DNA of 37,180 bases from an uncultured virus (IMG/VR IMGVR_UViG_3300000205_000001). Its lineage: Duplodnaviria > Heunggongvirae > Uroviricota > Caudoviricetes. The notes beneath the pieces are model-generated. The model saw nothing but the letters and a program-made list of their open reading frames with translations, was not told where the DNA came from and did not search any database. The stretch is taken from positions 62,001-99,180 of IMG/VR virus record IMGVR_UViG_3300000205_000001; one strand, given 5' to 3'. The position numbers and the translations under genes are program-made. Positions within the stretch are counted from its first letter, which is position 1. Each line of letters begins with the position of its first letter. This document shows positions 1 through 37,180 of this stretch, in pieces.

Positions 1-2
1 AG

Positions 3-3000
3 ATGCCAAGCTTCGTGAAGACCGAGAAAGACGAAGAGCTGTGGAACAAAGCGAAGGAAATCGTCCAGAAGGAATACAACAAGTCGGAGTCTGACGGAGA
101 CGATTACTGGCGGCTGGTGACAGGCATTTACAAGCGAATGGTCGGCGGTCATGCGGAAAAGTCGATTTACAGCCTGTCAGAGCTGACCCTGTTGAATGGG
201 TACAGCCTTCAAAAGAGCAAAAATAAGTCGTCCGATACCCCCGAGGGGGTACATAAAGACCTGCCTCCGGGTGGTGTGTGGCGCACCATTCGGGGGCATC
301 ACGTGTATATCGTGAACGGAAAGATCGTGGCGGGTTCCGTTCCGCACGTATGGAAAACCGGGCAGTATGTCGCCATGGACAAGGAAACCATGGCGAAGCA
401 CCAGGCAAAGCTGGACGAGAAGGCGGAAAAGGAAACGGCGAAAGCCAAGACCACCAAGAAAACCGCCAAAAAGGCTTCCGAAGAGCCGAAGGAAGAGCCA
501 AAGAAGACCACGAAGCGGCAACCGATGGCGAAGCTGGGCGGTGCTGGGCGTGTGCTGGCAAGTGAGCGAATCGCTCAACTGAAAGAAGCCGCCAAGAAGC
601 ACAAAAACGGCCATGTGGTGGAGAACTGGACAGACAAGCAATGGAGCGACTTCTTCTATGAGCACCGGAAAGCTCCCGTCACCAGCCTTCGCAAGTTTCT
701 TAGTGAGCAGGGAGAATCCAAAAAAGGAGCGGGGAAAGATGCTGAGAAAGCTTCTACGAAAGCTGGTACGAATCGCAAGTCAGCAGGGAAGCCATCCGCG
801 AAATCGAGCGGAGCGAAGAGCGGAAGCAAGAAGGCTTCGGAAGCAAAGACAACAACCACGAAAAACACGAAGAAGCCAAAGTCCGCCACCGGGAACGCCA
901 AGGAACAAATGGCGAAAAACCGGAAGGACATTGACGCTATCGTGAATAGCTCCAACAACCACAAGGCAAATAAGAAGGCGCGGGAGACCACGAAGGAGGA
1001 CATTGAATCCTTCGGGAGTAATCCCAAGGTGAAACAGGGCAAGGGTGCAACCAAGGCAGACTTGGACGCTATGCTTGCGTCAAATCCTCCGAAGAAGAAA
1101 GCAAAGGAGACCACAAGAGCAGACTTGGACGCTATGCTTGGGGAAATGCCGAAGAAAGCCGCTGAACCGAAGACCACCAAGACCGCCAAGAAAGCGAAGG
1201 CGGAAGTCAAAGACATCCGTACCGAAGCCCAAAAGAACCGCGAACTGGCGTATGACGTGGGCGACAAGATTGGCGGCGCACGGAAGGACACCTACCAGCG
1301 CAACTTCTACCTGAATCCAACCCCGCAAGCGCTTCAGGAGTTGGAGCAATGGGCACCGGAGCTGGCACAGGTGGCTTGCCGGAAGGAGAACATTCTGAAA
1401 AAGGTGGACTTCGAAGCGGAGTACAAGCGCGGCACAGATGTGAATGTGGCGTTCCTGAAGCAACTCATCTACGACCGTATCTCGCCGAGACCTTCCGAAG
1501 ACACGCCGGAAGCCCGCATGAAGTACCTGTCCGGCATCCGGGAGCTTCACCGGGTGCTGACACCCATCAAGACGTGGGACGACATGCAGAAGGCAATTCG
1601 TGACCTGTCCGACCTTGCCCGAGCAGGTGCCGGGTTGGCGGAAGCAAAACACCGACTGGCGAACGCCGGACAATACTTCTACCTGAACACGGAATACTAT
1701 CAGGAGAAAGTTCGGAAGGGCGAAGAGGCGAAAGCCAAGCTGGACTTCGAAGCGCTGGGCGACAAGCTGAACAACTTCTTCACCGATTACAAAGCCCGCG
1801 AACGGACGTACAAAACCCTGCTGAGTAAGAAGCTGTCGTGGGACAAGTACTTCAACCCGAACGCTTCCGCTGAACCGGAGAAGCGGAAGGTGGAGCGAGG
1901 GGCACAGAAGAAGCGCTGGGAGCGTCGAGCTGTGGACGAGCATCAGCGCACAGGCGGGCGTGAGACCCCTGTGAAGAAGCCGGAAGACATGGTGAAAGTC
2001 TTCGGCATGAGGGGCGTGGAGTTCGGGCACTGGGTGGACGATGCCGCCGGGCTGTACCACCTGAAGCGCTCCGCTGAGGCTTTCCACGACCTTGCCGACA
2101 TCTTGGGCATGGACGACAAGGATGTGTCCCTGAATGGACGGCTGGCGATTGCTTTTGGCGCACGGGGCAAAGGACGGGCGCTGGCGCATTATGAGCCTGG
2201 CCGCAAGGTTATCAACATGACCAAATACGGCGGCGCGGGTTCGCTGGCGCATGAATGGGGGCATGCGCTGGACAACATCCTCTACCAATACTCCCACGGT
2301 GGCAAAGGCTCCATCTCCATGGCTTCCGAAGGAGACATGGGCGACCATGACCAGAAGCTGAAAGAGCTGTACAACAACCTGATGGAAGCCATTATGAAGC
2401 CCGCTCCGGGCGACAAGGGCGGCACGAAGAAAATCAAGCTGGATTCGTCCAAAAAGCTCTACACCACCTACTACCCGGAAATGCGCCGGGACGTAGAAAG
2501 CGGCATGTCGCCGCAGGACGTGTACACCAAGTGGGCGGGGAAAATCAACAACGACATCGACCGCCAAATTCGGGCGGTGAAGAACAACCCGTTTCGCACC
2601 CCGGCAGACATCGAGAAGCGGGTGAAGGCGTTGGAGCGTCAGCGTACCCGGGAGATGAACGACTTGGCGGGGCGTATCGCCCAAGAGTTTCGCTACAAGA
2701 TGGGCGGGCACAAGACCGGGGAGCACTTCCAAGCGGAAATCGAAGTGCCGACCGGGCACTCCGAATACTACACCCGGATGCAAGAGCTGGACGGAAACGG
2801 CAAGAGCTACTACGCCCAGCCTGATGAGATGTTTGCCCGTGTGTTTGAATCCTACATTGAGGACAAGCTCAACGCCGCCAAGCGCAAGAACAACTACTTG
2901 GTGTGGGACACCAAAACCACCCGTGGTTCGGACGCGCCATTCCCGGTGGACAAAGAGCGCAAGCACATGCACAGCGCCATGGAAGCTCTTCTGAAGTATG

Positions 3001-3779
3001 TCGTCAAAGGCGGGGCGTTGAAGAAAGCGCTGGAGATGGAGCTTCGGAAGGGATATCTCACCTTCAACCATCCGGCGCTGAGTGGGGAAACCAAGCGCTA
3101 CGCTTACCCGGTGGACTGGACACGCGGCACCTACACGGTGGAAGACGTGTTCTATATCCCGGTCAACCGTCTGAACATGGTCTATCAAACCGAAGCCGCC
3201 ACGGACTGGGACAAGGTGAAGGAGAACATGGACAGGATGAGAGCCGGGGAAGCGCTGGAGCCTGTGGTGATTGGCTATGACTACGACATCCATGACGGAC
3301 ACCACCGCTGGTTGGCGGCAAAGGCGCTTGACCACACCCATGTGCCTTGTGTGGTAGGCGGCACGAACGAGCTGGACGTACAGCGGGCGAAAGAGAAGTA
3401 CGCCGAGCTGTGGAAATCCATTATCCCTGACCCAACCGGAACCAGTCCCTTCCCGGAAGACGGCACCATCATGTTCCGGGGCATCGGTCAGCGGGAGCTG
3501 GACTTCATTCGGAAGCACGGCTACATCCAATCGAAGGGCAAAGGCAATGACGACGACAAGGAAGACCGGGAGACGTGCTTTAGCACCACCTTCCGGCAGG
3601 CGGAAGGGTACGCCCGAAGCAACTACGACCTGTACGGAGAGACTGCCGCTTACGTCATTGTCGTGCCAAGACCGCCTTGGGTAGAGGAAGACGAACACGG
3701 GGAGCTGATTGCCCGCCGACCTGTCCCGGTGCACAACGTCACCGCGCTGTTCCCGATTCCGAAGGATGAGCGGGTATGA
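3..3779 (+). CDS. Large polyvalent protein: Lys/Ala-rich N-terminal region, zincin metallopeptidase/LPD1-like domain, ParB/Srx-like domain, C-terminal ADP-ribosyltransferase-like domain
   Basis: 1258 aa ORF. Motifs: DVGDKIGGARKD; RGVEFGHW...LAIAFGARG.G.ALAHYEP...INMTK..GAGSLAHEWGHALD (HExxH at ~2250); YYAQPDEMFARVFESY; ParB-like EPVVI...DGHHRWLAAK...VPCVV (~3150-3360); ART-like FRG...CFST...EHGE (~3465-3776). The start is at the window edge, so an upstream extension is possible. Confidence 0.8.
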   Translation: MPSFVKTEKDEELWNKAKEIVQKEYNKSESDGDDYWRLVTGIYKRMVGGHAEKSIYSLSELTLLNGYSLQKSKNKSSDTPEGVHKDLPPGGVWRTIRGHHVYIVNGKIVAGSVPHVWKTGQYVAMDKETMAKHQAKLDEKAEKETAKAKTTKKTAKKASEEPKEEPKKTTKRQPMAKLGGAGRVLASERIAQLKEAAKKHKNGHVVENWTDKQWSDFFYEHRKAPVTSLRKFLSEQGESKKGAGKDAEKASTKAGTNRKSAGKPSAKSSGAKSGSKKASEAKTTTTKNTKKPKSATGNAKEQMAKNRKDIDAIVNSSNNHKANKKARETTKEDIESFGSNPKVKQGKGATKADLDAMLASNPPKKKAKETTRADLDAMLGEMPKKAAEPKTTKTAKKAKAEVKDIRTEAQKNRELAYDVGDKIGGARKDTYQRNFYLNPTPQALQELEQWAPELAQVACRKENILKKVDFEAEYKRGTDVNVAFLKQLIYDRISPRPSEDTPEARMKYLSGIRELHRVLTPIKTWDDMQKAIRDLSDLARAGAGLAEAKHRLANAGQYFYLNTEYYQEKVRKGEEAKAKLDFEALGDKLNNFFTDYKARERTYKTLLSKKLSWDKYFNPNASAEPEKRKVERGAQKKRWERRAVDEHQRTGGRETPVKKPEDMVKVFGMRGVEFGHWVDDAAGLYHLKRSAEAFHDLADILGMDDKDVSLNGRLAIAFGARGKGRALAHYEPGRKVINMTKYGGAGSLAHEWGHALDNILYQYSHGGKGSISMASEGDMGDHDQKLKELYNNLMEAIMKPAPGDKGGTKKIKLDSSKKLYTTYYPEMRRDVESGMSPQDVYTKWAGKINNDIDRQIRAVKNNPFRTPADIEKRVKALERQRTREMNDLAGRIAQEFRYKMGGHKTGEHFQAEIEVPTGHSEYYTRMQELDGNGKSYYAQPDEMFARVFESYIEDKLNAAKRKNNYLVWDTKTTRGSDAPFPVDKERKHMHSAMEALLKYVVKGGALKKALEMELRKGYLTFNHPALSGETKRYAYPVDWTRGTYTVEDVFYIPVNRLNMVYQTEAATDWDKVKENMDRMRAGEALEPVVIGYDYDIHDGHHRWLAAKALDHTHVPCVVGGTNELDVQRAKEKYAELWKSIIPDPTGTSPFPEDGTIMFRGIGQRELDFIRKHGYIQSKGKGNDDDKEDRETCFSTTFRQAEGYARSNYDLYGETAAYVIVVPRPPWVEEDEHGELIARRPVPVHNVTALFPIPKDERV
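1056..1140 (+). repeat. 22-bp direct repeat inside ORF1 (peptide ADLDAML)
   Basis: gcagacttggacgctatgcttg at 1056-1077 and 1119-1140; a more degenerate KKARETTKEDI unit lies just upstream. Confidence 0.85.
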
Positions 3780-3805
3780 CACTCCTGTTCAAACTTGGAC
3801 AATTT

Positions 3806-3863
3806 TGCTAAAATGAAGGCGACTTAGGCAACGGGTGGACTTCCGAAGTCACCCGTTTGTCTA
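3806..3863 (+). promoter_or_regulatory. Extended -10-like element followed by a leader hairpin capped by CTTCCGAAG
   Basis: TGcTAAAAT at 3806-3814 with no clear -35; hairpin taggca-acgggt-g-gacttc(c)gaagtc-acccgt-t-tgtcta at 3825-3863; RBS AAAGGGGGA before ATG 3887. Confidence 0.45.
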
Positions 3864-3886
3864 TATTGCCGAAAGGGGGAAACCGC

Positions 3887-6800
3887 ATGGAGACAACGAA
3901 GCCGTTCCTGTACATCGACTTATCCAAGGCGTGGCGGGAAGAGTTGCACCCACGGGATAAGTACGGCAGGTTTACCACCGTCAAAGGCGGAAGCCGTGTC
4001 GTGACGAAGACAGGGAAAACAGGGGTAGTCGAAGAAGTTACGGACACCCACTACCACGTCCGCTACGACGATGGGAGAAAAGGCAAGGTAGCGAAGGACA
4101 ACGCTATCCATGTCAATGACCACAAGAAAGTCATGGACGCCCAAAAAGCCGAGAAAGCCAAAGCGAAGAAGCGCAAAGCGGCGGCAGAGAAGGCGAAGAA
4201 GACCAAGGAGCATAACAAGACCAACGCAACCGGGAAGACGGGAGCCGCCAAGCCGCTGAAAGACCCGACCGCGACCGCTCCGAAGAAGGCGGCGAAGAAA
4301 GCTTCCGAGGCGAAAAAAGCTACGGCAAAGGCGGCAAAGCCGAAGAAGCAAAGCCGGGCGAAAGAAGCGCTGAACGCGCCTGTGCTGAAGCGTAACGTGC
4401 GTCATGACACCGAAGACATCCGGGAAATTAAGCAGACCATTCCGCAGAAGAAGGCTTCGGAAGTTCCGAAGAGTGAGCAGAACGAAGCCATCAGGGAATA
4501 CAAGGAAATGGAGACCAAGGGCACTGGCTCCATGAGCAAGCTGGACATGGATTGGAACAGCCACCCGGACGTAAAGCGCATCCTCTCGCAACCTGTCGCA
4601 AAGCGCAACGCAGAGGAAATCCGCCGTGTCGCCGGGGAGATTGCCAACGCCAATGACAAGCTGGCGCGTTCCGTGGTGCTGAAGATGGGCAACGCCCGTG
4701 GTTTGCACTTGGCAAGCCAAGTGAACCGCATCGGCAACAAGGCAACCAATCCGAAGAACGTCATTGTGCAGGAGACCAATTACTACGGGGACATGCTCCA
4801 GTCCGCACGGGCAACCATGTACGAGACGCTTCACAACGTCTTGGCGGGAAGCCAAAATCCGGGCAAGGACACGTCCATTGGCAAGCATGTGGTTCGCCGC
4901 ATGAAGGACAAGCTTCATCGGGACATGTACGCGCTTCTGAACGATATTCCCGCGCCGCATGAAATCCGCGCCGCCATTGGCGACATGCGGAAAGCGGAAA
5001 TGCACCTGACGCAGAAGCTTGGGCGCATCCCGACCAACGAAGAGCTGGGCGCGTACCTGCAAGAGAACTCCAAAGCCTTCCGGGAAGCTCCCATCGTCAA
5101 ACCTCCGAAGTGGGATGAGGCGAAGAACGACTGGGTGGCGACCAAAGAGCGCTACGAAGACCCGGCGGAGCGGCTTCAAGCTCTTCGGAACTATGCAAGC
5201 CAGCAAAAAGCTACGTCTCTTGACCAAAACATTGGTTCCGAAGGAGAGCGGGAAGTCTCCTTGAAGGACAGCATGGCAGACGACTCTCGTAGCCCGGAAG
5301 AGCACGTTCTGAAAAAAGAGCGTCAGTCGGCACTGGAAGACGCAGTTCCGAAGGCGTTCAGCGAATTGGGGCTGACGGACGACGAAATCAAAGTCTTGCT
5401 GACCAAGCATAGCGCACCTTCCACGGCGTCCCCGAGCAAAGCCAGCCTGACGGACGAAGAGACGGCGGAGCAGTTGAACGCCCAGCACGGCATGAAGGTG
5501 GACGGCAAGTGGGTAGCCAACCGCCGCGCTTCCGCCATGAAGAAGCTTCAGCGGGCGCTGGAAGAGAAGCACCCGGCGCTGATGCAACTGCACAGCATGA
5601 TGAAGTCCTTTGCGCTGGCAATGATTTTCAAGGCGCTCTACGAATACGACTTGGTGAAGTCCCTGCATGCGTGGGGCGTAGACCACACGCTTTTGCAACA
5701 GCGCTTTGTTCGGAAGGCAACGGCGCAAGACCGCATCGAGCTGTACAAGTCCTTGGCTCCGCATGAGTACGTAGGTTCCTACGTTACCACCGACGAGGGG
5801 CACATTATCGCCAATGTGGTGGAGTTTGTCCTGCCGGAGACCAACGCCCTGTACAAGTCCTTCAATGCGTTCATGAGCGGGATTCAGAAGTCCATGTTTG
5901 CTCACAAAGGCAAAAACCACGAAGTCAACAAAAAGGCTTCGGAGTACGTGAAGGCGAATTCGGGAAAGTACCAAGCCCTAGCCAACAGCCAGCAGGAGCG
6001 CGTGAAGCAGAAAAAGAGTAGTGGCAAAGCGCTCACATGGTCTGAAGAACTCCTGCTGAAAAATCCCGGTACGTGTTGGATTACATGGGGCGGAAAGAAA
6101 ATTCTGATTCACGGAAGTACCGGGGAAATCAAGTACGACTCCGCGAACGAAGCACACCGCGAAGAGCACAACCAAGGCGCACAGGAAGAGAAAATCGACT
6201 TCCACCATGAACGGGAAGCCTTGGAAGAGCACGAAAGCGAAGCGGAGAAACGTGCCTTGGAAGCGTGGGAAAAGGAAGGGAAGAACCTGAAAGGGAACTT
6301 CCGAACCAAGTTCCTCCGTGACCACCGCCTGACGGAAAACGAAGACGGCACGGTAACCTTCAACCGCCATCAGGATGTTTCGGAAGACAACCGCCACCTG
6401 ATTGACCATGGCATCCGGGCGTTCCATGAGGAAATGTCCAAGATGAAAAGCGACTGGGACAAACTCCACGCCGCCATGAAGGAAGAGAACAAGCACAAGG
6501 TAACGAACCACTACGCCGACATGAGCGAAGAGGAACGCGCCGAGTACGACAAGCTCTCCAGAGAGGAACAGGCGATTGCGACCGGAAACCACCTGCTGGA
6601 TAAGGAAGGCGTACTTGACCGCCTGAAGCGGTTCCATGACGAAGCCCAAGGGAAGTCCAAGGAAGAGCAAGCCCAGCTTGCAGAAGAACTTCTGAATGAC
6701 CTGAAGGGTATGGAGCACGGCTCCATGGCGTTGGTCAACAAGAAAATCATGCTGGGCGGCGGTGCGAACTTGGCGGGTATCGCTGGGGCGCTTCTGGAGT

Positions 6801-8586
6801 ACGACCCGACTTCCGAAGAGGGAAGGAAGGAAATCGCCAAGCGGATTGGCACTTCCGAGCTTGCCCGCGCCAACGAAGAAGCTGGAAAAAACCTGATTGC
6901 AGAAGGCAAGTACCTCATCGGCAACCCGCTCACCGGAAAGACCATGGTGGTGCACGTAGGACACGCCTTCGAAGGCGGGCGCGGCGGACGTGGCGGCAAG
7001 CTGGCTCCAGTCATTAAGGAGGCGTTCGACCCGGAAGGCGGACAGCACGAAGACCTGCAAAGCTGGGGCGGTCTCGCCCGGGCGCTGGGCTTCAAAAACG
7101 AGAAGGGCAACACGGCTGACCTGAAAAAGCTCATCATCGACAGCGCCAACAAGGACGCCAACAGCCCGATGGTCAAACCGCTTTCCGAAGACGAATACCT
7201 GAAGCACCGCGCCAACACGAAGCTGGGGCTTCAGGAGACCATGCTCCACAAGGAGTTTAAGCTGGTCAATCAGTCCCGCGACGACAAAGGCAATATCACC
7301 AGCCAAACCTTCGCACAGAAGATGCCGGATGGAACCGTCAACCACATCACGGTGGACGGAGAGGGCTACATTCAAGACCCGCTGATGAGACGCCTTTTGA
7401 ACCAACGGAAGCCCGTGACCAATGAGAAAGAGCTGAACGAACTGCTGAAAAACGCTGTCGGCAACCGCCGATGGGTAACGGCTCACTTCGGAAGCGACAT
7501 TCACATTGGTGACGCGCTGGGGCACCACATCCTGCTGGAGTATGACGGCAAAGGCGCTCCCCGGGTAGTCGGCGGGAAGTACGATGGGTACCGCTACATC
7601 GACGCCGCAGACGTTCCGAAGGGTGCCATCGACCCGGCGACCGGGGAACCTGTGAAGGCGCTGTTCAAAAACGGCAAGCTGGTAGACCGCCGCTTCACCA
7701 CCATGAACGAAGTGCCGATGGAAGTGGGCAATGCGGTCTTGTACCCAACAGGAAACGGCACCTTCCGAAAAGGACGCATCCATTCCGAAGTCGAAGGCGG
7801 CTTCAAGATTACGGACGGCAAAGGGCACGTCATTGGCGTGTTCAAGAAATCCGAACTGAAGCCTGCCAAACAGGAGGGGCGCATCCTCTCCGAGAGCGGT
7901 CAGGTTGTGGTGGACACGCACCAAGAGGGCGTCCACCGCATGAACGTGGATGAAGCGTTCAAGCCTGCCAGCGATAAGAAGCGGGACATTGCCCGGGCAG
8001 AGAAAGCCAAGGCGCTGTTCGCAGAAGCCCTTCGGAAGGCGAAGGTGAACAAAGCCTTTGACGAAGAGGGCAACCTGAGAAGCGACTTGGAGCTGTCTGA
8101 CCCGATGATGAGGCGGCTTCAGAAGGTACTGGGACGCTCCAAGGCGGGGCGCGAGATGCTTGCGAAGTTCAGCACGACCAAGCTCCCGGCAACGCTCAAA
8201 ATCCATGTGCCGGAAAGTCAGCGCTCCACAGTGGAGCAGTACGGCGTCACCGTCCGGGCAGACGGCACGGCGACCATCTCCCCGGCGAAGTTTGAAGAGC
8301 TTCGGGAAGCACTGGGCGGGTTGTCGCTGACACACCGGGCGCAGGAGATGCTTCAGGAGCACTTCCAGCGCAAAGACCGCACCCCGAAGACGGTGGAAGA
8401 GCTGAAGCAACGCTACCAGCCTTCCCAAGTGCCCAACAAGGGAGAGGGAAGCTTCGGGTACCACTATCAGCAACAGTTCAAGCCGAACAGCTTCCTGATG
8501 GACGCCAACAAGGGCTTGTACGGAACCCAGTTGGAAGGCGTGGCGCACATGATTGAGCGCGGAAGAGTGGTTGTTGGACACGGGAT
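3887..8586 (+). CDS. Exon 1 of a giant polyvalent protein (HPRxxxGRF motif, KOW/SH3-like, sigma-70-like r2-r4, second KOW-like, start of SNF2 helicase)
   Basis: ATG 3887 has a strong RBS (the track start at 3857 is less likely). Motifs: LHPRDKYGRF; sigma-like LTQKLGRIPTNEELG, TSLDQNIGSEGEREVSLKDSMADD, LTDDEIKVL...LTDEETAEQL...ASAMKKLQ. Ends LYGTQLEGV...VVVGHG-AT, the first half of helicase motif I. Confidence 0.8.
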
Positions 8587-9478
8587 TAACCTACACACTT
8601 GCCATGACCTTACCCGTCTGGTAGCATAGGGGTAAGGAGATGGTAGAAAATGGCGGCTTTTATGGAATGTAATGAAGAGGCATATTACTGGCTTGGGGTT
8701 CTGTTCGCAGACGGTGCCGGAAATTACCCGGATTACCGCCTATGCTTAAAATCCAAACATGCGAACTTTATTCAAGCGTTTGCAGACTACGTAAGTAAAC
8801 CCGTGAAAACGGGAATGGGAATGGGCGCAAGAAGTGTCGTGTATCGGGTAGACTTCTACAGCAAAGAGATTCGGCTACGTCTGATTGAATTAGGGTACAC
8901 CGTTTCTCGTAAAGCAGATAGGGCATTACCTGAAATTCCACCGAGTATGGTACGACACTTTCTACGCGGGTACTTTGACGGAGACGGTAGCATTCACAAA
9001 GACCGTCGGAAGCCGAATTGTTGGAGACTTGAATGGTGCGTACATAAGTCGGCTTCCGAAGCGATAAAACATCTTCTCGAAGTACACTGTCCGAGTGCGA
9101 ACGTACGGCTGTATGATAAAAAGTCAGTGGATTGCCTTATGATCTACAATTCCGAAGGGGTGCAGGAAGTTCTTCGTTTCTTATACGAAAATGCTTCCGT
9201 GTGTCCACACCCCAAGGTAAAAGCGCCAGGTGTGCAGTCCCTTGTAGAAGGAATTCTACAAGCAAAGCGGGTGAATTCGGTGAACGCCTAAGTCCGAGAG
9301 GATATGGCAACACCGAGCCAAGCCGAAGGGCACCTTCGGAAGGTGTAACGACTACTGGAGGGGTTAGTCCCCTTAATAACCAGCAGGAGCGCCCGCCATC
9401 CAGAACGGATGATGATATAGTCTAGTCCGGCTGTTAGCTACCGACAGCACAAATATCCCGAAAGGGACGGTATAAACG
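8587..9478 (+). mobile_element. Group I self-splicing intron with homing endonuclease inserted in the P1 loop
   Basis: 5' exon ends in U (GGGAU, 8586) and pairs with internal guide GUCCC (9237-9241). P2 is cttgtagaa-ggaa-ttctacaag (9241-9262). Core elements: gcgggtgaattcggtgaa, aacaccgagccaagc, gtaacgact, gcgcccgcc, gatgatatagtct. Terminal G at 9478. Splicing restores in-frame GHG-M-GVGKT. Confidence 0.92.
8650..9291 (+). CDS. Intron-encoded LAGLIDADG homing endonuclease (two-motif)
   Basis: YWLGVLFADG and HFLRGYFDGDGSI motifs; RBS AAGGAG at 8634-8639; lower GC than flanking exons; 3' end runs into the intron core. Confidence 0.9.
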   Translation: MAAFMECNEEAYYWLGVLFADGAGNYPDYRLCLKSKHANFIQAFADYVSKPVKTGMGMGARSVVYRVDFYSKEIRLRLIELGYTVSRKADRALPEIPPSMVRHFLRGYFDGDGSIHKDRRKPNCWRLEWCVHKSASEAIKHLLEVHCPSANVRLYDKKSVDCLMIYNSEGVQEVLRFLYENASVCPHPKVKAPGVQSLVEGILQAKRVNSVNA

Positions 9479-11687
9479 GGGAGTAGGTAAAACCATCACA
9501 GGTGTCGTGGCAGGGCTTCACTACAAAGCGCAAAAGCTGGCGAACGGGGAGAAGCCGAAGAAAACGCTCATCGTGGCTCCGAAGGGCATCATGTCCGACT
9601 GGGGCAAGGAGATTGGCAACCACACCACCGCGAAGGCGCTCTACATCGGGAACGGCTTGACCAAGAAGGGCGTAGACGGCAAGGTAATGAAGCATGAGAA
9701 CGGGCGCAACCTGTGGGGACAGGACGGCACCGAGCAGGAAGCGGTCAGCGCGAAGTCCTTCCTGAAGAACTTGGAGAAACACGCTTCCGAAGACCACGAC
9801 TTCCACATCGTCAGCTACGACACCTTCATGCGAAACCGGGAGCACTTCGCCAACAGTGGCATGTACGACAACATCGTGATTGACGAAGTTCACGCCTTCA
9901 AGAATCAGAAGGGCAAGCGTGGTCAATCGCTGGCGGAGACCACGGACAAGTTCAAGAATGTGTGGGGCTTGTCGGGTACGCCGATGGAAAATGATGCACG
10001 GGAAGTCTGGAGCCTTGTGGACACTATCACAGGCGGCAAGCATGAGCTGGGGACGCTGAAAGAGTTCCAAGACAAGTTCATGAAGAAGGACAAAAACGGC
10101 AAGCTGGTAGGCGTGAAGCCGGAGATGGCGGAGAAGCTGGGCGACATTCTGGCGAACATCGTGCAGTTCCGAAGCGGGGCAGACGTGACCTACAACGATG
10201 GAAGCAAAATCGAGTTTCCGCACCTTGTGGGCGCTACGTCTCCTGACCAGCCGAACCCGAAAGTGGACTTCATCGGCAACATGGTTGACCGAAGCCGCGA
10301 CCACGCCACCACGGACTACTACGGCACGAAGCACAGCGTCACCGACTTCGAAGCGGGCACCAAGACGGTCACTTCAAAGAACGGCGAGACCTACGAAGTG
10401 CAGACCTTCACGCCGAAGAACCTTGACCCGGCTACCGAAGCCATGTACAACACCTACCGACAGCTTCAGGCGAAATACCTGCCGGAAAGCAAGCTGAACG
10501 AACTGGCAAGCGCCGCCGCTTCGGGCTTCGACCAAGCAGGCAACCGGAGCGACAAGTCCAACTACCTGACCGCCATGCAAAAGCTTCAGAAGTTCCTGAA
10601 CGCTCCCTTGGCGCACAAGATGTACGTGCCGGGCGGCAACGCCATTGAATCGGATGAGACGGATGCCCAATCCGAGACGCCGCAGAGCGACAAGGGCGGC
10701 GGGCTGAAGCCGTACGACCCGAAGACGGGCGAAGGGCACTACATCATCGACGAAAACGGGTTCAAGCGCTACTTCGAATCGGACGGGCAAGGCGGATTTA
10801 AGCGGAACCCGGATGGAAGCCCGAGACTCCTGCCGCCGCTCCACGAAGACAACCCGAAGGCGCAATACCTGAAAAAGCGCATCAATCAATACCTGTCTTC
10901 GCTTCAGAAGGAGAACCGGGAGCGTGTCGCCCGTGGCGAAAAGCCGCTGGTGCCGAAAGTCGTTGTGAAGTCCTCCTACACCACCTTCGGAACCGACATC
11001 GTGGATAACGTCCTGAAGGAGATTCGCAACACGCACCCCATCTTCCGTGACCTTGCCGAGCATGGGTACACCGACCTTGGACAGGGGCGTTTCACCGGGG
11101 ACGCTGACGACCGGGAGCAGACCAAAGTGGGCTTCCGTGGCAACAAGAAGGACTACCTGAACAACCAAGGCAACCTGTGGGCAACGACCGTTTCCCCGGC
11201 GGGTAAGGAAGGTGTAGACTTCGGAAACGCGCACATCATGTTCCACTACGACCAAGACTGGAACCCGCAGAAGATGGCGCAGTTTACCGCCCGGGTGCGC
11301 CGCTCCGACTCTGCCACCACCCACGTCCAAGCAGGGCGGGCAAACGCCGTGCGCGTGGAATCCCTGCACATGCCGGGAACCGTGGAAGACTTCATGTTCA
11401 ACGCCCAAGACAGTAAGATGGCAAGCATCAAGCAAGTCACCGACAACACCCGCATGGCAGAACGGAATCCAAAGCTGGGTGAGACGGAAAGCAGGCTGGG
11501 CTACGGACACCGTGGATTCACCAGCCGGAAGCATCCGGGAGCCAAACCGAAGGCTCCGACCACCGTTCAGAAGCCGACTCAACCTGTTCAGACCCCGGCT
11601 CCCGGACGGGCAGGCAACGATAGTGTCCTTCCGAAGAAGGCGGCGGCACAGGCTGACAAAGCTTTGAAACTGGTGATACTCTTGTAA
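9479..11687 (+). CDS. Exon 2 of the giant protein: SNF2/SWI2-family helicase
   Basis: GVGKT, TLIVAPKGIMSDW (Ia), IVIDEVH (II), LSGTPMEND (III), SPAGKEGVDF (V), DQDWNP..MAQFTARVRR (VI). Exons of 4700+2209 nt give 2302 aa plus stop. Confidence 0.9.
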
Positions 11688-11700
11688 TAAGGCAAGACAA

Positions 11701-11729
11701 AAGGGCTTCTTCGGAAGCCCTTACTTTTC
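11701..11729 (+). terminator. Probable intrinsic terminator with C(UUCG)G loop
   Basis: aagggcttc-ttcg-gaagccctt followed by acttttc, just after the helicase stop. Confidence 0.7.
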
Positions 11730-11747
11730 ACAAAGGAGTGACCGGGC

Positions 11748-12038
11748 ATGGCAGAAAGAATGTTCGACCAAGATTCGTTTCTGGAGGAAATCCAGACACC
11801 AGCGGACGCGAGAGCTTGCGTGGATTACTTGGCGCACAACGAGCACCAATTCTTAGAAGAGCTTCGGAACGAAGGACTTTCTTACGAAGAACGGCAAGAA
11901 GCCCTTAGACAAGTGTGGACAAACTTGATAAAATCAGCACAGAGGGTTGGATATTTTGACCACTTGCTGGAGAACAAAGCCAAGCAGTTCGGAGTTGGTG
12001 TGAATCGAGCGTTGCCATACTTCAAAGGCAAAAAGTAA
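11748..12038 (+). CDS. Hypothetical protein (96 aa)
   Basis: RBS AAGGAG, ATG, co-oriented with neighbours; no recognisable motif. Confidence 0.7.
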   Translation: MAERMFDQDSFLEEIQTPADARACVDYLAHNEHQFLEELRNEGLSYEERQEALRQVWTNLIKSAQRVGYFDHLLENKAKQFGVGVNRALPYFKGKK

Positions 12039-12060
12039 GCTTCGGAAGGGGGGTGAGGGG

Positions 12061-12264
12061 ATGCTGAATTGTCCTGAGTGCAACCGAATCATCATGGATT
12101 CCACCAGTGACGGTGGGTGGAAGCTTCGTTCCCGCATGGTGCTGTTCCATGGCGGAAAAGCGGAAGCGCTGTGCCCGACCTGCAAGACACGGGTGGAGGT
12201 TCCTGTTCTGCTTGGCGACATCGGCAACCCGCCTCCGAAGCCCAAAATCGTGGTGAAATCGTAA
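12061..12264 (+). CDS. Small zinc-ribbon protein (Mu Com-like architecture)
   Basis: 67 aa with CPEC...CPTC; RBS GGGGGTGAGGGG. Confidence 0.7.
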   Translation: MLNCPECNRIIMDSTSDGGWKLRSRMVLFHGGKAEALCPTCKTRVEVPVLLGDIGNPPPKPKIVVKS

Positions 12265-12273
12265 AATTCCGTA

Positions 12274-12303
12274 TTGACCATCTTCGGAAGAAGATGGTAA
12301 TAT
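12274..12303 (+). promoter_or_regulatory. Sigma-A-like promoter with an inverted repeat filling the spacer
   Basis: TTGACC (12274) - 18 nt - TAATAT (12298) with TG extension; inverted repeat accatcttc-ggaa-gaagatggt at 12277-12298. Confidence 0.5.
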
Positions 12304-12346
12304 GCTTTTTGAACAAGCCAATAACGAACTTCGGGCAACGAAGTCC

Positions 12347-12469
12347 AGTAAACAAGGACAGCCCAAGACGTTAAAACACGCCATGGCAAGGTTTCCTACC
12401 AGCTCTAACCTACCATGGGTGTATCGAGCGGCACAGCCGTTCGAGCGTCTTGCGCTGTCCTTGTTTGCT
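12347..12469 (+). ncRNA. Putative structured RNA (three-way junction) in the leader of the prohead protease gene
   Basis: 26-bp closing stem 12347-12372/12444-12469 (1 mismatch, 2 G-U pairs) enclosing hairpins 12376-12422 and 12425-12443. Confidence 0.55.
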
Positions 12470-12480
12470 ACAGAAGGGTG

Positions 12481-14127
12481 GTGAGTGAGTTGGAAAACAC
12501 GCCTACCGATGTGCTACAGGGCGACACCTACCACGTATGGGTTCCTATCGAAGACACCGACCTTCTGAAGTCCGTTCAAGTGGATGAAAACGGCGACTAC
12601 ATTGTTCAGGGTGTCATGACTTCGGACGAAGTGGACGAAGAGAATGACTCCATCGACCCGGAAGGAATGGACTGTTCGTACTTCCTGACCAAAGGCTGGA
12701 TTAAGTACGAGCACGGAAACAACCCGAACCAGTTCATCGGAGAGCCGCTGGAGGTAAAAGTAGGGCGCTTCGAGCACCCGACTCTCAAAAAAGCGGTGAA
12801 TGGCATCTTCGTCAAAGGACGGCTGTTCGCCAATCGGGAGCTTGCACGGCAGGCGGTACGCGCCATCCAAGACCTTCAGAAGTCCAACACCAAGCGAAGA
12901 ATGGGTTGGTCTATCGAAGGCAACGTCAGAGAGCGTTGCCGCCGAACTGGGAAGATTCTGAAGTCCGTTCTTCGGAACGTGGTCTTGACCATGAACCCTG
13001 TAAACACCATGACATGGGCGGAGCTGGCAAAGTCCTTTGCGAAGAACCATGAAGTGGAAGTCAACATGGAGCTGGACAAGTCCATGGACACCGGGGCGAT
13101 TGCGGAACTCATGCCACAATCCATTGAAGGCTACGACCCCGAAAAAGACCCACAGGAAAAGTGGATAAAGCTGTTTCGGAAGTTCGTGGCAGAAAACGGG
13201 CTGAAGAAGTCCCTGCGTGACAGGTTCGTAACCAGCACCAGCGGCGAAGCGGGCATCGGTGCCTACCAGTTCGCAAGACGCGAAGGGCTGGATTATGAAG
13301 GAGCGGTTGAATTCGCTTCTTATATTGCCGACAGGCATGAAATCCTAAAATCCCTTTTCGGGAAATTCGGGGGTGAAAACATGGAGAAGAACGCAAGCAC
13401 GTTGGCAAGTCTGTTAGACACGGACTTGGAAGAGTTGAAGAAGTCCTTGGAGTTGGACGAAGAGGACGACTTGGAGCTGGAGGAAGAGCTGAACAAGTCC
13501 ATGGACGGTGACCAAGATTCTGACGACTCCGAAGACGAGGACGATGCAGAAGATGAGGACACCGAAGAGGACGACTCCGACGAGGACGAGGACGAAGACG
13601 GCGACTCCGACGAGGACGAAGAGGTAGAGAAGTCTTACAAGACGGAACTCACCAAGTCCTTGGCAAAAGAGCATGGACAAGCCTTCGAAGTCTCCGACTT
13701 CCTCACCGCCCTGACCGATGAAATTGGCTTCGGTCTGGAAGGGCTTCAGAAATCCTTGGGGCATGTGACCAAACAGCAAAACGCCATTGTGAAGACGCTG
13801 GCTTCCATGGGTGAGCTGGTGAAGTCGCTTGCCGGAGAACTTCAGCAAGTCCGCGCTGAAAACGCCGAGCTTCGGAAGTCATTGGGTGACGTTCTGGAAC
13901 GTCCTGTCGGACGCAAGAGCGTTGTCAACCAACGCGAAGTCACCACGCTTACCAAATCCATGGGAGCTGGACAACCACTGACACGCGCTCAAGTTGAAGA
14001 CGTGTTGGTGAAGTCTTTTGAAGCTGGGGAGTTGAACGGTTCCGAAGTTATCCGCTGGAACGCTGGCGTACCGCTGGAACAGCTCAACCTTCCTGACAGC
14101 GTGAAATCCAAACTGGGCTTGCTGTAA
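12481..14127 (+). CDS. Prohead protease fused to scaffold protein
   Basis: VQGVMTSDEVDEENDSI, IKYEH, GWSIEG, VVLTMNPVN are phage prohead-protease-type motifs; acidic tract and coiled-coil C-terminus; directly upstream of the capsid gene. Start uncertain (GTG 12481 or TTG 12490). Confidence 0.85.
   Translation: MSELENTPTDVLQGDTYHVWVPIEDTDLLKSVQVDENGDYIVQGVMTSDEVDEENDSIDPEGMDCSYFLTKGWIKYEHGNNPNQFIGEPLEVKVGRFEHPTLKKAVNGIFVKGRLFANRELARQAVRAIQDLQKSNTKRRMGWSIEGNVRERCRRTGKILKSVLRNVVLTMNPVNTMTWAELAKSFAKNHEVEVNMELDKSMDTGAIAELMPQSIEGYDPEKDPQEKWIKLFRKFVAENGLKKSLRDRFVTSTSGEAGIGAYQFARREGLDYEGAVEFASYIADRHEILKSLFGKFGGENMEKNASTLASLLDTDLEELKKSLELDEEDDLELEEELNKSMDGDQDSDDSEDEDDAEDEDTEEDDSDEDEDEDGDSDEDEEVEKSYKTELTKSLAKEHGQAFEVSDFLTALTDEIGFGLEGLQKSLGHVTKQQNAIVKTLASMGELVKSLAGELQQVRAENAELRKSLGDVLERPVGRKSVVNQREVTTLTKSMGAGQPLTRAQVEDVLVKSFEAGELNGSEVIRWNAGVPLEQLNLPDSVKSKLGLL
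13381..14127 (+). CDS. Probable nested in-frame scaffold protein
   Basis: Internal RBS GGGGGTGA then AAAC-ATG at 13381, the same RBS style as other genes; D/E-rich and coiled-coil sequence with many LxKS motifs. Confidence 0.65.
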   Translation: MEKNASTLASLLDTDLEELKKSLELDEEDDLELEEELNKSMDGDQDSDDSEDEDDAEDEDTEEDDSDEDEDEDGDSDEDEEVEKSYKTELTKSLAKEHGQAFEVSDFLTALTDEIGFGLEGLQKSLGHVTKQQNAIVKTLASMGELVKSLAGELQQVRAENAELRKSLGDVLERPVGRKSVVNQREVTTLTKSMGAGQPLTRAQVEDVLVKSFEAGELNGSEVIRWNAGVPLEQLNLPDSVKSKLGLL

Positions 14128-14157
14128 GCCTAATTTCAAAGAAGGGGGTATACGAAC

Positions 14158-15630
14158 ATGGAAAACCTGATTAACGGTTTCGGTCAGTCTTCCGTACAAG
14201 AGCTGGAAGAGTTGAATAAAGCCCTTGGTACTGGTACGGAAGGCGAAGCCTACGGTGGCGGGGCATTCGCTGATATGTCCGCGCTCCGTCCGCAATCTCT
14301 CGAACCTACCCTGAAGATTGTGACGGCACAAGAGCAACACATCAAATTCTGGAAGTCCATCGGCAAGAAGCAAGCGTTCAACACCGTTGAAGAATTCAAC
14401 GTGCTGGACAGCTACGGTGGAAACTCTTCGCCGTTCTTCGTTGAAGGCGGTCTGCCGAACGAAGAGGACAGCAACTACATCCGTCAATCCCAAATGGTGA
14501 AGTTCCTTGGTACGACCCGCGTGATTACGCACCCGGCTACCTTGGTTCGCAACACCGTTGGGGATATCGTCGCCCGCGAGACCATGAACGGTACGCTGTG
14601 GCTCCTGCAACAACTGGAGCGGGCGCTGTACTTTGCAGACGAATCGCTTGACCCGCTGGCGTTCAACGGCGTTATTGCCCAAGTGAAGAAATTCGTGCAG
14701 GGCAAGCCCTACGAATCCCAGCACATCATCGACATGCGCGGCGAACCGCTGGATGAGAACACGCTGGAAGACATTGCGACCATCATTGCTGACAACTACG
14801 GCTCTCCGAAGCTGGAACTGCACCTGACGAACCAAGTCCACAAGGACTTCTCCAAGCTGATTACGGGCAACGGCGGGCGTCAGCGCGTCATGATGAGCGG
14901 CAACCCGGGTGACATTCGCCTTGGTCAACCTGTGCGCGGGTACAGCGCAAACGTGGCGGACATCGACTTCGTGAACAACATCTTCCTGAAGCCCGACACC
15001 GCTCCGAAGGCTGTATCCCAAAAAGGCGCTCCGGCTGTTCCGACTCTGCCGGGCACGGGCGCACTGGTGGCTACGGACGACAGCACTTCGAAAATGGATG
15101 CTGGCACCTACCACTACTTCGTGAGCGCGAAGAACTCCAATGGCGAGTCTGCACCCGTTCACGTTGGTTCCGTGGCAGTAACCTCCGGTCAACGTGTGGA
15201 CATCACCATCAACAAAGTGGTAACCGACCCGGTAGCGAAGTCCTACCGCGTATACCGTGGTTACACTTCCAACGCTTCCGAAGCGCTGTTTGCGTTCGAA
15301 GTTCCGGCTGAATCCGGCTCCGGCACTCAAACCATTGCCGACCGCAACTTCGACATCCCGGGCACGGACACGGCGGTTCTCATCGACAACGACCCTGAAA
15401 ACGTGCTGTGCTTCAAGCAACTGGCACCGCTCATGAAGCTCCCGCTGGCACGTATCTCCGCTTCCGAGCGCTTCATGATTCTGCTGTACGGTATGGTTCA
15501 GGTATACAACCCGCGCCGTATCGTCGTCGTGAAGAACATCGGCAAGCTGGGCATCAACAGCAACCGTGAACTGTTCAACCCGTCCTACGGCGCTGACAGC
15601 TTCGGTACCATCAAACCTGTACAGGGCTAA
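14158..15630 (+). CDS. Major capsid protein (SPO1/Twort-like type)
   Basis: 490 aa; ALRPQSLEPTLK..T, FWKSIGKKQAFNTVEEF, LAPLMKLPLA; N-terminal LNKA candidate processing site; follows protease/scaffold. Confidence 0.9.
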   Translation: MENLINGFGQSSVQELEELNKALGTGTEGEAYGGGAFADMSALRPQSLEPTLKIVTAQEQHIKFWKSIGKKQAFNTVEEFNVLDSYGGNSSPFFVEGGLPNEEDSNYIRQSQMVKFLGTTRVITHPATLVRNTVGDIVARETMNGTLWLLQQLERALYFADESLDPLAFNGVIAQVKKFVQGKPYESQHIIDMRGEPLDENTLEDIATIIADNYGSPKLELHLTNQVHKDFSKLITGNGGRQRVMMSGNPGDIRLGQPVRGYSANVADIDFVNNIFLKPDTAPKAVSQKGAPAVPTLPGTGALVATDDSTSKMDAGTYHYFVSAKNSNGESAPVHVGSVAVTSGQRVDITINKVVTDPVAKSYRVYRGYTSNASEALFAFEVPAESGSGTQTIADRNFDIPGTDTAVLIDNDPENVLCFKQLAPLMKLPLARISASERFMILLYGMVQVYNPRRIVVVKNIGKLGINSNRELFNPSYGADSFGTIKPVQG

Positions 15631-15643
15631 TACCACCTAAAGA

Positions 15644-15680
15644 AAGGACGGCTAGGGCTAGATTCTAGCCGTCCTTCTTA
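15644..15680 (+). terminator. Hairpin terminator after the capsid gene
   Basis: aaggacggctagg...tctagccgtcctt followed by ctta. Confidence 0.65.
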
Positions 15681-15699
15681 ATAAAGGAGTGAAAAGAGC

Positions 15700-16086
15700 A
15701 TGGTGAAAGTGAAGAAAACCTTTGGGGAGTACCCAATCAACACGGTTGTGCTGAACAAGGTGGTGTCGTTTGACGAAAACGGGGAAGCGGAGGTATCCGA
15801 AGAGTTAGCCAACGTGCTGGCGAGAATCCCGGGCTACAAGGTGGGGCTGGACGAAGCGCCGAAGGCGAAAGCACCGAAAGCACCGGAAGCTCCGAAAGCA
15901 CCGGAAGCTCCGAAGGCACCGGAACCGGAAGCCCCGGCTGAAGAGGAAGCTCCTGCTGAAGCCGAAACGGAAGAGACTCCCGCCGAAGAGGAAGCTCCGG
16001 CTCCGAAGGCTCCCGCCGCGCCGAAGGCTCCGGCTCCGAAGGCTCCGAAAAAGCCTGCCGCCCCGAGGGTTCCTGCAAAAGAATAA
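15700..16086 (+). CDS. Hypothetical head-associated protein with Pro/Ala/Lys/Glu-rich tail
   Basis: RBS AAGGAG; small N-terminal domain then repeated APKAPE units. Confidence 0.7.
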   Translation: MVKVKKTFGEYPINTVVLNKVVSFDENGEAEVSEELANVLARIPGYKVGLDEAPKAKAPKAPEAPKAPEAPKAPEPEAPAEEEAPAEAETEETPAEEEAPAPKAPAAPKAPAPKAPKKPAAPRVPAKE

Positions 16087-16108
16087 TCGAGCAAAGGGGT
16101 GTTAAGCC

Positions 16109-16369
16109 ATGGCGTACAGCGTAGGCTTCCGAAGTGTAAAAGTCATTGAAAATGCCACGGAAGGCGTCTTGGGTGCACAAGGCTCCTACGTGTTGGTGGA
16201 AGTGACAAGCGAGGTAGACACCAAGTTTTACCCGAACGACTTCCCGGAACAAGGACACCCGGCACGTTACGGCATCCCGATTAAAGCGGGGCAGACCCGA
16301 CAAATCCCGATGGCGGTGTACAACTTCCGGGCTGACCACCCGGTGACGGTTGTAGCCTACGGACAGTAG
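16109..16369 (+). CDS. Hypothetical virion protein (86 aa)
   Basis: RBS AAGGGGTG, beta-rich sequence, within the structural operon. Confidence 0.65.
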   Translation: MAYSVGFRSVKVIENATEGVLGAQGSYVLVEVTSEVDTKFYPNDFPEQGHPARYGIPIKAGQTRQIPMAVYNFRADHPVTVVAYGQ

Positions 16370-16378
16370 GTGAGTGCC

Positions 16379-17257
16379 ATGCCAGTGATGCAGTACTTTA
16401 CTGTCACGGACGATGGAAACGGGAACAAGACGTACACGCCGAATACGAACCTTCCGACTCCTTTGGAAGTCCGAAAACGCTGGTGTTTCGGACTTCCGTT
16501 GACCAAAGATGATGGGGTGGAGATGCCGGATGAAGACATCTACCAGTACATCCTGTCGGCAATCGCCACCGTAGAGCGGCGGTTGGGCATCTTCCTGAAG
16601 CCGACCATCATCATGTGCAACCCGGAACAGCGCGGGTTGGTGCAGGGTGTGGACTACGACCGCGCCGAGCCTGCCTACGACTACGATGTGCGGTCATGGA
16701 TGAACTACGGCTTCCTCCAGCTCCGAGAGCGCCCTGTACAACAGGTGACCGGGTTCCGCTTGGTACTTCCGAACGGTCAACTCATTGCGGACTTCATGGC
16801 AAGACCGAAGTGGCTGAAGGTGTACCACGAAGCCGGGCAAGTTCACCTTGTTCCGTACGCTGGAGACCCCACCTTGTTTGCCATGATGGGCGGCTCCCAA
16901 TCCGGGTACCCCTTCGTAACGGGGACAATCAACAGCAACCTGCCGCAGATGATTGAAGTGGACTACATTGCCGGGTACGCGCCGTTTCAAATCCCGGAGG
17001 ATGTCCGCAATGTCGTGGCGAAAATCGCCGCCATTGACGTGCTGGGTATCGCAGGGGACGCTGTGCTGGCGGGTGTCGCAAGCCTTTCGACTTCGATTGA
17101 CGGGCTTTCTGAATCCTTCAGCACTACGGCTTCGGCAACGAACGCCACCTACGGCGCTCACATCTTGCAGTACCAAAAAGAAGTGGATGCGTTTTTTGAC
17201 CCGAAAGACGGCGGAGCGCGGACTTCCGAACGTGGCATTACCATGATTGGGTTGTAA
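16379..17257 (+). CDS. Head completion / head-tail adaptor protein
   Basis: Position after capsid; VDYIAGY...IPEDV, SLSTSIDGLSES motifs; ATG 16379 follows AGGTGAG. Confidence 0.7.
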   Translation: MPVMQYFTVTDDGNGNKTYTPNTNLPTPLEVRKRWCFGLPLTKDDGVEMPDEDIYQYILSAIATVERRLGIFLKPTIIMCNPEQRGLVQGVDYDRAEPAYDYDVRSWMNYGFLQLRERPVQQVTGFRLVLPNGQLIADFMARPKWLKVYHEAGQVHLVPYAGDPTLFAMMGGSQSGYPFVTGTINSNLPQMIEVDYIAGYAPFQIPEDVRNVVAKIAAIDVLGIAGDAVLAGVASLSTSIDGLSESFSTTASATNATYGAHILQYQKEVDAFFDPKDGGARTSERGITMIGL

Positions 17258-17270
17258 GGGGGTGTAGACA

Positions 17271-18002
17271 ATGCCAGAAGTAAAACTTCACGCAGAAAAG
17301 TTCGAAGTCCTGATTGCGCGGAGAGGCAGGGACGTGGAGTGGCGGCAGGCTGTCATGTGCTCCTGCTGGAACCCGTTGAGCGGTCAGCCGAACTATCAGT
17401 GCAAGGTATGCAAAGGCAAAGGCTACACCTATGAAGACCCCATCATTTGCCGGGCGCTGGTCACCAGCATTGTTCAGAACAAGGAATTCCAAGACATGGC
17501 TGGGGTGTTTGACGTAGGAGACGCTATCATGACGGTTCCGAAGCGCATGTGGAAGCGCCTGCCGAACGGTCAGTGGAACATGAAGGAGTACGAAATCGTG
17601 CCCATGTTCTACGTAGGCATGTACGACCTTATCACCCTGACAGATGATGAGGTTCGCTCTTCGGAAGTCCTTGTGAGGAACCGTCCCATCTATGAGCGAC
17701 CAGCCGACACGCTTCTGAACGAGCACGTCACCGGGATTCATGCGGTTCGCCACGCAGACCCGGACACCGGGGTTCTCACCGTCTACCAAAGGGGCGTTGA
17801 CTTCGAAGTAGTGGGCAACCGAATCGACTGGCTTCCCGGCGGCAATGCACCCGCAGACGGGGAGCAATACAGCGTGGTGTACTGGCACCGACCCGTGTAC
17901 ACCGTGCTGACCACACTTCCGAAGCCAAGGCACCAAGACGGTCAGGACTTGCCAAGATACGTAGCACTTCGCTACCGGGCAGGAGGGTTCGAGCCGAAAT
18001 GA
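17271..18002 (+). CDS. Head closure/neck protein with Cys motif
   Basis: CSC...CKVCKGKGY near the N-terminus, as in the equivalent neck gene of Twort/SPO1-like phages; position. Confidence 0.65.
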   Translation: MPEVKLHAEKFEVLIARRGRDVEWRQAVMCSCWNPLSGQPNYQCKVCKGKGYTYEDPIICRALVTSIVQNKEFQDMAGVFDVGDAIMTVPKRMWKRLPNGQWNMKEYEIVPMFYVGMYDLITLTDDEVRSSEVLVRNRPIYERPADTLLNEHVTGIHAVRHADPDTGVLTVYQRGVDFEVVGNRIDWLPGGNAPADGEQYSVVYWHRPVYTVLTTLPKPRHQDGQDLPRYVALRYRAGGFEPK

Positions 18003-18841
18003 GCCTCTTAACCATCAGCGCGAACCTTCCGAATCTCGACGGCATCATCCGCGCCGTCGAACGGGCAGGGAAGGGCGAACTTCCCTACACGAAAGAAGCC
18101 GTCCGCGCCGCTACGGTAGACCTTGTGCAACGCACATGGATTGAGTACGCCTCCGGCGTCACGGTCACCTACAGTGGCGGGACGTTCAGGATAAATGTGG
18201 TCTCCGGGGAATACGTGCGGAGCATCCAAAACGGGGTTCGGTTCTTGGAAGACTTAACAGGGGAAGTCTTCACGACCAGCCCGCACGGAGAGTACATCGA
18301 AGACGGACAGCCCGCACGGGACATGAAGCCGAAGCTGTTGGCGTCTCCGAAGGCGAAAACCAGCAAAGACGGAAGCAAGTACATTACCGTGCCCTTCCGT
18401 CACGGCGTACCGGGAAGCGTGGGGCTTCCGGCAATGCCAAAGCACATCTACGAGCAAGCCAGCCGACTGGGATACAGCCGAAGGAACGGCTTTCTGAAGG
18501 CGCTCATTACGGGCAGAAAGTACGAATGGAACGGGCGGCTGAAGGAGCTTCCTGAAGGGCAACGAAGCCACATAGCTCCCCATCCCGGCGGAAAATACAC
18601 ATGGAAAAGTGGACAATTTGCTGGTATGGTAAGAATGGGAAATAAAGGACATACCCAGTATTTGACCTTCCGAAGGCTGTCAGAAAAGAGCGACCCAGCT
18701 TCGTGGATGCACCCCGGCGTTCCCGCCCGGCGCGTTCGGGACGCTGTGGTGGAGAACACCCGGGAAGAAGTGCTACAGCTCATCCGGCGCGGATTCGAGA
18801 TGGACTTGTACTTTATGGGGCTTGGGGGTGATGGTAGATGA
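17999..18841 (+). CDS. Putative neck/tail completion protein
   Basis: ATGA overlap coupling; SGEYVRSI, YIEDG, YLTFRRLS, WMHPG motifs; position. Confidence 0.55.
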   Translation: MSLLTISANLPNLDGIIRAVERAGKGELPYTKEAVRAATVDLVQRTWIEYASGVTVTYSGGTFRINVVSGEYVRSIQNGVRFLEDLTGEVFTTSPHGEYIEDGQPARDMKPKLLASPKAKTSKDGSKYITVPFRHGVPGSVGLPAMPKHIYEQASRLGYSRRNGFLKALITGRKYEWNGRLKELPEGQRSHIAPHPGGKYTWKSGQFAGMVRMGNKGHTQYLTFRRLSEKSDPASWMHPGVPARRVRDAVVENTREEVLQLIRRGFEMDLYFMGLGGDGR

Positions 18842-19377
18842 ACTTCACATTTGCAACCGTAGACGTGAAGCATGAGCTGGCAACCATACTGGTGCAGGAG
18901 CTTCCCGAGCACGGCTTTCCCAACGTGAAGGTTCTGAAAGCCGACCCCCAAACGCCTTCGGAACTCCCGTGTGTGGGCATCAACCGCCTAGACGACACGG
19001 AGACGAACCAAACCATATCGGACGAGCATGGGACGCGGTTCAACCCCGACACGCAAACGCTGATAGAATTCCGAGGCACCTTCTTTTCCGAATCGGTGGA
19101 ATTGCGCGTATGGCACACCAACGCTGATGAGCGAGACAAGCTCTATCAGGCGGTCAAAGCCATTGCGTTCGCCCACCGTATGGAGCTGGTGGACAAGGGA
19201 CTTCTCAATGTCAGCTTGCGCGGCGGAAGGGACGAGCAGGACAGCACCATGGCACAGGCACCAACCGTCCTCTACTGGTCTACCATCACCATGACCTATC
19301 TGAATCCTTTGAATGTCGAAATCGTTTCGACTGTGCCGCCTATCACTTCTGTTACTGACACCGGAACGGTCAAATAA
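18838..19377 (+). CDS. Putative tail terminator protein
   Basis: ATGA overlap; ELPCVGI motif; lies just before the sheath gene. Confidence 0.55.
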   Translation: MNFTFATVDVKHELATILVQELPEHGFPNVKVLKADPQTPSELPCVGINRLDDTETNQTISDEHGTRFNPDTQTLIEFRGTFFSESVELRVWHTNADERDKLYQAVKAIAFAHRMELVDKGLLNVSLRGGRDEQDSTMAQAPTVLYWSTITMTYLNPLNVEIVSTVPPITSVTDTGTVK

Positions 19378-19391
19378 GGAGGGATGAGGTT

Positions 19392-19616
19392 ATGTCTACG
19401 AAAAGAAAACAATCTTCCGAAGCGAAATCTTCGGAAGTGAGAACTTCCGAAGCCGTGCTGGACTTTGACCAGTACGTAGCTGAAGCGAAGGTAAACCGTG
19501 GACTTGTCGCCAGCTTTAAGTACGAAGCGCGAAAAGACGCTTCCCTGCTGGAACCGAAGACCAAGGAAGACTGGGACAAGGCTTTCCAAGCTCAATCCGC
19601 AAGAGTCTACAAATAA
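19392..19616 (+). CDS. Small hypothetical protein preceding the sheath gene
   Basis: RBS GAGG, 74 aa, co-oriented. Confidence 0.65.
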   Translation: MSTKRKQSSEAKSSEVRTSEAVLDFDQYVAEAKVNRGLVASFKYEARKDASLLEPKTKEDWDKAFQAQSARVYK

Positions 19617-19637
19617 CAACGAAGGGGGTAAACCGGG

Positions 19638-20747
19638 ATGAACATTTCTTTTGGTGGCGCTTCTATCAGACGACCGGGCGCATACTCCACTGTGGATACC
19701 GACAAGATGGTACCCATTACGCTGGGCGCGTTCAACGTGCTGGCGTTCGTGGGCGTAGCTCCGGCACCCGCCGGGCAAGAGGCAACCGCATTGGAACCCG
19801 GGAAAGTCTACTACTTCAACAATCCTACGCTGGCACGGCAGGCTATCGGGGATTCCGAACTGCTGGATTGCATGAACATTGCGTGGAAGCACGGAGCTGA
19901 CCTGATTGCGGTATCTCCGGTAAGTGTAACTGCACCTGAAACCGCTCCTACGGACGCCGAATGGCAGGAAGCCATTGACGCGCTGGACGTGGAATTCGTG
20001 GACGGCATCATTCCTGTGACAAGCGAACCTGCTATCCATGCGAAGGTGGATACGCACGTCACGAACGCTTCTTCGGTAACGAACCGCAAAGAGCGCCGCG
20101 CCTTCTACGGTCACGCCAATGGGCTGACGGTGCAGGAAATCACAGCGCTTCAGGCGGCGCTGAACACCGAGCGCGGCATGATGGCAACGCCGGGCGTCTA
20201 CGTCTACGATTCGACGGGTGCGAAGGTTCTGAAGCCTTCCTACTACTTGGCTTCCGCTTACGCCGGACTGTGGGCTTCCCAGCCGCCGCAGGAACCGCTC
20301 ACCTACAAATACGTGAAGTTCGATGGTCTGGAAGTCCTCTATAACGGGACGCAAATCATCGAGCTGTTGGATGGGCATATCGCTCCTGTGGAGTACGTCC
20401 GCAATAAGGGTTACCGAATTGTGCAGGGTATCACTCTTTCCTCTTCGGCTGACCTGACCAAGCAAGAGCTGTCCGTGTCCACGCTCAAAGACGTGATGAG
20501 CAAGAACCTCCGCGAGTACTTCGAAGAGAAGTACGTAGGGAAGGCAGGCGTGGCTGGCATCGAAGTCACCATGACCAACGACCTGCTCACCATGATTGAA
20601 AAGTTCGTGGAAGCGGGCTGGTTGCGGGGGTACGTGCCGGAGTCCGTGCGCGTTACGAGAAACGGCACAGCGTTCTACTTGGAGTACGAAGGACAGCCGA
20701 CCTTGCCGATTAACAACATTCTGATTACGTCCCACTTCACTCTGTAA
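19638..20747 (+). CDS. Tail sheath protein (compact)
   Basis: N-terminal RPGAYS, EPLTYK, YRIVQGIT, C-terminal PTLPINNILIT; upstream of the tube gene. Confidence 0.88.
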   Translation: MNISFGGASIRRPGAYSTVDTDKMVPITLGAFNVLAFVGVAPAPAGQEATALEPGKVYYFNNPTLARQAIGDSELLDCMNIAWKHGADLIAVSPVSVTAPETAPTDAEWQEAIDALDVEFVDGIIPVTSEPAIHAKVDTHVTNASSVTNRKERRAFYGHANGLTVQEITALQAALNTERGMMATPGVYVYDSTGAKVLKPSYYLASAYAGLWASQPPQEPLTYKYVKFDGLEVLYNGTQIIELLDGHIAPVEYVRNKGYRIVQGITLSSSADLTKQELSVSTLKDVMSKNLREYFEEKYVGKAGVAGIEVTMTNDLLTMIEKFVEAGWLRGYVPESVRVTRNGTAFYLEYEGQPTLPINNILITSHFTL

Positions 20748-20773
20748 GGGACTTCCGAAGGGGGTAGAAACAC

Positions 20774-21259
20774 ATGGCTAACCTGAAGAACCAACAAGTC
20801 CATGCTGGTCACACCATTAAGCTGAAGGTGGACGGGCAGGAAATCGGGCGGGCACAGTCGATTGACGGACGCCGCTCCTTCGGGCAAGAGGGCGTGTACG
20901 AAATCGGTTCTATCATGCCACGGGAACACGTAGCGCTCCGCTACGAAGGCACCGTTACGCTGGACAAGTTCCGCATCCGTACGAAGTCCTTGGCAGACTT
21001 GGGGCTGGCTTCCCTTGGCGTGGGAATCCTGAACATGGACGTTATCGACATCGAAGTAACCGACCGCCACACGGGCGAAGTGGTTATCGTCTATGTCGGG
21101 TGCTCCTTGCAGGACTACAGCGAAAGCTTCCGAGCCAACGCAATTGCCGGGGAAAACGCTACGTGGACGTACCTGTACGCGCACCGTGGCAACGGCACGA
21201 AGGAGACCATCCAAGACGCCAGCACGGTAAACGTGAAGTCGCCGTCTTACACTGAATAA
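20774..21259 (+). CDS. Tail tube protein
   Basis: IGRAQSIDGRRSFGQEGVYEIGSIMPREHV..RYEGTVTL, resembling Twort/SPO1-like tube proteins. Confidence 0.88.
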   Translation: MANLKNQQVHAGHTIKLKVDGQEIGRAQSIDGRRSFGQEGVYEIGSIMPREHVALRYEGTVTLDKFRIRTKSLADLGLASLGVGILNMDVIDIEVTDRHTGEVVIVYVGCSLQDYSESFRANAIAGENATWTYLYAHRGNGTKETIQDASTVNVKSPSYTE

Positions 21260-21275
21260 TCTTCGGAAGCGCAAA

Positions 21276-21312
21276 ACAACCTCTACCGCTATGGTAGGGG
21301 TTGTCCTATAAT
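21276..21312 (+). promoter_or_regulatory. Hairpin after the tube gene followed by TATAAT
   Basis: acaacctctacc-gctat-ggtaggggttgt (21276-21304), then TATAAT at 21307-21312 with no clear -35. Confidence 0.4.
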
Positions 21313-21350
21313 AGGGATGAACTACCAATACCAAGAAGGAGCTGGATGAA

Positions 21351-21851
21351 ATGTCGCAACCTATCGGAAATGAAGCGAACCTTGCCAAAGTGAGACAGCT
21401 TATGGCGCAAAACCAGCAAGTGCAACAAGGCGGGAACATGACCCACGGGATTTTTATTGATTACGTCTCCCAGGAAGGAAACCACTACACGGGCACTGTG
21501 GTGGTGAAGCGCCCCACCGTCATGGACTACATGAAGATGGGTGGTCTCAAATCGGAGTACTTGCGCCAAGCAGGGGTGCAGGACGCCAACCTTGTGGACG
21601 ATACTGTGAAAATTCTGGCGCATGCTTTGGCTACGCTGAAAGTCGTCGTTGTAAAGTGCCCGGAATGGCTCATGGACATGGACAACATTAGGGAAATTGA
21701 CGTTCTCTACCACGTCTTCGATAAGTACGAGGAATGGGATTACTCCTTTCGCAAACCAGTTCAGGCAGAACCTATCGGAGCTGGCGAAGCTTCCGAGTCA
21801 GCGGGAGCTGTGGATACTTCGGAAGTTTTACGGGAACCTGCCGCCGACTGA
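21351..21851 (+). CDS. Tail assembly chaperone (G-like)
   Basis: Between tube and tape measure; YTGTVVVKRPT, ATLKVVVVKCPEW. Confidence 0.75.
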   Translation: MSQPIGNEANLAKVRQLMAQNQQVQQGGNMTHGIFIDYVSQEGNHYTGTVVVKRPTVMDYMKMGGLKSEYLRQAGVQDANLVDDTVKILAHALATLKVVVVKCPEWLMDMDNIREIDVLYHVFDKYEEWDYSFRKPVQAEPIGAGEASESAGAVDTSEVLREPAAD

Positions 21852-22089
21852 CCCGCGCATTTTGGCAATGACGCCGGAGCAAATCGCACTGGAGTTCGCC
21901 AACATGAAGCTGGACAAGGAACTTCAGGAGGGCGGAAACGAAGTCTTTACGGACGACACGTACGAAGAGTACGAAAGGGAGATGGACGAGATAGACAGCA
22001 AGCTATCCGACCTTCCCATCATAGCAGATGCAGGAGCTTCCGAAGCCCTGCTGTACAAAGACCCGGACGACTGGGAGGACGTTGAGTAG
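21748..22089 (+). CDS. Tail assembly chaperone frameshift extension (GT-like, +1 frame)
   Basis: Overlapping +1 ORF with no good start of its own; LW...LPPTDPRI..MTPEQI motif; candidate shift site TCC TTT CGC at 21744-21752. Confidence 0.65.
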   Translation, partial: FANQFRQNLSELAKLPSQRELWILRKFYGNLPPTDPRILAMTPEQIALEFANMKLDKELQEGGNEVFTDDTYEEYEREMDEIDSKLSDLPIIADAGASEALLYKDPDDWEDVE

Positions 22090-22153
22090 ACGTTCAGCAG
22101 TTCCCTGAATCTGTCGGGAATCTCACACAACTTGATAAGGGGGTGACCTTTCC

Positions 22154-25129
22154 ATGGTGAACGAACAGTCTATCCGCATAACAGCGCGGGGCGAGTTCGG
22201 ACAACTACAGCGTGGATTGAAGAGCCTCCAAAGTGACCTGAAGAACGTCATAGGTGAGATAGACCGGGGCGCACGAAGGGGAGGGATTTTCGACGAATCC
22301 CAGCTTCGTGCGCTCGAATTGTTTAGGCGGCGCTTCAAGGACACGATGGGGGAACTGGAGCGGGAGTTCGAAAGGCAAAACCGAGCCATCGACGAGCTTC
22401 ACAAACGCATGAGTCGGGCTTCAGGAGAAGACAAAAAGAACATCCGGGAGCAGATTATGCTTCGGGAGCGTGAGCTGGACGTTCTCCGAAGACAGCTCAT
22501 GGAGATAGAGCGTATCTATAACCGGAGAAACCAAGAAGCCAGCACCTACCGCACCGAAGGTGCACCCGGCGGGGGTGAAGCTGGTGGCGGTGCAGGCGGT
22601 GCTGGTCTGCTGTCGCTTGTGCTGGGACGCTTTGGCGGAGCCGCCAAATTCGCACTTGGCATGACAGGCATCGGCGGGATACTTGCCCTTGCACAGGATG
22701 CCTACCAGCAGGCGTTTGCCCGGGAAGTCAATTCGCTTGACCTTGCCCAGCGTCTTCGCGGCTACGGCTTCGGAGGAAGCGCGACCAGCATCTACGACCA
22801 AGTTTCCGCCATCGGAAGGCGCGACCGCATGGGCTACACAGCGGCGGAGTCGTGGATGCTTCAGGATGTGTACACCCAACGCGCCGGAACCTTGGGCGTT
22901 GCCGGGCAATATGCGCTTCAGCGCTTCGCCCGTGGGTACGGTCTGGACGCCACTGTGGTGGGCGGAACCGTAGCGGGTATCCGTGCACTTGGCGGGGTAT
23001 CCAGCCCTGAACAGTTTACCGACTTGATAGCCGCAAGCGTGGCGAAGTCCGGTATGACCCCACGGATTTTGGAAGTGATGGAAACCCACACCGGGCTTCT
23101 GGAACAGCTCAATACCACCTTCAAAGAAGGCTCTTCCCGCCAAATCCTTGCCTATCAGACCATTCTTGACCGTGCCGGGAACCGAAGCGGGATGATGGGG
23201 CTGACCGGGCAGGCGGGAGCCAGCATCATTGCCGGGCTTGGCGGTATCTTTGCGCCGGGTAGTGACAAGTGGAAGTGGCTGGGCATCGAAGCCCTTCAGA
23301 AGTTCAATCCGCAGAAATACGGGAACATGGGGCTGTATGAGCTGGAACGCGCCTTCGAAGACGGGCTGGTGAACACCGACAACCTCCCGGCTATGGTGCA
23401 ACTGCTCCGGGCGAAGTTCGGCGGGAACACCACGTACATCAAGCGCGGGATTCAGCAATGGCTCATCGACGGCGGCTACAACGCAACCAAGCGCCAAGTA
23501 GACGACCTGTTTGCCGCCACCAATGGTTTTACCGACTTCAGCAAGGCAAACATCGAAGCCATCATGAACGCCCAAGGAGACGGAGGCGCGAAATACGCCG
23601 AACGGATGGGAGAGCGCGGACAAGGCTTCTTGGATACCGAAGCCCGGTTCCAAAAAGCGCTGGAGGGTATTGGAAGCCAGTTCGTGGGGCTGGTGCAAGG
23701 ACTGAAGGAGGCGACCACCACCGGGCTGGAGCTGATAAATGGCACCACCAACTTAACAGACGCCATTAACCGTTTGAATGACCTGTTTGAAAACTACCTG
23801 CGGCAAAACGGCTTGATGCCTTCCGGCGGTGTTGTGGAATCCGTCTGGAACGCAATTACGGGTAGCGGCACGAAGGACAAAAAGCTTGCCATGCAGGAGC
23901 ACATCCAGCGTCTTAAAGAAGACCCGGTGTACGCCCGCCTGCATGCTTACCAACAAATGTACGCCCGCGACCCGTGGGGCACAAACCCGGTGTCTGCCAC
24001 CGGGAACGCCATCGGAGACAAGGTAAAGAGCGGTGCCCGTTCCCTGATAGATGCGCTGGGGCTTACTGAAGCCTTGGAGTGGCTGGGCAACCTTGGCGGA
24101 TTGTTGGGGGACGACAACCCGTTGGAAAAGTTGGAATCCAAGGGTACCCAAAACATCAAGGAATTCCAGACCATGGGGAACCGCCAGATTGGTCAGTTCA
24201 AAGACGAGTCCTCCCGGAACATCAGAAGCATGAAAGAGGACACGTCCAAGCACATGAGCGCCATCGCTACCGAGCACAAAAGCTTCTTGCAACGGCTGTC
24301 TGACTGGTTCATGCCGACTGCCTATGCGGCGGAAGCTTCCATGGGAATTGGCGGAGACTTCGGAAGCGGAACTCTTGTTGAGCAGGCGACGAAGCTCATC
24401 ATGCGCGGGGAAGGCGGCTACAGCTCCGTCAACCAAAATGACAGCGGGGCACTGAGCATCGGAAAGTTCCAATGGCACGGGAACCGCGCAAGAGACCTGC
24501 TGGCGCGAATTGCAAAAGCTGACCCTGCCACCTTCCGAAGCATCATGGGAGATTCCGCTTTAGGGGAAGAAGTGCTAAAGGGTGCCGACTTCAGTAGCCG
24601 CACCCTGAGTGCCTACGAAGCGGGCTTGCTGGAGAAGCTTCTGAATACGCCCGTTGGGCGCAGTATCCAAGACCAACTGGCGGCTTCCGATGTCAGCCGC
24701 TACTTGCAGATTGGGCGTCAGTACGGGGTGACCGACAGCCGGGCACTTGCCTACTTCGCTGACCTGTACAACCAAAGCCCGCTTCGGGCTATCGAAATTG
24801 CGAAGCGCTCCAACGGCACACTGTCGAGCCTGCATCAACTGGCATTGGCTGACCCGGTAATGGGCAGGTACAGCACCCGCCGAAACAACGCCTTCGCTTT
24901 TGCAGGAAGCGCAGGCATCACGGACAGCTCTTTCATAGCGCCTACGGTGTCCATGGGCGGCACGGGGCGTTTGGATGCGAACGTGTCCATCCACATCACG
25001 GGAGAGGGCGCGAATCAGCTTAACTCCATGAGCCGCACCGCACTGGAGCAGATGGTTCGGAAGGTTATCATCGACATCTCCCGTCAAAACCTGCAACTCA
25101 ATCCGACGAGAACGGGGTGGGGTGGATGA
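22154..25129 (+). CDS. Tape measure protein with C-terminal lysozyme-like domain
   Basis: 991 aa, helical and Gly/Ala-rich; [22 protein letters not shown] at ~24410-24475 resembles a muramidase catalytic region. Confidence 0.85.
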
Positions 25130-26892
25130 GCTACGTAGTTCGATTCCCCATGAACGGAAAGCGGTATGTCCCGATTATTCGGGTGTCCTTCCACACAGAA
25201 ACCAAATGCTACCAAACATCGGGCAAGTTTGTGGGGTTGGGCGGAACGCCTGACCCTACAGACCAAGTGCTCTCCGTCACCACGCAGAAAACGCTCAAAA
25301 ACCCGGCAGGAGCCTTCACCATCCAACTGGTGGGGGATGAATGGCTGTGGCGGTTGAAGTCAAATGACCTTGTGGTAATTCGCATGGGCTACAAGGCGGA
25401 AAACGGCAAGGAAGAGCTGGATACTGTCATGGTAGGGCTGATTGATACCGTAAGGCGCTTCCGAACCATCGGTGAGAACAACCCAACGGTGACCACCACC
25501 ATCACAGGAAGGGACTTCGGAAAAGTGCTCATCAAGTCGATGCTTCGTTTCTACCCGGAACTGGGGTGGAACAAAGAGAAGGAGCAGAAGTTCTTCCTGA
25601 CTGAAACCGGGTGGATTACGCTCATGAAGGCGTTTACCAACGAGAACGCCATTAAGGGTTCCCCGGCGAAGGTACTGGACACCATCATGCGCTACATCCT
25701 CCAGCAAATCGTGGACGTACAGTGGACGGTCTACGACGAATCCGGGGCAGAACCAATTCCGAAGAAAGTGGAGCTGGCGCACATCCTCCGCTACAACTTC
25801 GCCCAAGTAGACCTGTTTCTGCCGCTGTTCATGACCGCCCAGCAGTACGAGGGTAGCATCTGGAACCTGATGGAGCGGGCATCCATCAAGCCGTTTACCG
25901 AGCTGTTTGTAGACACCCGGGACGGCTTGGAGGCGTGGAACCCGGGAACTGCTCCCCGGGTGGTGAACGAAACCATTGAAGAGTCCAGCTCCCCAAGCAA
26001 GGCAGGCAAACCGAAGGCGGAGGGTGGCTACGTATCACCACGTTTCAGCTTCGGAAGCGACAATGCGGCGGTTATGGTAGCACTCCGCAATACGCCTTTT
26101 GACAAGAGCGCATGGGAAAAGCTGAAGACGCACGACCTCCCCGCCGAAGACGTGATAAGCGAAGACCTGTCCTTCTCCGATGATGAGCACTACAACCTGT
26201 TTTGGGCGGGGACGACCATCACGCCGTTCAGTACGCTTGACTTGAAGCGGGAAGCGCCGCCGCTTATCAACGAAGAGAACGTGAAGCGCTACGGGCTTTC
26301 TCCTTTGGAAGTCACCATCGAAGGGATGGAGATGCTGAAGGAAAAAGAATCCGAACAAAAGGTGAAGCTGGTGGGGCTGAGTCAGGCGTACAGCGCCAAG
26401 CTGAAGGCGTGGTTCGAGCACAACCACGAATACCTGTCCGGCACCATGGAAGTCCGGGGCAAAGGAAGCTACCGCATCGGTCAACGCCTGCTTCGGAAGG
26501 GCATCAACCGGGAATTTTACATCGAAGGCGTGAGCCAAAGCTTCCAAGTGTTCACGGGATGGACGACCCAGCTTGCCCTGACCCGTGGCATGGAGATAGG
26601 GAAGGCACCCGACCACACCGTTTACCTTCCGAAGCCTGTGGTACCGAAGCCTCCCGCCGTTCCTGCATCGAAGGCAACGCCCGCACAGATTGAAGAGGAA
26701 TACTACGTGGTCAAGAAAGGCGACACCCTGTGGAGCATTGCCGGGATGAGCAAATTCTATGGTGACCCGACCAAGTGGACGAAGATATGGGAAGCCAATA
26801 AGGAAATGCTCATCAAGCGCGACCCGCGCAACAGCAAAGACCCCGGACATTGGATTTACCCCGGACAGAAGCTTCGGATTCCGAAGAAATAG
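25126..26892 (+). CDS. Baseplate hub-like protein with C-terminal LysM
   Basis: ATGA overlap; [20 protein letters not shown]...[22 protein letters not shown]...[10 protein letters not shown] (LysM). Confidence 0.8.
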
Positions 26893-26903
26893 GAGGGATG
26901 AGC

Positions 26904-27548
26904 ATGCAAGAGCAAAGTGCCTTCGGAAGTCGGCAAGTGCACCGCCTTCCCCCGTACTCCGAAAGCAAGCTGGCGAGAGTGACCAGTACGAAGGACTACA
27001 TCAAGTACGGGCGCATCGAAGTGATTTTCTTGGACTACGGACAACCCGCGCCTGTGTGGGTAGTGGGCGACATCGACCGGGAGCCTGTGGAAGGCGACAT
27101 GGTAGTGGTAGGGTTCTTGGATAACCGCCAAGACTCTCCCTACCTCATCGGCTTTGTCAAAAACGAGAACTACACCACGAACTTTGTGGTGGTGAAGAAG
27201 GACAAGGTGAAGCTCCAGCTCCCCGTCTTCGAAATCGGGGTGAAAGACGGCAAGGCGCATAAGGACGTAAAGGAAAACCTGCTGGACAACGCCAAGCAGA
27301 CCCAGCGGGCGACCGTTGAAATGACCGCCGACCACCTGCTCATCCACTATCCGTTCGACCCGGAACTGGCACCCATGAAGATTGAACTTCGGAAGTCCGG
27401 GGAGATGGAACTGCGCCTGCCTGTCAAAAACCATTCGGACGCTTGGCTGAAGGCATCACCGTCCGGCTGGGAAATTTCCCATCCGACAGGCACGTTGACG
27501 GTCAAAAAGAACCAAGACCTGCCGAGCGCTGGAACAGTAAGCATCTAA
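26904..27548 (+). CDS. Putative baseplate spike (gpV/gp5 OB-fold-like)
   Basis: RBS AGGAGG; ARVTS...GRIEV...PVEGDMVVVGFLD...PYLIG. Confidence 0.6.
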   Translation: MQEQSAFGSRQVHRLPPYSESKLARVTSTKDYIKYGRIEVIFLDYGQPAPVWVVGDIDREPVEGDMVVVGFLDNRQDSPYLIGFVKNENYTTNFVVVKKDKVKLQLPVFEIGVKDGKAHKDVKENLLDNAKQTQRATVEMTADHLLIHYPFDPELAPMKIELRKSGEMELRLPVKNHSDAWLKASPSGWEISHPTGTLTVKKNQDLPSAGTVSI

Positions 27549-27562
27549 AGGGGGTGTACCGC

Positions 27563-28147
27563 ATGGCTCTTGTTCTACCCAGCACCGCCAAGCTGAAGAA
27601 GTTCTACCACCAAACCTTCGAAATCAAGAAGGGCACCACTACCGTAGCCCGCCATACCCTGCTGGTGAACCCGTCTGATATGTCCGTGACGGAACCCGCA
27701 CGGGCGCAGGTAACACAAACGCTGGGCGGTGCGTTCGTACAGGACTTCGGGCAAGGGCTTCCGCAGGTGACCATCTCCGGGATTACGGGCTACAAAGCCC
27801 GCTACAATTCCGAAGGGGAGCTACGGGACGGCTTCGAAGAGTTCCGCCATTTCCGCGACCAAATCTACCGGAAGTTCATTTCCGAGAACATACCGGACTA
27901 TTCCGCCTACTGGTATAATTGGGAAGACGAAGAATACTACCAAATTCAACCTATGAGCTTTCGTCTTCAGCGGAGTAAGTCGGAGCCGTTGCTGTACCGC
28001 TACGAGTTTCAATTCGTCTGCCTGCAACGGGCGGAAGTTCGCGGCGTAAAAACCACTTCCGAAGCCCCGGACTTCTCCAAAATGCTGACAAGCTTTGCAA
28101 GCGCCATGTCAGGGTTGAGCGAAGCCCTGTCGAAATTGAAGCGGTAA
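27563..28147 (+). CDS. Baseplate/tail tube initiator-like protein
   Basis: RBS GGGGTG; VNPSDMSVTEPAR..VTQTLGGAFVQDFG, PLLYRYE. Confidence 0.6.
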   Translation: MALVLPSTAKLKKFYHQTFEIKKGTTTVARHTLLVNPSDMSVTEPARAQVTQTLGGAFVQDFGQGLPQVTISGITGYKARYNSEGELRDGFEEFRHFRDQIYRKFISENIPDYSAYWYNWEDEEYYQIQPMSFRLQRSKSEPLLYRYEFQFVCLQRAEVRGVKTTSEAPDFSKMLTSFASAMSGLSEALSKLKR

Positions 28148-28160
28148 GGGGTGATACAGC

Positions 28161-28532
28161 ATGCCACTTATGGAACCGACCCATTACCTCCCGGATGAAG
28201 AAATCAACTTCCGAAACTACCCGGAGCTGTACACCGTATGGGACGACCTTCAGAAGATTAACGCCTACGCCACCCGGGTGCACAAGGCGCTGGCGGACTA
28301 CACCAGCGGGCAGTATGACAAAATCGACCTGAACACCGAAGAACTGAACTCGTACATCACCCTGTGCCGAAACGTCTGTAGCGTTCTTGGACAGGCTCCG
28401 AAAGTGTGTTTTGACATCCTGCTGGACTTGCGGGAGCTTCAGTACCACATGCAAATACTCCTGTACAATCGCAGGCGCTTCGGAAGCAAGTTCATCGGCA
28501 CACCATCAACCAGCGGGGAGGGTGACCTGTAA
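28161..28532 (+). CDS. Hypothetical baseplate-region protein
   Basis: RBS GGGGTGA, 123 aa, coupled to the next gene. Confidence 0.6.
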   Translation: MPLMEPTHYLPDEEINFRNYPELYTVWDDLQKINAYATRVHKALADYTSGQYDKIDLNTEELNSYITLCRNVCSVLGQAPKVCFDILLDLRELQYHMQILLYNRRRFGSKFIGTPSTSGEGDL

Positions 28533-29467
28533 TGGCGATAGAGCACCGACTGACAGACGCCGACACGCTCCAATCACTTGCCCTTCGGTACCTTGGCAAT
28601 GCCGATCGCTGGAAGGAGATTGTGGACTTCAACAAGCTGAGTCCGCCGTACATCGGAAAGGACAGAAGCGAACTGTACGACCACCACGCTTCCGGGTTCC
28701 TCATCGTAACCCGTACAAGCTCATCCCACCCCGTCACGATTCGAAAGGGCTGGACGTTTACCACATCCATCACCATGATGAATCAGATTCCGAAAGTGTA
28801 TGAAGTGGTGGAGGACGTGGTGATTCCTGCCGGGAAGGACTCCGCCTACGTGTATGTGCGCTGTACCGTGCCGGGTGTCTTCGGAAACGTCATGGAAGGC
28901 GCTATCGACACAGTAGGACAGAACACCTTGGAGCAGGCGGAGTTCAGCATCGAATCCGTGACCAATCCTGAGAAGTTCACCAACGGAAAAGAATACAACG
29001 TCCGCTTCTCCGGCGAAATCATCTACATTCCAACTTCCGAAGACGAAACGGGTGTGGAGGATATCGACCAGCTCCTTGCCAACGTGGGCGGAGAGGACTT
29101 CGTTTTGGATGCTGAAGGCAATCTGTTCTACGACAACTACGGCGATATCGCTTCCGTAAGCGGCGTGGACAACATCAAGCAAGCTGTGAAGGACAGGCTC
29201 ATGACGGAGAAGGGCGAGTACCCGCTCCACCCGGAGTATGGCACGAACATTCCATCCATCATCGGAACAGCACGGACACCTTACACCGAGCGCATGGTGA
29301 GACTGGAGATTCTGCAAGCCCTGTCGCTGGAAGACCGCATCGAAAACGTGCAAATTACTTCACTGACCATTGAGCACACAACCGTCTATGTGGAAGTGTC
29401 TTACACGGTGAAGCTGACCAGCGCAAATGAGAGCGTAGCCGTAACTATCAACGGGAGGGAGGCATAA
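28532..29467 (+). CDS. Baseplate wedge protein (N-terminal LysM-like, C-terminal gp25/W-like)
   Basis: DTLQSLALRYLGNADRWKEIVDFN; GVDNIKQAVKDRLMTEKGEYPLHPEYG. Confidence 0.8.
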   Translation: MAIEHRLTDADTLQSLALRYLGNADRWKEIVDFNKLSPPYIGKDRSELYDHHASGFLIVTRTSSSHPVTIRKGWTFTTSITMMNQIPKVYEVVEDVVIPAGKDSAYVYVRCTVPGVFGNVMEGAIDTVGQNTLEQAEFSIESVTNPEKFTNGKEYNVRFSGEIIYIPTSEDETGVEDIDQLLANVGGEDFVLDAEGNLFYDNYGDIASVSGVDNIKQAVKDRLMTEKGEYPLHPEYGTNIPSIIGTARTPYTERMVRLEILQALSLEDRIENVQITSLTIEHTTVYVEVSYTVKLTSANESVAVTINGREA

Positions 29468-29469
29468 CC

Positions 29470-30612
29470 ATGTTCGAGCGCTTATCCATGGAGCAGATTT
29501 ACGCCAAAATGGAAGGCTGGGCAAAGGGCGTGACCAGCAAGGTGACCGACTTCCGGGTTGGTTCGAAGGTTCGCACCGTTCTGGAAGCCGTGGCGGTAGT
29601 TGTGGAAGAGCTGTACGACCGCATCTACCGCCGCCTGAAAGCACTTATCGAAGAGAGCATCTACACCATTGTTGGCTTCAACAAAATACCCGCCACCTAC
29701 GCCAGCGGCATCGCCCGCTTCGGAAAGGCGTCCCCAGCCGAGCAGGACTACTTCATCCCGGCAGGTACCATGGTTCAGTCCCGGGCGTCCCAATTTACCG
29801 CGCCGCAGAAGTTCCGCACCACGCAGGACGCTCTTTTGCTGGCAGGCAGTACCTACGTGGACGTGCCTGTTGTTTGCATGGAACCGGGAACCATCGGAAA
29901 CATCGAAGCCAACACCTTGACGGAGTTCGTTCAGAAGCCCACAGGTATCGACACCGTGACGAACCCTTCCGCCTTCACCAACGGAAGGGAGGAAGAGACC
30001 CTAGAAGAGCAAAAGGCGCGGTTCCAGCGCTTCATCGAGTCCCAAACCCGGGGGATTCTCCAATCCGTCGAATACGGAGCTACCCTTGCTGTCGTAAAGG
30101 ACGAAAACGGAAACATCGTCGAGCGGGTGCTGGACGCCCTTGCTGTGGAAGACCTGCCCGCCCGGAAAGGGGAAGTAGACCTGTACATTTGGAACGGTGT
30201 CGGTCAAGCTTCGGAAGCACTGATTGACGAAATATGGCGCATCGAAAAGGGGTATTACGACGAATTCGGGAACCCGGTGTACGGCTACAAGCCCGCCGGG
30301 ATATGGCTGAACATCTACTCCGCATCTGTGAAAAACGTGAAAATTCAGCTTCAGGTAACACCGGAGTCTACCGTTACGCTGGAAGAACTGAAGCCGCAGA
30401 TTGAAGCGGAGATTGACCGTTACTTCTCCGAAGTCAAAATGGGTTCCACAGTGATACAAACCGCACTGGAAGCCAACATCAAGGACATCGAAGGCATCTA
30501 TGACGTGAAGCTGTACTTCTCCACCGACGGCGGAGCCAGCTACGACACAAACAACATTGTGCTGGGTTCTTACGAAGTCTGCCTGTTGGATAAGCCCATC
30601 ATGTATGTGTAA
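29470..30612 (+). CDS. Baseplate J-like protein
   Basis: TDFRVGSKVRTVLEAVA, IPAGT, GTIGN, VTNP..FTNGREEET, YKPAGI. Confidence 0.88.
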   Translation: MFERLSMEQIYAKMEGWAKGVTSKVTDFRVGSKVRTVLEAVAVVVEELYDRIYRRLKALIEESIYTIVGFNKIPATYASGIARFGKASPAEQDYFIPAGTMVQSRASQFTAPQKFRTTQDALLLAGSTYVDVPVVCMEPGTIGNIEANTLTEFVQKPTGIDTVTNPSAFTNGREEETLEEQKARFQRFIESQTRGILQSVEYGATLAVVKDENGNIVERVLDALAVEDLPARKGEVDLYIWNGVGQASEALIDEIWRIEKGYYDEFGNPVYGYKPAGIWLNIYSASVKNVKIQLQVTPESTVTLEELKPQIEAEIDRYFSEVKMGSTVIQTALEANIKDIEGIYDVKLYFSTDGGASYDTNNIVLGSYEVCLLDKPIMYV

Positions 30613-30625
30613 GGGGTGAACCGGG

Positions 30626-32023
30626 ATGAAGATGATGAGAGCCTTGCTTCAGAACGTGGGGCGAAGCTGGAATGTCCTTCCGCAGGACATTCCAGTGCTC
30701 ACCGTGACAGCACCGGGCGTAAATGGGACGTTCCCGCACAAGTTCGTAACGGTCACCCACAACGAGCTGATTTTCCATAACATCACGTATCGGAAGGGCT
30801 TGCCGGAGAAGATATCCATTTCCTTGGACGGCATGACCTTGGGAGAGCTGGCAACCTTTTTGACCAACATGGAAGTGGACTTTGCCCGCCCATACTACGC
30901 CACACTCACTTCCGAAGGTGCTAAAATAGCCGGTCAACTGGCGATTAAGCTCATGCCCGTGGAGAACCTGCCGCTTACGGGACGAAAGACTTTCACCCTG
31001 ACGGCGTTTTCCTCCAAGCTGTGGGAAGTGCTTTATCCCATTGCCCGGCTGTTGCAGGAAGCAGACGGGGACGTGGATAGAGCGATTGAGCAGATGATGG
31101 CACCCATGTCCAGAGGCAGATGGCTGGAGTACTGGGCGTCCTTTTTCAAAGTGAAGCGCGTCACCGGAGAGTCGGACAGTAGCCTTGCCAACCGAATGAT
31201 GCTGGCGCTGGCAAATATCAAGACGAACAACATAGCGATTGAACAACTTGTGCGTATAGCACTTCAGACTAAGCAGGTGGAAGTACGTGACTTGTCGCCT
31301 GCCCTGTTCGAAGTCGTCATCGAGCCGGAATTTATCGGGACGTCTAGTTTGGTGCACCCCATCATCCAGTCATTAAAAGGCGCGGGTATCGACTACTTTC
31401 TCAACTACGCCAAGCAACTGGAAGAAAACTACCGAGCATCCTTTTTTGATCGAGAATTCCAATCGTTTATCACATCTGATAAACGCACGATGGACGCAGA
31501 AGCTCGCATGCGCGAAACACCTTTTGGACACACCCAAGGCCATCAACCGTTCCGGTTGAACATAACGAAGCTGGTTACTGGTCGTCCTATTCTGGATACG
31601 CCAAAGCGCATCCTCCGAGATGATGCTTCCTTGGTGCTTGAACCCGCATGGGGCGAATTTTACCCGCTTCTGGCGCTTCAGAAGACTACGACGAGCAGGT
31701 TTCGCCTGAATTCGGGGAGACTGAACCGCACCGAATCCGAAAACACCCTCTATGGCACGGTAAATTATGGTGCTATAATGGATGGGACGATGGTAGAACT
31801 TGTCGAGGGGTTTCCGAATCCTTCGGAAGCGATAGGTACCGAGATGGCGCATGTCGAGCAACTCTATAGAGAGCCTGTTGTACGAGGCTCGGTAGGCTTC
31901 CGTCTCAACTTTAGCAAAGTGATGAGTGGGGCTACACTTTCACGATTGGACGAGCGTGTAAGCGAAGAGGGTTCCATGACCCTGACGCGAGGCGGCACAA
32001 CCGTCCAAAGCATGACTTGGTAA
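30626..32023 (+). CDS. Baseplate wedge protein (P2 gpI-like) with repeated C-terminal motif
   Basis: GRWLEYWASFFKVKR..GESD; LKGAGI; follows the J-like gene. Confidence 0.65.
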   Translation: MKMMRALLQNVGRSWNVLPQDIPVLTVTAPGVNGTFPHKFVTVTHNELIFHNITYRKGLPEKISISLDGMTLGELATFLTNMEVDFARPYYATLTSEGAKIAGQLAIKLMPVENLPLTGRKTFTLTAFSSKLWEVLYPIARLLQEADGDVDRAIEQMMAPMSRGRWLEYWASFFKVKRVTGESDSSLANRMMLALANIKTNNIAIEQLVRIALQTKQVEVRDLSPALFEVVIEPEFIGTSSLVHPIIQSLKGAGIDYFLNYAKQLEENYRASFFDREFQSFITSDKRTMDAEARMRETPFGHTQGHQPFRLNITKLVTGRPILDTPKRILRDDASLVLEPAWGEFYPLLALQKTTTSRFRLNSGRLNRTESENTLYGTVNYGAIMDGTMVELVEGFPNPSEAIGTEMAHVEQLYREPVVRGSVGFRLNFSKVMSGATLSRLDERVSEEGSMTLTRGGTTVQSMTW

Positions 32024-32041
32024 AGAGGGGGAAAGAGAAGC

Positions 32042-32626
32042 ATGAAAAACCAGTGGGAAGAACGTGGCATTTTGTCCGCGAAGGGCTTCATCAGCGCCTT
32101 CATGCACACTTCGGAACTGGAATTCGTATCGCTTAGCGATACCGACCCCATGCAGGGGTACTTCCGAAGACCGAATAACGTCCTGCAAGAAATGCACGTA
32201 AAAAATCTCATCGTAAGCAAGGCGTCCCAATTCATGGCGAAGCGTATGCGTCCCGGAGCGTCTTGGGGGACAGGCATTACTCACTTGGAAGTGGGAACAG
32301 GAGTTGGCACGGGAACCACACAAGCGCCGCAACCTGAATCGGCTGACCAAACAGCGCTTCGTGCTCCACTGGCACGAAAGGCCATTACATCGTGGACATA
32401 TCTGGATGCAAACGGGGCACCAACCGCTTCGGAAACAAACGTCCTTCAGCTGACCACGACGTTTAACGAGACAGAGGCAACGGGGGCTATTGTAGAAATG
32501 GGGCTGTTTGGCGGCGACGCCACGGATGCCATTGGGACAGGCTACATGTTTAACTACAAGACATTCCCGGTATGGAACAAAGCTTCGGATATGAAGCTGA
32601 CCATTGTGTGGAAGCTCACGTTCTAA
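32042..32626 (+). CDS. Baseplate/tail-fibre attachment protein
   Basis: KNLIV, ITHLEVGTG, DQTAL, EATGAIVEMGLF, LTIVWKLTF. Confidence 0.65.
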   Translation: MKNQWEERGILSAKGFISAFMHTSELEFVSLSDTDPMQGYFRRPNNVLQEMHVKNLIVSKASQFMAKRMRPGASWGTGITHLEVGTGVGTGTTQAPQPESADQTALRAPLARKAITSWTYLDANGAPTASETNVLQLTTTFNETEATGAIVEMGLFGGDATDAIGTGYMFNYKTFPVWNKASDMKLTIVWKLTF

Positions 32627-32644
32627 TGAAAGGGGAGAAGGTAC

Positions 32645-35600
32645 ATGGCTGATTTTACCGTTCAGGATAAGTTTAACCCGGACAAATCCTTCACAGACGT
32701 GAAATTCGGTTCGGATTCCGTGCTTTTGGAAGTTGAACTGAACGAAATGCAAAAGATTCAAAACCATATGAGAGCGGAGATTCTCCGCAATATGGTGCAT
32801 AGCGGTTTTCTGAGCATGGGCAAAACTCTTGTAGGGTTGGACTTCTTGCGGACTAAGCGGGATGGTGCCGTGCTAGTACCAGCAACATACGCCCAATTCA
32901 ACTTCAAAAATATGATGCAAATTGACGCCATAAAAGCCGTTGTGAACGGGTTCATGTTGGACATCTCCAAGTTTGTAGACGCAACAGGCTACAGTGACGC
33001 CGATCTGACCACCGGAAACCTGATTCAGCTCCCCGACCCGCCTGCTACGGGAACCCGCGAAGACTTGGTATTCTTGGAAGTTTGGTTTGAGGAAATCGGG
33101 GATGGGGAGACCATAAACCGATACGGGGGAACCAAATCAGGTATCCTTACAAACGACTTGAAAGACAGCCGAATTGGTGAGGAAACGTCCCGCCGCAATC
33201 AGCTCAAATGGCGCATTCGAAGTGTTGCTGGTGTAAACTTCGGAAGCAAGCCTGAAGGGGTAGACGACGCTACAGTCGTAAAGGCATGGGGAGCAAACAC
33301 CGCCGACACAACGAGAGTGTTTACGAAGCATGCAACCGATAAGGGACTGTACGTAGCTGGCGACGGCTCTCAAGCGTCTAAGGATGAGCTACGAACTGTC
33401 GATGGGTATGTGTATGCCGTTCCGATGTTTCGCGTATCGCGCCGCAATTCTGGAAGCTTCAGCGTGAATAACCCAACTGGCGCTCGCAACGCTGTACGGC
33501 TAGTAACAACACAAGCGGTTAGCGCGTCCGAAGTTCCCGTCACCTTCGGAGTTACCAGCGTAGCAGGTATCCAAGTCGGTGATATGCTTATCTCCGATGA
33601 TGGGACTCTCTTCGGAAAAGTTACCGCGATTGATACGAACGCCAATACGCTTACAACCGCCCGCGCCGCTTTTGCGGTAGGCTTCGGTGGAGCGATCAAC
33701 TTGAAATCTGACCGTCCCGATGGTCTGTATGCTGACATCATCGACGAGCGCGATATCATCGACCTTCGCCATTACGCACCATTACAAAAACCGGACTACA
33801 AGGCACTCCTTGCTTCTGAGTTCCAAAAGTACATGCGCGGGGAACTGGCGAAAAGAGCTACACTGAAGACGTATCACGGCCTTCGGAAGACACCGACAGA
33901 TGCCAGCACTGTATTTTACACGTCTCTGGATGGTACGGCGACGGCGGAGATTGGCGGAGCACCTACCGTAACTGGCACCGTAGCGTTCGCACCGTCTGTC
34001 ACGGGTTCAGGCATGTACTTTGATGGTTCTACACACCTGTCCTACCCGCTGAACAACCTGTCCAGCGGCGTATCGGCAGTCACACTTGACTGCTTTGTAC
34101 GGGTGAAAGACTTTAGCAATACGCGGCATTTCTGGGGCTTGTACGACCCGTCCAGCCAGCTTTCGGTATCTTTCTACTACCTCCAAACTGGAAACTCCAT
34201 TCGCCTGTCAAAAAGGGGCGCGGTGCTCCTAGAGGCTCTGAAGGGAACCGCAGATAAAATTCTGAAAAACTTCACCCACCTGCGTGTCGTGCTGACCGAC
34301 GCGAAGGCACAGCTTTATGTGAATGGCGCACTGGTCGCAGAAACTTCGTCAGCACCCGGCGTTACGATGTCGTTTGCATCCATGACGGTGGGCTACATTA
34401 CGGGAACCAGCCCGTCCTTCAAGATGATCGGAACCATAGCCGACCTGGCCGTATCCAACATCGACCGAGGAACAACCTTCACCACGCTTCCGAAGGACTT
34501 CACTGATGGATACGCTGTTCTCGCGCCCGCCTTTACGGGGCAACGCAGACAGTATTCCGAGGCGCAAAATACACAAGTGCAGGTTGGCTTCGCAAAACTT
34601 GGCGGTACAGGAAGCTCCCGTGGGATTAAAGTGACGCTTCAACAGAACGCCAACCAATGGACGGCTGGTGACAAAATCTCCATCGAAGGTGTAGCCGGGG
34701 AGATTATCACGGGTGTCTATGACACCGATACCGCTCTTGCGAAGGTGACACAGGACTTCGCAAGCGGCGGAACCGTCGTTTACGTAGACGACGTTTCCAA
34801 GCTGGCTGTGAACGATACGGTTCGGTTCTACAATCGCATAAACAACACCGTGAGCGGCGAATACACCATTTCTGCCGTAGATACTACCGCGAAGACCATC
34901 ACACTGTCTTCGGTGGTCAACCAAGCGCTTACGAAGGAGCAAGACTTCGTGGTAGAGACCACCGCTTCGACTTCTGTACCAACCGTGAAGTTCAAAGACG
35001 GTTCCATCTACACCCAAGCAGGTACGTGGACAGGCCTTGGAACGAACAAAGCAGAATTCACGCTTGGTTCGTTGGCGGCACAGCTCAACGTAGAGGACTT
35101 GGAGATTACCTACAGCCTGACCACTCCGGCAGGGCAAGCGGGCTTCTCCGAAGTTCCAACGGCGGTGTATGGCGGGGAAGCAAATGGCGGTGCGCTAAAA
35201 ATCGGAACCGTTGCCGTGTCGGACGACTTCGCTGGAAAAGTGCAGGGAAGTGTCACAGCAAATCCTAACGTAATGAAAAATACCAGCTCCGCGAGCTTGG
35301 TTTCCCCCACAACCCTGAGTGAGGTTTCCACACAAGCTTACTATGACGCGATTACGGCGCTTGACGGAAATACGGCGAACACACAAACAACTGTGAACGG
35401 AGAAATCCCTCAACACATATTTGCCTTCGACCTCATCCGCATTGTGGAGGACAAGTTCGGGGAAATTCCGTCTCTGAACAAGGTGCAGTGGCTGAAGGAC
35501 AATCTAAAGGCCATCACATTCAAATGGTGGGGACACGGAAGTTCTGCGTCTGGTAACAAAGCGAACGTGCGGTGGTGGGATGGAAGCACAAGCGCATGGC

Positions 35601-36502
35601 AAGGCTCCTCCTTTAATGCGTCGTCCACGGCTACACTGGTAACTATAATCTTGTTGAAGCCGAACACAGACAAAAACATCGACGCCGGCGGATTCGCACA
35701 CTTCATTGCCTACACCGACGCATCCGACGGTGTCACAGCATCCGCTATCAACACGGACTACGCTATGCTTGAAGTCGAGCTGGTAAGTAAGCCCGAGTAC
35801 AGCCTGCTCGTCCCCAGCAACCCACGGCGAGACGCAGGGAAATCCGCTGTTCTCTTGGTTCGGAAGGAGACCAAAGAAGTCGAATCCTACTTTAACCACG
35901 ACAACAACTACGGCATCGCAACCTATGTAGAGTATTTGCCCGTTCCGCAGGTACTGGCGACTACGGAAGACGTAACCATCCTTGCAGAAGCTTCCGAAGT
36001 TCTTCTCACCGACCTTGGCACTTCCGTAGCCCATAAACAGGGAACCCATCCGTTCCTGAACCCGGCTTACCGGGTACGCAATGACCGCATCGACATGTAT
36101 GGCGAATTCGGATTCGGTAGCGTAGCGATTGCACGGGACACGAAGGATGCAAACACGGGGGCGAAGGTGCGTGTAAATGGTACGGGCTTCAGTGACCAAT
36201 ACACCAAGCAATACGCCATCCCGGTTGTTCAGAAACCGATGGTCGGCATTGTTCCCTATCTGGTGCTTCATAACGGCGAGCTGAAGCTGTTCATCTTCAG
36301 TAAGTACATGACCTCCGGCACGTTCGACGTGGACGGCGCTGGCGTCGGTCTTTTGGTTCCCATCAGCGGCAAACCGCTTGTGAAGGAACAGGAAGGCGTC
36401 ACGCGCACAGGTGTAACGACTCCGACCACTTGGAGAACGCCAACGGGTGAAGTCCAAGGCTGGATGAACGCCAGCGGGCAAATCATCGCAACGTACCAGT
36501 AA
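32645..36502 (+). CDS. Tail fibre / receptor-binding protein with LamG-like domain
   Basis: 1285 aa; N-terminal ELNEMQ, REDLVFLEVW, RPDGLYADII...IIDLRH; FTHLRVV...LYVNGALV (LamG-like). Confidence 0.75.
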   Translation: MADFTVQDKFNPDKSFTDVKFGSDSVLLEVELNEMQKIQNHMRAEILRNMVHSGFLSMGKTLVGLDFLRTKRDGAVLVPATYAQFNFKNMMQIDAIKAVVNGFMLDISKFVDATGYSDADLTTGNLIQLPDPPATGTREDLVFLEVWFEEIGDGETINRYGGTKSGILTNDLKDSRIGEETSRRNQLKWRIRSVAGVNFGSKPEGVDDATVVKAWGANTADTTRVFTKHATDKGLYVAGDGSQASKDELRTVDGYVYAVPMFRVSRRNSGSFSVNNPTGARNAVRLVTTQAVSASEVPVTFGVTSVAGIQVGDMLISDDGTLFGKVTAIDTNANTLTTARAAFAVGFGGAINLKSDRPDGLYADIIDERDIIDLRHYAPLQKPDYKALLASEFQKYMRGELAKRATLKTYHGLRKTPTDASTVFYTSLDGTATAEIGGAPTVTGTVAFAPSVTGSGMYFDGSTHLSYPLNNLSSGVSAVTLDCFVRVKDFSNTRHFWGLYDPSSQLSVSFYYLQTGNSIRLSKRGAVLLEALKGTADKILKNFTHLRVVLTDAKAQLYVNGALVAETSSAPGVTMSFASMTVGYITGTSPSFKMIGTIADLAVSNIDRGTTFTTLPKDFTDGYAVLAPAFTGQRRQYSEAQNTQVQVGFAKLGGTGSSRGIKVTLQQNANQWTAGDKISIEGVAGEIITGVYDTDTALAKVTQDFASGGTVVYVDDVSKLAVNDTVRFYNRINNTVSGEYTISAVDTTAKTITLSSVVNQALTKEQDFVVETTASTSVPTVKFKDGSIYTQAGTWTGLGTNKAEFTLGSLAAQLNVEDLEITYSLTTPAGQAGFSEVPTAVYGGEANGGALKIGTVAVSDDFAGKVQGSVTANPNVMKNTSSASLVSPTTLSEVSTQAYYDAITALDGNTANTQTTVNGEIPQHIFAFDLIRIVEDKFGEIPSLNKVQWLKDNLKAITFKWWGHGSSASGNKANVRWWDGSTSAWQGSSFNASSTATLVTIILLKPNTDKNIDAGGFAHFIAYTDASDGVTASAINTDYAMLEVELVSKPEYSLLVPSNPRRDAGKSAVLLVRKETKEVESYFNHDNNYGIATYVEYLPVPQVLATTEDVTILAEASEVLLTDLGTSVAHKQGTHPFLNPAYRVRNDRIDMYGEFGFGSVAIARDTKDANTGAKVRVNGTGFSDQYTKQYAIPVVQKPMVGIVPYLVLHNGELKLFIFSKYMTSGTFDVDGAGVGLLVPISGKPLVKEQEGVTRTGVTTPTTWRTPTGEVQGWMNASGQIIATYQ

Positions 36503-36511
36503 TAGGTGAAT

Positions 36512-36541
36512 AGGGCTTCGGAAGACTACCGAAGCCCTTTC
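36512..36541 (+). terminator. Hairpin terminator after the tail fibre gene
   Basis: agggcttcgg-aagacta-ccgaagccct followed by a short T run. Confidence 0.6.
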
Positions 36542-36633
36542 ACAAAACAATCCAATGTCGTATCATAAAAGTAGTTTCCATTAAGTGGTTACTTTCGGAT
36601 AACGGCCATTTACAATAGGAAAGGGGGAGGAAC

Positions 36634-37180
36634 ATGCCAGTAATTACGCTACAGAAATCAAATACAAAAATCATTGACACAAGCATTATTCAAAGCAATC
36701 CGACAGCAGGAAATGAAGGAAACGCCTATGCCTATGTTGGAGTAGGCGGGTCATCGGGCGACATATACAGGGGACTGTTTTTCTTTGATCTAGGATTAGT
36801 ACCAAACGATGCTATCATCAACAGCGCAACATTAAACGTGCCGAAAGCCTATGAAAGTGGGCTTGCTTCATGTATTGTAGACATTCATAAAATTACAAGC
36901 TCTTGGGACGGAAGTGTAAATTGGAACACACGTCCAAGCTACAACCCTGCAGTTTCGCAATCAATAACGGTAACTAACGGTACAGGATCTTTTACGGCAG
37001 ACGTTAAAAGTTTAGTGCAAGAATGGATCAACGGAACGTCACCCAATTATGGTTTTTTACTTAAAACACGAGATGAAGTGACACTCAATAGTGTTAACTA
37101 CTTTGGTACTATTGAGAATGGAAACACAGCTTATCAACCAACCCTCACTATCGACTACACAATCCCGAGCACAGGGAAAA
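36634..37180 (+). CDS. Partial DNRLRE-domain protein (runs off the window; absent from the ORF track)
   Basis: RBS GGGGGAGG, ATG 36634, open to the window end: IDTSII...YRGLFFFDL..VPNDAIINSATL...HKITSSW...VNWNTRP...DVKSLVQEWING..PNYGFLLK...PTLTIDY; markedly AT-richer than the core. Confidence 0.75.
   Translation, partial: MPVITLQKSNTKIIDTSIIQSNPTAGNEGNAYAYVGVGGSSGDIYRGLFFFDLGLVPNDAIINSATLNVPKAYESGLASCIVDIHKITSSWDGSVNWNTRPSYNPAVSQSITVTNGTGSFTADVKSLVQEWINGTSPNYGFLLKTRDEVTLNSVNYFGTIENGNTAYQPTLTIDYTIPSTGK

Follow-up and report, generated by a model that had tools for sequence, protein, structure and literature searches.

Two giant multi-enzyme genes of an uncultured 99-kb myophage, here called ORF1 and ORF2, seem to encode polyvalent cargo proteins that would enter the capsid, be split into separate enzymes by the prohead protease and be injected with the DNA, a reading of the sequence to which we give a probability of about 65%. 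The window, i.e., the whole stretch of 37,180 nucleotides that was analysed, is the head-and-tail block of this virus. The original prediction of capsid-packaged, protease-cut effector polyproteins holds in so far as one motif is shared by the scaffold, the capsid and the leaders and junctions of the cargo in dozens of homologues; packaging, cutting and injection stand by analogy with T4 and P1, the systems from which we infer recruitment to the scaffold core, cutting and cell entry for ORF1 and ORF2. The two proteins would then probably extend the T4-type scheme of protease-processed capsid cargo to polyvalent proteins.

Genomic setting and the probable prohead protease motif

Genes on the + strand follow each other in the order TerL fragment, PhoH, portal (PF04860), MuF-like minor head protein, ORF1, ORF2, a 96-aa ORF, protease-scaffold, major capsid protein (MCP) and tail genes. 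This confirms the predicted order, with the two giant genes upstream of the protease, scaffold and capsid genes, and places them between the portal/MuF-like genes and the protease. The capsid and prohead protease are of the SPO1/K/A511 (Herelleviridae) type (arrows mark the bond after the Lys):

12415..14127, + strand: prohead protease fused to scaffold, 17 sites (phrog_1028, head maturation protease, E 3.9e-41, aa 41-208; phrog_15087, scaffold, E 1.8e-8, aa 324-540)
14158..15630, + strand: major capsid protein (phrog_752, E 8.9e-82; SPO1 Gp6.1, PDB 9vel, E 1.8e-68)
14212..14223, + strand: candidate capsid maturation site L19-N-K↓A22 (ELNK↓A), motif at the capsid N-terminus

For the protease-scaffold, a GTG or TTG around 12478-12511 is a possible true start. 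Motif counts in the window were each compared with 2000 shuffles, and the protease-scaffold (570 aa) has 17 [LIVM]xK[SA] versus 1.25 expected and 16 [LIV]xKS versus 0.61 expected, numbers reached by 0/2000 shuffles in both cases; Ser directly follows 18 of its 40 Lys. All four aligned relatives (53-74% identity) have 11 of the 17 sites at the matching alignment position, while the x position of the motif changes. At the capsid N-terminus, EL[NQ]K↓A is kept in the relatives L001-L004, SPO1L5 and MA9V-3.

The likeness to Herelleviridae (SPO1, Staphylococcus phage 812/K, Listeria A511) includes a homologous capsid (812-type MCP, E 7e-24, besides SPO1 Gp6.1), a homologous protease (760 phage records, mostly from Staphylococcus, Bacillus, Enterococcus and Listeria) and [LIV]xK↓S in the scaffold and capsid N-terminus there and here. 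The motif recurs in these two places in SPO1-like phages, phage 812 and Chryseobacterium phages, with 10 matches in the SPO1L5 scaffold (Ser after 11 of 21 Lys), seven in the phage 812 scaffold (1.0 expected; 0/500 shuffles) and 14 in the protease-scaffold fusion of MA9V-3 (1.42 expected; 0/500 shuffles). The capsids of A511 and K are cut at Lys-Ser. The phage 812 capsid reads ..VVK24↓S25.., and the mature 812-type chain appears to lack exactly the 24 residues preceding the VVK↓S cut, judging from PDB chain length (439 aa in 9row versus 463 aa in 5lii) and the alignment offset (24). Protease and scaffold lie on separate genes in SPO1, 812, K and A511, whereas they are fused here, and polyvalent cargo genes, present here, are absent there from the regions inspected; likewise, neither an ORF1-like protein nor polyvalent cargo genes were found nearby in the regions inspected of SPO1L5, phage 812 and MA9V-3. 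Because the motif lies on the scaffold, protease and capsid N-terminus, is conserved in relatives and Herelleviridae, and fits the mature phage 812 capsid chain, its behaviour as a prohead-protease site is supported at the sequence level. The specificity of the protease is most likely [LIVM]-x-K↓[S/A, sometimes G], cut after the Lys, most likely with a preference for an acidic P4 and a hydrophobic P2'.

Conserved sites at the domain junctions of ORF1

The first cargo candidate has the following features:

3..3779, + strand: ORF1, 1258-aa polyvalent cargo candidate (Pfam LPD1, E 1.7e-16; phrog ParB-like nuclease, E 5e-36; 87 homologues)
207..218, + strand: site L69-Q-K↓S72, end of the N-terminal module (which ends in a site in relatives too)
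2250..2264, + strand: HEWGH (HExxH) of the core, zincin-like candidate active site (conservation)
3018..3029, + strand: site L1006-K-K↓A1009, core/ParB junction (positional conservation)
3138..3386, + strand: ParB/sulfiredoxin-like domain, aa 1046-1128 (Foldseek to ParB/Noc, E 3e-4; phrog_26754, E 5e-36)
3408..3419, + strand: site L1136-W-K↓S1139, ParB/ART-fold junction (positional conservation, pLDDT drop)
3417..3776, + strand: ART-fold module, aa 1139-1258 (Foldseek to ART fold, E 6e-4 to 1e-2)

An N-terminal 71-aa module is followed by a basic K/A/T-rich stretch with a PPGGVWRTIRG module, the LPD1/HExxH core, the ParB-like domain and the ART-fold module. Stx phages have 'LPD5 domain-containing' proteins with 42% identity to the core, and the N-terminal module lies on a separate gene, ending in SLMK↓S, in one relative (G001) and ends in LQK↓A in P0076. 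HEWGH is at least 90% conserved (20-sequence alignment A2), with a weak Pfam Peptidase_M13 match (E 0.068); the predicted peptidase has its invariant HExxH, which is the sole basis of that label. This motif could also make ORF1 itself do the cutting. The Foldseek matches of the ART-fold module are to enterotoxin A1 chains, Tpt1/KptA and CC0527, and Pfam gave no match for it; the fold of the predicted ADP-ribosyltransferase was found, but its enzymatic label comes from fold similarity at E 4e-3 to 1e-2.

The four motifs counted in ORF1 show no enrichment (3.70 expected; p = 0.51, 2000 shuffles). It is their position, not their count, that supports ORF1, because LKK↓A after the core is a motif in 50/53 homologues with variable P2, and LWK↓S at the ParB end in ~42/53 (16/17 plus 26/49, in two split alignment columns). 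All 53 homologues (53/53) have at least one site in the core/ParB junction, and another column after the core holds the motif in 40/49. Motif density over these 53 proteins is 3.3 per 100 aa in junctions versus 0.32 in the core, 0.02 in ParB (one match in 4,113 residues of the ParB-like domain, 52 homologues) and 0.45 in C-terminal modules. Pooled, the homologues have 367 motifs versus 199 expected, with 20/52 individually at p <= 0.05, counts that are not independent events since the homologues, here and below, are kin. In the AF2 model, both K1008 and K1138 lie at the starts of low-confidence linkers between confident domains, the LKK↓A site just ahead of its linker and K1138 exactly at a drop of pLDDT below 50 (model residues 154-166). 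The MQKA at 528 is unconserved and looks like chance.

ORF2, a split gene with a conserved site cluster

ORF2 comprises the following features:

3887..8586, + strand: exon 1, aa 1-1566 (36 homologues; exon end inferred)
3920..3931, + strand: leader site L12-S-K↓A15 (leader motif in homologues)
4574..5602, + strand: sigma70-like module, aa 230-572 (Pfam Sigma70_r3, 26.7 bits, cutoff 25.3)
5597..5893, + strand: six conserved sites, Lys 573, 582, 591, 621, 657, 668, in an alpha/beta domain right after the sigma-like module (conservation)
8030..8041, + strand: site L1382-R-K↓A1385 (29/31 homologues, P2 variable)
8587..9478, + strand: group I intron, 892 nt, with LAGLIDADG homing endonuclease ORF, 8650-9291 (Rfam RF00028, Pfam LAGLIDADG_3)
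9479..11687, + strand: exon 2, SNF2-type helicase (Pfam SNF2-rel_dom, E 6.4e-20; colinear with uninterrupted homologues)

A group I intron interrupts ORF2, whose inferred splice joins the two exons into a single gene for 2302 residues: RF00028 matches at 9209-9444 (67.8 bits versus a gathering score of 50, E 1e-16), joining the exons re-creates GHGMGVGKT and keeps the frame open over 2302 aa, and 30/36 homologues exceed 2100 aa without any interruption (listed lengths 2202-2361). The gene probably starts at ATG 3887, where the gene call for this protein in the collection (P0001) also begins and near which the homologue N-termini fall. Exon 1 consists of the leader, an HPRDxxGRF and SH3/Tudor-like part, a basic stretch, the sigma70-like module, the six-site alpha/beta domain, ~900 aa of unknown nature and the start of SNF2. 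The sigma70-like module is modelled by AF2 with a pLDDT of 75.7, and its top 50 Foldseek PDB matches are all sigma70-family factors (E 6e-5 to 1e-3). Both predicted parts, sigma and helicase, were thus recovered, but not contiguously, as the helicase is the second exon past the intron and ~1,000 residues of unknown domains separate the two. ORF2 contains no HExxH motif, and its central region has 0 matches in the isolated phages of the collection.

Exon 1 carries 13 motifs versus 5.08 expected (p = 0.002, 2000 shuffles), and the pooled homologues 469 versus 234 expected (26/35 individually significant, p <= 0.05). Motif columns are kept in 24/30, 22/31, 26/31, 26/31, 31/31, 31/31, 31/31, 30/31 and 29/31; eight of them reach at least 80%, against 0-2 such columns for seven control motifs. 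The six-site cluster, taken site by site, is kept in 26, 26, 31, 31, 31 and 30 of the 31 homologues, and its P2 varies. It is present and conserved after the sigma domain as predicted, but the loose domain border supposed there is a confidently folded alpha/beta domain: because this domain has a pLDDT of 79-93 and three cluster Lys (353, 362, 428, model numbering) lie within helices, the cluster is not an obviously accessible linker. VPKS 193, MRKA 367, VRKA 608 and VNKA 1387 are unconserved and look like chance, and the helicase VVK↓SS (29/30), whose P2 never varies, may be structural.

Leaders, flanks and shuffled cassettes

The motif lies within the first 25 aa in 30/36 ORF2 homologues and 29/53 ORF1 homologues, versus 6/108 ORFs genome-wide, and a typical homologue leader reads M-L-I-D-L-N-x-x-D-L-[IV]-K↓[SA]. 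At positions outside the searched motif, an acidic residue (E or D) stands at P4 of 28/48 scaffold, 44/103 ORF2-cluster and 82/175 ORF1-junction sites, and a hydrophobic one (L, M, F, I or V) at P2' of 42/48, 101/103 and 144/175, respectively. The 20 tail-module ORFs (6,895 aa) hold 13 [LIVM]xK[SA] versus ~12.0 expected (summed shuffle expectations), with flanks at background level (P4 2/13, P2' 3/13). The strict form [ED][LIVM]xK[SA][LMFIV] has 14 matches in six head-module products (protease-scaffold 9, capsid 1, ORF1 2, ORF2 2) and none in the 20 tail ORFs. The expected enrichment of head over tail proteins is therefore seen for the protease-scaffold and ORF2 exon 1, which exceed their shuffles while the tail is at expectation, but not for ORF1 (4 vs 3.70). 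Every motif listed in the original prediction for the protease-scaffold, capsid N-terminus, ORF1 and ORF2 was found in its place, and the positions are conserved in homologues at the leaders, the ORF1 junctions and the ORF2 cluster, with P2 free.

The ART-fold module, C-terminal here, is N-terminal and bracketed by two sites in P0061, P0068 and P0069. A 70-aa cassette with flanking sites occupies different junctions in P0047 and P0052, and the HPRDxxGRF/SH3-like module of ORF2 is the opening of several ORF1 homologues.

Proposed processing and alternatives

We propose that a short N-terminal leader would carry each cargo protein, along with the scaffold, into the procapsid; in the ORF1 of the window, the 71-aa module ending in LQK↓S would stand in for the typical leader. 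Upon firing, the protease would degrade the scaffold at ~17 places, take 21 residues off the capsid protein, remove the cargo leaders and cut the cargo at its domain-junction sites. The freed pieces (HExxH/LPD core, ParB-like domain, ART-fold domain, sigma-like factor and SNF2 helicase part) would remain in the head and exit with the DNA.

Alternatively, although we consider this unlikely, packaged cargo might lose only its leader and be carried along as large bodies of several domains, in the manner of N4 vRNAP or P1 DarB, with junctions uncut or partly cut; the junction and cluster motifs would then have another role, e.g., in contacting scaffold, protease or the inside of the capsid, or at the ends of helices. 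The confident, partly helical fold around the ORF2 cluster would suit such bodies, as would N4 vRNAP, which is packaged unprocessed (Iyer et al., 2017, PMC5512222), and DarB, which is listed at 251.4 kDa among the P1 virion proteins and whose N-terminal 30 residues suffice for packaging (PMC9024508). Yet the ORF1 junction sites lie at the starts of low-confidence linkers and share the P4 and P2' preferences of the scaffold sites, every shuffled cassette is flanked by sites, and motif density is ~10-fold higher in junctions than in domains, all of which argues against this alternative.

It is improbable that the zincin-like (HExxH) domain of ORF1 cuts the polyvalent proteins, ORF1 in cis and ORF2 in trans, with a coincidental or convergent likeness to the scaffold motif. 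Conservation of HEWGH (at least 90%, 20 aligned sequences) fits this idea, and MPTase autoproteolysis before or after packaging has been proposed (Iyer et al., 2017, PMC5512222), but ORF2 has a leader and nine conserved sites without any HExxH, scaffolds are full of the motif and capsid N-termini bear it in SPO1L5, 812 and MA9V-3, with no ORF1-like protein near in the regions inspected, and the mature 812-type capsid chain begins after VVK. That ORF1 and ORF2 are unpackaged late cytoplasmic proteins (e.g., for replication, transcription or anti-defence), whose motifs stem from common descent and a composition rich in Lys, Leu and Ser, would agree with the low information content of the motif and its chance-level count in ORF1, but is highly improbable given the positions conserved with free P2 (versus control motifs), the leader frequencies, the lack of strict matches in 6,895 aa of tail proteins, the siting between the MuF-like gene and protease, and membership in Pfam LPD1, a family whose defining proteins were predicted to enter the cell with the DNA (PMC5512222).

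Comparison with known systems

T4 IPI-III and Alt, with a capsid targeting sequence, the prohead protease gp21 and I/LxE sites, resemble the proposed cargo in their short N-terminal tag ending in the protease's own site, in a scaffold core cut at many copies of one site, and in packaged enzymes, including an ADP-ribosyltransferase, injected with the DNA, as is proposed here (PMC5512222, PMC9024508, PMC12991175). Unlike in T4, the protease here is of the SPO1/K type (phrog_1028) and not gp21-like, the P1 residue is Lys instead of Glu, and the cargo consists of multi-domain proteins of 1258 and 2302 residues with extra sites between domains. The phiKZ prohead protease has the consensus S/A/G-x-E. 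In the giant phages phiKZ and SPN3US, too, many head-internal, cell-entering proteins (ejection and inner-body proteins) are substrates of the prohead protease, with a short consensus at the cut (PMC7411985, PMC10052503). In these phages, however, the protease is T4-like with Glu at P1, and the cargo is mostly encoded by separate genes instead of shuffled polyproteins.

The P1 Dar system (DarB, DdrB, DarA) also places a giant methylase-helicase in the head, with an N-terminal signal of <30 residues sufficient for packaging, but DarB has its full size in the virion table (251 kDa) and the source describes no junction sites (PMC9024508); P1 capsid protein is cleaved at the E120↓S121 bond. Giant cargo packaged uncut is thus on record for both N4 (vRNAP) and P1 (DarB) (PMC5512222, PMC9024508).

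The polyvalent proteins that Iyer, Burroughs, Anand, de Souza and Aravind (2017, PMC5512222) described in phages and conjugative elements likewise combine LPD1, HExxH core, ParB, ART and SWI2/SNF2 in one polypeptide, their genes adjoin portal and MuF, and their delivery with DNA was predicted; unlike here, processing was proposed to be by the protein's own metallopeptidase. In that paper, virion-assembly (assemblin-like) peptidases are mentioned only where fused to the C-terminus, no cleavage motif is mapped at junctions, and neither 'sigma' nor 'linker' occurs.

A cultured distant relative, Thermus phage Lalka27a, has a DarB-like gp2 and a 1715-aa helicase, Lvh, both reported as virion proteins (bioRxiv 10.64898/2026.04.20.719267). 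Its gp2 starts MDLVRLYQELLAK↓A, Lvh has LLAK↓A at residue 80, and [LIVM]AK↓A sites are also present in the protease and the scaffold of that phage.

Gene order and affiliation of the phage

The window covers the final 37 kb of a phage contig of 99,180 bp, and all of its real genes lie on the + strand. The two candidate cargo proteins, ORF1 (1258 aa) and ORF2 (2302 aa), are encoded among head genes, with ORF1 directly downstream of the portal (PF04860) and MuF-like genes, and the protease-scaffold and major capsid protein downstream of both cargo genes:

Upstream of the window, same contig: TerL fragment, PhoH, portal (PF04860, E 1.4e-15) and MuF-like minor head protein
3-3779, +: ORF1
3887-8586 plus 9479-11687, +: ORF2
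8587-9478, +: group I intron of 892 nt (RF00028, 67.8 bits versus a gathering threshold of 50), splitting the SNF2 Walker A motif of ORF2
8650-9291: LAGLIDADG homing endonuclease ORF, inside the group I intron of ORF2
11748-12038, +: 96-aa ORF between ORF2 and the protease gene
12415-14127, +: prohead protease fused to scaffold (phrog_1028, E 3.9e-41, aa 41-208; phrog_15087, E 1.8e-8)
14158-15630, +: major capsid protein (phrog_752, E 8.9e-82)
After the capsid gene, +: contractile tail genes (sheath, tube, chaperone, tape measure, baseplate)

A DNA search of 50,697 phage records returned no close cultured relative, only short 2-3% matches to an acidic repeat. Based on sequence searches, capsid and protease are of the SPO1/K/A511 type: the capsid matches SPO1 Gp6.1 (PDB 9vel, E 1.8e-68), and the protease finds 760 phage records by tblastn, mainly of Staphylococcus (342), Bacillus (243), Enterococcus (69) and Listeria (55). 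A PDB sequence search with the protease domain gave no meaningful match. The His motif YEHGNN of the protease aligns with FDHDNS (SPO1L5), YEHQSD (phage 812) and WNHQAR (Chryseobacterium phage MA9V-3), and its Ser motif GWSIEG with GFSVEG (SPO1L5) and GFSIEG (phage 812, MA9V-3); these conserved His and Ser residues of the phrog_1028-type protease are putatively catalytic.

The only upstream terminase match is a 349-aa ORF (G000:C1:54853-55902 in the source genome; 854-1903 in locus L014) that covers the C-terminal half of the TerL profile (255-553 of 576). TerL may be split too, e.g., by another intron. After the tail tube gene lie two overlapping ORFs (21351-21851 and 21697-22089), the first of which matches tail assembly chaperones; the pair fits the usual frameshifted chaperone arrangement.

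A putative prohead-protease site in head proteins

The motif [LIVM]xK[SA], written LxK/S with the slash at the presumed cut, is very probably the site of the prohead protease. Each of the motifs listed in the original prediction is present in the sequence, and counts in the window were tested with 2000 shuffles per product. The protease-scaffold carries 17 motifs versus 1.25 expected (reached by 0 of 2000 shuffles), and Ser follows 18 of its 40 Lys residues. Eleven of the 17 sites stand in register across all four protease-scaffolds, that of the window and those of three independent relatives (74% and 53% identity), and the x position varies at these sites (e.g., LKKA, LRKS, LGKS, LDKS). The capsid N-terminus EL[NQ]K/A-[LM] is kept in the same relatives, and reads ALNK/ALEA in an SPO1-like phage and ELQK/AMQA in MA9V-3. 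Scaffolds of phages without such cargo genes are saturated with the same pattern, with 10 motifs in the 252 aa of the SPO1L5 scaffold (a count without shuffle statistic), 7 versus 1.0 expected in that of phage 812, and 14 versus 1.42 expected in the protease-scaffold fusion of MA9V-3, the latter two counts being reached by 0 of 500 shuffles. Capsids of A511 and K are cut at a Lys-Ser bond. The phage-812-type capsid chains in the PDB (5lii, 463 residues; 9row, 439) show an offset of 24 when aligned to the query, and residues 22-25 of the phage 812 capsid are VVK/S; the deposited mature chain thus starts exactly past the motif Lys. Literature searches on A511, K and Herelleviridae yielded no usable statement of Lys/Ser cleavage, and the accessible portions of PMC5923470 and PMC3601020 give no cleavage site.

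Among the other products, ORF2 exon 1 holds 13 motifs versus 5.08 expected (p = 0.002), ORF1 holds 4 versus 3.70 (p = 0.51), and the 20 tail-module ORFs (6,895 residues) together hold 13 versus about 12.0 (summed expectations). In this composition-controlled comparison with tail proteins, a check set beforehand, the predicted enrichment held for the protease-scaffold and ORF2, and did not for ORF1 by count alone. The flanking residues P4 and P2', which are outside the search pattern, agree between the site classes. P4 is Glu or Asp at 28 of 48 scaffold sites, 44 of 103 ORF2-cluster sites and 82 of 175 ORF1-junction sites, and P2' is L, M, F, I or V at 42/48, 101/103 and 144/175, respectively; the 13 tail matches are at background level (acidic P4 in 2, hydrophobic P2' in 3). 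A strict pattern, [ED][LIVM]xK[SA][LMFIV], which adds the flanks seen in the scaffold to the motif, has 14 matches in six head-module products and 0 in the 6,895 residues of tail proteins.

ORF1 carries the motif at its module junctions

By the definition of Iyer et al. (2017), ORF1 is a polyvalent protein, combining several unrelated domains in one polypeptide: LPD1, an HExxH core, a ParB-like domain and a putative ART fold. LPD1 (PF18796; E 1.7e-16, 60.5 bits versus a cutoff of 27) is found in 85 of the 87 ORF1 homologues listed (precomputed Pfam), and the core, in which HEWGH is invariant, is 42% identical to "LPD5 domain-containing" proteins of Stx phages. The ParB/sulfiredoxin-like domain is recognized by phrog (E 5e-36) and Foldseek (E 3e-4), and the C-terminal module has ART-fold matches (Foldseek, E 6e-4 to 1e-2). 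Pfam returned no family for this ART-like module or for the N-terminal module (71-72 aa).

We aligned 53 ORF1 homologues (38-100% identity). A site directly after the core, G-A-L-x-K/A-L, is present in 50 of them with K, Q, E, T, A or R at P2, a second follows 10-20 residues further on in 40/49, and the site at the end of ParB, E-[LVI]-W-K/S, is found in 16/17 and 26/49 homologues in two split alignment columns. The two junctions hold 3.3 motifs per 100 residues, versus 0.32 for the core, 0.02 for ParB and 0.45 for the C-terminal modules; when Lys is replaced by Arg or Glu, the resulting control motifs reach 0-0.15 in the junctions. When residues 985-1258 are modelled with AF2, K1008 immediately precedes one stretch with pLDDT <50 (model residues 30-46), and K1138 marks the exact start of another (154-166). 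Site support in ORF1 is weak by count, but not by position. The motif at 528 is not conserved, nor are those at 193, 367, 608 and 1387 of ORF2, and these are probably chance occurrences.

Over all homologues the motif exceeds expectation from composition about twofold (367 versus 199 for ORF1, 469 versus 234 for ORF2), counts that do not represent independent events, as the homologues are related; the free P2 position and the moving cassettes described below are better arguments.

ORF2 is a single intron-split gene with a sigma-like module

ORF2 is a single gene rather than two. Thirty of its homologues run without interruption over more than 2100 residues (listed lengths 2202-2361), all lacking the intron, and joining 8586 to 9479, the inferred splice, recovers GHGMGVGKT and a 2302-residue open frame, as in these homologues. 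The polypeptide carries a sigma-like module together with an SNF2 domain. Residues 230-572 (window 4574-5602) have a sigma70-like predicted fold, for which the best 50 PDB matches (Foldseek) are all sigma factors (E 6e-5 to 1e-3), with TM-scores of 0.13-0.16 over 310-355 columns; Pfam Sigma70_r3 is matched over 29 residues only (26.7 bits versus a cutoff of 25.3). Against isolated phages, tblastn gave no match for the centre of ORF2, and only generic helicases (24-28% identity) for the helicase exon. We note that ORF2, as likely virion cargo, combines a complete sigma70-like module with a C-terminal SNF2 ATPase, both being RNA-polymerase-associated activities.

Nine sites are conserved with free P2 in an alignment of 31 ORF2 homologues: the N-terminal site (24/30), [IL]PK/A at 489 (22/31), six sites at 573-668 (26, 26, 31, 31, 31 and 30 of 31) and LxK/A at 1384 (29/31). 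A tenth motif, VVK/SS in the helicase (29/30), never varies at P2. Eight motif columns reach at least 80% conservation, versus 0-2 columns for seven control motifs.

The six-site cluster is predicted to form an alpha/beta domain (pLDDT 79-93) with three of the Lys within helices and, judging from this model, does not constitute a loose linker. Cutting may require its unfolding, or the motif may be used otherwise. Pfam gave no family for this domain, and the best ESM Atlas score was 0.82, below a meaningful level. We also considered a diverged copy of the scaffold and rejected it, as BLASTP against the protease-scaffold gave chance-level matches only (E 1.3 or worse).

Leaders and moving cassettes

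In most homologues of ORF1 and ORF2, the N-terminus is a short leader with the site at its end. The ORF2 leader of the window is METTKPFLYIDLSK/A; ORF2 homologues typically start with M-x-T-T-[KR]-P-F-L-Y-I-D-L-x-K/[SA] (motif within 25 residues of the start in 30/36), and ORF1 homologues with M-L-I-D-L-N-x-x-D-L-[IV]-K/[SA] (29/53, with several of the 53 lacking their N-terminus). Several more ORF1-type leaders, identified by eye, end in a K/G variant (e.g., homologues P0047, P0053, P0066, P0078, P0079 and P0082). So early a motif (first 25 residues) is rare genome-wide, at 6 of 108 ORFs.

In place of the typical leader, ORF1 of the window opens with a 71-residue module ending LQK/S. In the 94-kb relative G001 this module (MPEFVRTEKDE...SLMK/S) heads a separate gene of ~460 aa (locus L008, G001:C1:2862-4409), and the ORF1 homologue starts without it, providing one example of a module that is both fused and free. 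The ART-fold module, C-terminal in ORF1 of the window, is N-terminal in P0061, P0068 and P0069, where the leader site precedes it and a second site follows. A 70-residue site-flanked cassette is found at the core/ParB junction in P0047 and at the ParB/ART junction in P0052. Finally, several ORF1 homologues begin with the HPRDxxGRF and SH3-like module that stands at the start of ORF2. The fixed unit W-R-E-E-L-H-P-R-D-x-x-G-R-F (ORF2 aa 16-31, window 3932-3980), counted across ORF1 and ORF2 homologues P0001-P0089, lies 6-11 residues past a site in 57 of 62 occurrences, and cutting there would leave it as the new N-terminus of the module set free.

Comparison with other phages and known systems

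In Thermus phage Lalka27a, the DarB-like gp2 and the 1715-residue helicase Lvh are virion proteins according to peptide mass fingerprinting, as reported in a preprint (bioRxiv 10.64898/2026.04.20.719267). Its capsid lineage is homologous to that of the window ("Thermus 5" is among the capsid matches). Its gp2 starts MDLVRLYQELLAK/A, Lvh has LLAK/A at residue 80, and its protease (4 motifs versus 0.46 expected) and scaffold (3 motifs) carry mostly [LIVM]AK/A, so that scaffold and cargo share a local flavour of the site. Lvh was rejected as an ORF2 orthologue, as it is encoded among tail and baseplate genes and has no tblastn match, and is kept only as a distant parallel. MA9V-3 was likewise discarded as an independent test for cargo: its giant upstream protein, with 1 motif, is by eye a repeat-rich, fibre-like structural protein and not polyvalent.

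In the T4 system, an N-terminal tag ends in the gp21 site I/LxE and the scaffold is cut at the same site, as described in PMC9024508 and PMC12991175. As in the T4 capsid-targeted internal proteins and Alt, the short N-terminal tag of ORF2 and its homologues ends in the site, and the same site is found on the scaffold core and major capsid protein of the window. Unlike in T4, the protease is of the phrog_1028/Herelleviridae type and not of the gp21 family, and P1 is Lys, not Glu. Because of these differences in protease family and P1 residue, the present system would work like that of T4 without being a member of it.

Few prohead-protease specificities are known, mostly Glu at P1 in T4-like phages, and the Lys-specific code would add to them. 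Phages and conjugative elements widely encode polyvalent proteins; to our knowledge, their loading and activation have so far only been guessed at, as self-cleavage. ORF1 and ORF2 belong among them (Iyer et al., 2017), being multi-domain and lying beside portal and packaging genes, with LPD1 in ORF1. In Iyer et al. (2017; PMC5512222), self-processing by the proteins' own metallopeptidase is put forward as a proposal, and sigma factors or linkers are not mentioned. Following this proposal, the processing enzyme could be ORF1's own HExxH, in line with its invariant HEWGH. However, ORF2 has no HExxH motif, and the motif is that of scaffold and capsid even in phages without such proteins. Literature searches found no paper tying junctions of polyvalent proteins to prohead-protease sites.

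Interpretation

The original prediction, that ORF1 and ORF2 are capsid-packaged polyproteins cut at LxK/[SA] by the prohead protease and then injected, is supported as far as sequence comparison reaches. That both are capsid cargo is likely, and to the full model, cutting at the junctions included, we assign a probability of about 0.65. The cut sites would then be readable from sequence and tied to the head-maturation protease rather than to a metallopeptidase of the cargo, and exact predictions of every fragment and neo-N-terminus follow. Cargo in this SPO1/K/A511-type capsid lineage could be recognized by a simple rule that combines an N-terminal tag with sites having an acidic P4 and a hydrophobic P2', and the tag is a candidate portable address for loading foreign proteins into capsids. 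With ORF2, a sigma-like factor would also be recognized as likely virion cargo for the first time.

More tentatively, and as a whole rather doubtful, the observations could be joined into an injected arsenal assembled from exchangeable cassettes, bounded by the Leu-x-Lys/Ser site of the head protease and addressed by an N-terminal tag of 12-18 residues. Being site-bounded and tag-addressed, a cassette could switch polyprotein or be encoded on its own without losing its loading and release. The pieces set free would include a complete sigma-like factor accompanied by an SNF2 ATPase, through which the incoming phage might reprogram host RNA polymerase with no need to carry an RNA polymerase in the virion. 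Behind the sigma module, the alpha/beta domain with its six sites would act as a protease-triggered latch or scaffold mimic, holding the protein in the core until maturation.

Sites and low-complexity segments in other proteins of the head region

The portal (G000:C1:58424-60187) carries EELLK/A at residues 16-21, and the portals of SPO1L5 and MA9V-3 have 2-3 sites near the N-terminus. The MuF-like protein (G000:C1:60389-61735) has 4 motif matches versus 1.5 expected (p = 0.05). The 96-aa ORF at 11748-12038 has one site, NLIK/SA, and no family match, and could encode a small head-internal protein. A 148-aa protein just before the portal in MA9V-3 (locus L011, 5238-5684) carries three LxK/S sites between residues 21 and 41, a number reached in 0 of 500 shuffles, and is a candidate small cargo or core protein. 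Long Lys/Ala/Thr/Pro-rich low-complexity stretches are found in ORF1 (aa ~130-400, window ~390-1200) and ORF2 (aa ~85-190, window ~4140-4460), and a 128-aa ORF after the capsid gene (15700-16086) has a PKAPEAPKAPE-type repeat; the stretches in both cargo proteins and the 128-aa ORF may represent DNA-binding or spacer segments.

Follow-up and report, generated by a model that had tools for sequence, protein, structure and literature searches.

A genome-wide CTTCSGAAG mark in a clade of uncultured SPO1-like phages

Introduction

Why does one nine-base motif, CTTCSGAAG, recur throughout the chromosome of an uncultured virus, within genes as well as between them? The stretch analysed here, called the window, is 37,180 nucleotides long and belongs to a 99,180-bp phage genome (G000), whose clade consists of uncultured SPO1-like (Herelleviridae-like) myoviruses. 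A sequence-only reading of the window had ascribed the motif to a genome-wide binding or modification mark, likened to cyanobacterial HIP1 or mycobacteriophage stoperators. We report its extent, the selection acting on it and the proteins that may read it.

Results

Extent of the motif

An exact scan of the window found 49 copies, the first at 475 and the last at 36516, compared to a mean of 0.42 and a maximum of 2 in 100 dinucleotide-preserving shuffles. The by-eye estimate of about 49 copies, for some 0.3 expected at equal base frequencies, is thus confirmed at the positions given, and the observation is stronger than had been claimed. On the + strand, the centre is C at 23 sites and G at 26. 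ORFs contain 41 of the sites: frame 0 accounts for 10 (encoding LRK or LPK), frame 1 for 21 (xSEx) and frame 2 for 10 (xFGS or xFRR). As proposed, both orientations and several reading frames, in fact all three, are used. The other 8 are intergenic: the seven gaps already noticed, and 9334. Sites are listed below, from the exact scan and ORF frame assignment, with strand given as '.' throughout.

475..483, CTTCCGAAG, ORF 3-3779, frame 1 (ASEE)
835..843, CTTCGGAAG, ORF 3-3779, frame 1 (ASEA)
1492..1500, CTTCCGAAG, ORF 3-3779, frame 1 (PSED)
2323..2331, CTTCCGAAG, ORF 3-3779, frame 1 (ASEG)
3042..3050, CTTCGGAAG, ORF 3-3779, frame 0 (LRK)
3840..3848, CTTCCGAAG, intergenic, centre of a long imperfect hairpin 3' of ORF 3-3779
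4455..4463, CTTCGGAAG, ORF 3857-8629, frame 1 (ASEV)
6810..6818, CTTCCGAAG, ORF 3857-8629, frame 1 (TSEE)
7486..7494, CTTCGGAAG, ORF 3857-8629, frame 2 (HFGS)
8030..8038, CTTCGGAAG, ORF 3857-8629, frame 0 (LRK)
9053..9061, CTTCCGAAG, LAGLIDADG-like ORF 8650-9291, frame 1 (ASEA)
9334..9342, CTTCGGAAG, intergenic, absent from the earlier list
9784..9792, CTTCCGAAG, SNF2 ORF 9507-11687, frame 1 (ASED)
11628..11636, CTTCCGAAG, SNF2 ORF 9507-11687, frame 0 (LPK)
11709..11717, CTTCGGAAG, intergenic, off-centre in terminator-like hairpin AAGGGCTTC-TTCG-GAAGCCCTT
12040..12048, CTTCGGAAG, intergenic, 1 nt past the stop of ORF 11748-12038 and 12 nt 5' of the zinc-ribbon gene, no hairpin
12282..12290, CTTCGGAAG, intergenic, 3' of the zinc-ribbon gene, off-centre in terminator-like hairpin ACCATCTTC-GGAA-GAAGATGGT
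13870..13878, CTTCGGAAG, ORF 12415-14127, frame 0 (LRK)
15275..15283, CTTCCGAAG, major capsid ORF 14158-15630, frame 1 (ASEA)
16126..16134, CTTCCGAAG, ORF 16109-16369, frame 2 (GFRS)
17659..17667, CTTCGGAAG, ORF 17271-18002, frame 1 (SSEV)
17916..17924, CTTCCGAAG, ORF 17271-18002, frame 0 (LPK)
18667..18675, CTTCCGAAG, ORF 17999-18841, frame 2 (TFRR)
19414..19422, CTTCCGAAG, small ORF 19392-19616, first of a triple at 15-bp steps
19429..19437, CTTCGGAAG, small ORF 19392-19616, second of the triple
19444..19452, CTTCCGAAG, small ORF 19392-19616, third of the triple
20752..20760, CTTCCGAAG, intergenic, 4 nt past the sheath gene and 13 nt 5' of the next start, no hairpin
21261..21269, CTTCGGAAG, intergenic, 1 nt past ORF 20774-21259
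21817..21825, CTTCGGAAG, ORF 21351-21851, frame 1 (TSEV)
22037..22045, CTTCCGAAG, ORF 21697-22089, frame 1 (ASEA)
24358..24366, CTTCGGAAG, ORF 22154-25129, frame 2 (DFGS)
24532..24540, CTTCCGAAG, ORF 22154-25129, frame 2 (TFRS)
26049..26057, CTTCGGAAG, ORF 25117-26892, frame 2 (SFGS)
26491..26499, CTTCGGAAG, ORF 25117-26892, frame 0 (LRK)
26626..26634, CTTCCGAAG, ORF 25117-26892, frame 0 (LPK)
26921..26929, CTTCGGAAG, ORF 26850-27548, frame 2 (AFGS)
27387..27395, CTTCGGAAG, ORF 26850-27548, frame 0 (LRK)
28056..28064, CTTCCGAAG, ORF 27443-28147, frame 1 (TSEA)
28478..28486, CTTCGGAAG, ORF 28161-28532, frame 2 (RFGS)
29034..29042, CTTCCGAAG, ORF 28532-29467, frame 1 (TSED)
30209..30217, CTTCGGAAG, ORF 29470-30612, frame 1 (ASEA)
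30909..30917, CTTCCGAAG, ORF 30626-32023, frame 1 (TSEG)
31821..31829, CTTCGGAAG, ORF 30626-32023, frame 1 (PSEA)
32161..32169, CTTCCGAAG, ORF 32042-32626, frame 2 (YFRR)
33238..33246, CTTCGGAAG, ORF 32645-36502, frame 2 (NFGS)
33881..33889, CTTCGGAAG, ORF 32645-36502, frame 0 (LRK)
34487..34495, CTTCCGAAG, ORF 32645-36502, frame 0 (LPK)
35991..35999, CTTCCGAAG, ORF 32645-36502, frame 1 (ASEV)
36516..36524, CTTCGGAAG, intergenic, 5' arm and loop of hairpin AGGGCTTCGG-AAGACTA-CCGAAGCCCT

Genome-wide, CTTCSGAAG is the commonest 9-mer, with 145 copies, about one per 700 bases and 5-10 per 5-kb bin, some 113-114 of them within genes. One-mismatch copies are also enriched, as had been noticed, chiefly at the two outer positions; those with a mismatch at an inner position number 54, over 18 variants. 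When the spacer between CTTC and GAAG was varied, one nucleotide gave 161 occurrences and each length from 2 to 8 gave 9-18, itself several-fold over the base-composition expectation.

Selection at the nucleotide level inside genes

Coding sequences of G000 hold 114 copies, compared to 8.15 +/- 2.66 when synonymous codons were shuffled (300 replicates, maximum 19) and 1.54 +/- 1.30 when whole codons were permuted (300 replicates). The enrichment thus survives the codon-preserving null model that had been set beforehand as the refuting test, and the view that amino-acid demand does not explain the motif holds. The codons concerned bear this out: the motif encodes 46 of 52 L[PR]K, 47 of 54 [ASTP]SE[VADEG] and 21 of 33 xF[RG][RS] peptides, while CTT makes up only 20% of leucine codons. 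Frame 1 places the centre at the silent third base of a serine codon, and there it is C in 33 cases, G in 14, and never A or T, whereas TCT and TCA represent 23% of the other TCN codons. These observations support a genome-wide mark at the nucleotide level.

We give practically no credence to the idea that the motif is an artefact, whether of codon usage, of repeated amino acids, of terminator hairpins or of some longer dispersed repeat. A purine-rich coding strand does favour GAAG and CTTC, and a few intergenic copies lie within terminator-like hairpins. This reading is refuted by the codon-preserving null, by the spacer specificity and by flanks that are not conserved; moreover, all three frames are occupied, and matches to terminator-like structures do not exceed those in shuffled sequences (33 versus 28.8, and 20 versus 19.4).

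Symmetry and spacing

Outside the 9 bp, flanks carry no information (at most 0.10 bit per position), and their preferences mirror each other. Relative to transcription, the two orientations occur 58:55 in G000, as expected from a reader of duplex DNA. This near equality bears on whether the motif acts in RNA, the mRNAs carrying CUUCCGAAG and CUUCGGAAG, which might base-pair or serve as binding sites for a protein such as a Com-like zinc ribbon. In favour of such a role, 92 of the 100 called genes are on the + strand, the two forms are perfectly complementary, allowing every C-centre copy to pair with every G-centre copy, and one source labels a homologue of the zinc ribbon described below 'phage FluMu protein Com', Mu Com being an RNA binder. 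We nevertheless hold it highly improbable: as RNA the two forms are distinct sequences, yet they are used almost equally; some sites lie in gaps that do not look transcribed and upstream of promoter-like repeats; and none of the 5 zinc-ribbon members has a Pfam match to Com.

Sites are placed more evenly than chance. The coefficient of variation of their spacing is 0.72, compared to 0.99 +/- 0.08 for random placement (none of 5000 simulations was as low), and the largest site-free gap is 2366 bp, compared to a simulated mean of 3757. In density and in occurrence within genes the motif resembles HIP1, and this part of the sequence-only reading, like the genome-wide mark itself, stands. The stoperator analogy is not supported, since the motif is symmetric, unbiased in orientation and within genes at 113 of 145 sites.

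Distribution among related phages

Comparison with related phages, which the sequence-only reading had called for, separated two clades. Five IMG/VR relatives of 43-57% GC carry the motif at 0.8-1.8 per kb (G001, 127 sites; G002, 107; G003, 151; G005, 99; G006, 79 with an N centre), whereas the sister clade has 0-2 copies (G004, 1 site in 80 kb; G007, 2). Of the 17 capsid-related loci, 13 have the motif as their commonest 9-mer. At about 57% nucleotide identity, 25 of 79 G000 sites in aligned coding sequences are exact at the same position in G001 and 22 of 68 in G002, versus 0 of 66 in G004. Mismatches at homologous positions are bimodal, either 0 or at least 3; together with the retention of about a third of the positions, this argues for purifying selection on existing sites. 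L[PR]K peptides are motif-encoded in 43 of 45, 29 of 37 and 30 of 39 cases in relatives, versus 0 of 14 in G004.

Palindromes of the HIP1 type have been discussed as products of mutational or repair drive, and mismatch correction or gene conversion that favours the motif could multiply it without any function of its own. Density is similar in genes unique to G000 (1.08 per kb), partly shared (1.38) and core (1.28), suggesting rapid site acquisition, and no site occurs in the 5.5 kb of some probably recently imported genes, chosen after the data were seen (tail-fibre end, amidase, thymidylate kinase, ligase and PhoH). We find drive decidedly unlikely, given the purifying selection: in its pure form it does not predict a spacing more even than random, and it requires a sequence-specific enzyme, of which none was identified.

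The half-sites CTTC and GAAG are constant, and the centre is S, N or absent according to lineage: G006 has 29 S and 50 W centres, and G001 has 68 copies of CTTCGAAG, with no centre, besides its 127 CTTCSGAAG. Such dialects recall the series CCSGG, CCNGG, CCWGG and CCGG, in which related enzymes flip the central base, and a short palindrome with an odd S centre is a typical form of type II recognition site. The motif might then be the target of an enzyme, phage- or host-encoded, either a methyltransferase or base modifier or a restriction-enzyme-like nickase or nuclease, its abundance reflecting a need for closely spaced modification or cuts, or arising as a by-product of the associated repair. 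The sharp specificity (145 perfect versus 54 inner-mismatch sites) would fit, as would the ATP-dependent ligase, RuvC-like protein and Cas4-like nuclease that G000 encodes. This we regard as possible without thinking it likely. Pfam detected no methyltransferase family in 107 G000 ORFs, nor did PHROGs in the 27 also scanned, so that the suggestion of a methyltransferase elsewhere in the phage genome found no candidate. Modification gives no obvious reason for a 180-fold enrichment with even spacing, and transition variants, in small counts, lack the clear deficit expected from very-short-patch repair. Finally, for 29 of the 64 six-base palindromes G000 has no more than one copy where at least 10 are expected, which suggests ordinary, restrictable DNA.

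Avoidance profiles differ among relatives. GATC is found 27 times for 381 expected in G000, 0 for 403 in G001 and 477 for 353 in G002; for CCGG the figures are 631 for 551, 0 for 277 and 980 for 625. Since GC content differs as well, these phages probably have different hosts, and the motif is probably not tied to one of them. This weighs against a conserved host factor that the phages would mimic or exploit, whether a Chi-like regulator of AddAB/RecBCD, a DNA-uptake-type sequence or the site of a nucleoid or segregation protein. Uptake sequences do have a similar density, both orientations and use in terminator stems, which occurs here occasionally, and a signal halting exonucleases from either end would help linear phage DNA. 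We judge a host factor unlikely all the same: Chi and uptake sequences are asymmetric and read on one strand, unlike the symmetric CTTCSGAAG with its S centre, the closely related G004/G007 clade lacks the motif, and centre dialects vary between phage lineages.

Candidate readers

Three kinds of reader had been put forward from the window:

3..3779, +, polyvalent protein with LPD1 and a ParB-like nuclease domain, also in the motif-less clade
3857..8629, +, 1590-aa protein, matching sigma-70 region 3 marginally, also in the motif-less clade
9507..11687, +, SNF2-family ATPase, also in the motif-less clade (65% identity, G004)

We do not favour them, as G004 has homologues of the ParB-like protein, of the sigma-like giant protein and of both SNF2 proteins at 40-65% identity despite its single site in 80 kb. 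Of the called G000 genes, only two, the SprT-like/HTH and zinc-ribbon genes, occur in every one of the five motif genomes and are missing from both G004 and G007; two more ORFs with this distribution are located in unannotated gaps. The best candidate readers would thus be the zinc ribbon, a winged helix, the SprT-like/zinc-ribbon/HTH protein and an unknown 113-aa ORF; the co-occurrence of genes and motif reflects one split between two clades, that is, a single evolutionary event, which leaves four candidates. Absence from the sister clade was scored by tblastn and HMM, which small, fast-evolving proteins could escape. Two candidates lie in the window:

12061..12264, +, candidate reader 1, 67-aa zinc-ribbon protein (CxxC...CxxC), adjoined by sites 12040 and 12282
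1..91, +, candidate reader 2, 3' end of a 113-aa winged-helix ORF (genome 61753-62091, mostly upstream of the window)

Each of the 5 motif genomes has the zinc-ribbon gene, and G004 lacks it. The gene has 53 homologues, and all 19 IMG/VR loci that carry it contain CTTCNGAAG, at 0.64-2.5 per kb. K21, R23 and R25 are invariant in the five genomes. The AF2 model has a pLDDT of 91, and neither Pfam nor PDB fold searches gave a match at E ≤ 0.001; at laxer thresholds only generic zinc-ribbon matches appeared (best E 0.0035). Modelled as a homodimer it scored 0.42 (best of 3 controls, 0.00), exactly at a mark that 20 of 30 proteins solved as one-chain pairs attain, as does 1 of 23 solved as single chains, though with its own alignment and zinc ligands, unlike the calibration. 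At least 93% of contacts agree between runs, with a partner pLDDT of at least 69, and the predicted interface involves the conserved hairpin 17-31 and residues 48-55. An apparent correspondence between residue 20 (W, V or Y) and centre dialect was broken by locus L093 (Y20; 24 S, 8 W).

The winged-helix gene is likewise in all 5 motif genomes, and neither its HMM nor that of the zinc ribbon matched G004 or G007. Its model, a winged helix with a long C-terminal helix (AF2 pLDDT 78), is nearest to PadR/LmrR and RTP folds (probability 0.92-0.97, E 3e-3); dimers of this kind generally bind half-sites separated by about one helical turn rather than a site as compact as these 9 bp. As for the SprT-like protein, the G006 copy has no HTH and its HExxH is replaced by HQMIH, yet G006 still has 79 sites.

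Discussion

The explanation we prefer, to which we give an even chance of being right as a whole, is that CTTC-S-GAAG is a protein-recognition site on double-stranded phage DNA. A two-fold-symmetric, homodimeric protein would sit on the dyad, contacting a pair of inverted 4-bp half-sites that flank one central G:C pair, accepted in either orientation. Its source would more likely be the phage lineage than one host, and the four small candidate genes may have been gained or lost along with the motif. Selection holds the motif at high, even density in one phage clade, at a cost in codon and even amino-acid choice.

The density of the motif, even within genes, points to a protein that reads the whole viral DNA. 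Its most likely purpose would be to label the entire phage chromosome as 'own DNA', with a site always within about 2 kb of wherever a function in coating, remodelling, compaction or protection may be needed.

Enrichment of CTTCSGAAG and its codon-aware controls

The near-palindrome CTTC(C/G)GAAG, written CTTCSGAAG below, had been counted by eye at about 49 exact copies in the window. The scan returned 49, against 0.42 ± 0.57 (maximum 2) in dinucleotide shuffles. Over the whole genome (IMG/VR record of 99,180 bp, G000 below) it is the top-ranking 9-mer, with 145 copies, 81 with C and 64 with G at the centre on the + strand, found at 5-10 per 5-kb bin and corresponding to an enrichment of about 180 fold. 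The sequence-only reading had also placed the copies in several reading frames and in both orientations, and this was borne out: 41 of the window sites are in ORFs (frames 0/1/2 = 10/21/10) and 8 are intergenic, and the genome-wide orientation relative to transcription is 58:55. In the genome, 113-114 of the 145 sites are in genes, with every frame used. Intergenic or gene-boundary sites number 32 of 145 for a non-coding share of 11%, an approximately 2 fold enrichment, yet the majority of sites lie within genes.

Amino-acid demand had been judged insufficient to explain such numbers, and the codon-preserving check gave the same answer: the 114 CDS copies compare with 8.15 ± 2.66 (maximum 19) in 300 synonymous-codon shuffles, and with 1.54 ± 1.30 in 300 codon permutations. 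L[PR]K tripeptides are spelled CTT-CSG-AAG in 46 of 52 cases, while CTT represents just 20% of Leu codons; likewise, 47 of 54 [ASTP]SE[VADEG] and 21 of 33 xF[RG][RS] peptides are encoded by the motif. At the 47 frame-1 sites, the centre falls on the third, silent position of a Ser codon; C was found there 33 times, G 14 times, and A or T never. TCT and TCA together account for 23% of the remaining TCN codons, and by our own arithmetic the chance of finding no A/T centre is about 5×10−6. This preference for the motif spelling over its synonyms, with a silent centre that is never A/T, points to a constraint at the nucleotide level. The enrichment is real, strong and unexplained by composition, and the possibility of an artefact is negligible. 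This signal has been strong enough to reshape the use of codons and tripeptides proteome-wide.

Anatomy and spacing of the sites

Beyond the 9 bases, flanking positions carry at most 0.10 bit each, and their weak preferences are mirror-symmetric. The motif is therefore not part of a longer repeat, and an origin from a longer repeat or a mobile element was ruled out on the same ground. The 7-bp core TTCSGAA is strict (145 perfect sites versus 54 with a single inner mismatch, over 18 variants), the outer C/G pair is favoured about 3:1, and the centre is S (C/G) at 145 sites versus W (A/T) at 16. When the distance between the half-sites CTTC and GAAG was varied, 161 pairs were found with one intervening base, and 9-18 for each of the spacings 0 and 2 to 8. 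The two strands are alike and the centre is a G:C pair in either orientation, which is what would be seen if the word were read on duplex DNA by a two-fold-symmetric reader.

Sites are also more evenly spread than random positions. The coefficient of variation of inter-site spacing is 0.72 versus 0.99 ± 0.08 at random (a value as low in 0 of 5000 simulations), the widest gap measures 2366 bp for a simulated mean of 3757, and 9 gaps are shorter than 100 bp, versus 19.3 expected.

A minority of intergenic sites fall within terminator-like hairpins. Their register is variable, the flanks of the sites show no complementarity on average, and terminator-like matches are in no excess over shuffles. 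On these grounds a reading as intrinsic terminators or REP-like hairpins was rejected. A signal acting at the RNA level we consider highly improbable. Among one-mismatch sites, whose counts are small, no clear depletion of transition neighbours, the very-short-patch-type signature, was seen. We hold a repair or conversion drive to be very unlikely.

Three local arrangements of sites were recorded:
Window 19392-19616: a 74-aa ORF with three sites (19414, 19429, 19444) at exact 15-bp intervals, which spell out a repeated F-R/G-S-E peptide; three sites are also present near its G002 homologue.
Genome 18478-18495: at the 3' end of the gene for the MCM-type helicase, two abutting sites together make a perfect palindrome of 18 bp; this double site is kept in G002 (55318-55335).
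Genome 5671-5720, 43046-43095, 43661-43700, 46174-46220 and others: a promoter-like repeat of about 30 bp, TTAGAATTC...TGTGTATAGT, of the extended −10 type, about 8 copies, all outside the window; in 4 of them the motif lies 0-6 nt upstream of the −35-like hexamer.

The motif in related phages

Relatives were fetched from IMG/VR and metagenomes by capsid, helicase and other queries, and sites were counted over whole records.

Table. Motif counts in G000, in four motif-bearing relatives and in two members of the sister clade
Genome; GC; S-centre sites; W-centre sites; CTTCGAAG
G000; 55%; 145; 16; 12
G003; 55%; 151; 40; 3
G002; 57%; 107; 27; 5
G001; 45%; 127; 6; 68
G006; 43%; 29; 50; 3
G004 (sister clade); 40%; 1; 1; 0
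G007 (sister clade); 39%; 0; 2; 0

The half-sites are constant across motif genomes, and the centre is S, unconstrained (G006, near base composition) or optionally absent (G001). Despite a nucleotide identity of only ~57%, G000 sites in aligned CDS were found exact at the homologous position in 25 of 79 cases in G001 and 22 of 68 in G002, and mismatches at homologous positions are bimodal, being either 0 or at least 3. None of 66 sites was conserved in G004. The same contrast is seen at the codon level, with L[PR]K encoded by the motif in 43 of 45 cases in G003, 29 of 37 in G002 and 30 of 39 in G001, compared to 0 of 14 in G004. The number of these tripeptides in homologous segments is itself about 3 times higher in motif genomes, meaning that protein sequence has been bent too. 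Density is similar among gene classes, at 1.08 per kb in genes unique to G000, 1.38 in partly shared genes and 1.28 in core genes; a few probably imported genes, chosen after the data were seen, have no site (tail-fibre end, amidase, thymidylate kinase, ligase, PhoH). These data show that a sharply defined, symmetric 9-bp word is kept by selection, evenly and genome-wide, in one phage clade, and that its centre co-evolves with the lineage.

A scan of IMG/VR with the 18-base double site returned 5 loci, of which only the 2 clade members are enriched for the motif; the other 3 contain that single double site or little more. The motif is a practical metagenome marker for this clade. Two other words were noticed. 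TTCGAA is absent from the motif-free sister clade (G004 and G007; L024-L028 and L069-L072), for 24-26 expected, and occurs 187 times in G001, for 30 expected. An unrelated phage contig of IMG/VR (L111, GC 58%) contains the 9-mers CGTGAGACC and ACGTGAGAC 20-21 times in 20 kb, which is another iterated word.

Genome content

The window covers positions 62001-99180 of the record, its final 37,180 bases. Of 100 called genes, 92 are on the + strand, and no tRNA gene was found in the genome. IMG/VR assigns the record to the class with direct terminal repeats. What repeats is a 105-bp overlap within the last gene, and as it lies inside one end-spanning gene, the assembly is rather circular or permuted. 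The main features are as follows:
Window 36634-37180 plus genome 1-2099: gene across the record ends, CBM96/disaggregatase-repeat followed by Laminin_G_3; over the 2.1 kb at the genome start, this gene is free of motif sites and lower in GC.
Window: two giant proteins, one with LPD1 and ParB-like nuclease domains, the other with a marginal sigma-70 region 3 match; SNF2 ATPase; head, sheath, tube-initiator and baseplate genes.
Window 8650-9291: LAGLIDADG-like homing-endonuclease ORF, flanked by the genes of the second giant protein and the SNF2 ATPase, with a counterpart in 0 of 6 relatives; it already has one motif site, at 9053.
Genome beyond the window: HU, MCM-type helicase, ribonucleotide reductase, thymidylate kinase, ligase, sigma factor, and the two split genes that follow.
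Genome 52908-55902 and 8849-23221: large terminase, in three ORFs with an HNH endonuclease ORF between, and family-A DNA polymerase, in several pieces.
Genome 35866-42704: the sole minus-strand block, with Replic_Relax, a VirD4/TraG-like ATPase, SpoIIIAC-like, YdjM and an actin-like ALP protein; the block resembles a plasmid or conjugation module, sits in a virulent-looking myovirus and has a normal motif density.

A further word, AAAGGAGCTGGT, has 15 copies on the + strand for a single one on the − strand, with a similar word in G001, and is probably an extended ribosome-binding site common to many genes.

Palindrome avoidance and host

In G000, 29 of the 64 six-base palindromes are present in at most one copy despite at least 10 expected, and all 64 pooled reach 0.40 of expectation. 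Among shorter ones, observed over expected counts are 27/381 for GATC, 12/551 for GGCC and 42/381 for CTAG. The sets of avoided palindromes differ between relatives: G001 lacks GATC, CCGG and GGCC altogether, and G002 avoids few palindromes. Such unlike purging among motif genomes speaks for hosts or restriction repertoires that differ, and for DNA of the ordinary, restrictable kind. The motif arose in genomes otherwise purging palindromes under restriction pressure.

The major capsid protein has its best cultured match at 37% identity in Bacillus phage Nachito, the top matches being all SPO1-like Bacillus phages, and no near-identical cultured phage was found. The host is probably in the Bacillota. 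Its placement is loose, as tblastn against plasmids and phages gave matches of only ~22% identity, to Bacillaceae elements, and the other indication is that the nearest Atlas clusters of the endolysin are from Bacillota. Searches of genome contigs by capsid alignment and with the VirD4-like protein gave no relative. In the genomes compared, the motif is constant across the differing avoidance profiles and tracks the phage phylogeny, and we find a conserved host factor as reader distinctly unlikely.

Candidate readers

The readers first proposed were ParB-like, sigma and SNF2 modules of the window, or a methyltransferase elsewhere in the genome. The first three are not favoured, as all have homologues in the motif-less clade, and no methyltransferase or restriction-endonuclease family was found in the 107 phage ORFs, among which proteins without any family remain. 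Neither was any repressor or integrase family found among the phage genes scanned. Only two called genes are present in 5 of 5 motif genomes and absent from both G004 and G007, and a search of unannotated gaps added two ORFs:
Window 12061-12264: zinc ribbon, 67 aa, in 5 of 5 motif genomes and not in G004/G007.
Genome 7013-8785: SprT-like protein, 590 aa, with SprT-like, zinc-ribbon and C-terminal HTH parts, in 5 of 5 motif genomes and not in G004/G007.
ORF ending at window 91 (genome 61753-62091): 113 aa, predicted winged helix, from the gap search.
Genome 34282-34620: second 113-aa ORF, upstream of the sigma gene, from the gap search.

The six-frame ORFs of G004 and G007 gave no match to profile HMMs built for the zinc ribbon and the winged-helix ORF. 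The zinc ribbon has 53 homologues of 56-73 aa, and all 19 IMG/VR loci with the gene have the motif, at 0.64-2.5 per kb. Its predicted fold is confident (pLDDT 91), with no match to solved folds at E ≤ 0.001 and only E > 1 in a PDB sequence search. It was modelled, from a custom alignment and with zinc included, as a symmetric homodimer joined via a conserved K-x-R-x-R hairpin (contact agreement at least 93%, pLDDT at least 69). The dimer score of 0.42, compared to 0.00 for the best of 3 controls, falls exactly at the mark; of proteins with solved structures, 20 of 30 same-chain pairs and 1 of 23 single chains attained it. Residue 20 had been considered as determinant of the motif centre, and was rejected when locus L093 broke its correlation with the centre dialect; an assignment to Com was dropped as well, since neither Pfam nor NCBIfam backs it.

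For the ORF ending at window 91, the model (pLDDT 78) shows a winged helix and, at the C-terminus, a long helix. It comes closest to the folds of PadR/LmrR and of the Bacillus replication terminator protein, at a probability of 0.92-0.97 but an E value of 3×10−3. As for the SprT-like protein, its G006 version is without the HTH and the catalytic Glu, and G006 still has 79 sites, with a relaxed centre. The co-occurrence of motif and genes, as far as the compared genomes tell, is one evolutionary event, and this counts against the candidates. If the motif is bound by a protein of the lineage, the zinc ribbon is a tentative and rather doubtful choice as reader; the SprT-like/HTH and winged-helix proteins are each a weaker guess still, and what is left would fall to another protein.

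Comparison with known iterated sites

HIP1 of cyanobacteria (GCGATCGC) is a short palindrome found about once per kb, in genes in all frames, and survives codon-aware nulls; to our knowledge its purpose is not established. It has been linked to CGATCG methylation (PMC6604393, PMC6105098). CTTCSGAAG is likewise a short palindrome, hyper-abundant genome-wide including coding regions, beyond codon or amino-acid usage. It differs in being known here from a phage lineage only, and in its 9 bp with an odd S centre that shifts between sister lineages; moreover, no cognate methyltransferase was found in the 107 phage ORFs, and the rest of the phage genome is purged of palindromes. HIP1 is the closest analogue in form, so that this half of the analogy first drawn, to HIP1 or to stoperators, stands.

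The other half does not. In Cluster A mycobacteriophages, stoperators are 13-14-mers without symmetry; a genome has a few dozen, mostly intergenic, oriented with transcription and read by a phage-encoded protein, the immunity repressor. CTTCSGAAG shares with them the many copies of one short site over a phage genome, but its 145 sites are symmetric, 113 are in genes, and no orientation bias is seen (58:55). Uptake sequences (Neisseria DUS, Pasteurellaceae USS) are words of 9-12 bp, about one per kb, in both orientations and in genes, sometimes paired in terminators; they are non-palindromic and come from naturally competent hosts, whereas the present motif is quasi-palindromic and tracks a phage phylogeny. 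The Chi sites of RecBCD/AddAB are short words as well, over-represented and protective of linear DNA; phage genomes are sometimes enriched for them. They are asymmetric, read on a single strand and host-specific, whereas CTTCSGAAG is dyad-symmetric, self-complementary bar its S centre, and present in phages of differing restriction-avoidance profiles. Compared to parS, a palindromic site in a few clustered copies that a ParB-family HTH protein reads, the sites are dispersed, clusters of 3 being rare, and the ParB-like domain protein is also found in the motif-less clade. Stoperators, Chi, uptake sequences, parS and terminator/REP elements each fail at least one tested defining feature.

A short and sharply defined palindrome (145 versus 54 inner-mismatch sites, S 145 versus W 16) is what a type II restriction-modification site looks like, and the motif could be the target of an enzyme, for modification or nicking. 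However, the cognate enzyme family was not found in the 107 ORFs, and the word is enriched about 180 fold rather than avoided, in a genome where 29 of 64 six-base palindromes are nearly absent. We regard an enzyme target as unlikely.

Operators with an odd G:C centre that are read by dimers, such as KorB OB (TTTAGCSGCTAAA), AP-1/CRE of bZIP proteins (TGASTCA/TGACGTCA) and sites of MetJ/Arc-type beta-ribbons, have inverted half-sites abutting a central S pair, one dimer reading the compact site. They number from a few to a dozen per replicon and serve promoter regulation, compared to 145 sites mostly inside genes here. The tolerance of related readers for 0 or 1 central bp parallels the presence of CTTCGAAG beside CTTCSGAAG in G001; the analogy is geometric only, and no homology to KorB, bZIP or MetJ/Arc-type families was found. 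At the level of abstracts, the literature gave no description of CTTCSGAAG in phages, motif strings matching primer-type text only. The motif represents a variant, carried by a phage lineage, of the iterated-palindrome phenomenon, and the readers to be tested are few.

A possible function and its meaning

We propose that a dimeric protein encoded by the lineage would bind the motif on duplex DNA, and that the bound motif would serve as a genome-wide address for a function needed everywhere on the phage chromosome, which may be coating or protection upon entry, remodelling, compaction or recombination. We give this reading, taken as a whole, about even odds. A more specific version, which we find quite unlikely as it stands, is a self barcode of the phage lineage, in which a small adaptor reads the iterated 9-bp palindrome and tethers co-injected activities to phage DNA alone. 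The head and injected-protein module would encode this adaptor, which would be the winged-helix protein, the dimeric zinc ribbon or both. Every ~0.7 kb it would tether a co-injected activity (polyvalent, SNF2 or SprT-like protease), and the incoming DNA might then be coated, remodelled or freed of host defence proteins ahead of host enzymes, the centre evolving between lineages jointly with its reader.

Iterated short palindromes are known from cellular genomes, where their purpose is debated, and here one is restricted to a phage genome that is small and fully sequenced. The sister clade without the motif provides a natural control, the centre of the site has shifted between sister lineages, and the candidates are limited to four lineage-specific genes. 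With such a clade and four candidates, the question of who reads an iterated palindrome, and why, becomes testable with few proteins and oligonucleotides. If the reader is a phage protein marking its own DNA, this would be a new viral way of telling self from host DNA.

Follow-up and report, generated by a model that had tools for sequence, protein, structure and literature searches.

Does a giant protein encoded among the head genes of a tailed phage contain a genuine sigma factor, and what might such a module do there? Sigma factors are usually viewed as soluble cellular proteins or as products of phage-early or phage-middle genes, and SPO1 gp28/gp34 and T4 gp55 are stand-alone phage sigma factors. 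In the window analysed here, a stretch of 37,180 nucleotides from an uncultured virus (positions 62,001 to 99,180 of IMG/VR record IMGVR_UViG_3300000205_000001), an earlier note had described colinear sigma-like segments embedded in a 2300-aa head-module protein fused to a SNF2 helicase. Our analysis reveals that the giant head-module protein of this uncultured tailed phage holds a complete but unusual bacterial-type sigma module, which spans window positions 4547-5566 and comprises regions 1.2 to 4.2 in diverged form and no region 1.1. The module starts approximately 230 residues into the spliced 2302-aa protein and occupies residues ~230-570, and all seven peptides quoted previously are located in one open frame of the plus strand (window 4640-5551).

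The phage genome is complete, comprises 99,180 bp and belongs to a myovirus. The genes are arranged in the order terminase, portal, MuF-like, first polyvalent protein (LPD1 and ParB-like), giant sigma gene, protease-scaffold, capsid, sheath, tube and baseplate (Table 1). In genome coordinates, the portal gene is located at 58424-60187 and the MuF-like gene at 60389-61735, followed by the two giant genes and then by the protease-scaffold and capsid genes. The product of the first giant gene, a protein of 1258 aa, matches Pfam LPD1 (E 1.7e-16) and the ParB-like nuclease phrog_26754 (E 5e-36), as well as NCBIfam CLCA_X (E 1.1e-35, below the cut-off).

Table 1. Features of the giant sigma gene and its neighbourhood in window coordinates; residues are counted from ATG 3887, exon and intron boundaries are predicted, and a slash marks a junction or a candidate cut.
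Feature	Position	Strand	Description
Upstream neighbour, 1258-aa polyvalent protein	3..3779	+	K-rich linker, CLCA_X/zincin-like region, LPD1, ParB-like nuclease domain
Giant gene exon 1	3887..8586	+	Residues 1-1566 plus two bases of codon 1567
N-terminal module	3887..4159	+	W-REE-HPRD-x-G-[RK]-F motif, then small beta-rich domain; conserved in 27 homologs
Low-complexity linker, lysine/alanine-rich	4157..4546	+	Residues 91-220: 31 K and 24 A of 130; K+R 37 versus D+E 16
Sigma2-like domain (regions 1.2-2.4)	4547..4939	+	25-45-aa insert between 2.1 and 2.2; 2.2 motif D..Q.AR invariant
Sigma3-like domain (region 3.0-3.1)	4958..5209	+	Pfam Sigma70_r3; ~30-aa beta insert after 3.1
Region 3.2 (sigma finger) equivalent	5210..5293	+	T-S-L-D, acidic poorly ordered linker, then SPEE
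Sigma4-like helix-turn-helix (regions 4.1-4.2)	5294..5566	+	~6 extra residues in the turn
Cluster of five K-S-[LFM] motifs	5603..5893	+	K at residues 573, 591, 621, 657 and 668; candidate prohead-protease sites or scaffold-like segment
Middle region	5894..8586	+	~900 aa of conserved domains (several small beta barrels), then SNF2 N-terminal lobe up to the P-loop
Group I intron	8587..9478	+	In SNF2 P-loop codon (GHG/M/G-GKT)
LAGLIDADG homing endonuclease ORF in intron	8650..9291	+	213 aa; Pfam LAGLIDADG_3 26.2 bits (cut-off 22.5); phrog_4645 endonuclease E 2.5e-23
Giant gene exon 2	9479..11687	+	Remaining SNF2 ATPase and C-terminus; Pfam SNF2-rel_dom E 6.4e-20; phrog_62 DNA helicase
Prohead protease-scaffold fusion	12415..14127	+	phrog_1028 head maturation protease E 3.9e-41; phrog_15087 scaffold
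Major head protein	14158..15630	+	phrog_752 E 8.9e-82; scaffold-like site LEELNK/ALGT at residue 21

The sigma-bearing gene is read in the plus-strand ORF 3857-8629 and likely starts at ATG 3887, because an identical database protein (P0003, 1580 aa) begins with METTKPF; numbered from this ATG, window positions 4600-5570 correspond to residues 238-562. As DNA, the giant gene consists of two ORFs split by an intron. The previously proposed SNF2 fusion of 2300 aa thus holds for the predicted spliced product of 2302 aa and not for the DNA as it stands. The Rfam model RF00028 matches at 9209-9444 over its full length (1-253) with 67.8 bits (cut-off 50), the exon ends in T (8586) and the intron in G (9478). 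The joined frame, which has one terminal stop, reads GHGMGVGKT versus GHGMGTGKT in four uninterrupted homologs, so that removal of the intron by splicing is predicted to restore the giant frame. A search of sequencing runs listed no RNA run and one DNA run, which contained a 0.06 share of the words.

The resulting chain of 2302 aa combines several unrelated functional parts, namely the sigma module, a SNF2 ATPase and ~1100 aa of other conserved domains. The best Pfam match of the N-terminal module is DUF7141, which is weak and below the cut-off (E 0.0015), and its W-REE-HPRD-x-G-[RK]-F motif occurs a single time in the genome. The 978 residues between sigma and SNF2, a region without a Pfam family, were modelled by AlphaFold with a pLDDT of 80. 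A Foldseek search of this model against the PDB yielded no match at E <= 0.001, the best rows being tandem Tudor/Agenet and eS4-type small barrels.

Several lines of evidence identify the embedded segment as a genuine, strongly diverged sigma-70-family module. The Pfam model Sigma70_r3 matches the whole protein with an E-value of 1.3e-5 (25.6 bits) and the 368-aa segment with 3.6e-7 (30.6 bits; cut-off 25.3 in both cases), the match spanning only profile positions 3-31 of 78. At E <= 10, 12 NCBIfam models are listed; 11 of them are for sigma-70 and line up colinearly along regions 3 and 3.2-4. A family profile searched against the PDB returned SigA for 15 of 15 sequences at E <= 0.01 (best 3.8e-5). 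In line with this, all 49 matches listed by Foldseek for the AlphaFold model of the module (pLDDT 82) are sigma factors (best E 6.1e-5), and the best structural matches among the viral proteins of BFVD are stand-alone phage sigmas (best E 5.1e-5). Moreover, when 1.84 billion representatives were searched exhaustively with the profile, Pfam sigma domains were present in 32 of the 33 matches outside the family. We reject chance similarity, since sigma factors are all that independent sequence profiles, fold searches and the search of the whole library return.

The divergence is likewise evident. Solved sigma factors share 11-22% identity with the module in the Foldseek and VIA rows, and a single-sequence phmmer search of the segment against the PDB retrieved only ribosomal protein L9 (E 0.39), so that profiles are needed. 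On the segment Pfam Sigma70_r2 did not match even at E <= 10, the positive control being the stand-alone sigma encoded by the same phage (45.7 bits), and Sigma70_r4 did not match the module either, while the stand-alone sigma matches both r2 and r4. Both models are reached within or next to the family, r2 by the distant member P0036 (28.5 bits) and by the borderline relative P0041 (27.2 bits), and r4 by the distant member P0033 (27.4 bits). An hhalign comparison of the module with the stand-alone sigma of the phage was weak (E 0.0046, probability 7.5%). Of the three Pfam models that the earlier note had named as a check, r3 was found and r2 and r4 were not. Its description of region 2 as degenerate and of regions 3 to 4 as clearer is correct; its proposal of sigma-70 likeness is borne out by the r3 match, by profile matches in the PDB to sigma factors only, and by fold matches of the same kind for sigma2, sigma3 and sigma4.

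Region by region, the module departs from known sigma factors to a varying degree. In comparisons by VIA, whose Z-scores of 8-9 are middling for helical proteins, the sigma2 fold matches WhiG (7lq4_A; Z 8.7, rmsd 3.1, 99 aligned), the N-terminal domain of SigE (8b3z_D; Z 8.3, rmsd 2.2, 78/78) and sigma70 (7n4e_F; Z 8.0, rmsd 3.0, 92 aligned). In the region 2.2 helix, which is of the D-L-I-Q-E-G-N type, D82 and Q85 are invariant and the remaining positions are changed. A further change affects region 2.3, where F-S-T-Y-A-T-W-W of true sigmas aligns with I-G-A/K-H-V-I/V-S/R-R. No aromatic residue is present at this site in the family, and H114 and R118 are invariant. In sigma factors, the aromatic residues of region 2.3 capture the melted -10 strand. 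Since they are replaced, canonical strand separation by the module appears unlikely, as judged from its sequence. Region 3 aligns by PDB profile with residues 191-263 of B. subtilis SigA, and FliA (1rp3_G) matches model residues 19-229 (VIA, Z 8.4). The sigma finger is disordered in the model (pLDDT < 50 at 222-246), and its T-S-L-D...acidic...S-P-E-E pattern aligns with the S-L-D/E...D...P-E segment of SigA and other sigmas. The sigma4 fold matches sigma4 of sigmaS (6ido_A; VIA, Z 8.6, rmsd 3.5, 80/86 aligned); in P0033 the sigma4 turn is devoid of the insert.

The family comprises 27 homologs of 1254-2361 aa with 47-61% identity in the sigma region. Among the folded blocks conservation is highest in the region 2.2 equivalent (0.78) and lowest in region 4.2 (0.55), the recognition helix of which differs between relatives; the region 2.3-2.4 equivalent is likewise well conserved (0.75). 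An alignment-based scan of IMG/VR revealed 14 related loci, whereas a single-sequence scan revealed none. No match to the segment was obtained by tblastn in 50,697 GenBank phage records, and a scan with the family alignment found no relative in 185,579 genomes, one per prokaryote species, and thus no prophage. Within the databases scanned, the family is confined to uncultured phages of ~100 kb.

A complex model of module residues 1-135 with residues 1-450 of the B. subtilis RNA polymerase subunit beta' scored 0.78, compared with 0.47 for the best control, where the calibration mark for this score is reached by 116 of 157 solved complexes and by 2 of 215 mismatched pairs. At least 79% of contacts recur between runs, and the partner pLDDT is at least 82. 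The B. subtilis subunit served as a stand-in for that of the host, chosen because the other sigma of the phage is SigE/SigK-like. The score may stem from solved sigma-beta' complexes that the predictor has memorised, and the control with chain 1 replaced still gave 0.47. In the modelled interface, beta' residues 263-305 (clamp helices) face module residues 75-96, including the invariant Q75, D82, Q85 and R88 (segment numbering). The model thus places the region 2.2 equivalent on the beta' clamp helices of a stand-in host.

Directly behind sigma4, where the earlier note had pointed to a candidate cleavage cluster, five motifs of the form L-x-K-S-[LFM] are found. The scaffold half of the protease-scaffold protein contains 12 K-S-[LFMI] motifs and the 100 aa behind sigma4 contain 5, numbers that were reached in none of 5000 shuffles each. 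A matrix derived from the scaffold sites also matches the capsid protein at residue 21 and the portal protein at residues 19 and 569, and non-structural ORFs with 18,023 aa in total yield 3 matches. All 14 related loci retain the post-sigma cluster, and the 13 loci that reach the scaffold gene retain the motif-rich scaffold (L013 stops before it). Moreover, P0041, a borderline relative of 507 aa (E 2e-5), has the K of the first site as its last residue. An exact K-S-[LFMI] motif is absent from most capsid genes of the relatives. Taken together, the motif pattern suggests that these are probably head-protease sites that free a sigma-bearing piece of ~570 aa; alternatively, the K-S motif may recur as a structural element of scaffold-like helices and not mark a position of cleavage.

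The phage is a myovirus without a recognisable RNA polymerase of its own, as no cellular-type gene was found. Homologs of beta and beta' were absent from five of five complete family genomes, with positive controls in 14 of 14 cases, and a PHROG scan of 66 ORFs of the phage revealed no polymerase. A T7-like polymerase (PF00940) was likewise not found in the five genomes, but here the control was silent in every genome, too, so that this negative carries no weight. In addition to the embedded module, which is present in all relatives, the phage encodes an ordinary stand-alone sigma that is SigE/SigK-like. Such a gene was found in two of five relatives searched, and two of four complete relatives show no sigma besides the embedded one. 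The phage further contains ten near-identical promoter-like elements, TTAGAA-N18-TATAGT, which resemble, in broad terms, promoters of the housekeeping sigma; either the sigma of the host or the stand-alone one could recognise them. The pattern TAGAA-N17-20-GTATAGT was found in none of five relatives, and counting 11-mers in three whole relatives brought up different repeated words.

What, then, might the module do? The best explanation, which we hold tentatively and at slightly less than even confidence for the mechanism as a whole, is a virion-delivered, unconventional initiation factor that captures the core RNA polymerase of the host. The giant protein would be made late and built into the prohead, as its gene position, class and basic linkers suggest. 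There, the prohead protease would cut the L-x-K/S-[LFM] cluster behind sigma4, a notion based on the motif common to scaffold, capsid and portal, and would free a piece of ~570 aa, comprising the N-terminal module, the lysine-rich, putatively DNA-binding linker and the sigma module, from a SNF2-bearing piece of ~1630 aa. By analogy with T4 Alt, P1 DarB and N4 vRNAP, both pieces may exit the particle with the DNA. The sigma piece would then dock on the host core polymerase via its region 2.2 equivalent at the beta' clamp helices, as modelled, and would thereby secure the polymerase for the entering DNA ahead of all phage protein synthesis. The last step is the weakest, because the canonical residues for -10 melting are replaced. 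As the predicted cleavages would separate the sigma piece from the SNF2 piece, the earlier suggestion that SNF2 assists as a fusion partner is doubtful.

In its full form, this explanation would amount to a third route to start a phage programme, relying neither on host-sigma promoters nor on an injected polymerase: a sigma released by the protease would enter with the DNA and render the host core phage-specific before phage gene expression, opening the strands in a non-canonical manner, with an invariant His and Arg where true sigmas have the region 2.3 aromatics. We regard this wider proposal as possible, though rather on the doubtful side.

The absence of the melting residues from region 2.3 also keeps alive the 'sigma mimic' of the earlier note, that is, a delivered piece that occupies or titrates the sigma site of the core without initiating, either for host shut-off or for hand-over to another phage factor. 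The conservation maximum in the core-binding region 2.2, which the complex model places on the clamp helices, the variable recognition helix of 4.2 and the availability of another, canonical sigma for the phage's own promoters are all in keeping with such a decoy. However, conservation is high in the region 2.3-2.4 equivalent as well (0.75), which has its own invariant H and R, the retained sigma3 helix-turn-helix, P-x-H of region 3.0, sigma finger and sigma4-like fold exceed what a plug for the clamp helices needs, and half of the four complete relatives show no other sigma; on balance, we consider a decoy unlikely. If, on the other hand, the module had been exapted as a DNA-binding or structural internal head protein without contact to RNA polymerase, its strong divergence, the inserts, the loss of the region 2.3 aromatics, the failure of Pfam r2/r4 and the flanking histone-like, lysine-rich linker would be readily accommodated. 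Nevertheless, the polymerase-binding helix is precisely where conservation peaks, invariant residues take part in the predicted interface, and the disordered acidic finger keeps its S-L-D...SPEE pattern, although we know of no role for an acidic sigma finger outside the polymerase cleft. Such a captured relic is the least probable of the readings considered.

The presence of the protein in the particle is a prediction, and the position of the gene suggests late expression together with the head genes. The module might therefore act in the producing cell, be it as a late sigma within a polyprotein or as a tether of RNA polymerase or DNA to the assembling head, and then be degraded or left behind; the relatives without a stand-alone sigma would need some factor for their late genes. 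Yet a late sigma inside its own late operon cannot start that operon, the protease-type motifs shared with the scaffold point to the interior of the prohead, and polyvalent proteins of the head module are held to be injected in passages of PMC5512222. Accordingly, action confined to the producing cell strikes us as very improbable, and delivery as an initiation factor remains the preferred reading.

With the bacterial sigma-70 groups 1-3 (SigA/RpoD, SigB, FliA/WhiG) the module shares the region order 1.2, 2.1-2.4, 3.0-3.1, 3.2, 4.1-4.2 and, as judged from the fold matches, the three folds, and it keeps D..Q of 2.2, P-x-H of 3.0, L-G-R-x-P-T-x-x-E of 3.1 and S-L-D plus the acidic tail of 3.2. 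In contrast to these factors it is embedded in a 2302-aa protein, has no 2.3 aromatics and carries insertions within sigma2, behind 3.1 and in the turn of 4.2. Stand-alone phage sigmas, the best BFVD matches among which are those of Vibrio phages VAP7 and Kuja and the SigF/G-like proteins of Bacillus phages, are likewise phage-encoded and use the host core. They are, however, separate genes of ~170-690 aa expressed after infection, whereas the present module is a domain of a giant head-module protein. To our knowledge, virion-delivered takeover of transcription occurs by enzymes, i.e. the N4 polymerase and T4 Alt, and not by a specificity subunit for the host core.

The giant gene is reminiscent of the polyvalent proteins of Iyer, Burroughs, Anand, de Souza and Aravind (2017), which passages of PMC5512222 place in the capsid and describe as injected. 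As in P1 DarB, it has a C-terminal SWI2/SNF2 ATPase, portal/MuF/head protease surroundings and an LPD1 neighbour; it differs in having no methylase and in containing ~1100 aa without known domains. The main text of PMC5512222 never uses the word 'sigma', but its supplements might list such a domain. The N4 virion RNA polymerase, likewise a giant protein of the particle, initiates early transcription of the injected DNA (PMC4496689, PMC13434306 and PMC5512222); N4 brings a complete single-subunit polymerase, whereas the present phage would bring the specificity subunit only and borrow the catalytic core of the host. T4 Alt and the internal proteins are packaged into the head, trimmed by the protease and injected with the DNA, and Alt retargets the host polymerase (passages of PMC5512222); Alt acts by ADP-ribosylation and not as a polymerase subunit, in contrast to the role proposed for the sigma module. 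A sigma carried in virions has some precedent, since the stand-alone sigma Gp10 of Salmonella phage Arash is reported in the particle proteome by mass spectrometry in passages of PMC10585845. The Arash sigma, however, occurs with phage-encoded beta and beta', whereas no polymerase genes were found in the present family. In line with the earlier note, no described example of an embedded virion sigma was found in the literature searched.

If the module is delivered and active, it would represent a new class of cargo for polyvalent proteins and provide a simple model of immediate-early takeover without protein synthesis. As a natural core-binding sigma without the canonical melting residues, it would also probe the minimal needs of promoter opening. 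If, in turn, it acts as a decoy, it would be a new kind of host shut-off protein.

The seven peptide strings that the earlier note had quoted as sigma-like were all found, colinear, at window positions 4640-5551, in a 99,180-bp virus record that has direct terminal repeats and is rated complete; the window spans bases 62,001-99,180 of this record. ATG 3887 is the likely start of the giant gene, since the identical database protein P0003, which comprises 1580 residues, begins METTKPF. Profiles, folds and an exhaustive search confirmed the sigma-like segment, and on several independent lines of evidence the module is a member of the sigma-70 family.

Pfam Sigma70_r3 matched the whole protein with 25.6 bits and the 368-aa segment 4547-5650 with 30.6 bits (cut-off 25.3), the match spanning only profile positions 3-31 of 78. 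Of the Pfam domains named for a check in the earlier note, r3 is matched, whereas the cut-offs for r2 and r4 were missed. This failure reflects divergence and not the tool, because the same library finds both domains in the phage's own stand-alone sigma (r2 45.7 bits, r4 57.3 bits). At E ≤ 10, 12 NCBIfam models were listed, 11 of them from the sigma-70 family (best E 1.8e-5); these matches are colinear across region 3 and regions 3.2-4, and all are far under the full-length cut-offs. A single-sequence phmmer search of the module against the PDB gave nothing useful. With a 12-sequence alignment of the module (A2) as family profile, 15 PDB sequences were obtained at E ≤ 0.01, all of them SigA (best B. 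subtilis SigA, 3.8e-5), and the end of region 2.4 and regions 3.0-3.1 were paired residue by residue.

The AlphaFold model of the module, built with 28 sequences, has a mean pLDDT of 82. Its Foldseek comparison with the PDB returned sigma factors in 49 of 49 listed rows (best E 6.1e-5), the listed alignments being 315-372 columns long, and stand-alone phage sigmas were the best matches in a viral structure search. VIA-align paired sigma2 with WhiG (Z 8.7, rmsd 3.1, 99 aligned) and the SigE N-terminal domain (Z 8.3, rmsd 2.2, 78/78), sigma2+3 with FliA (Z 8.4) and sigma4 with sigmaS sigma4 (Z 8.6, rmsd 3.5, 80/86). Since the tool itself warns that, among helical proteins, Z values of 8-9 are middling, these domain comparisons support, and do not prove, the sigma identity. 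The exhaustive profile search of 1.84 billion representative proteins yielded 46 matches at E ≤ 0.001. The family accounts for 13 of these, with lengths of 600-2314 aa; 12 have E ≤ 1e-10 and the last has 1.2e-10, and in all 13 the module lies 196-468 residues from the N-terminus. Of the remainder, 32 of the 33 matches outside the family carry Pfam sigma domains. Two distant members reach Pfam cut-offs that the present protein misses, P0033 with 27.4 bits for r4 and P0036 with 28.5 bits for r2, and r2 is also reached by the borderline relative P0041 (E 2e-5; 27.2 bits).

One alignment served to compare family members, including distant ones, with true sigmas that the exhaustive search had returned. 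Like bacterial sigma-70, the module keeps a helix resembling region 1.2, the region 2.1 motif N-x-x-L, the D..Q of region 2.2 (Q85 and D82 being invariant in the family), the region 3.0 motif P-x-H (P137, H138), the region 3.1 motif L-G-R-x-P-T-x-x-E, the S-L-D, acidic tail and S-P-E-E of region 3.2, and regions 4.1 and 4.2. In region 2.3, by contrast, the F-S-T-Y-A-x-W-W of true sigmas is replaced by I-G-A/K-H-V-I/V-S/R-R, with H114 and R118 invariant. The region 2.3 aromatics of sigma factors capture the melted -10 strand. The module further differs from true sigmas by 25-45 residues inserted between regions 2.1 and 2.2, a beta insert of ~30 residues after region 3.1, and about six extra residues in the helix-turn-helix turn of region 4.2, which are missing from the distant members P0033-P0038. 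Over 12 aligned members, the region 2.2 block is the most conserved (0.78), followed by the 2.3-2.4 block (0.75), and region 4.2 is the least conserved of the folded parts (0.55).

For complex modelling, module residues 1-135 with the family alignment were combined with β′ 1-450 of B. subtilis, a stand-in for the host that was chosen because the stand-alone sigma is nearest to sporulation SigE/SigK; this likeness likewise suggests a spore-forming Bacillota host. With regard to the binding to core RNA polymerase envisaged in the earlier note, a β′ contact was predicted with a score of 0.78, the best control scored 0.47, and the control in which β′ was replaced still reached 0.47. The calibration mark is attained by 116 of 157 solved complexes and by 2 of 215 mismatched pairs. 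Three runs share at least 79% of contacts, with a partner pLDDT of at least 82. The modelled interface joins β′ 263-305, which we take to be the clamp-helix region (B. subtilis numbering), and 123-132 to module residues 75-96, the region 2.2 equivalent, and includes invariant Q75, D82, Q85 and R88. Because sigma-β′ complexes have been solved many times over, the pass may show likeness to sigma only.

Neither β nor β′ homologs were detected in the phage genome and four complete relatives (0/5 each; controls positive 14/14), and PHROGs revealed no polymerase among 66 ORFs scanned; in the search for a T7-like enzyme the control was positive in no genome, and very diverged polymerases could evade the models used. 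A counterpart of this phage's canonical stand-alone sigma, which carries an extra C-terminal HTH_23 domain, occurs in two of five relatives searched and is missing from two complete ones. The embedded module is present in all relatives and is thus the sigma-family element that is conserved in this phage group.

Repeated elements were found as well. The ten promoter-like elements (exact copy TTAGAATTCTACAAGATGCCTGTGTATAGTGAAAATGAGGGAGC) precede genes for replication and nucleotide metabolism and small unknown genes, and none lies in the structural module; no further site exceeds 18 bits, shuffles peak at 9.9, and none was found in five relatives. The palindrome CTTCSGAAG, with 145 copies in the 99,180-bp genome, is by far the commonest 9-mer, CTTCAGAAG and CTTCTGAAG counting 8 each. 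Its copies are spread evenly (12-17 per 10 kb), mostly within genes, and showed no conserved flanks or stems in this genome. It ranks first or second among 9-mers in 12 of 14 related loci (GC 0.44-0.58) and is missing from two; it looks like a binding or modification site under positive selection. The long Shine-Dalgarno-like word AAAGGAGCTGGTA has about 20 copies here and 6-11 in three relatives' genomes (G001, G003, G004), which may reflect extended pairing with the host 16S rRNA tail.

The exon 1 frame of the giant gene loses sense after G-H-G, within the Walker A loop of the SNF2 ATPase. Excision of the group I intron in silico (last exon base T, last intron base G) restores GHGMGVGKT, compared with GHGMGTGKT in four uninterrupted homologs, and gives a 2302-aa protein, which explains the 2300 aa stated previously. 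The intron splits a Walker A codon (GHG/M/GxGKT). Twenty-seven homologs of 1254-2361 aa share 47-61% identity over the module, and most are uninterrupted at the SNF2 site; P0020 and P0028 end in 'GHGIN...', as the exon 1 product does, and therefore appear to have an insertion at the same site. A fold search with the roughly 900 residues between module and SNF2 gave no PDB match at E ≤ 0.001. Their model holds several small Tudor/SH3-like barrels.

Features of the giant gene and its surroundings (window coordinates unless the whole genome, G000, or its stretches L015 and L018 are named)
Feature	Coordinates	Strand	Remarks
Upstream 1258-aa giant protein	3-3779		lysine-rich linker, CLCA_X/zincin-like region, LPD1, ParB-like nuclease domain
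ORF holding the sigma-like module	3857-8629	+	ORF listing
Giant protein, part 1: conserved N-terminal module			W-REE-HPRD-x-G-[RK]-F motif
Part 2: lysine/alanine-rich linker			31 K and 24 A in 130 residues
Part 3: sigma module	4547-5566		
Part 4: K-S-[LFMI] motif cluster			
Part 5: about 900 conserved residues	5894-8586		confident model, pLDDT 80
Part 6: SNF2 ATPase			Pfam E 6.4e-20
Group I intron	8587-9478	+	complete core, 9209-9444, Rfam 67.8 bits, cut-off 50
LAGLIDADG endonuclease ORF in intron	8650-9291	+	profile matches
Stand-alone sigma, 396 aa	G000 34679-35869 (L015 1396-2586)		closest to sporulation SigE/SigK, NF006158 190 bits, below equivalog cut-off
Split large terminase	G000 52908-55902 (L018 14908-17902)		
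HNH endonuclease ORF between terminase halves	G000 53672-54229		
Second group I intron core, complete	L018 16437-16766		Rfam, 60.7 bits
Ten near-identical promoter-like elements	G000 5.7-46.2 kb	+	exact copy G000 43670-43713

The giant gene follows those of the large terminase (split by the second group I intron with its HNH endonuclease), portal, MuF-like minor head protein and 1258-aa LPD1/ParB-like protein, and precedes those of a prohead protease-scaffold fusion, major head protein, sheath, tube, tape measure and baseplate. This is the setting described, in the main text of Iyer et al. 2017 (PMC5512222), for phage-type polyvalent proteins, which are predicted there to be capsid-packaged and injected; the word 'sigma' occurs nowhere in that main text. 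The N-terminal motif G-G-x-W-R-T-I-R-G-x-x-V-Y-I-V of the 1258-aa protein is also N-terminal in P0032 and P0037 and, loosely, in P0036, P0039 and P0040, distant sigma-module proteins, which suggests an interchangeable N-terminal 'handle'.

The scaffold half of the protease-scaffold protein contains 12 copies of K-S-[LFMI], mostly as L-x-K-S-[LFM], and the giant protein has five within 100 residues straight after sigma4 (K573, K591, K621, K657, K668) and none upstream of the module; each other virion protein has 0-2 copies. None of 5000 residue shuffles equalled either count. A matrix built from the 12 scaffold sites finds LEELNK/ALGT in the major head protein (residue 21) and sites at portal residues 19 and 569; non-structural ORFs, 18,023 residues in all, give 3 matches. 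In 14 of 14 related loci 2-6 motifs remain clustered just after the module, and the scaffold gene holds 5-15 in each of the 13 loci that reach it (L013 stops short); most capsid genes of the related loci lack the exact motif. The 507-aa relative P0041 has its C-terminus exactly at K of the first site. We read the cluster as candidate head-protease cut sites; alternatively, it is a scaffold-like structural repeat, and both readings place the post-sigma4 segment inside the prohead. Cleavage would free a piece of ~570 residues ending with sigma4, apart from the SNF2 piece.

The interpretation given in the earlier note is supported in part: the analysis establishes the homology to sigma, the architecture and context of the giant protein, the motif statistics and the pattern of conservation, the β′ interface is modelled, and packaging, cleavage, delivery and activity are inferred. 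In our tentative reading, to which we give nearly an even chance, the giant protein would be incorporated into the head and cut behind sigma4; the basic-linker-plus-sigma piece would enter the cell along with the DNA and dock onto the clamp helices of the host core polymerase, and the polymerase would be drawn to the incoming genome by an unconventional initiation factor. In the main rival the delivered piece would be a sigma mimic and would block host polymerase or park it, which is in line with the loss of the -10 melting aromatics; a mere plug is at odds with regions 2.3-2.4, 3.0-3.1, the finger and sigma4, which are retained and strongly conserved, and we consider this explanation unlikely. 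We regard as quite improbable a role limited to the producing cell and, slightly more so, an exapted DNA-binding head protein.

A full-text literature search found no published account of a virion protein or polyvalent protein that contains a sigma module. The nearest reported case is Salmonella phage Arash (PMC10585845), whose particle proteome contains the stand-alone sigma Gp10 and phage-encoded β and β′, whereas here the sigma is embedded; PMC12282133 and PMC7318152 concern ordinary phage sigma usage. The module joins two known kinds, as a sigma-70 family member and as cargo of a polyvalent head protein. To carry a specificity subunit in the virion would be a new strategy of takeover, and one that is directly testable.
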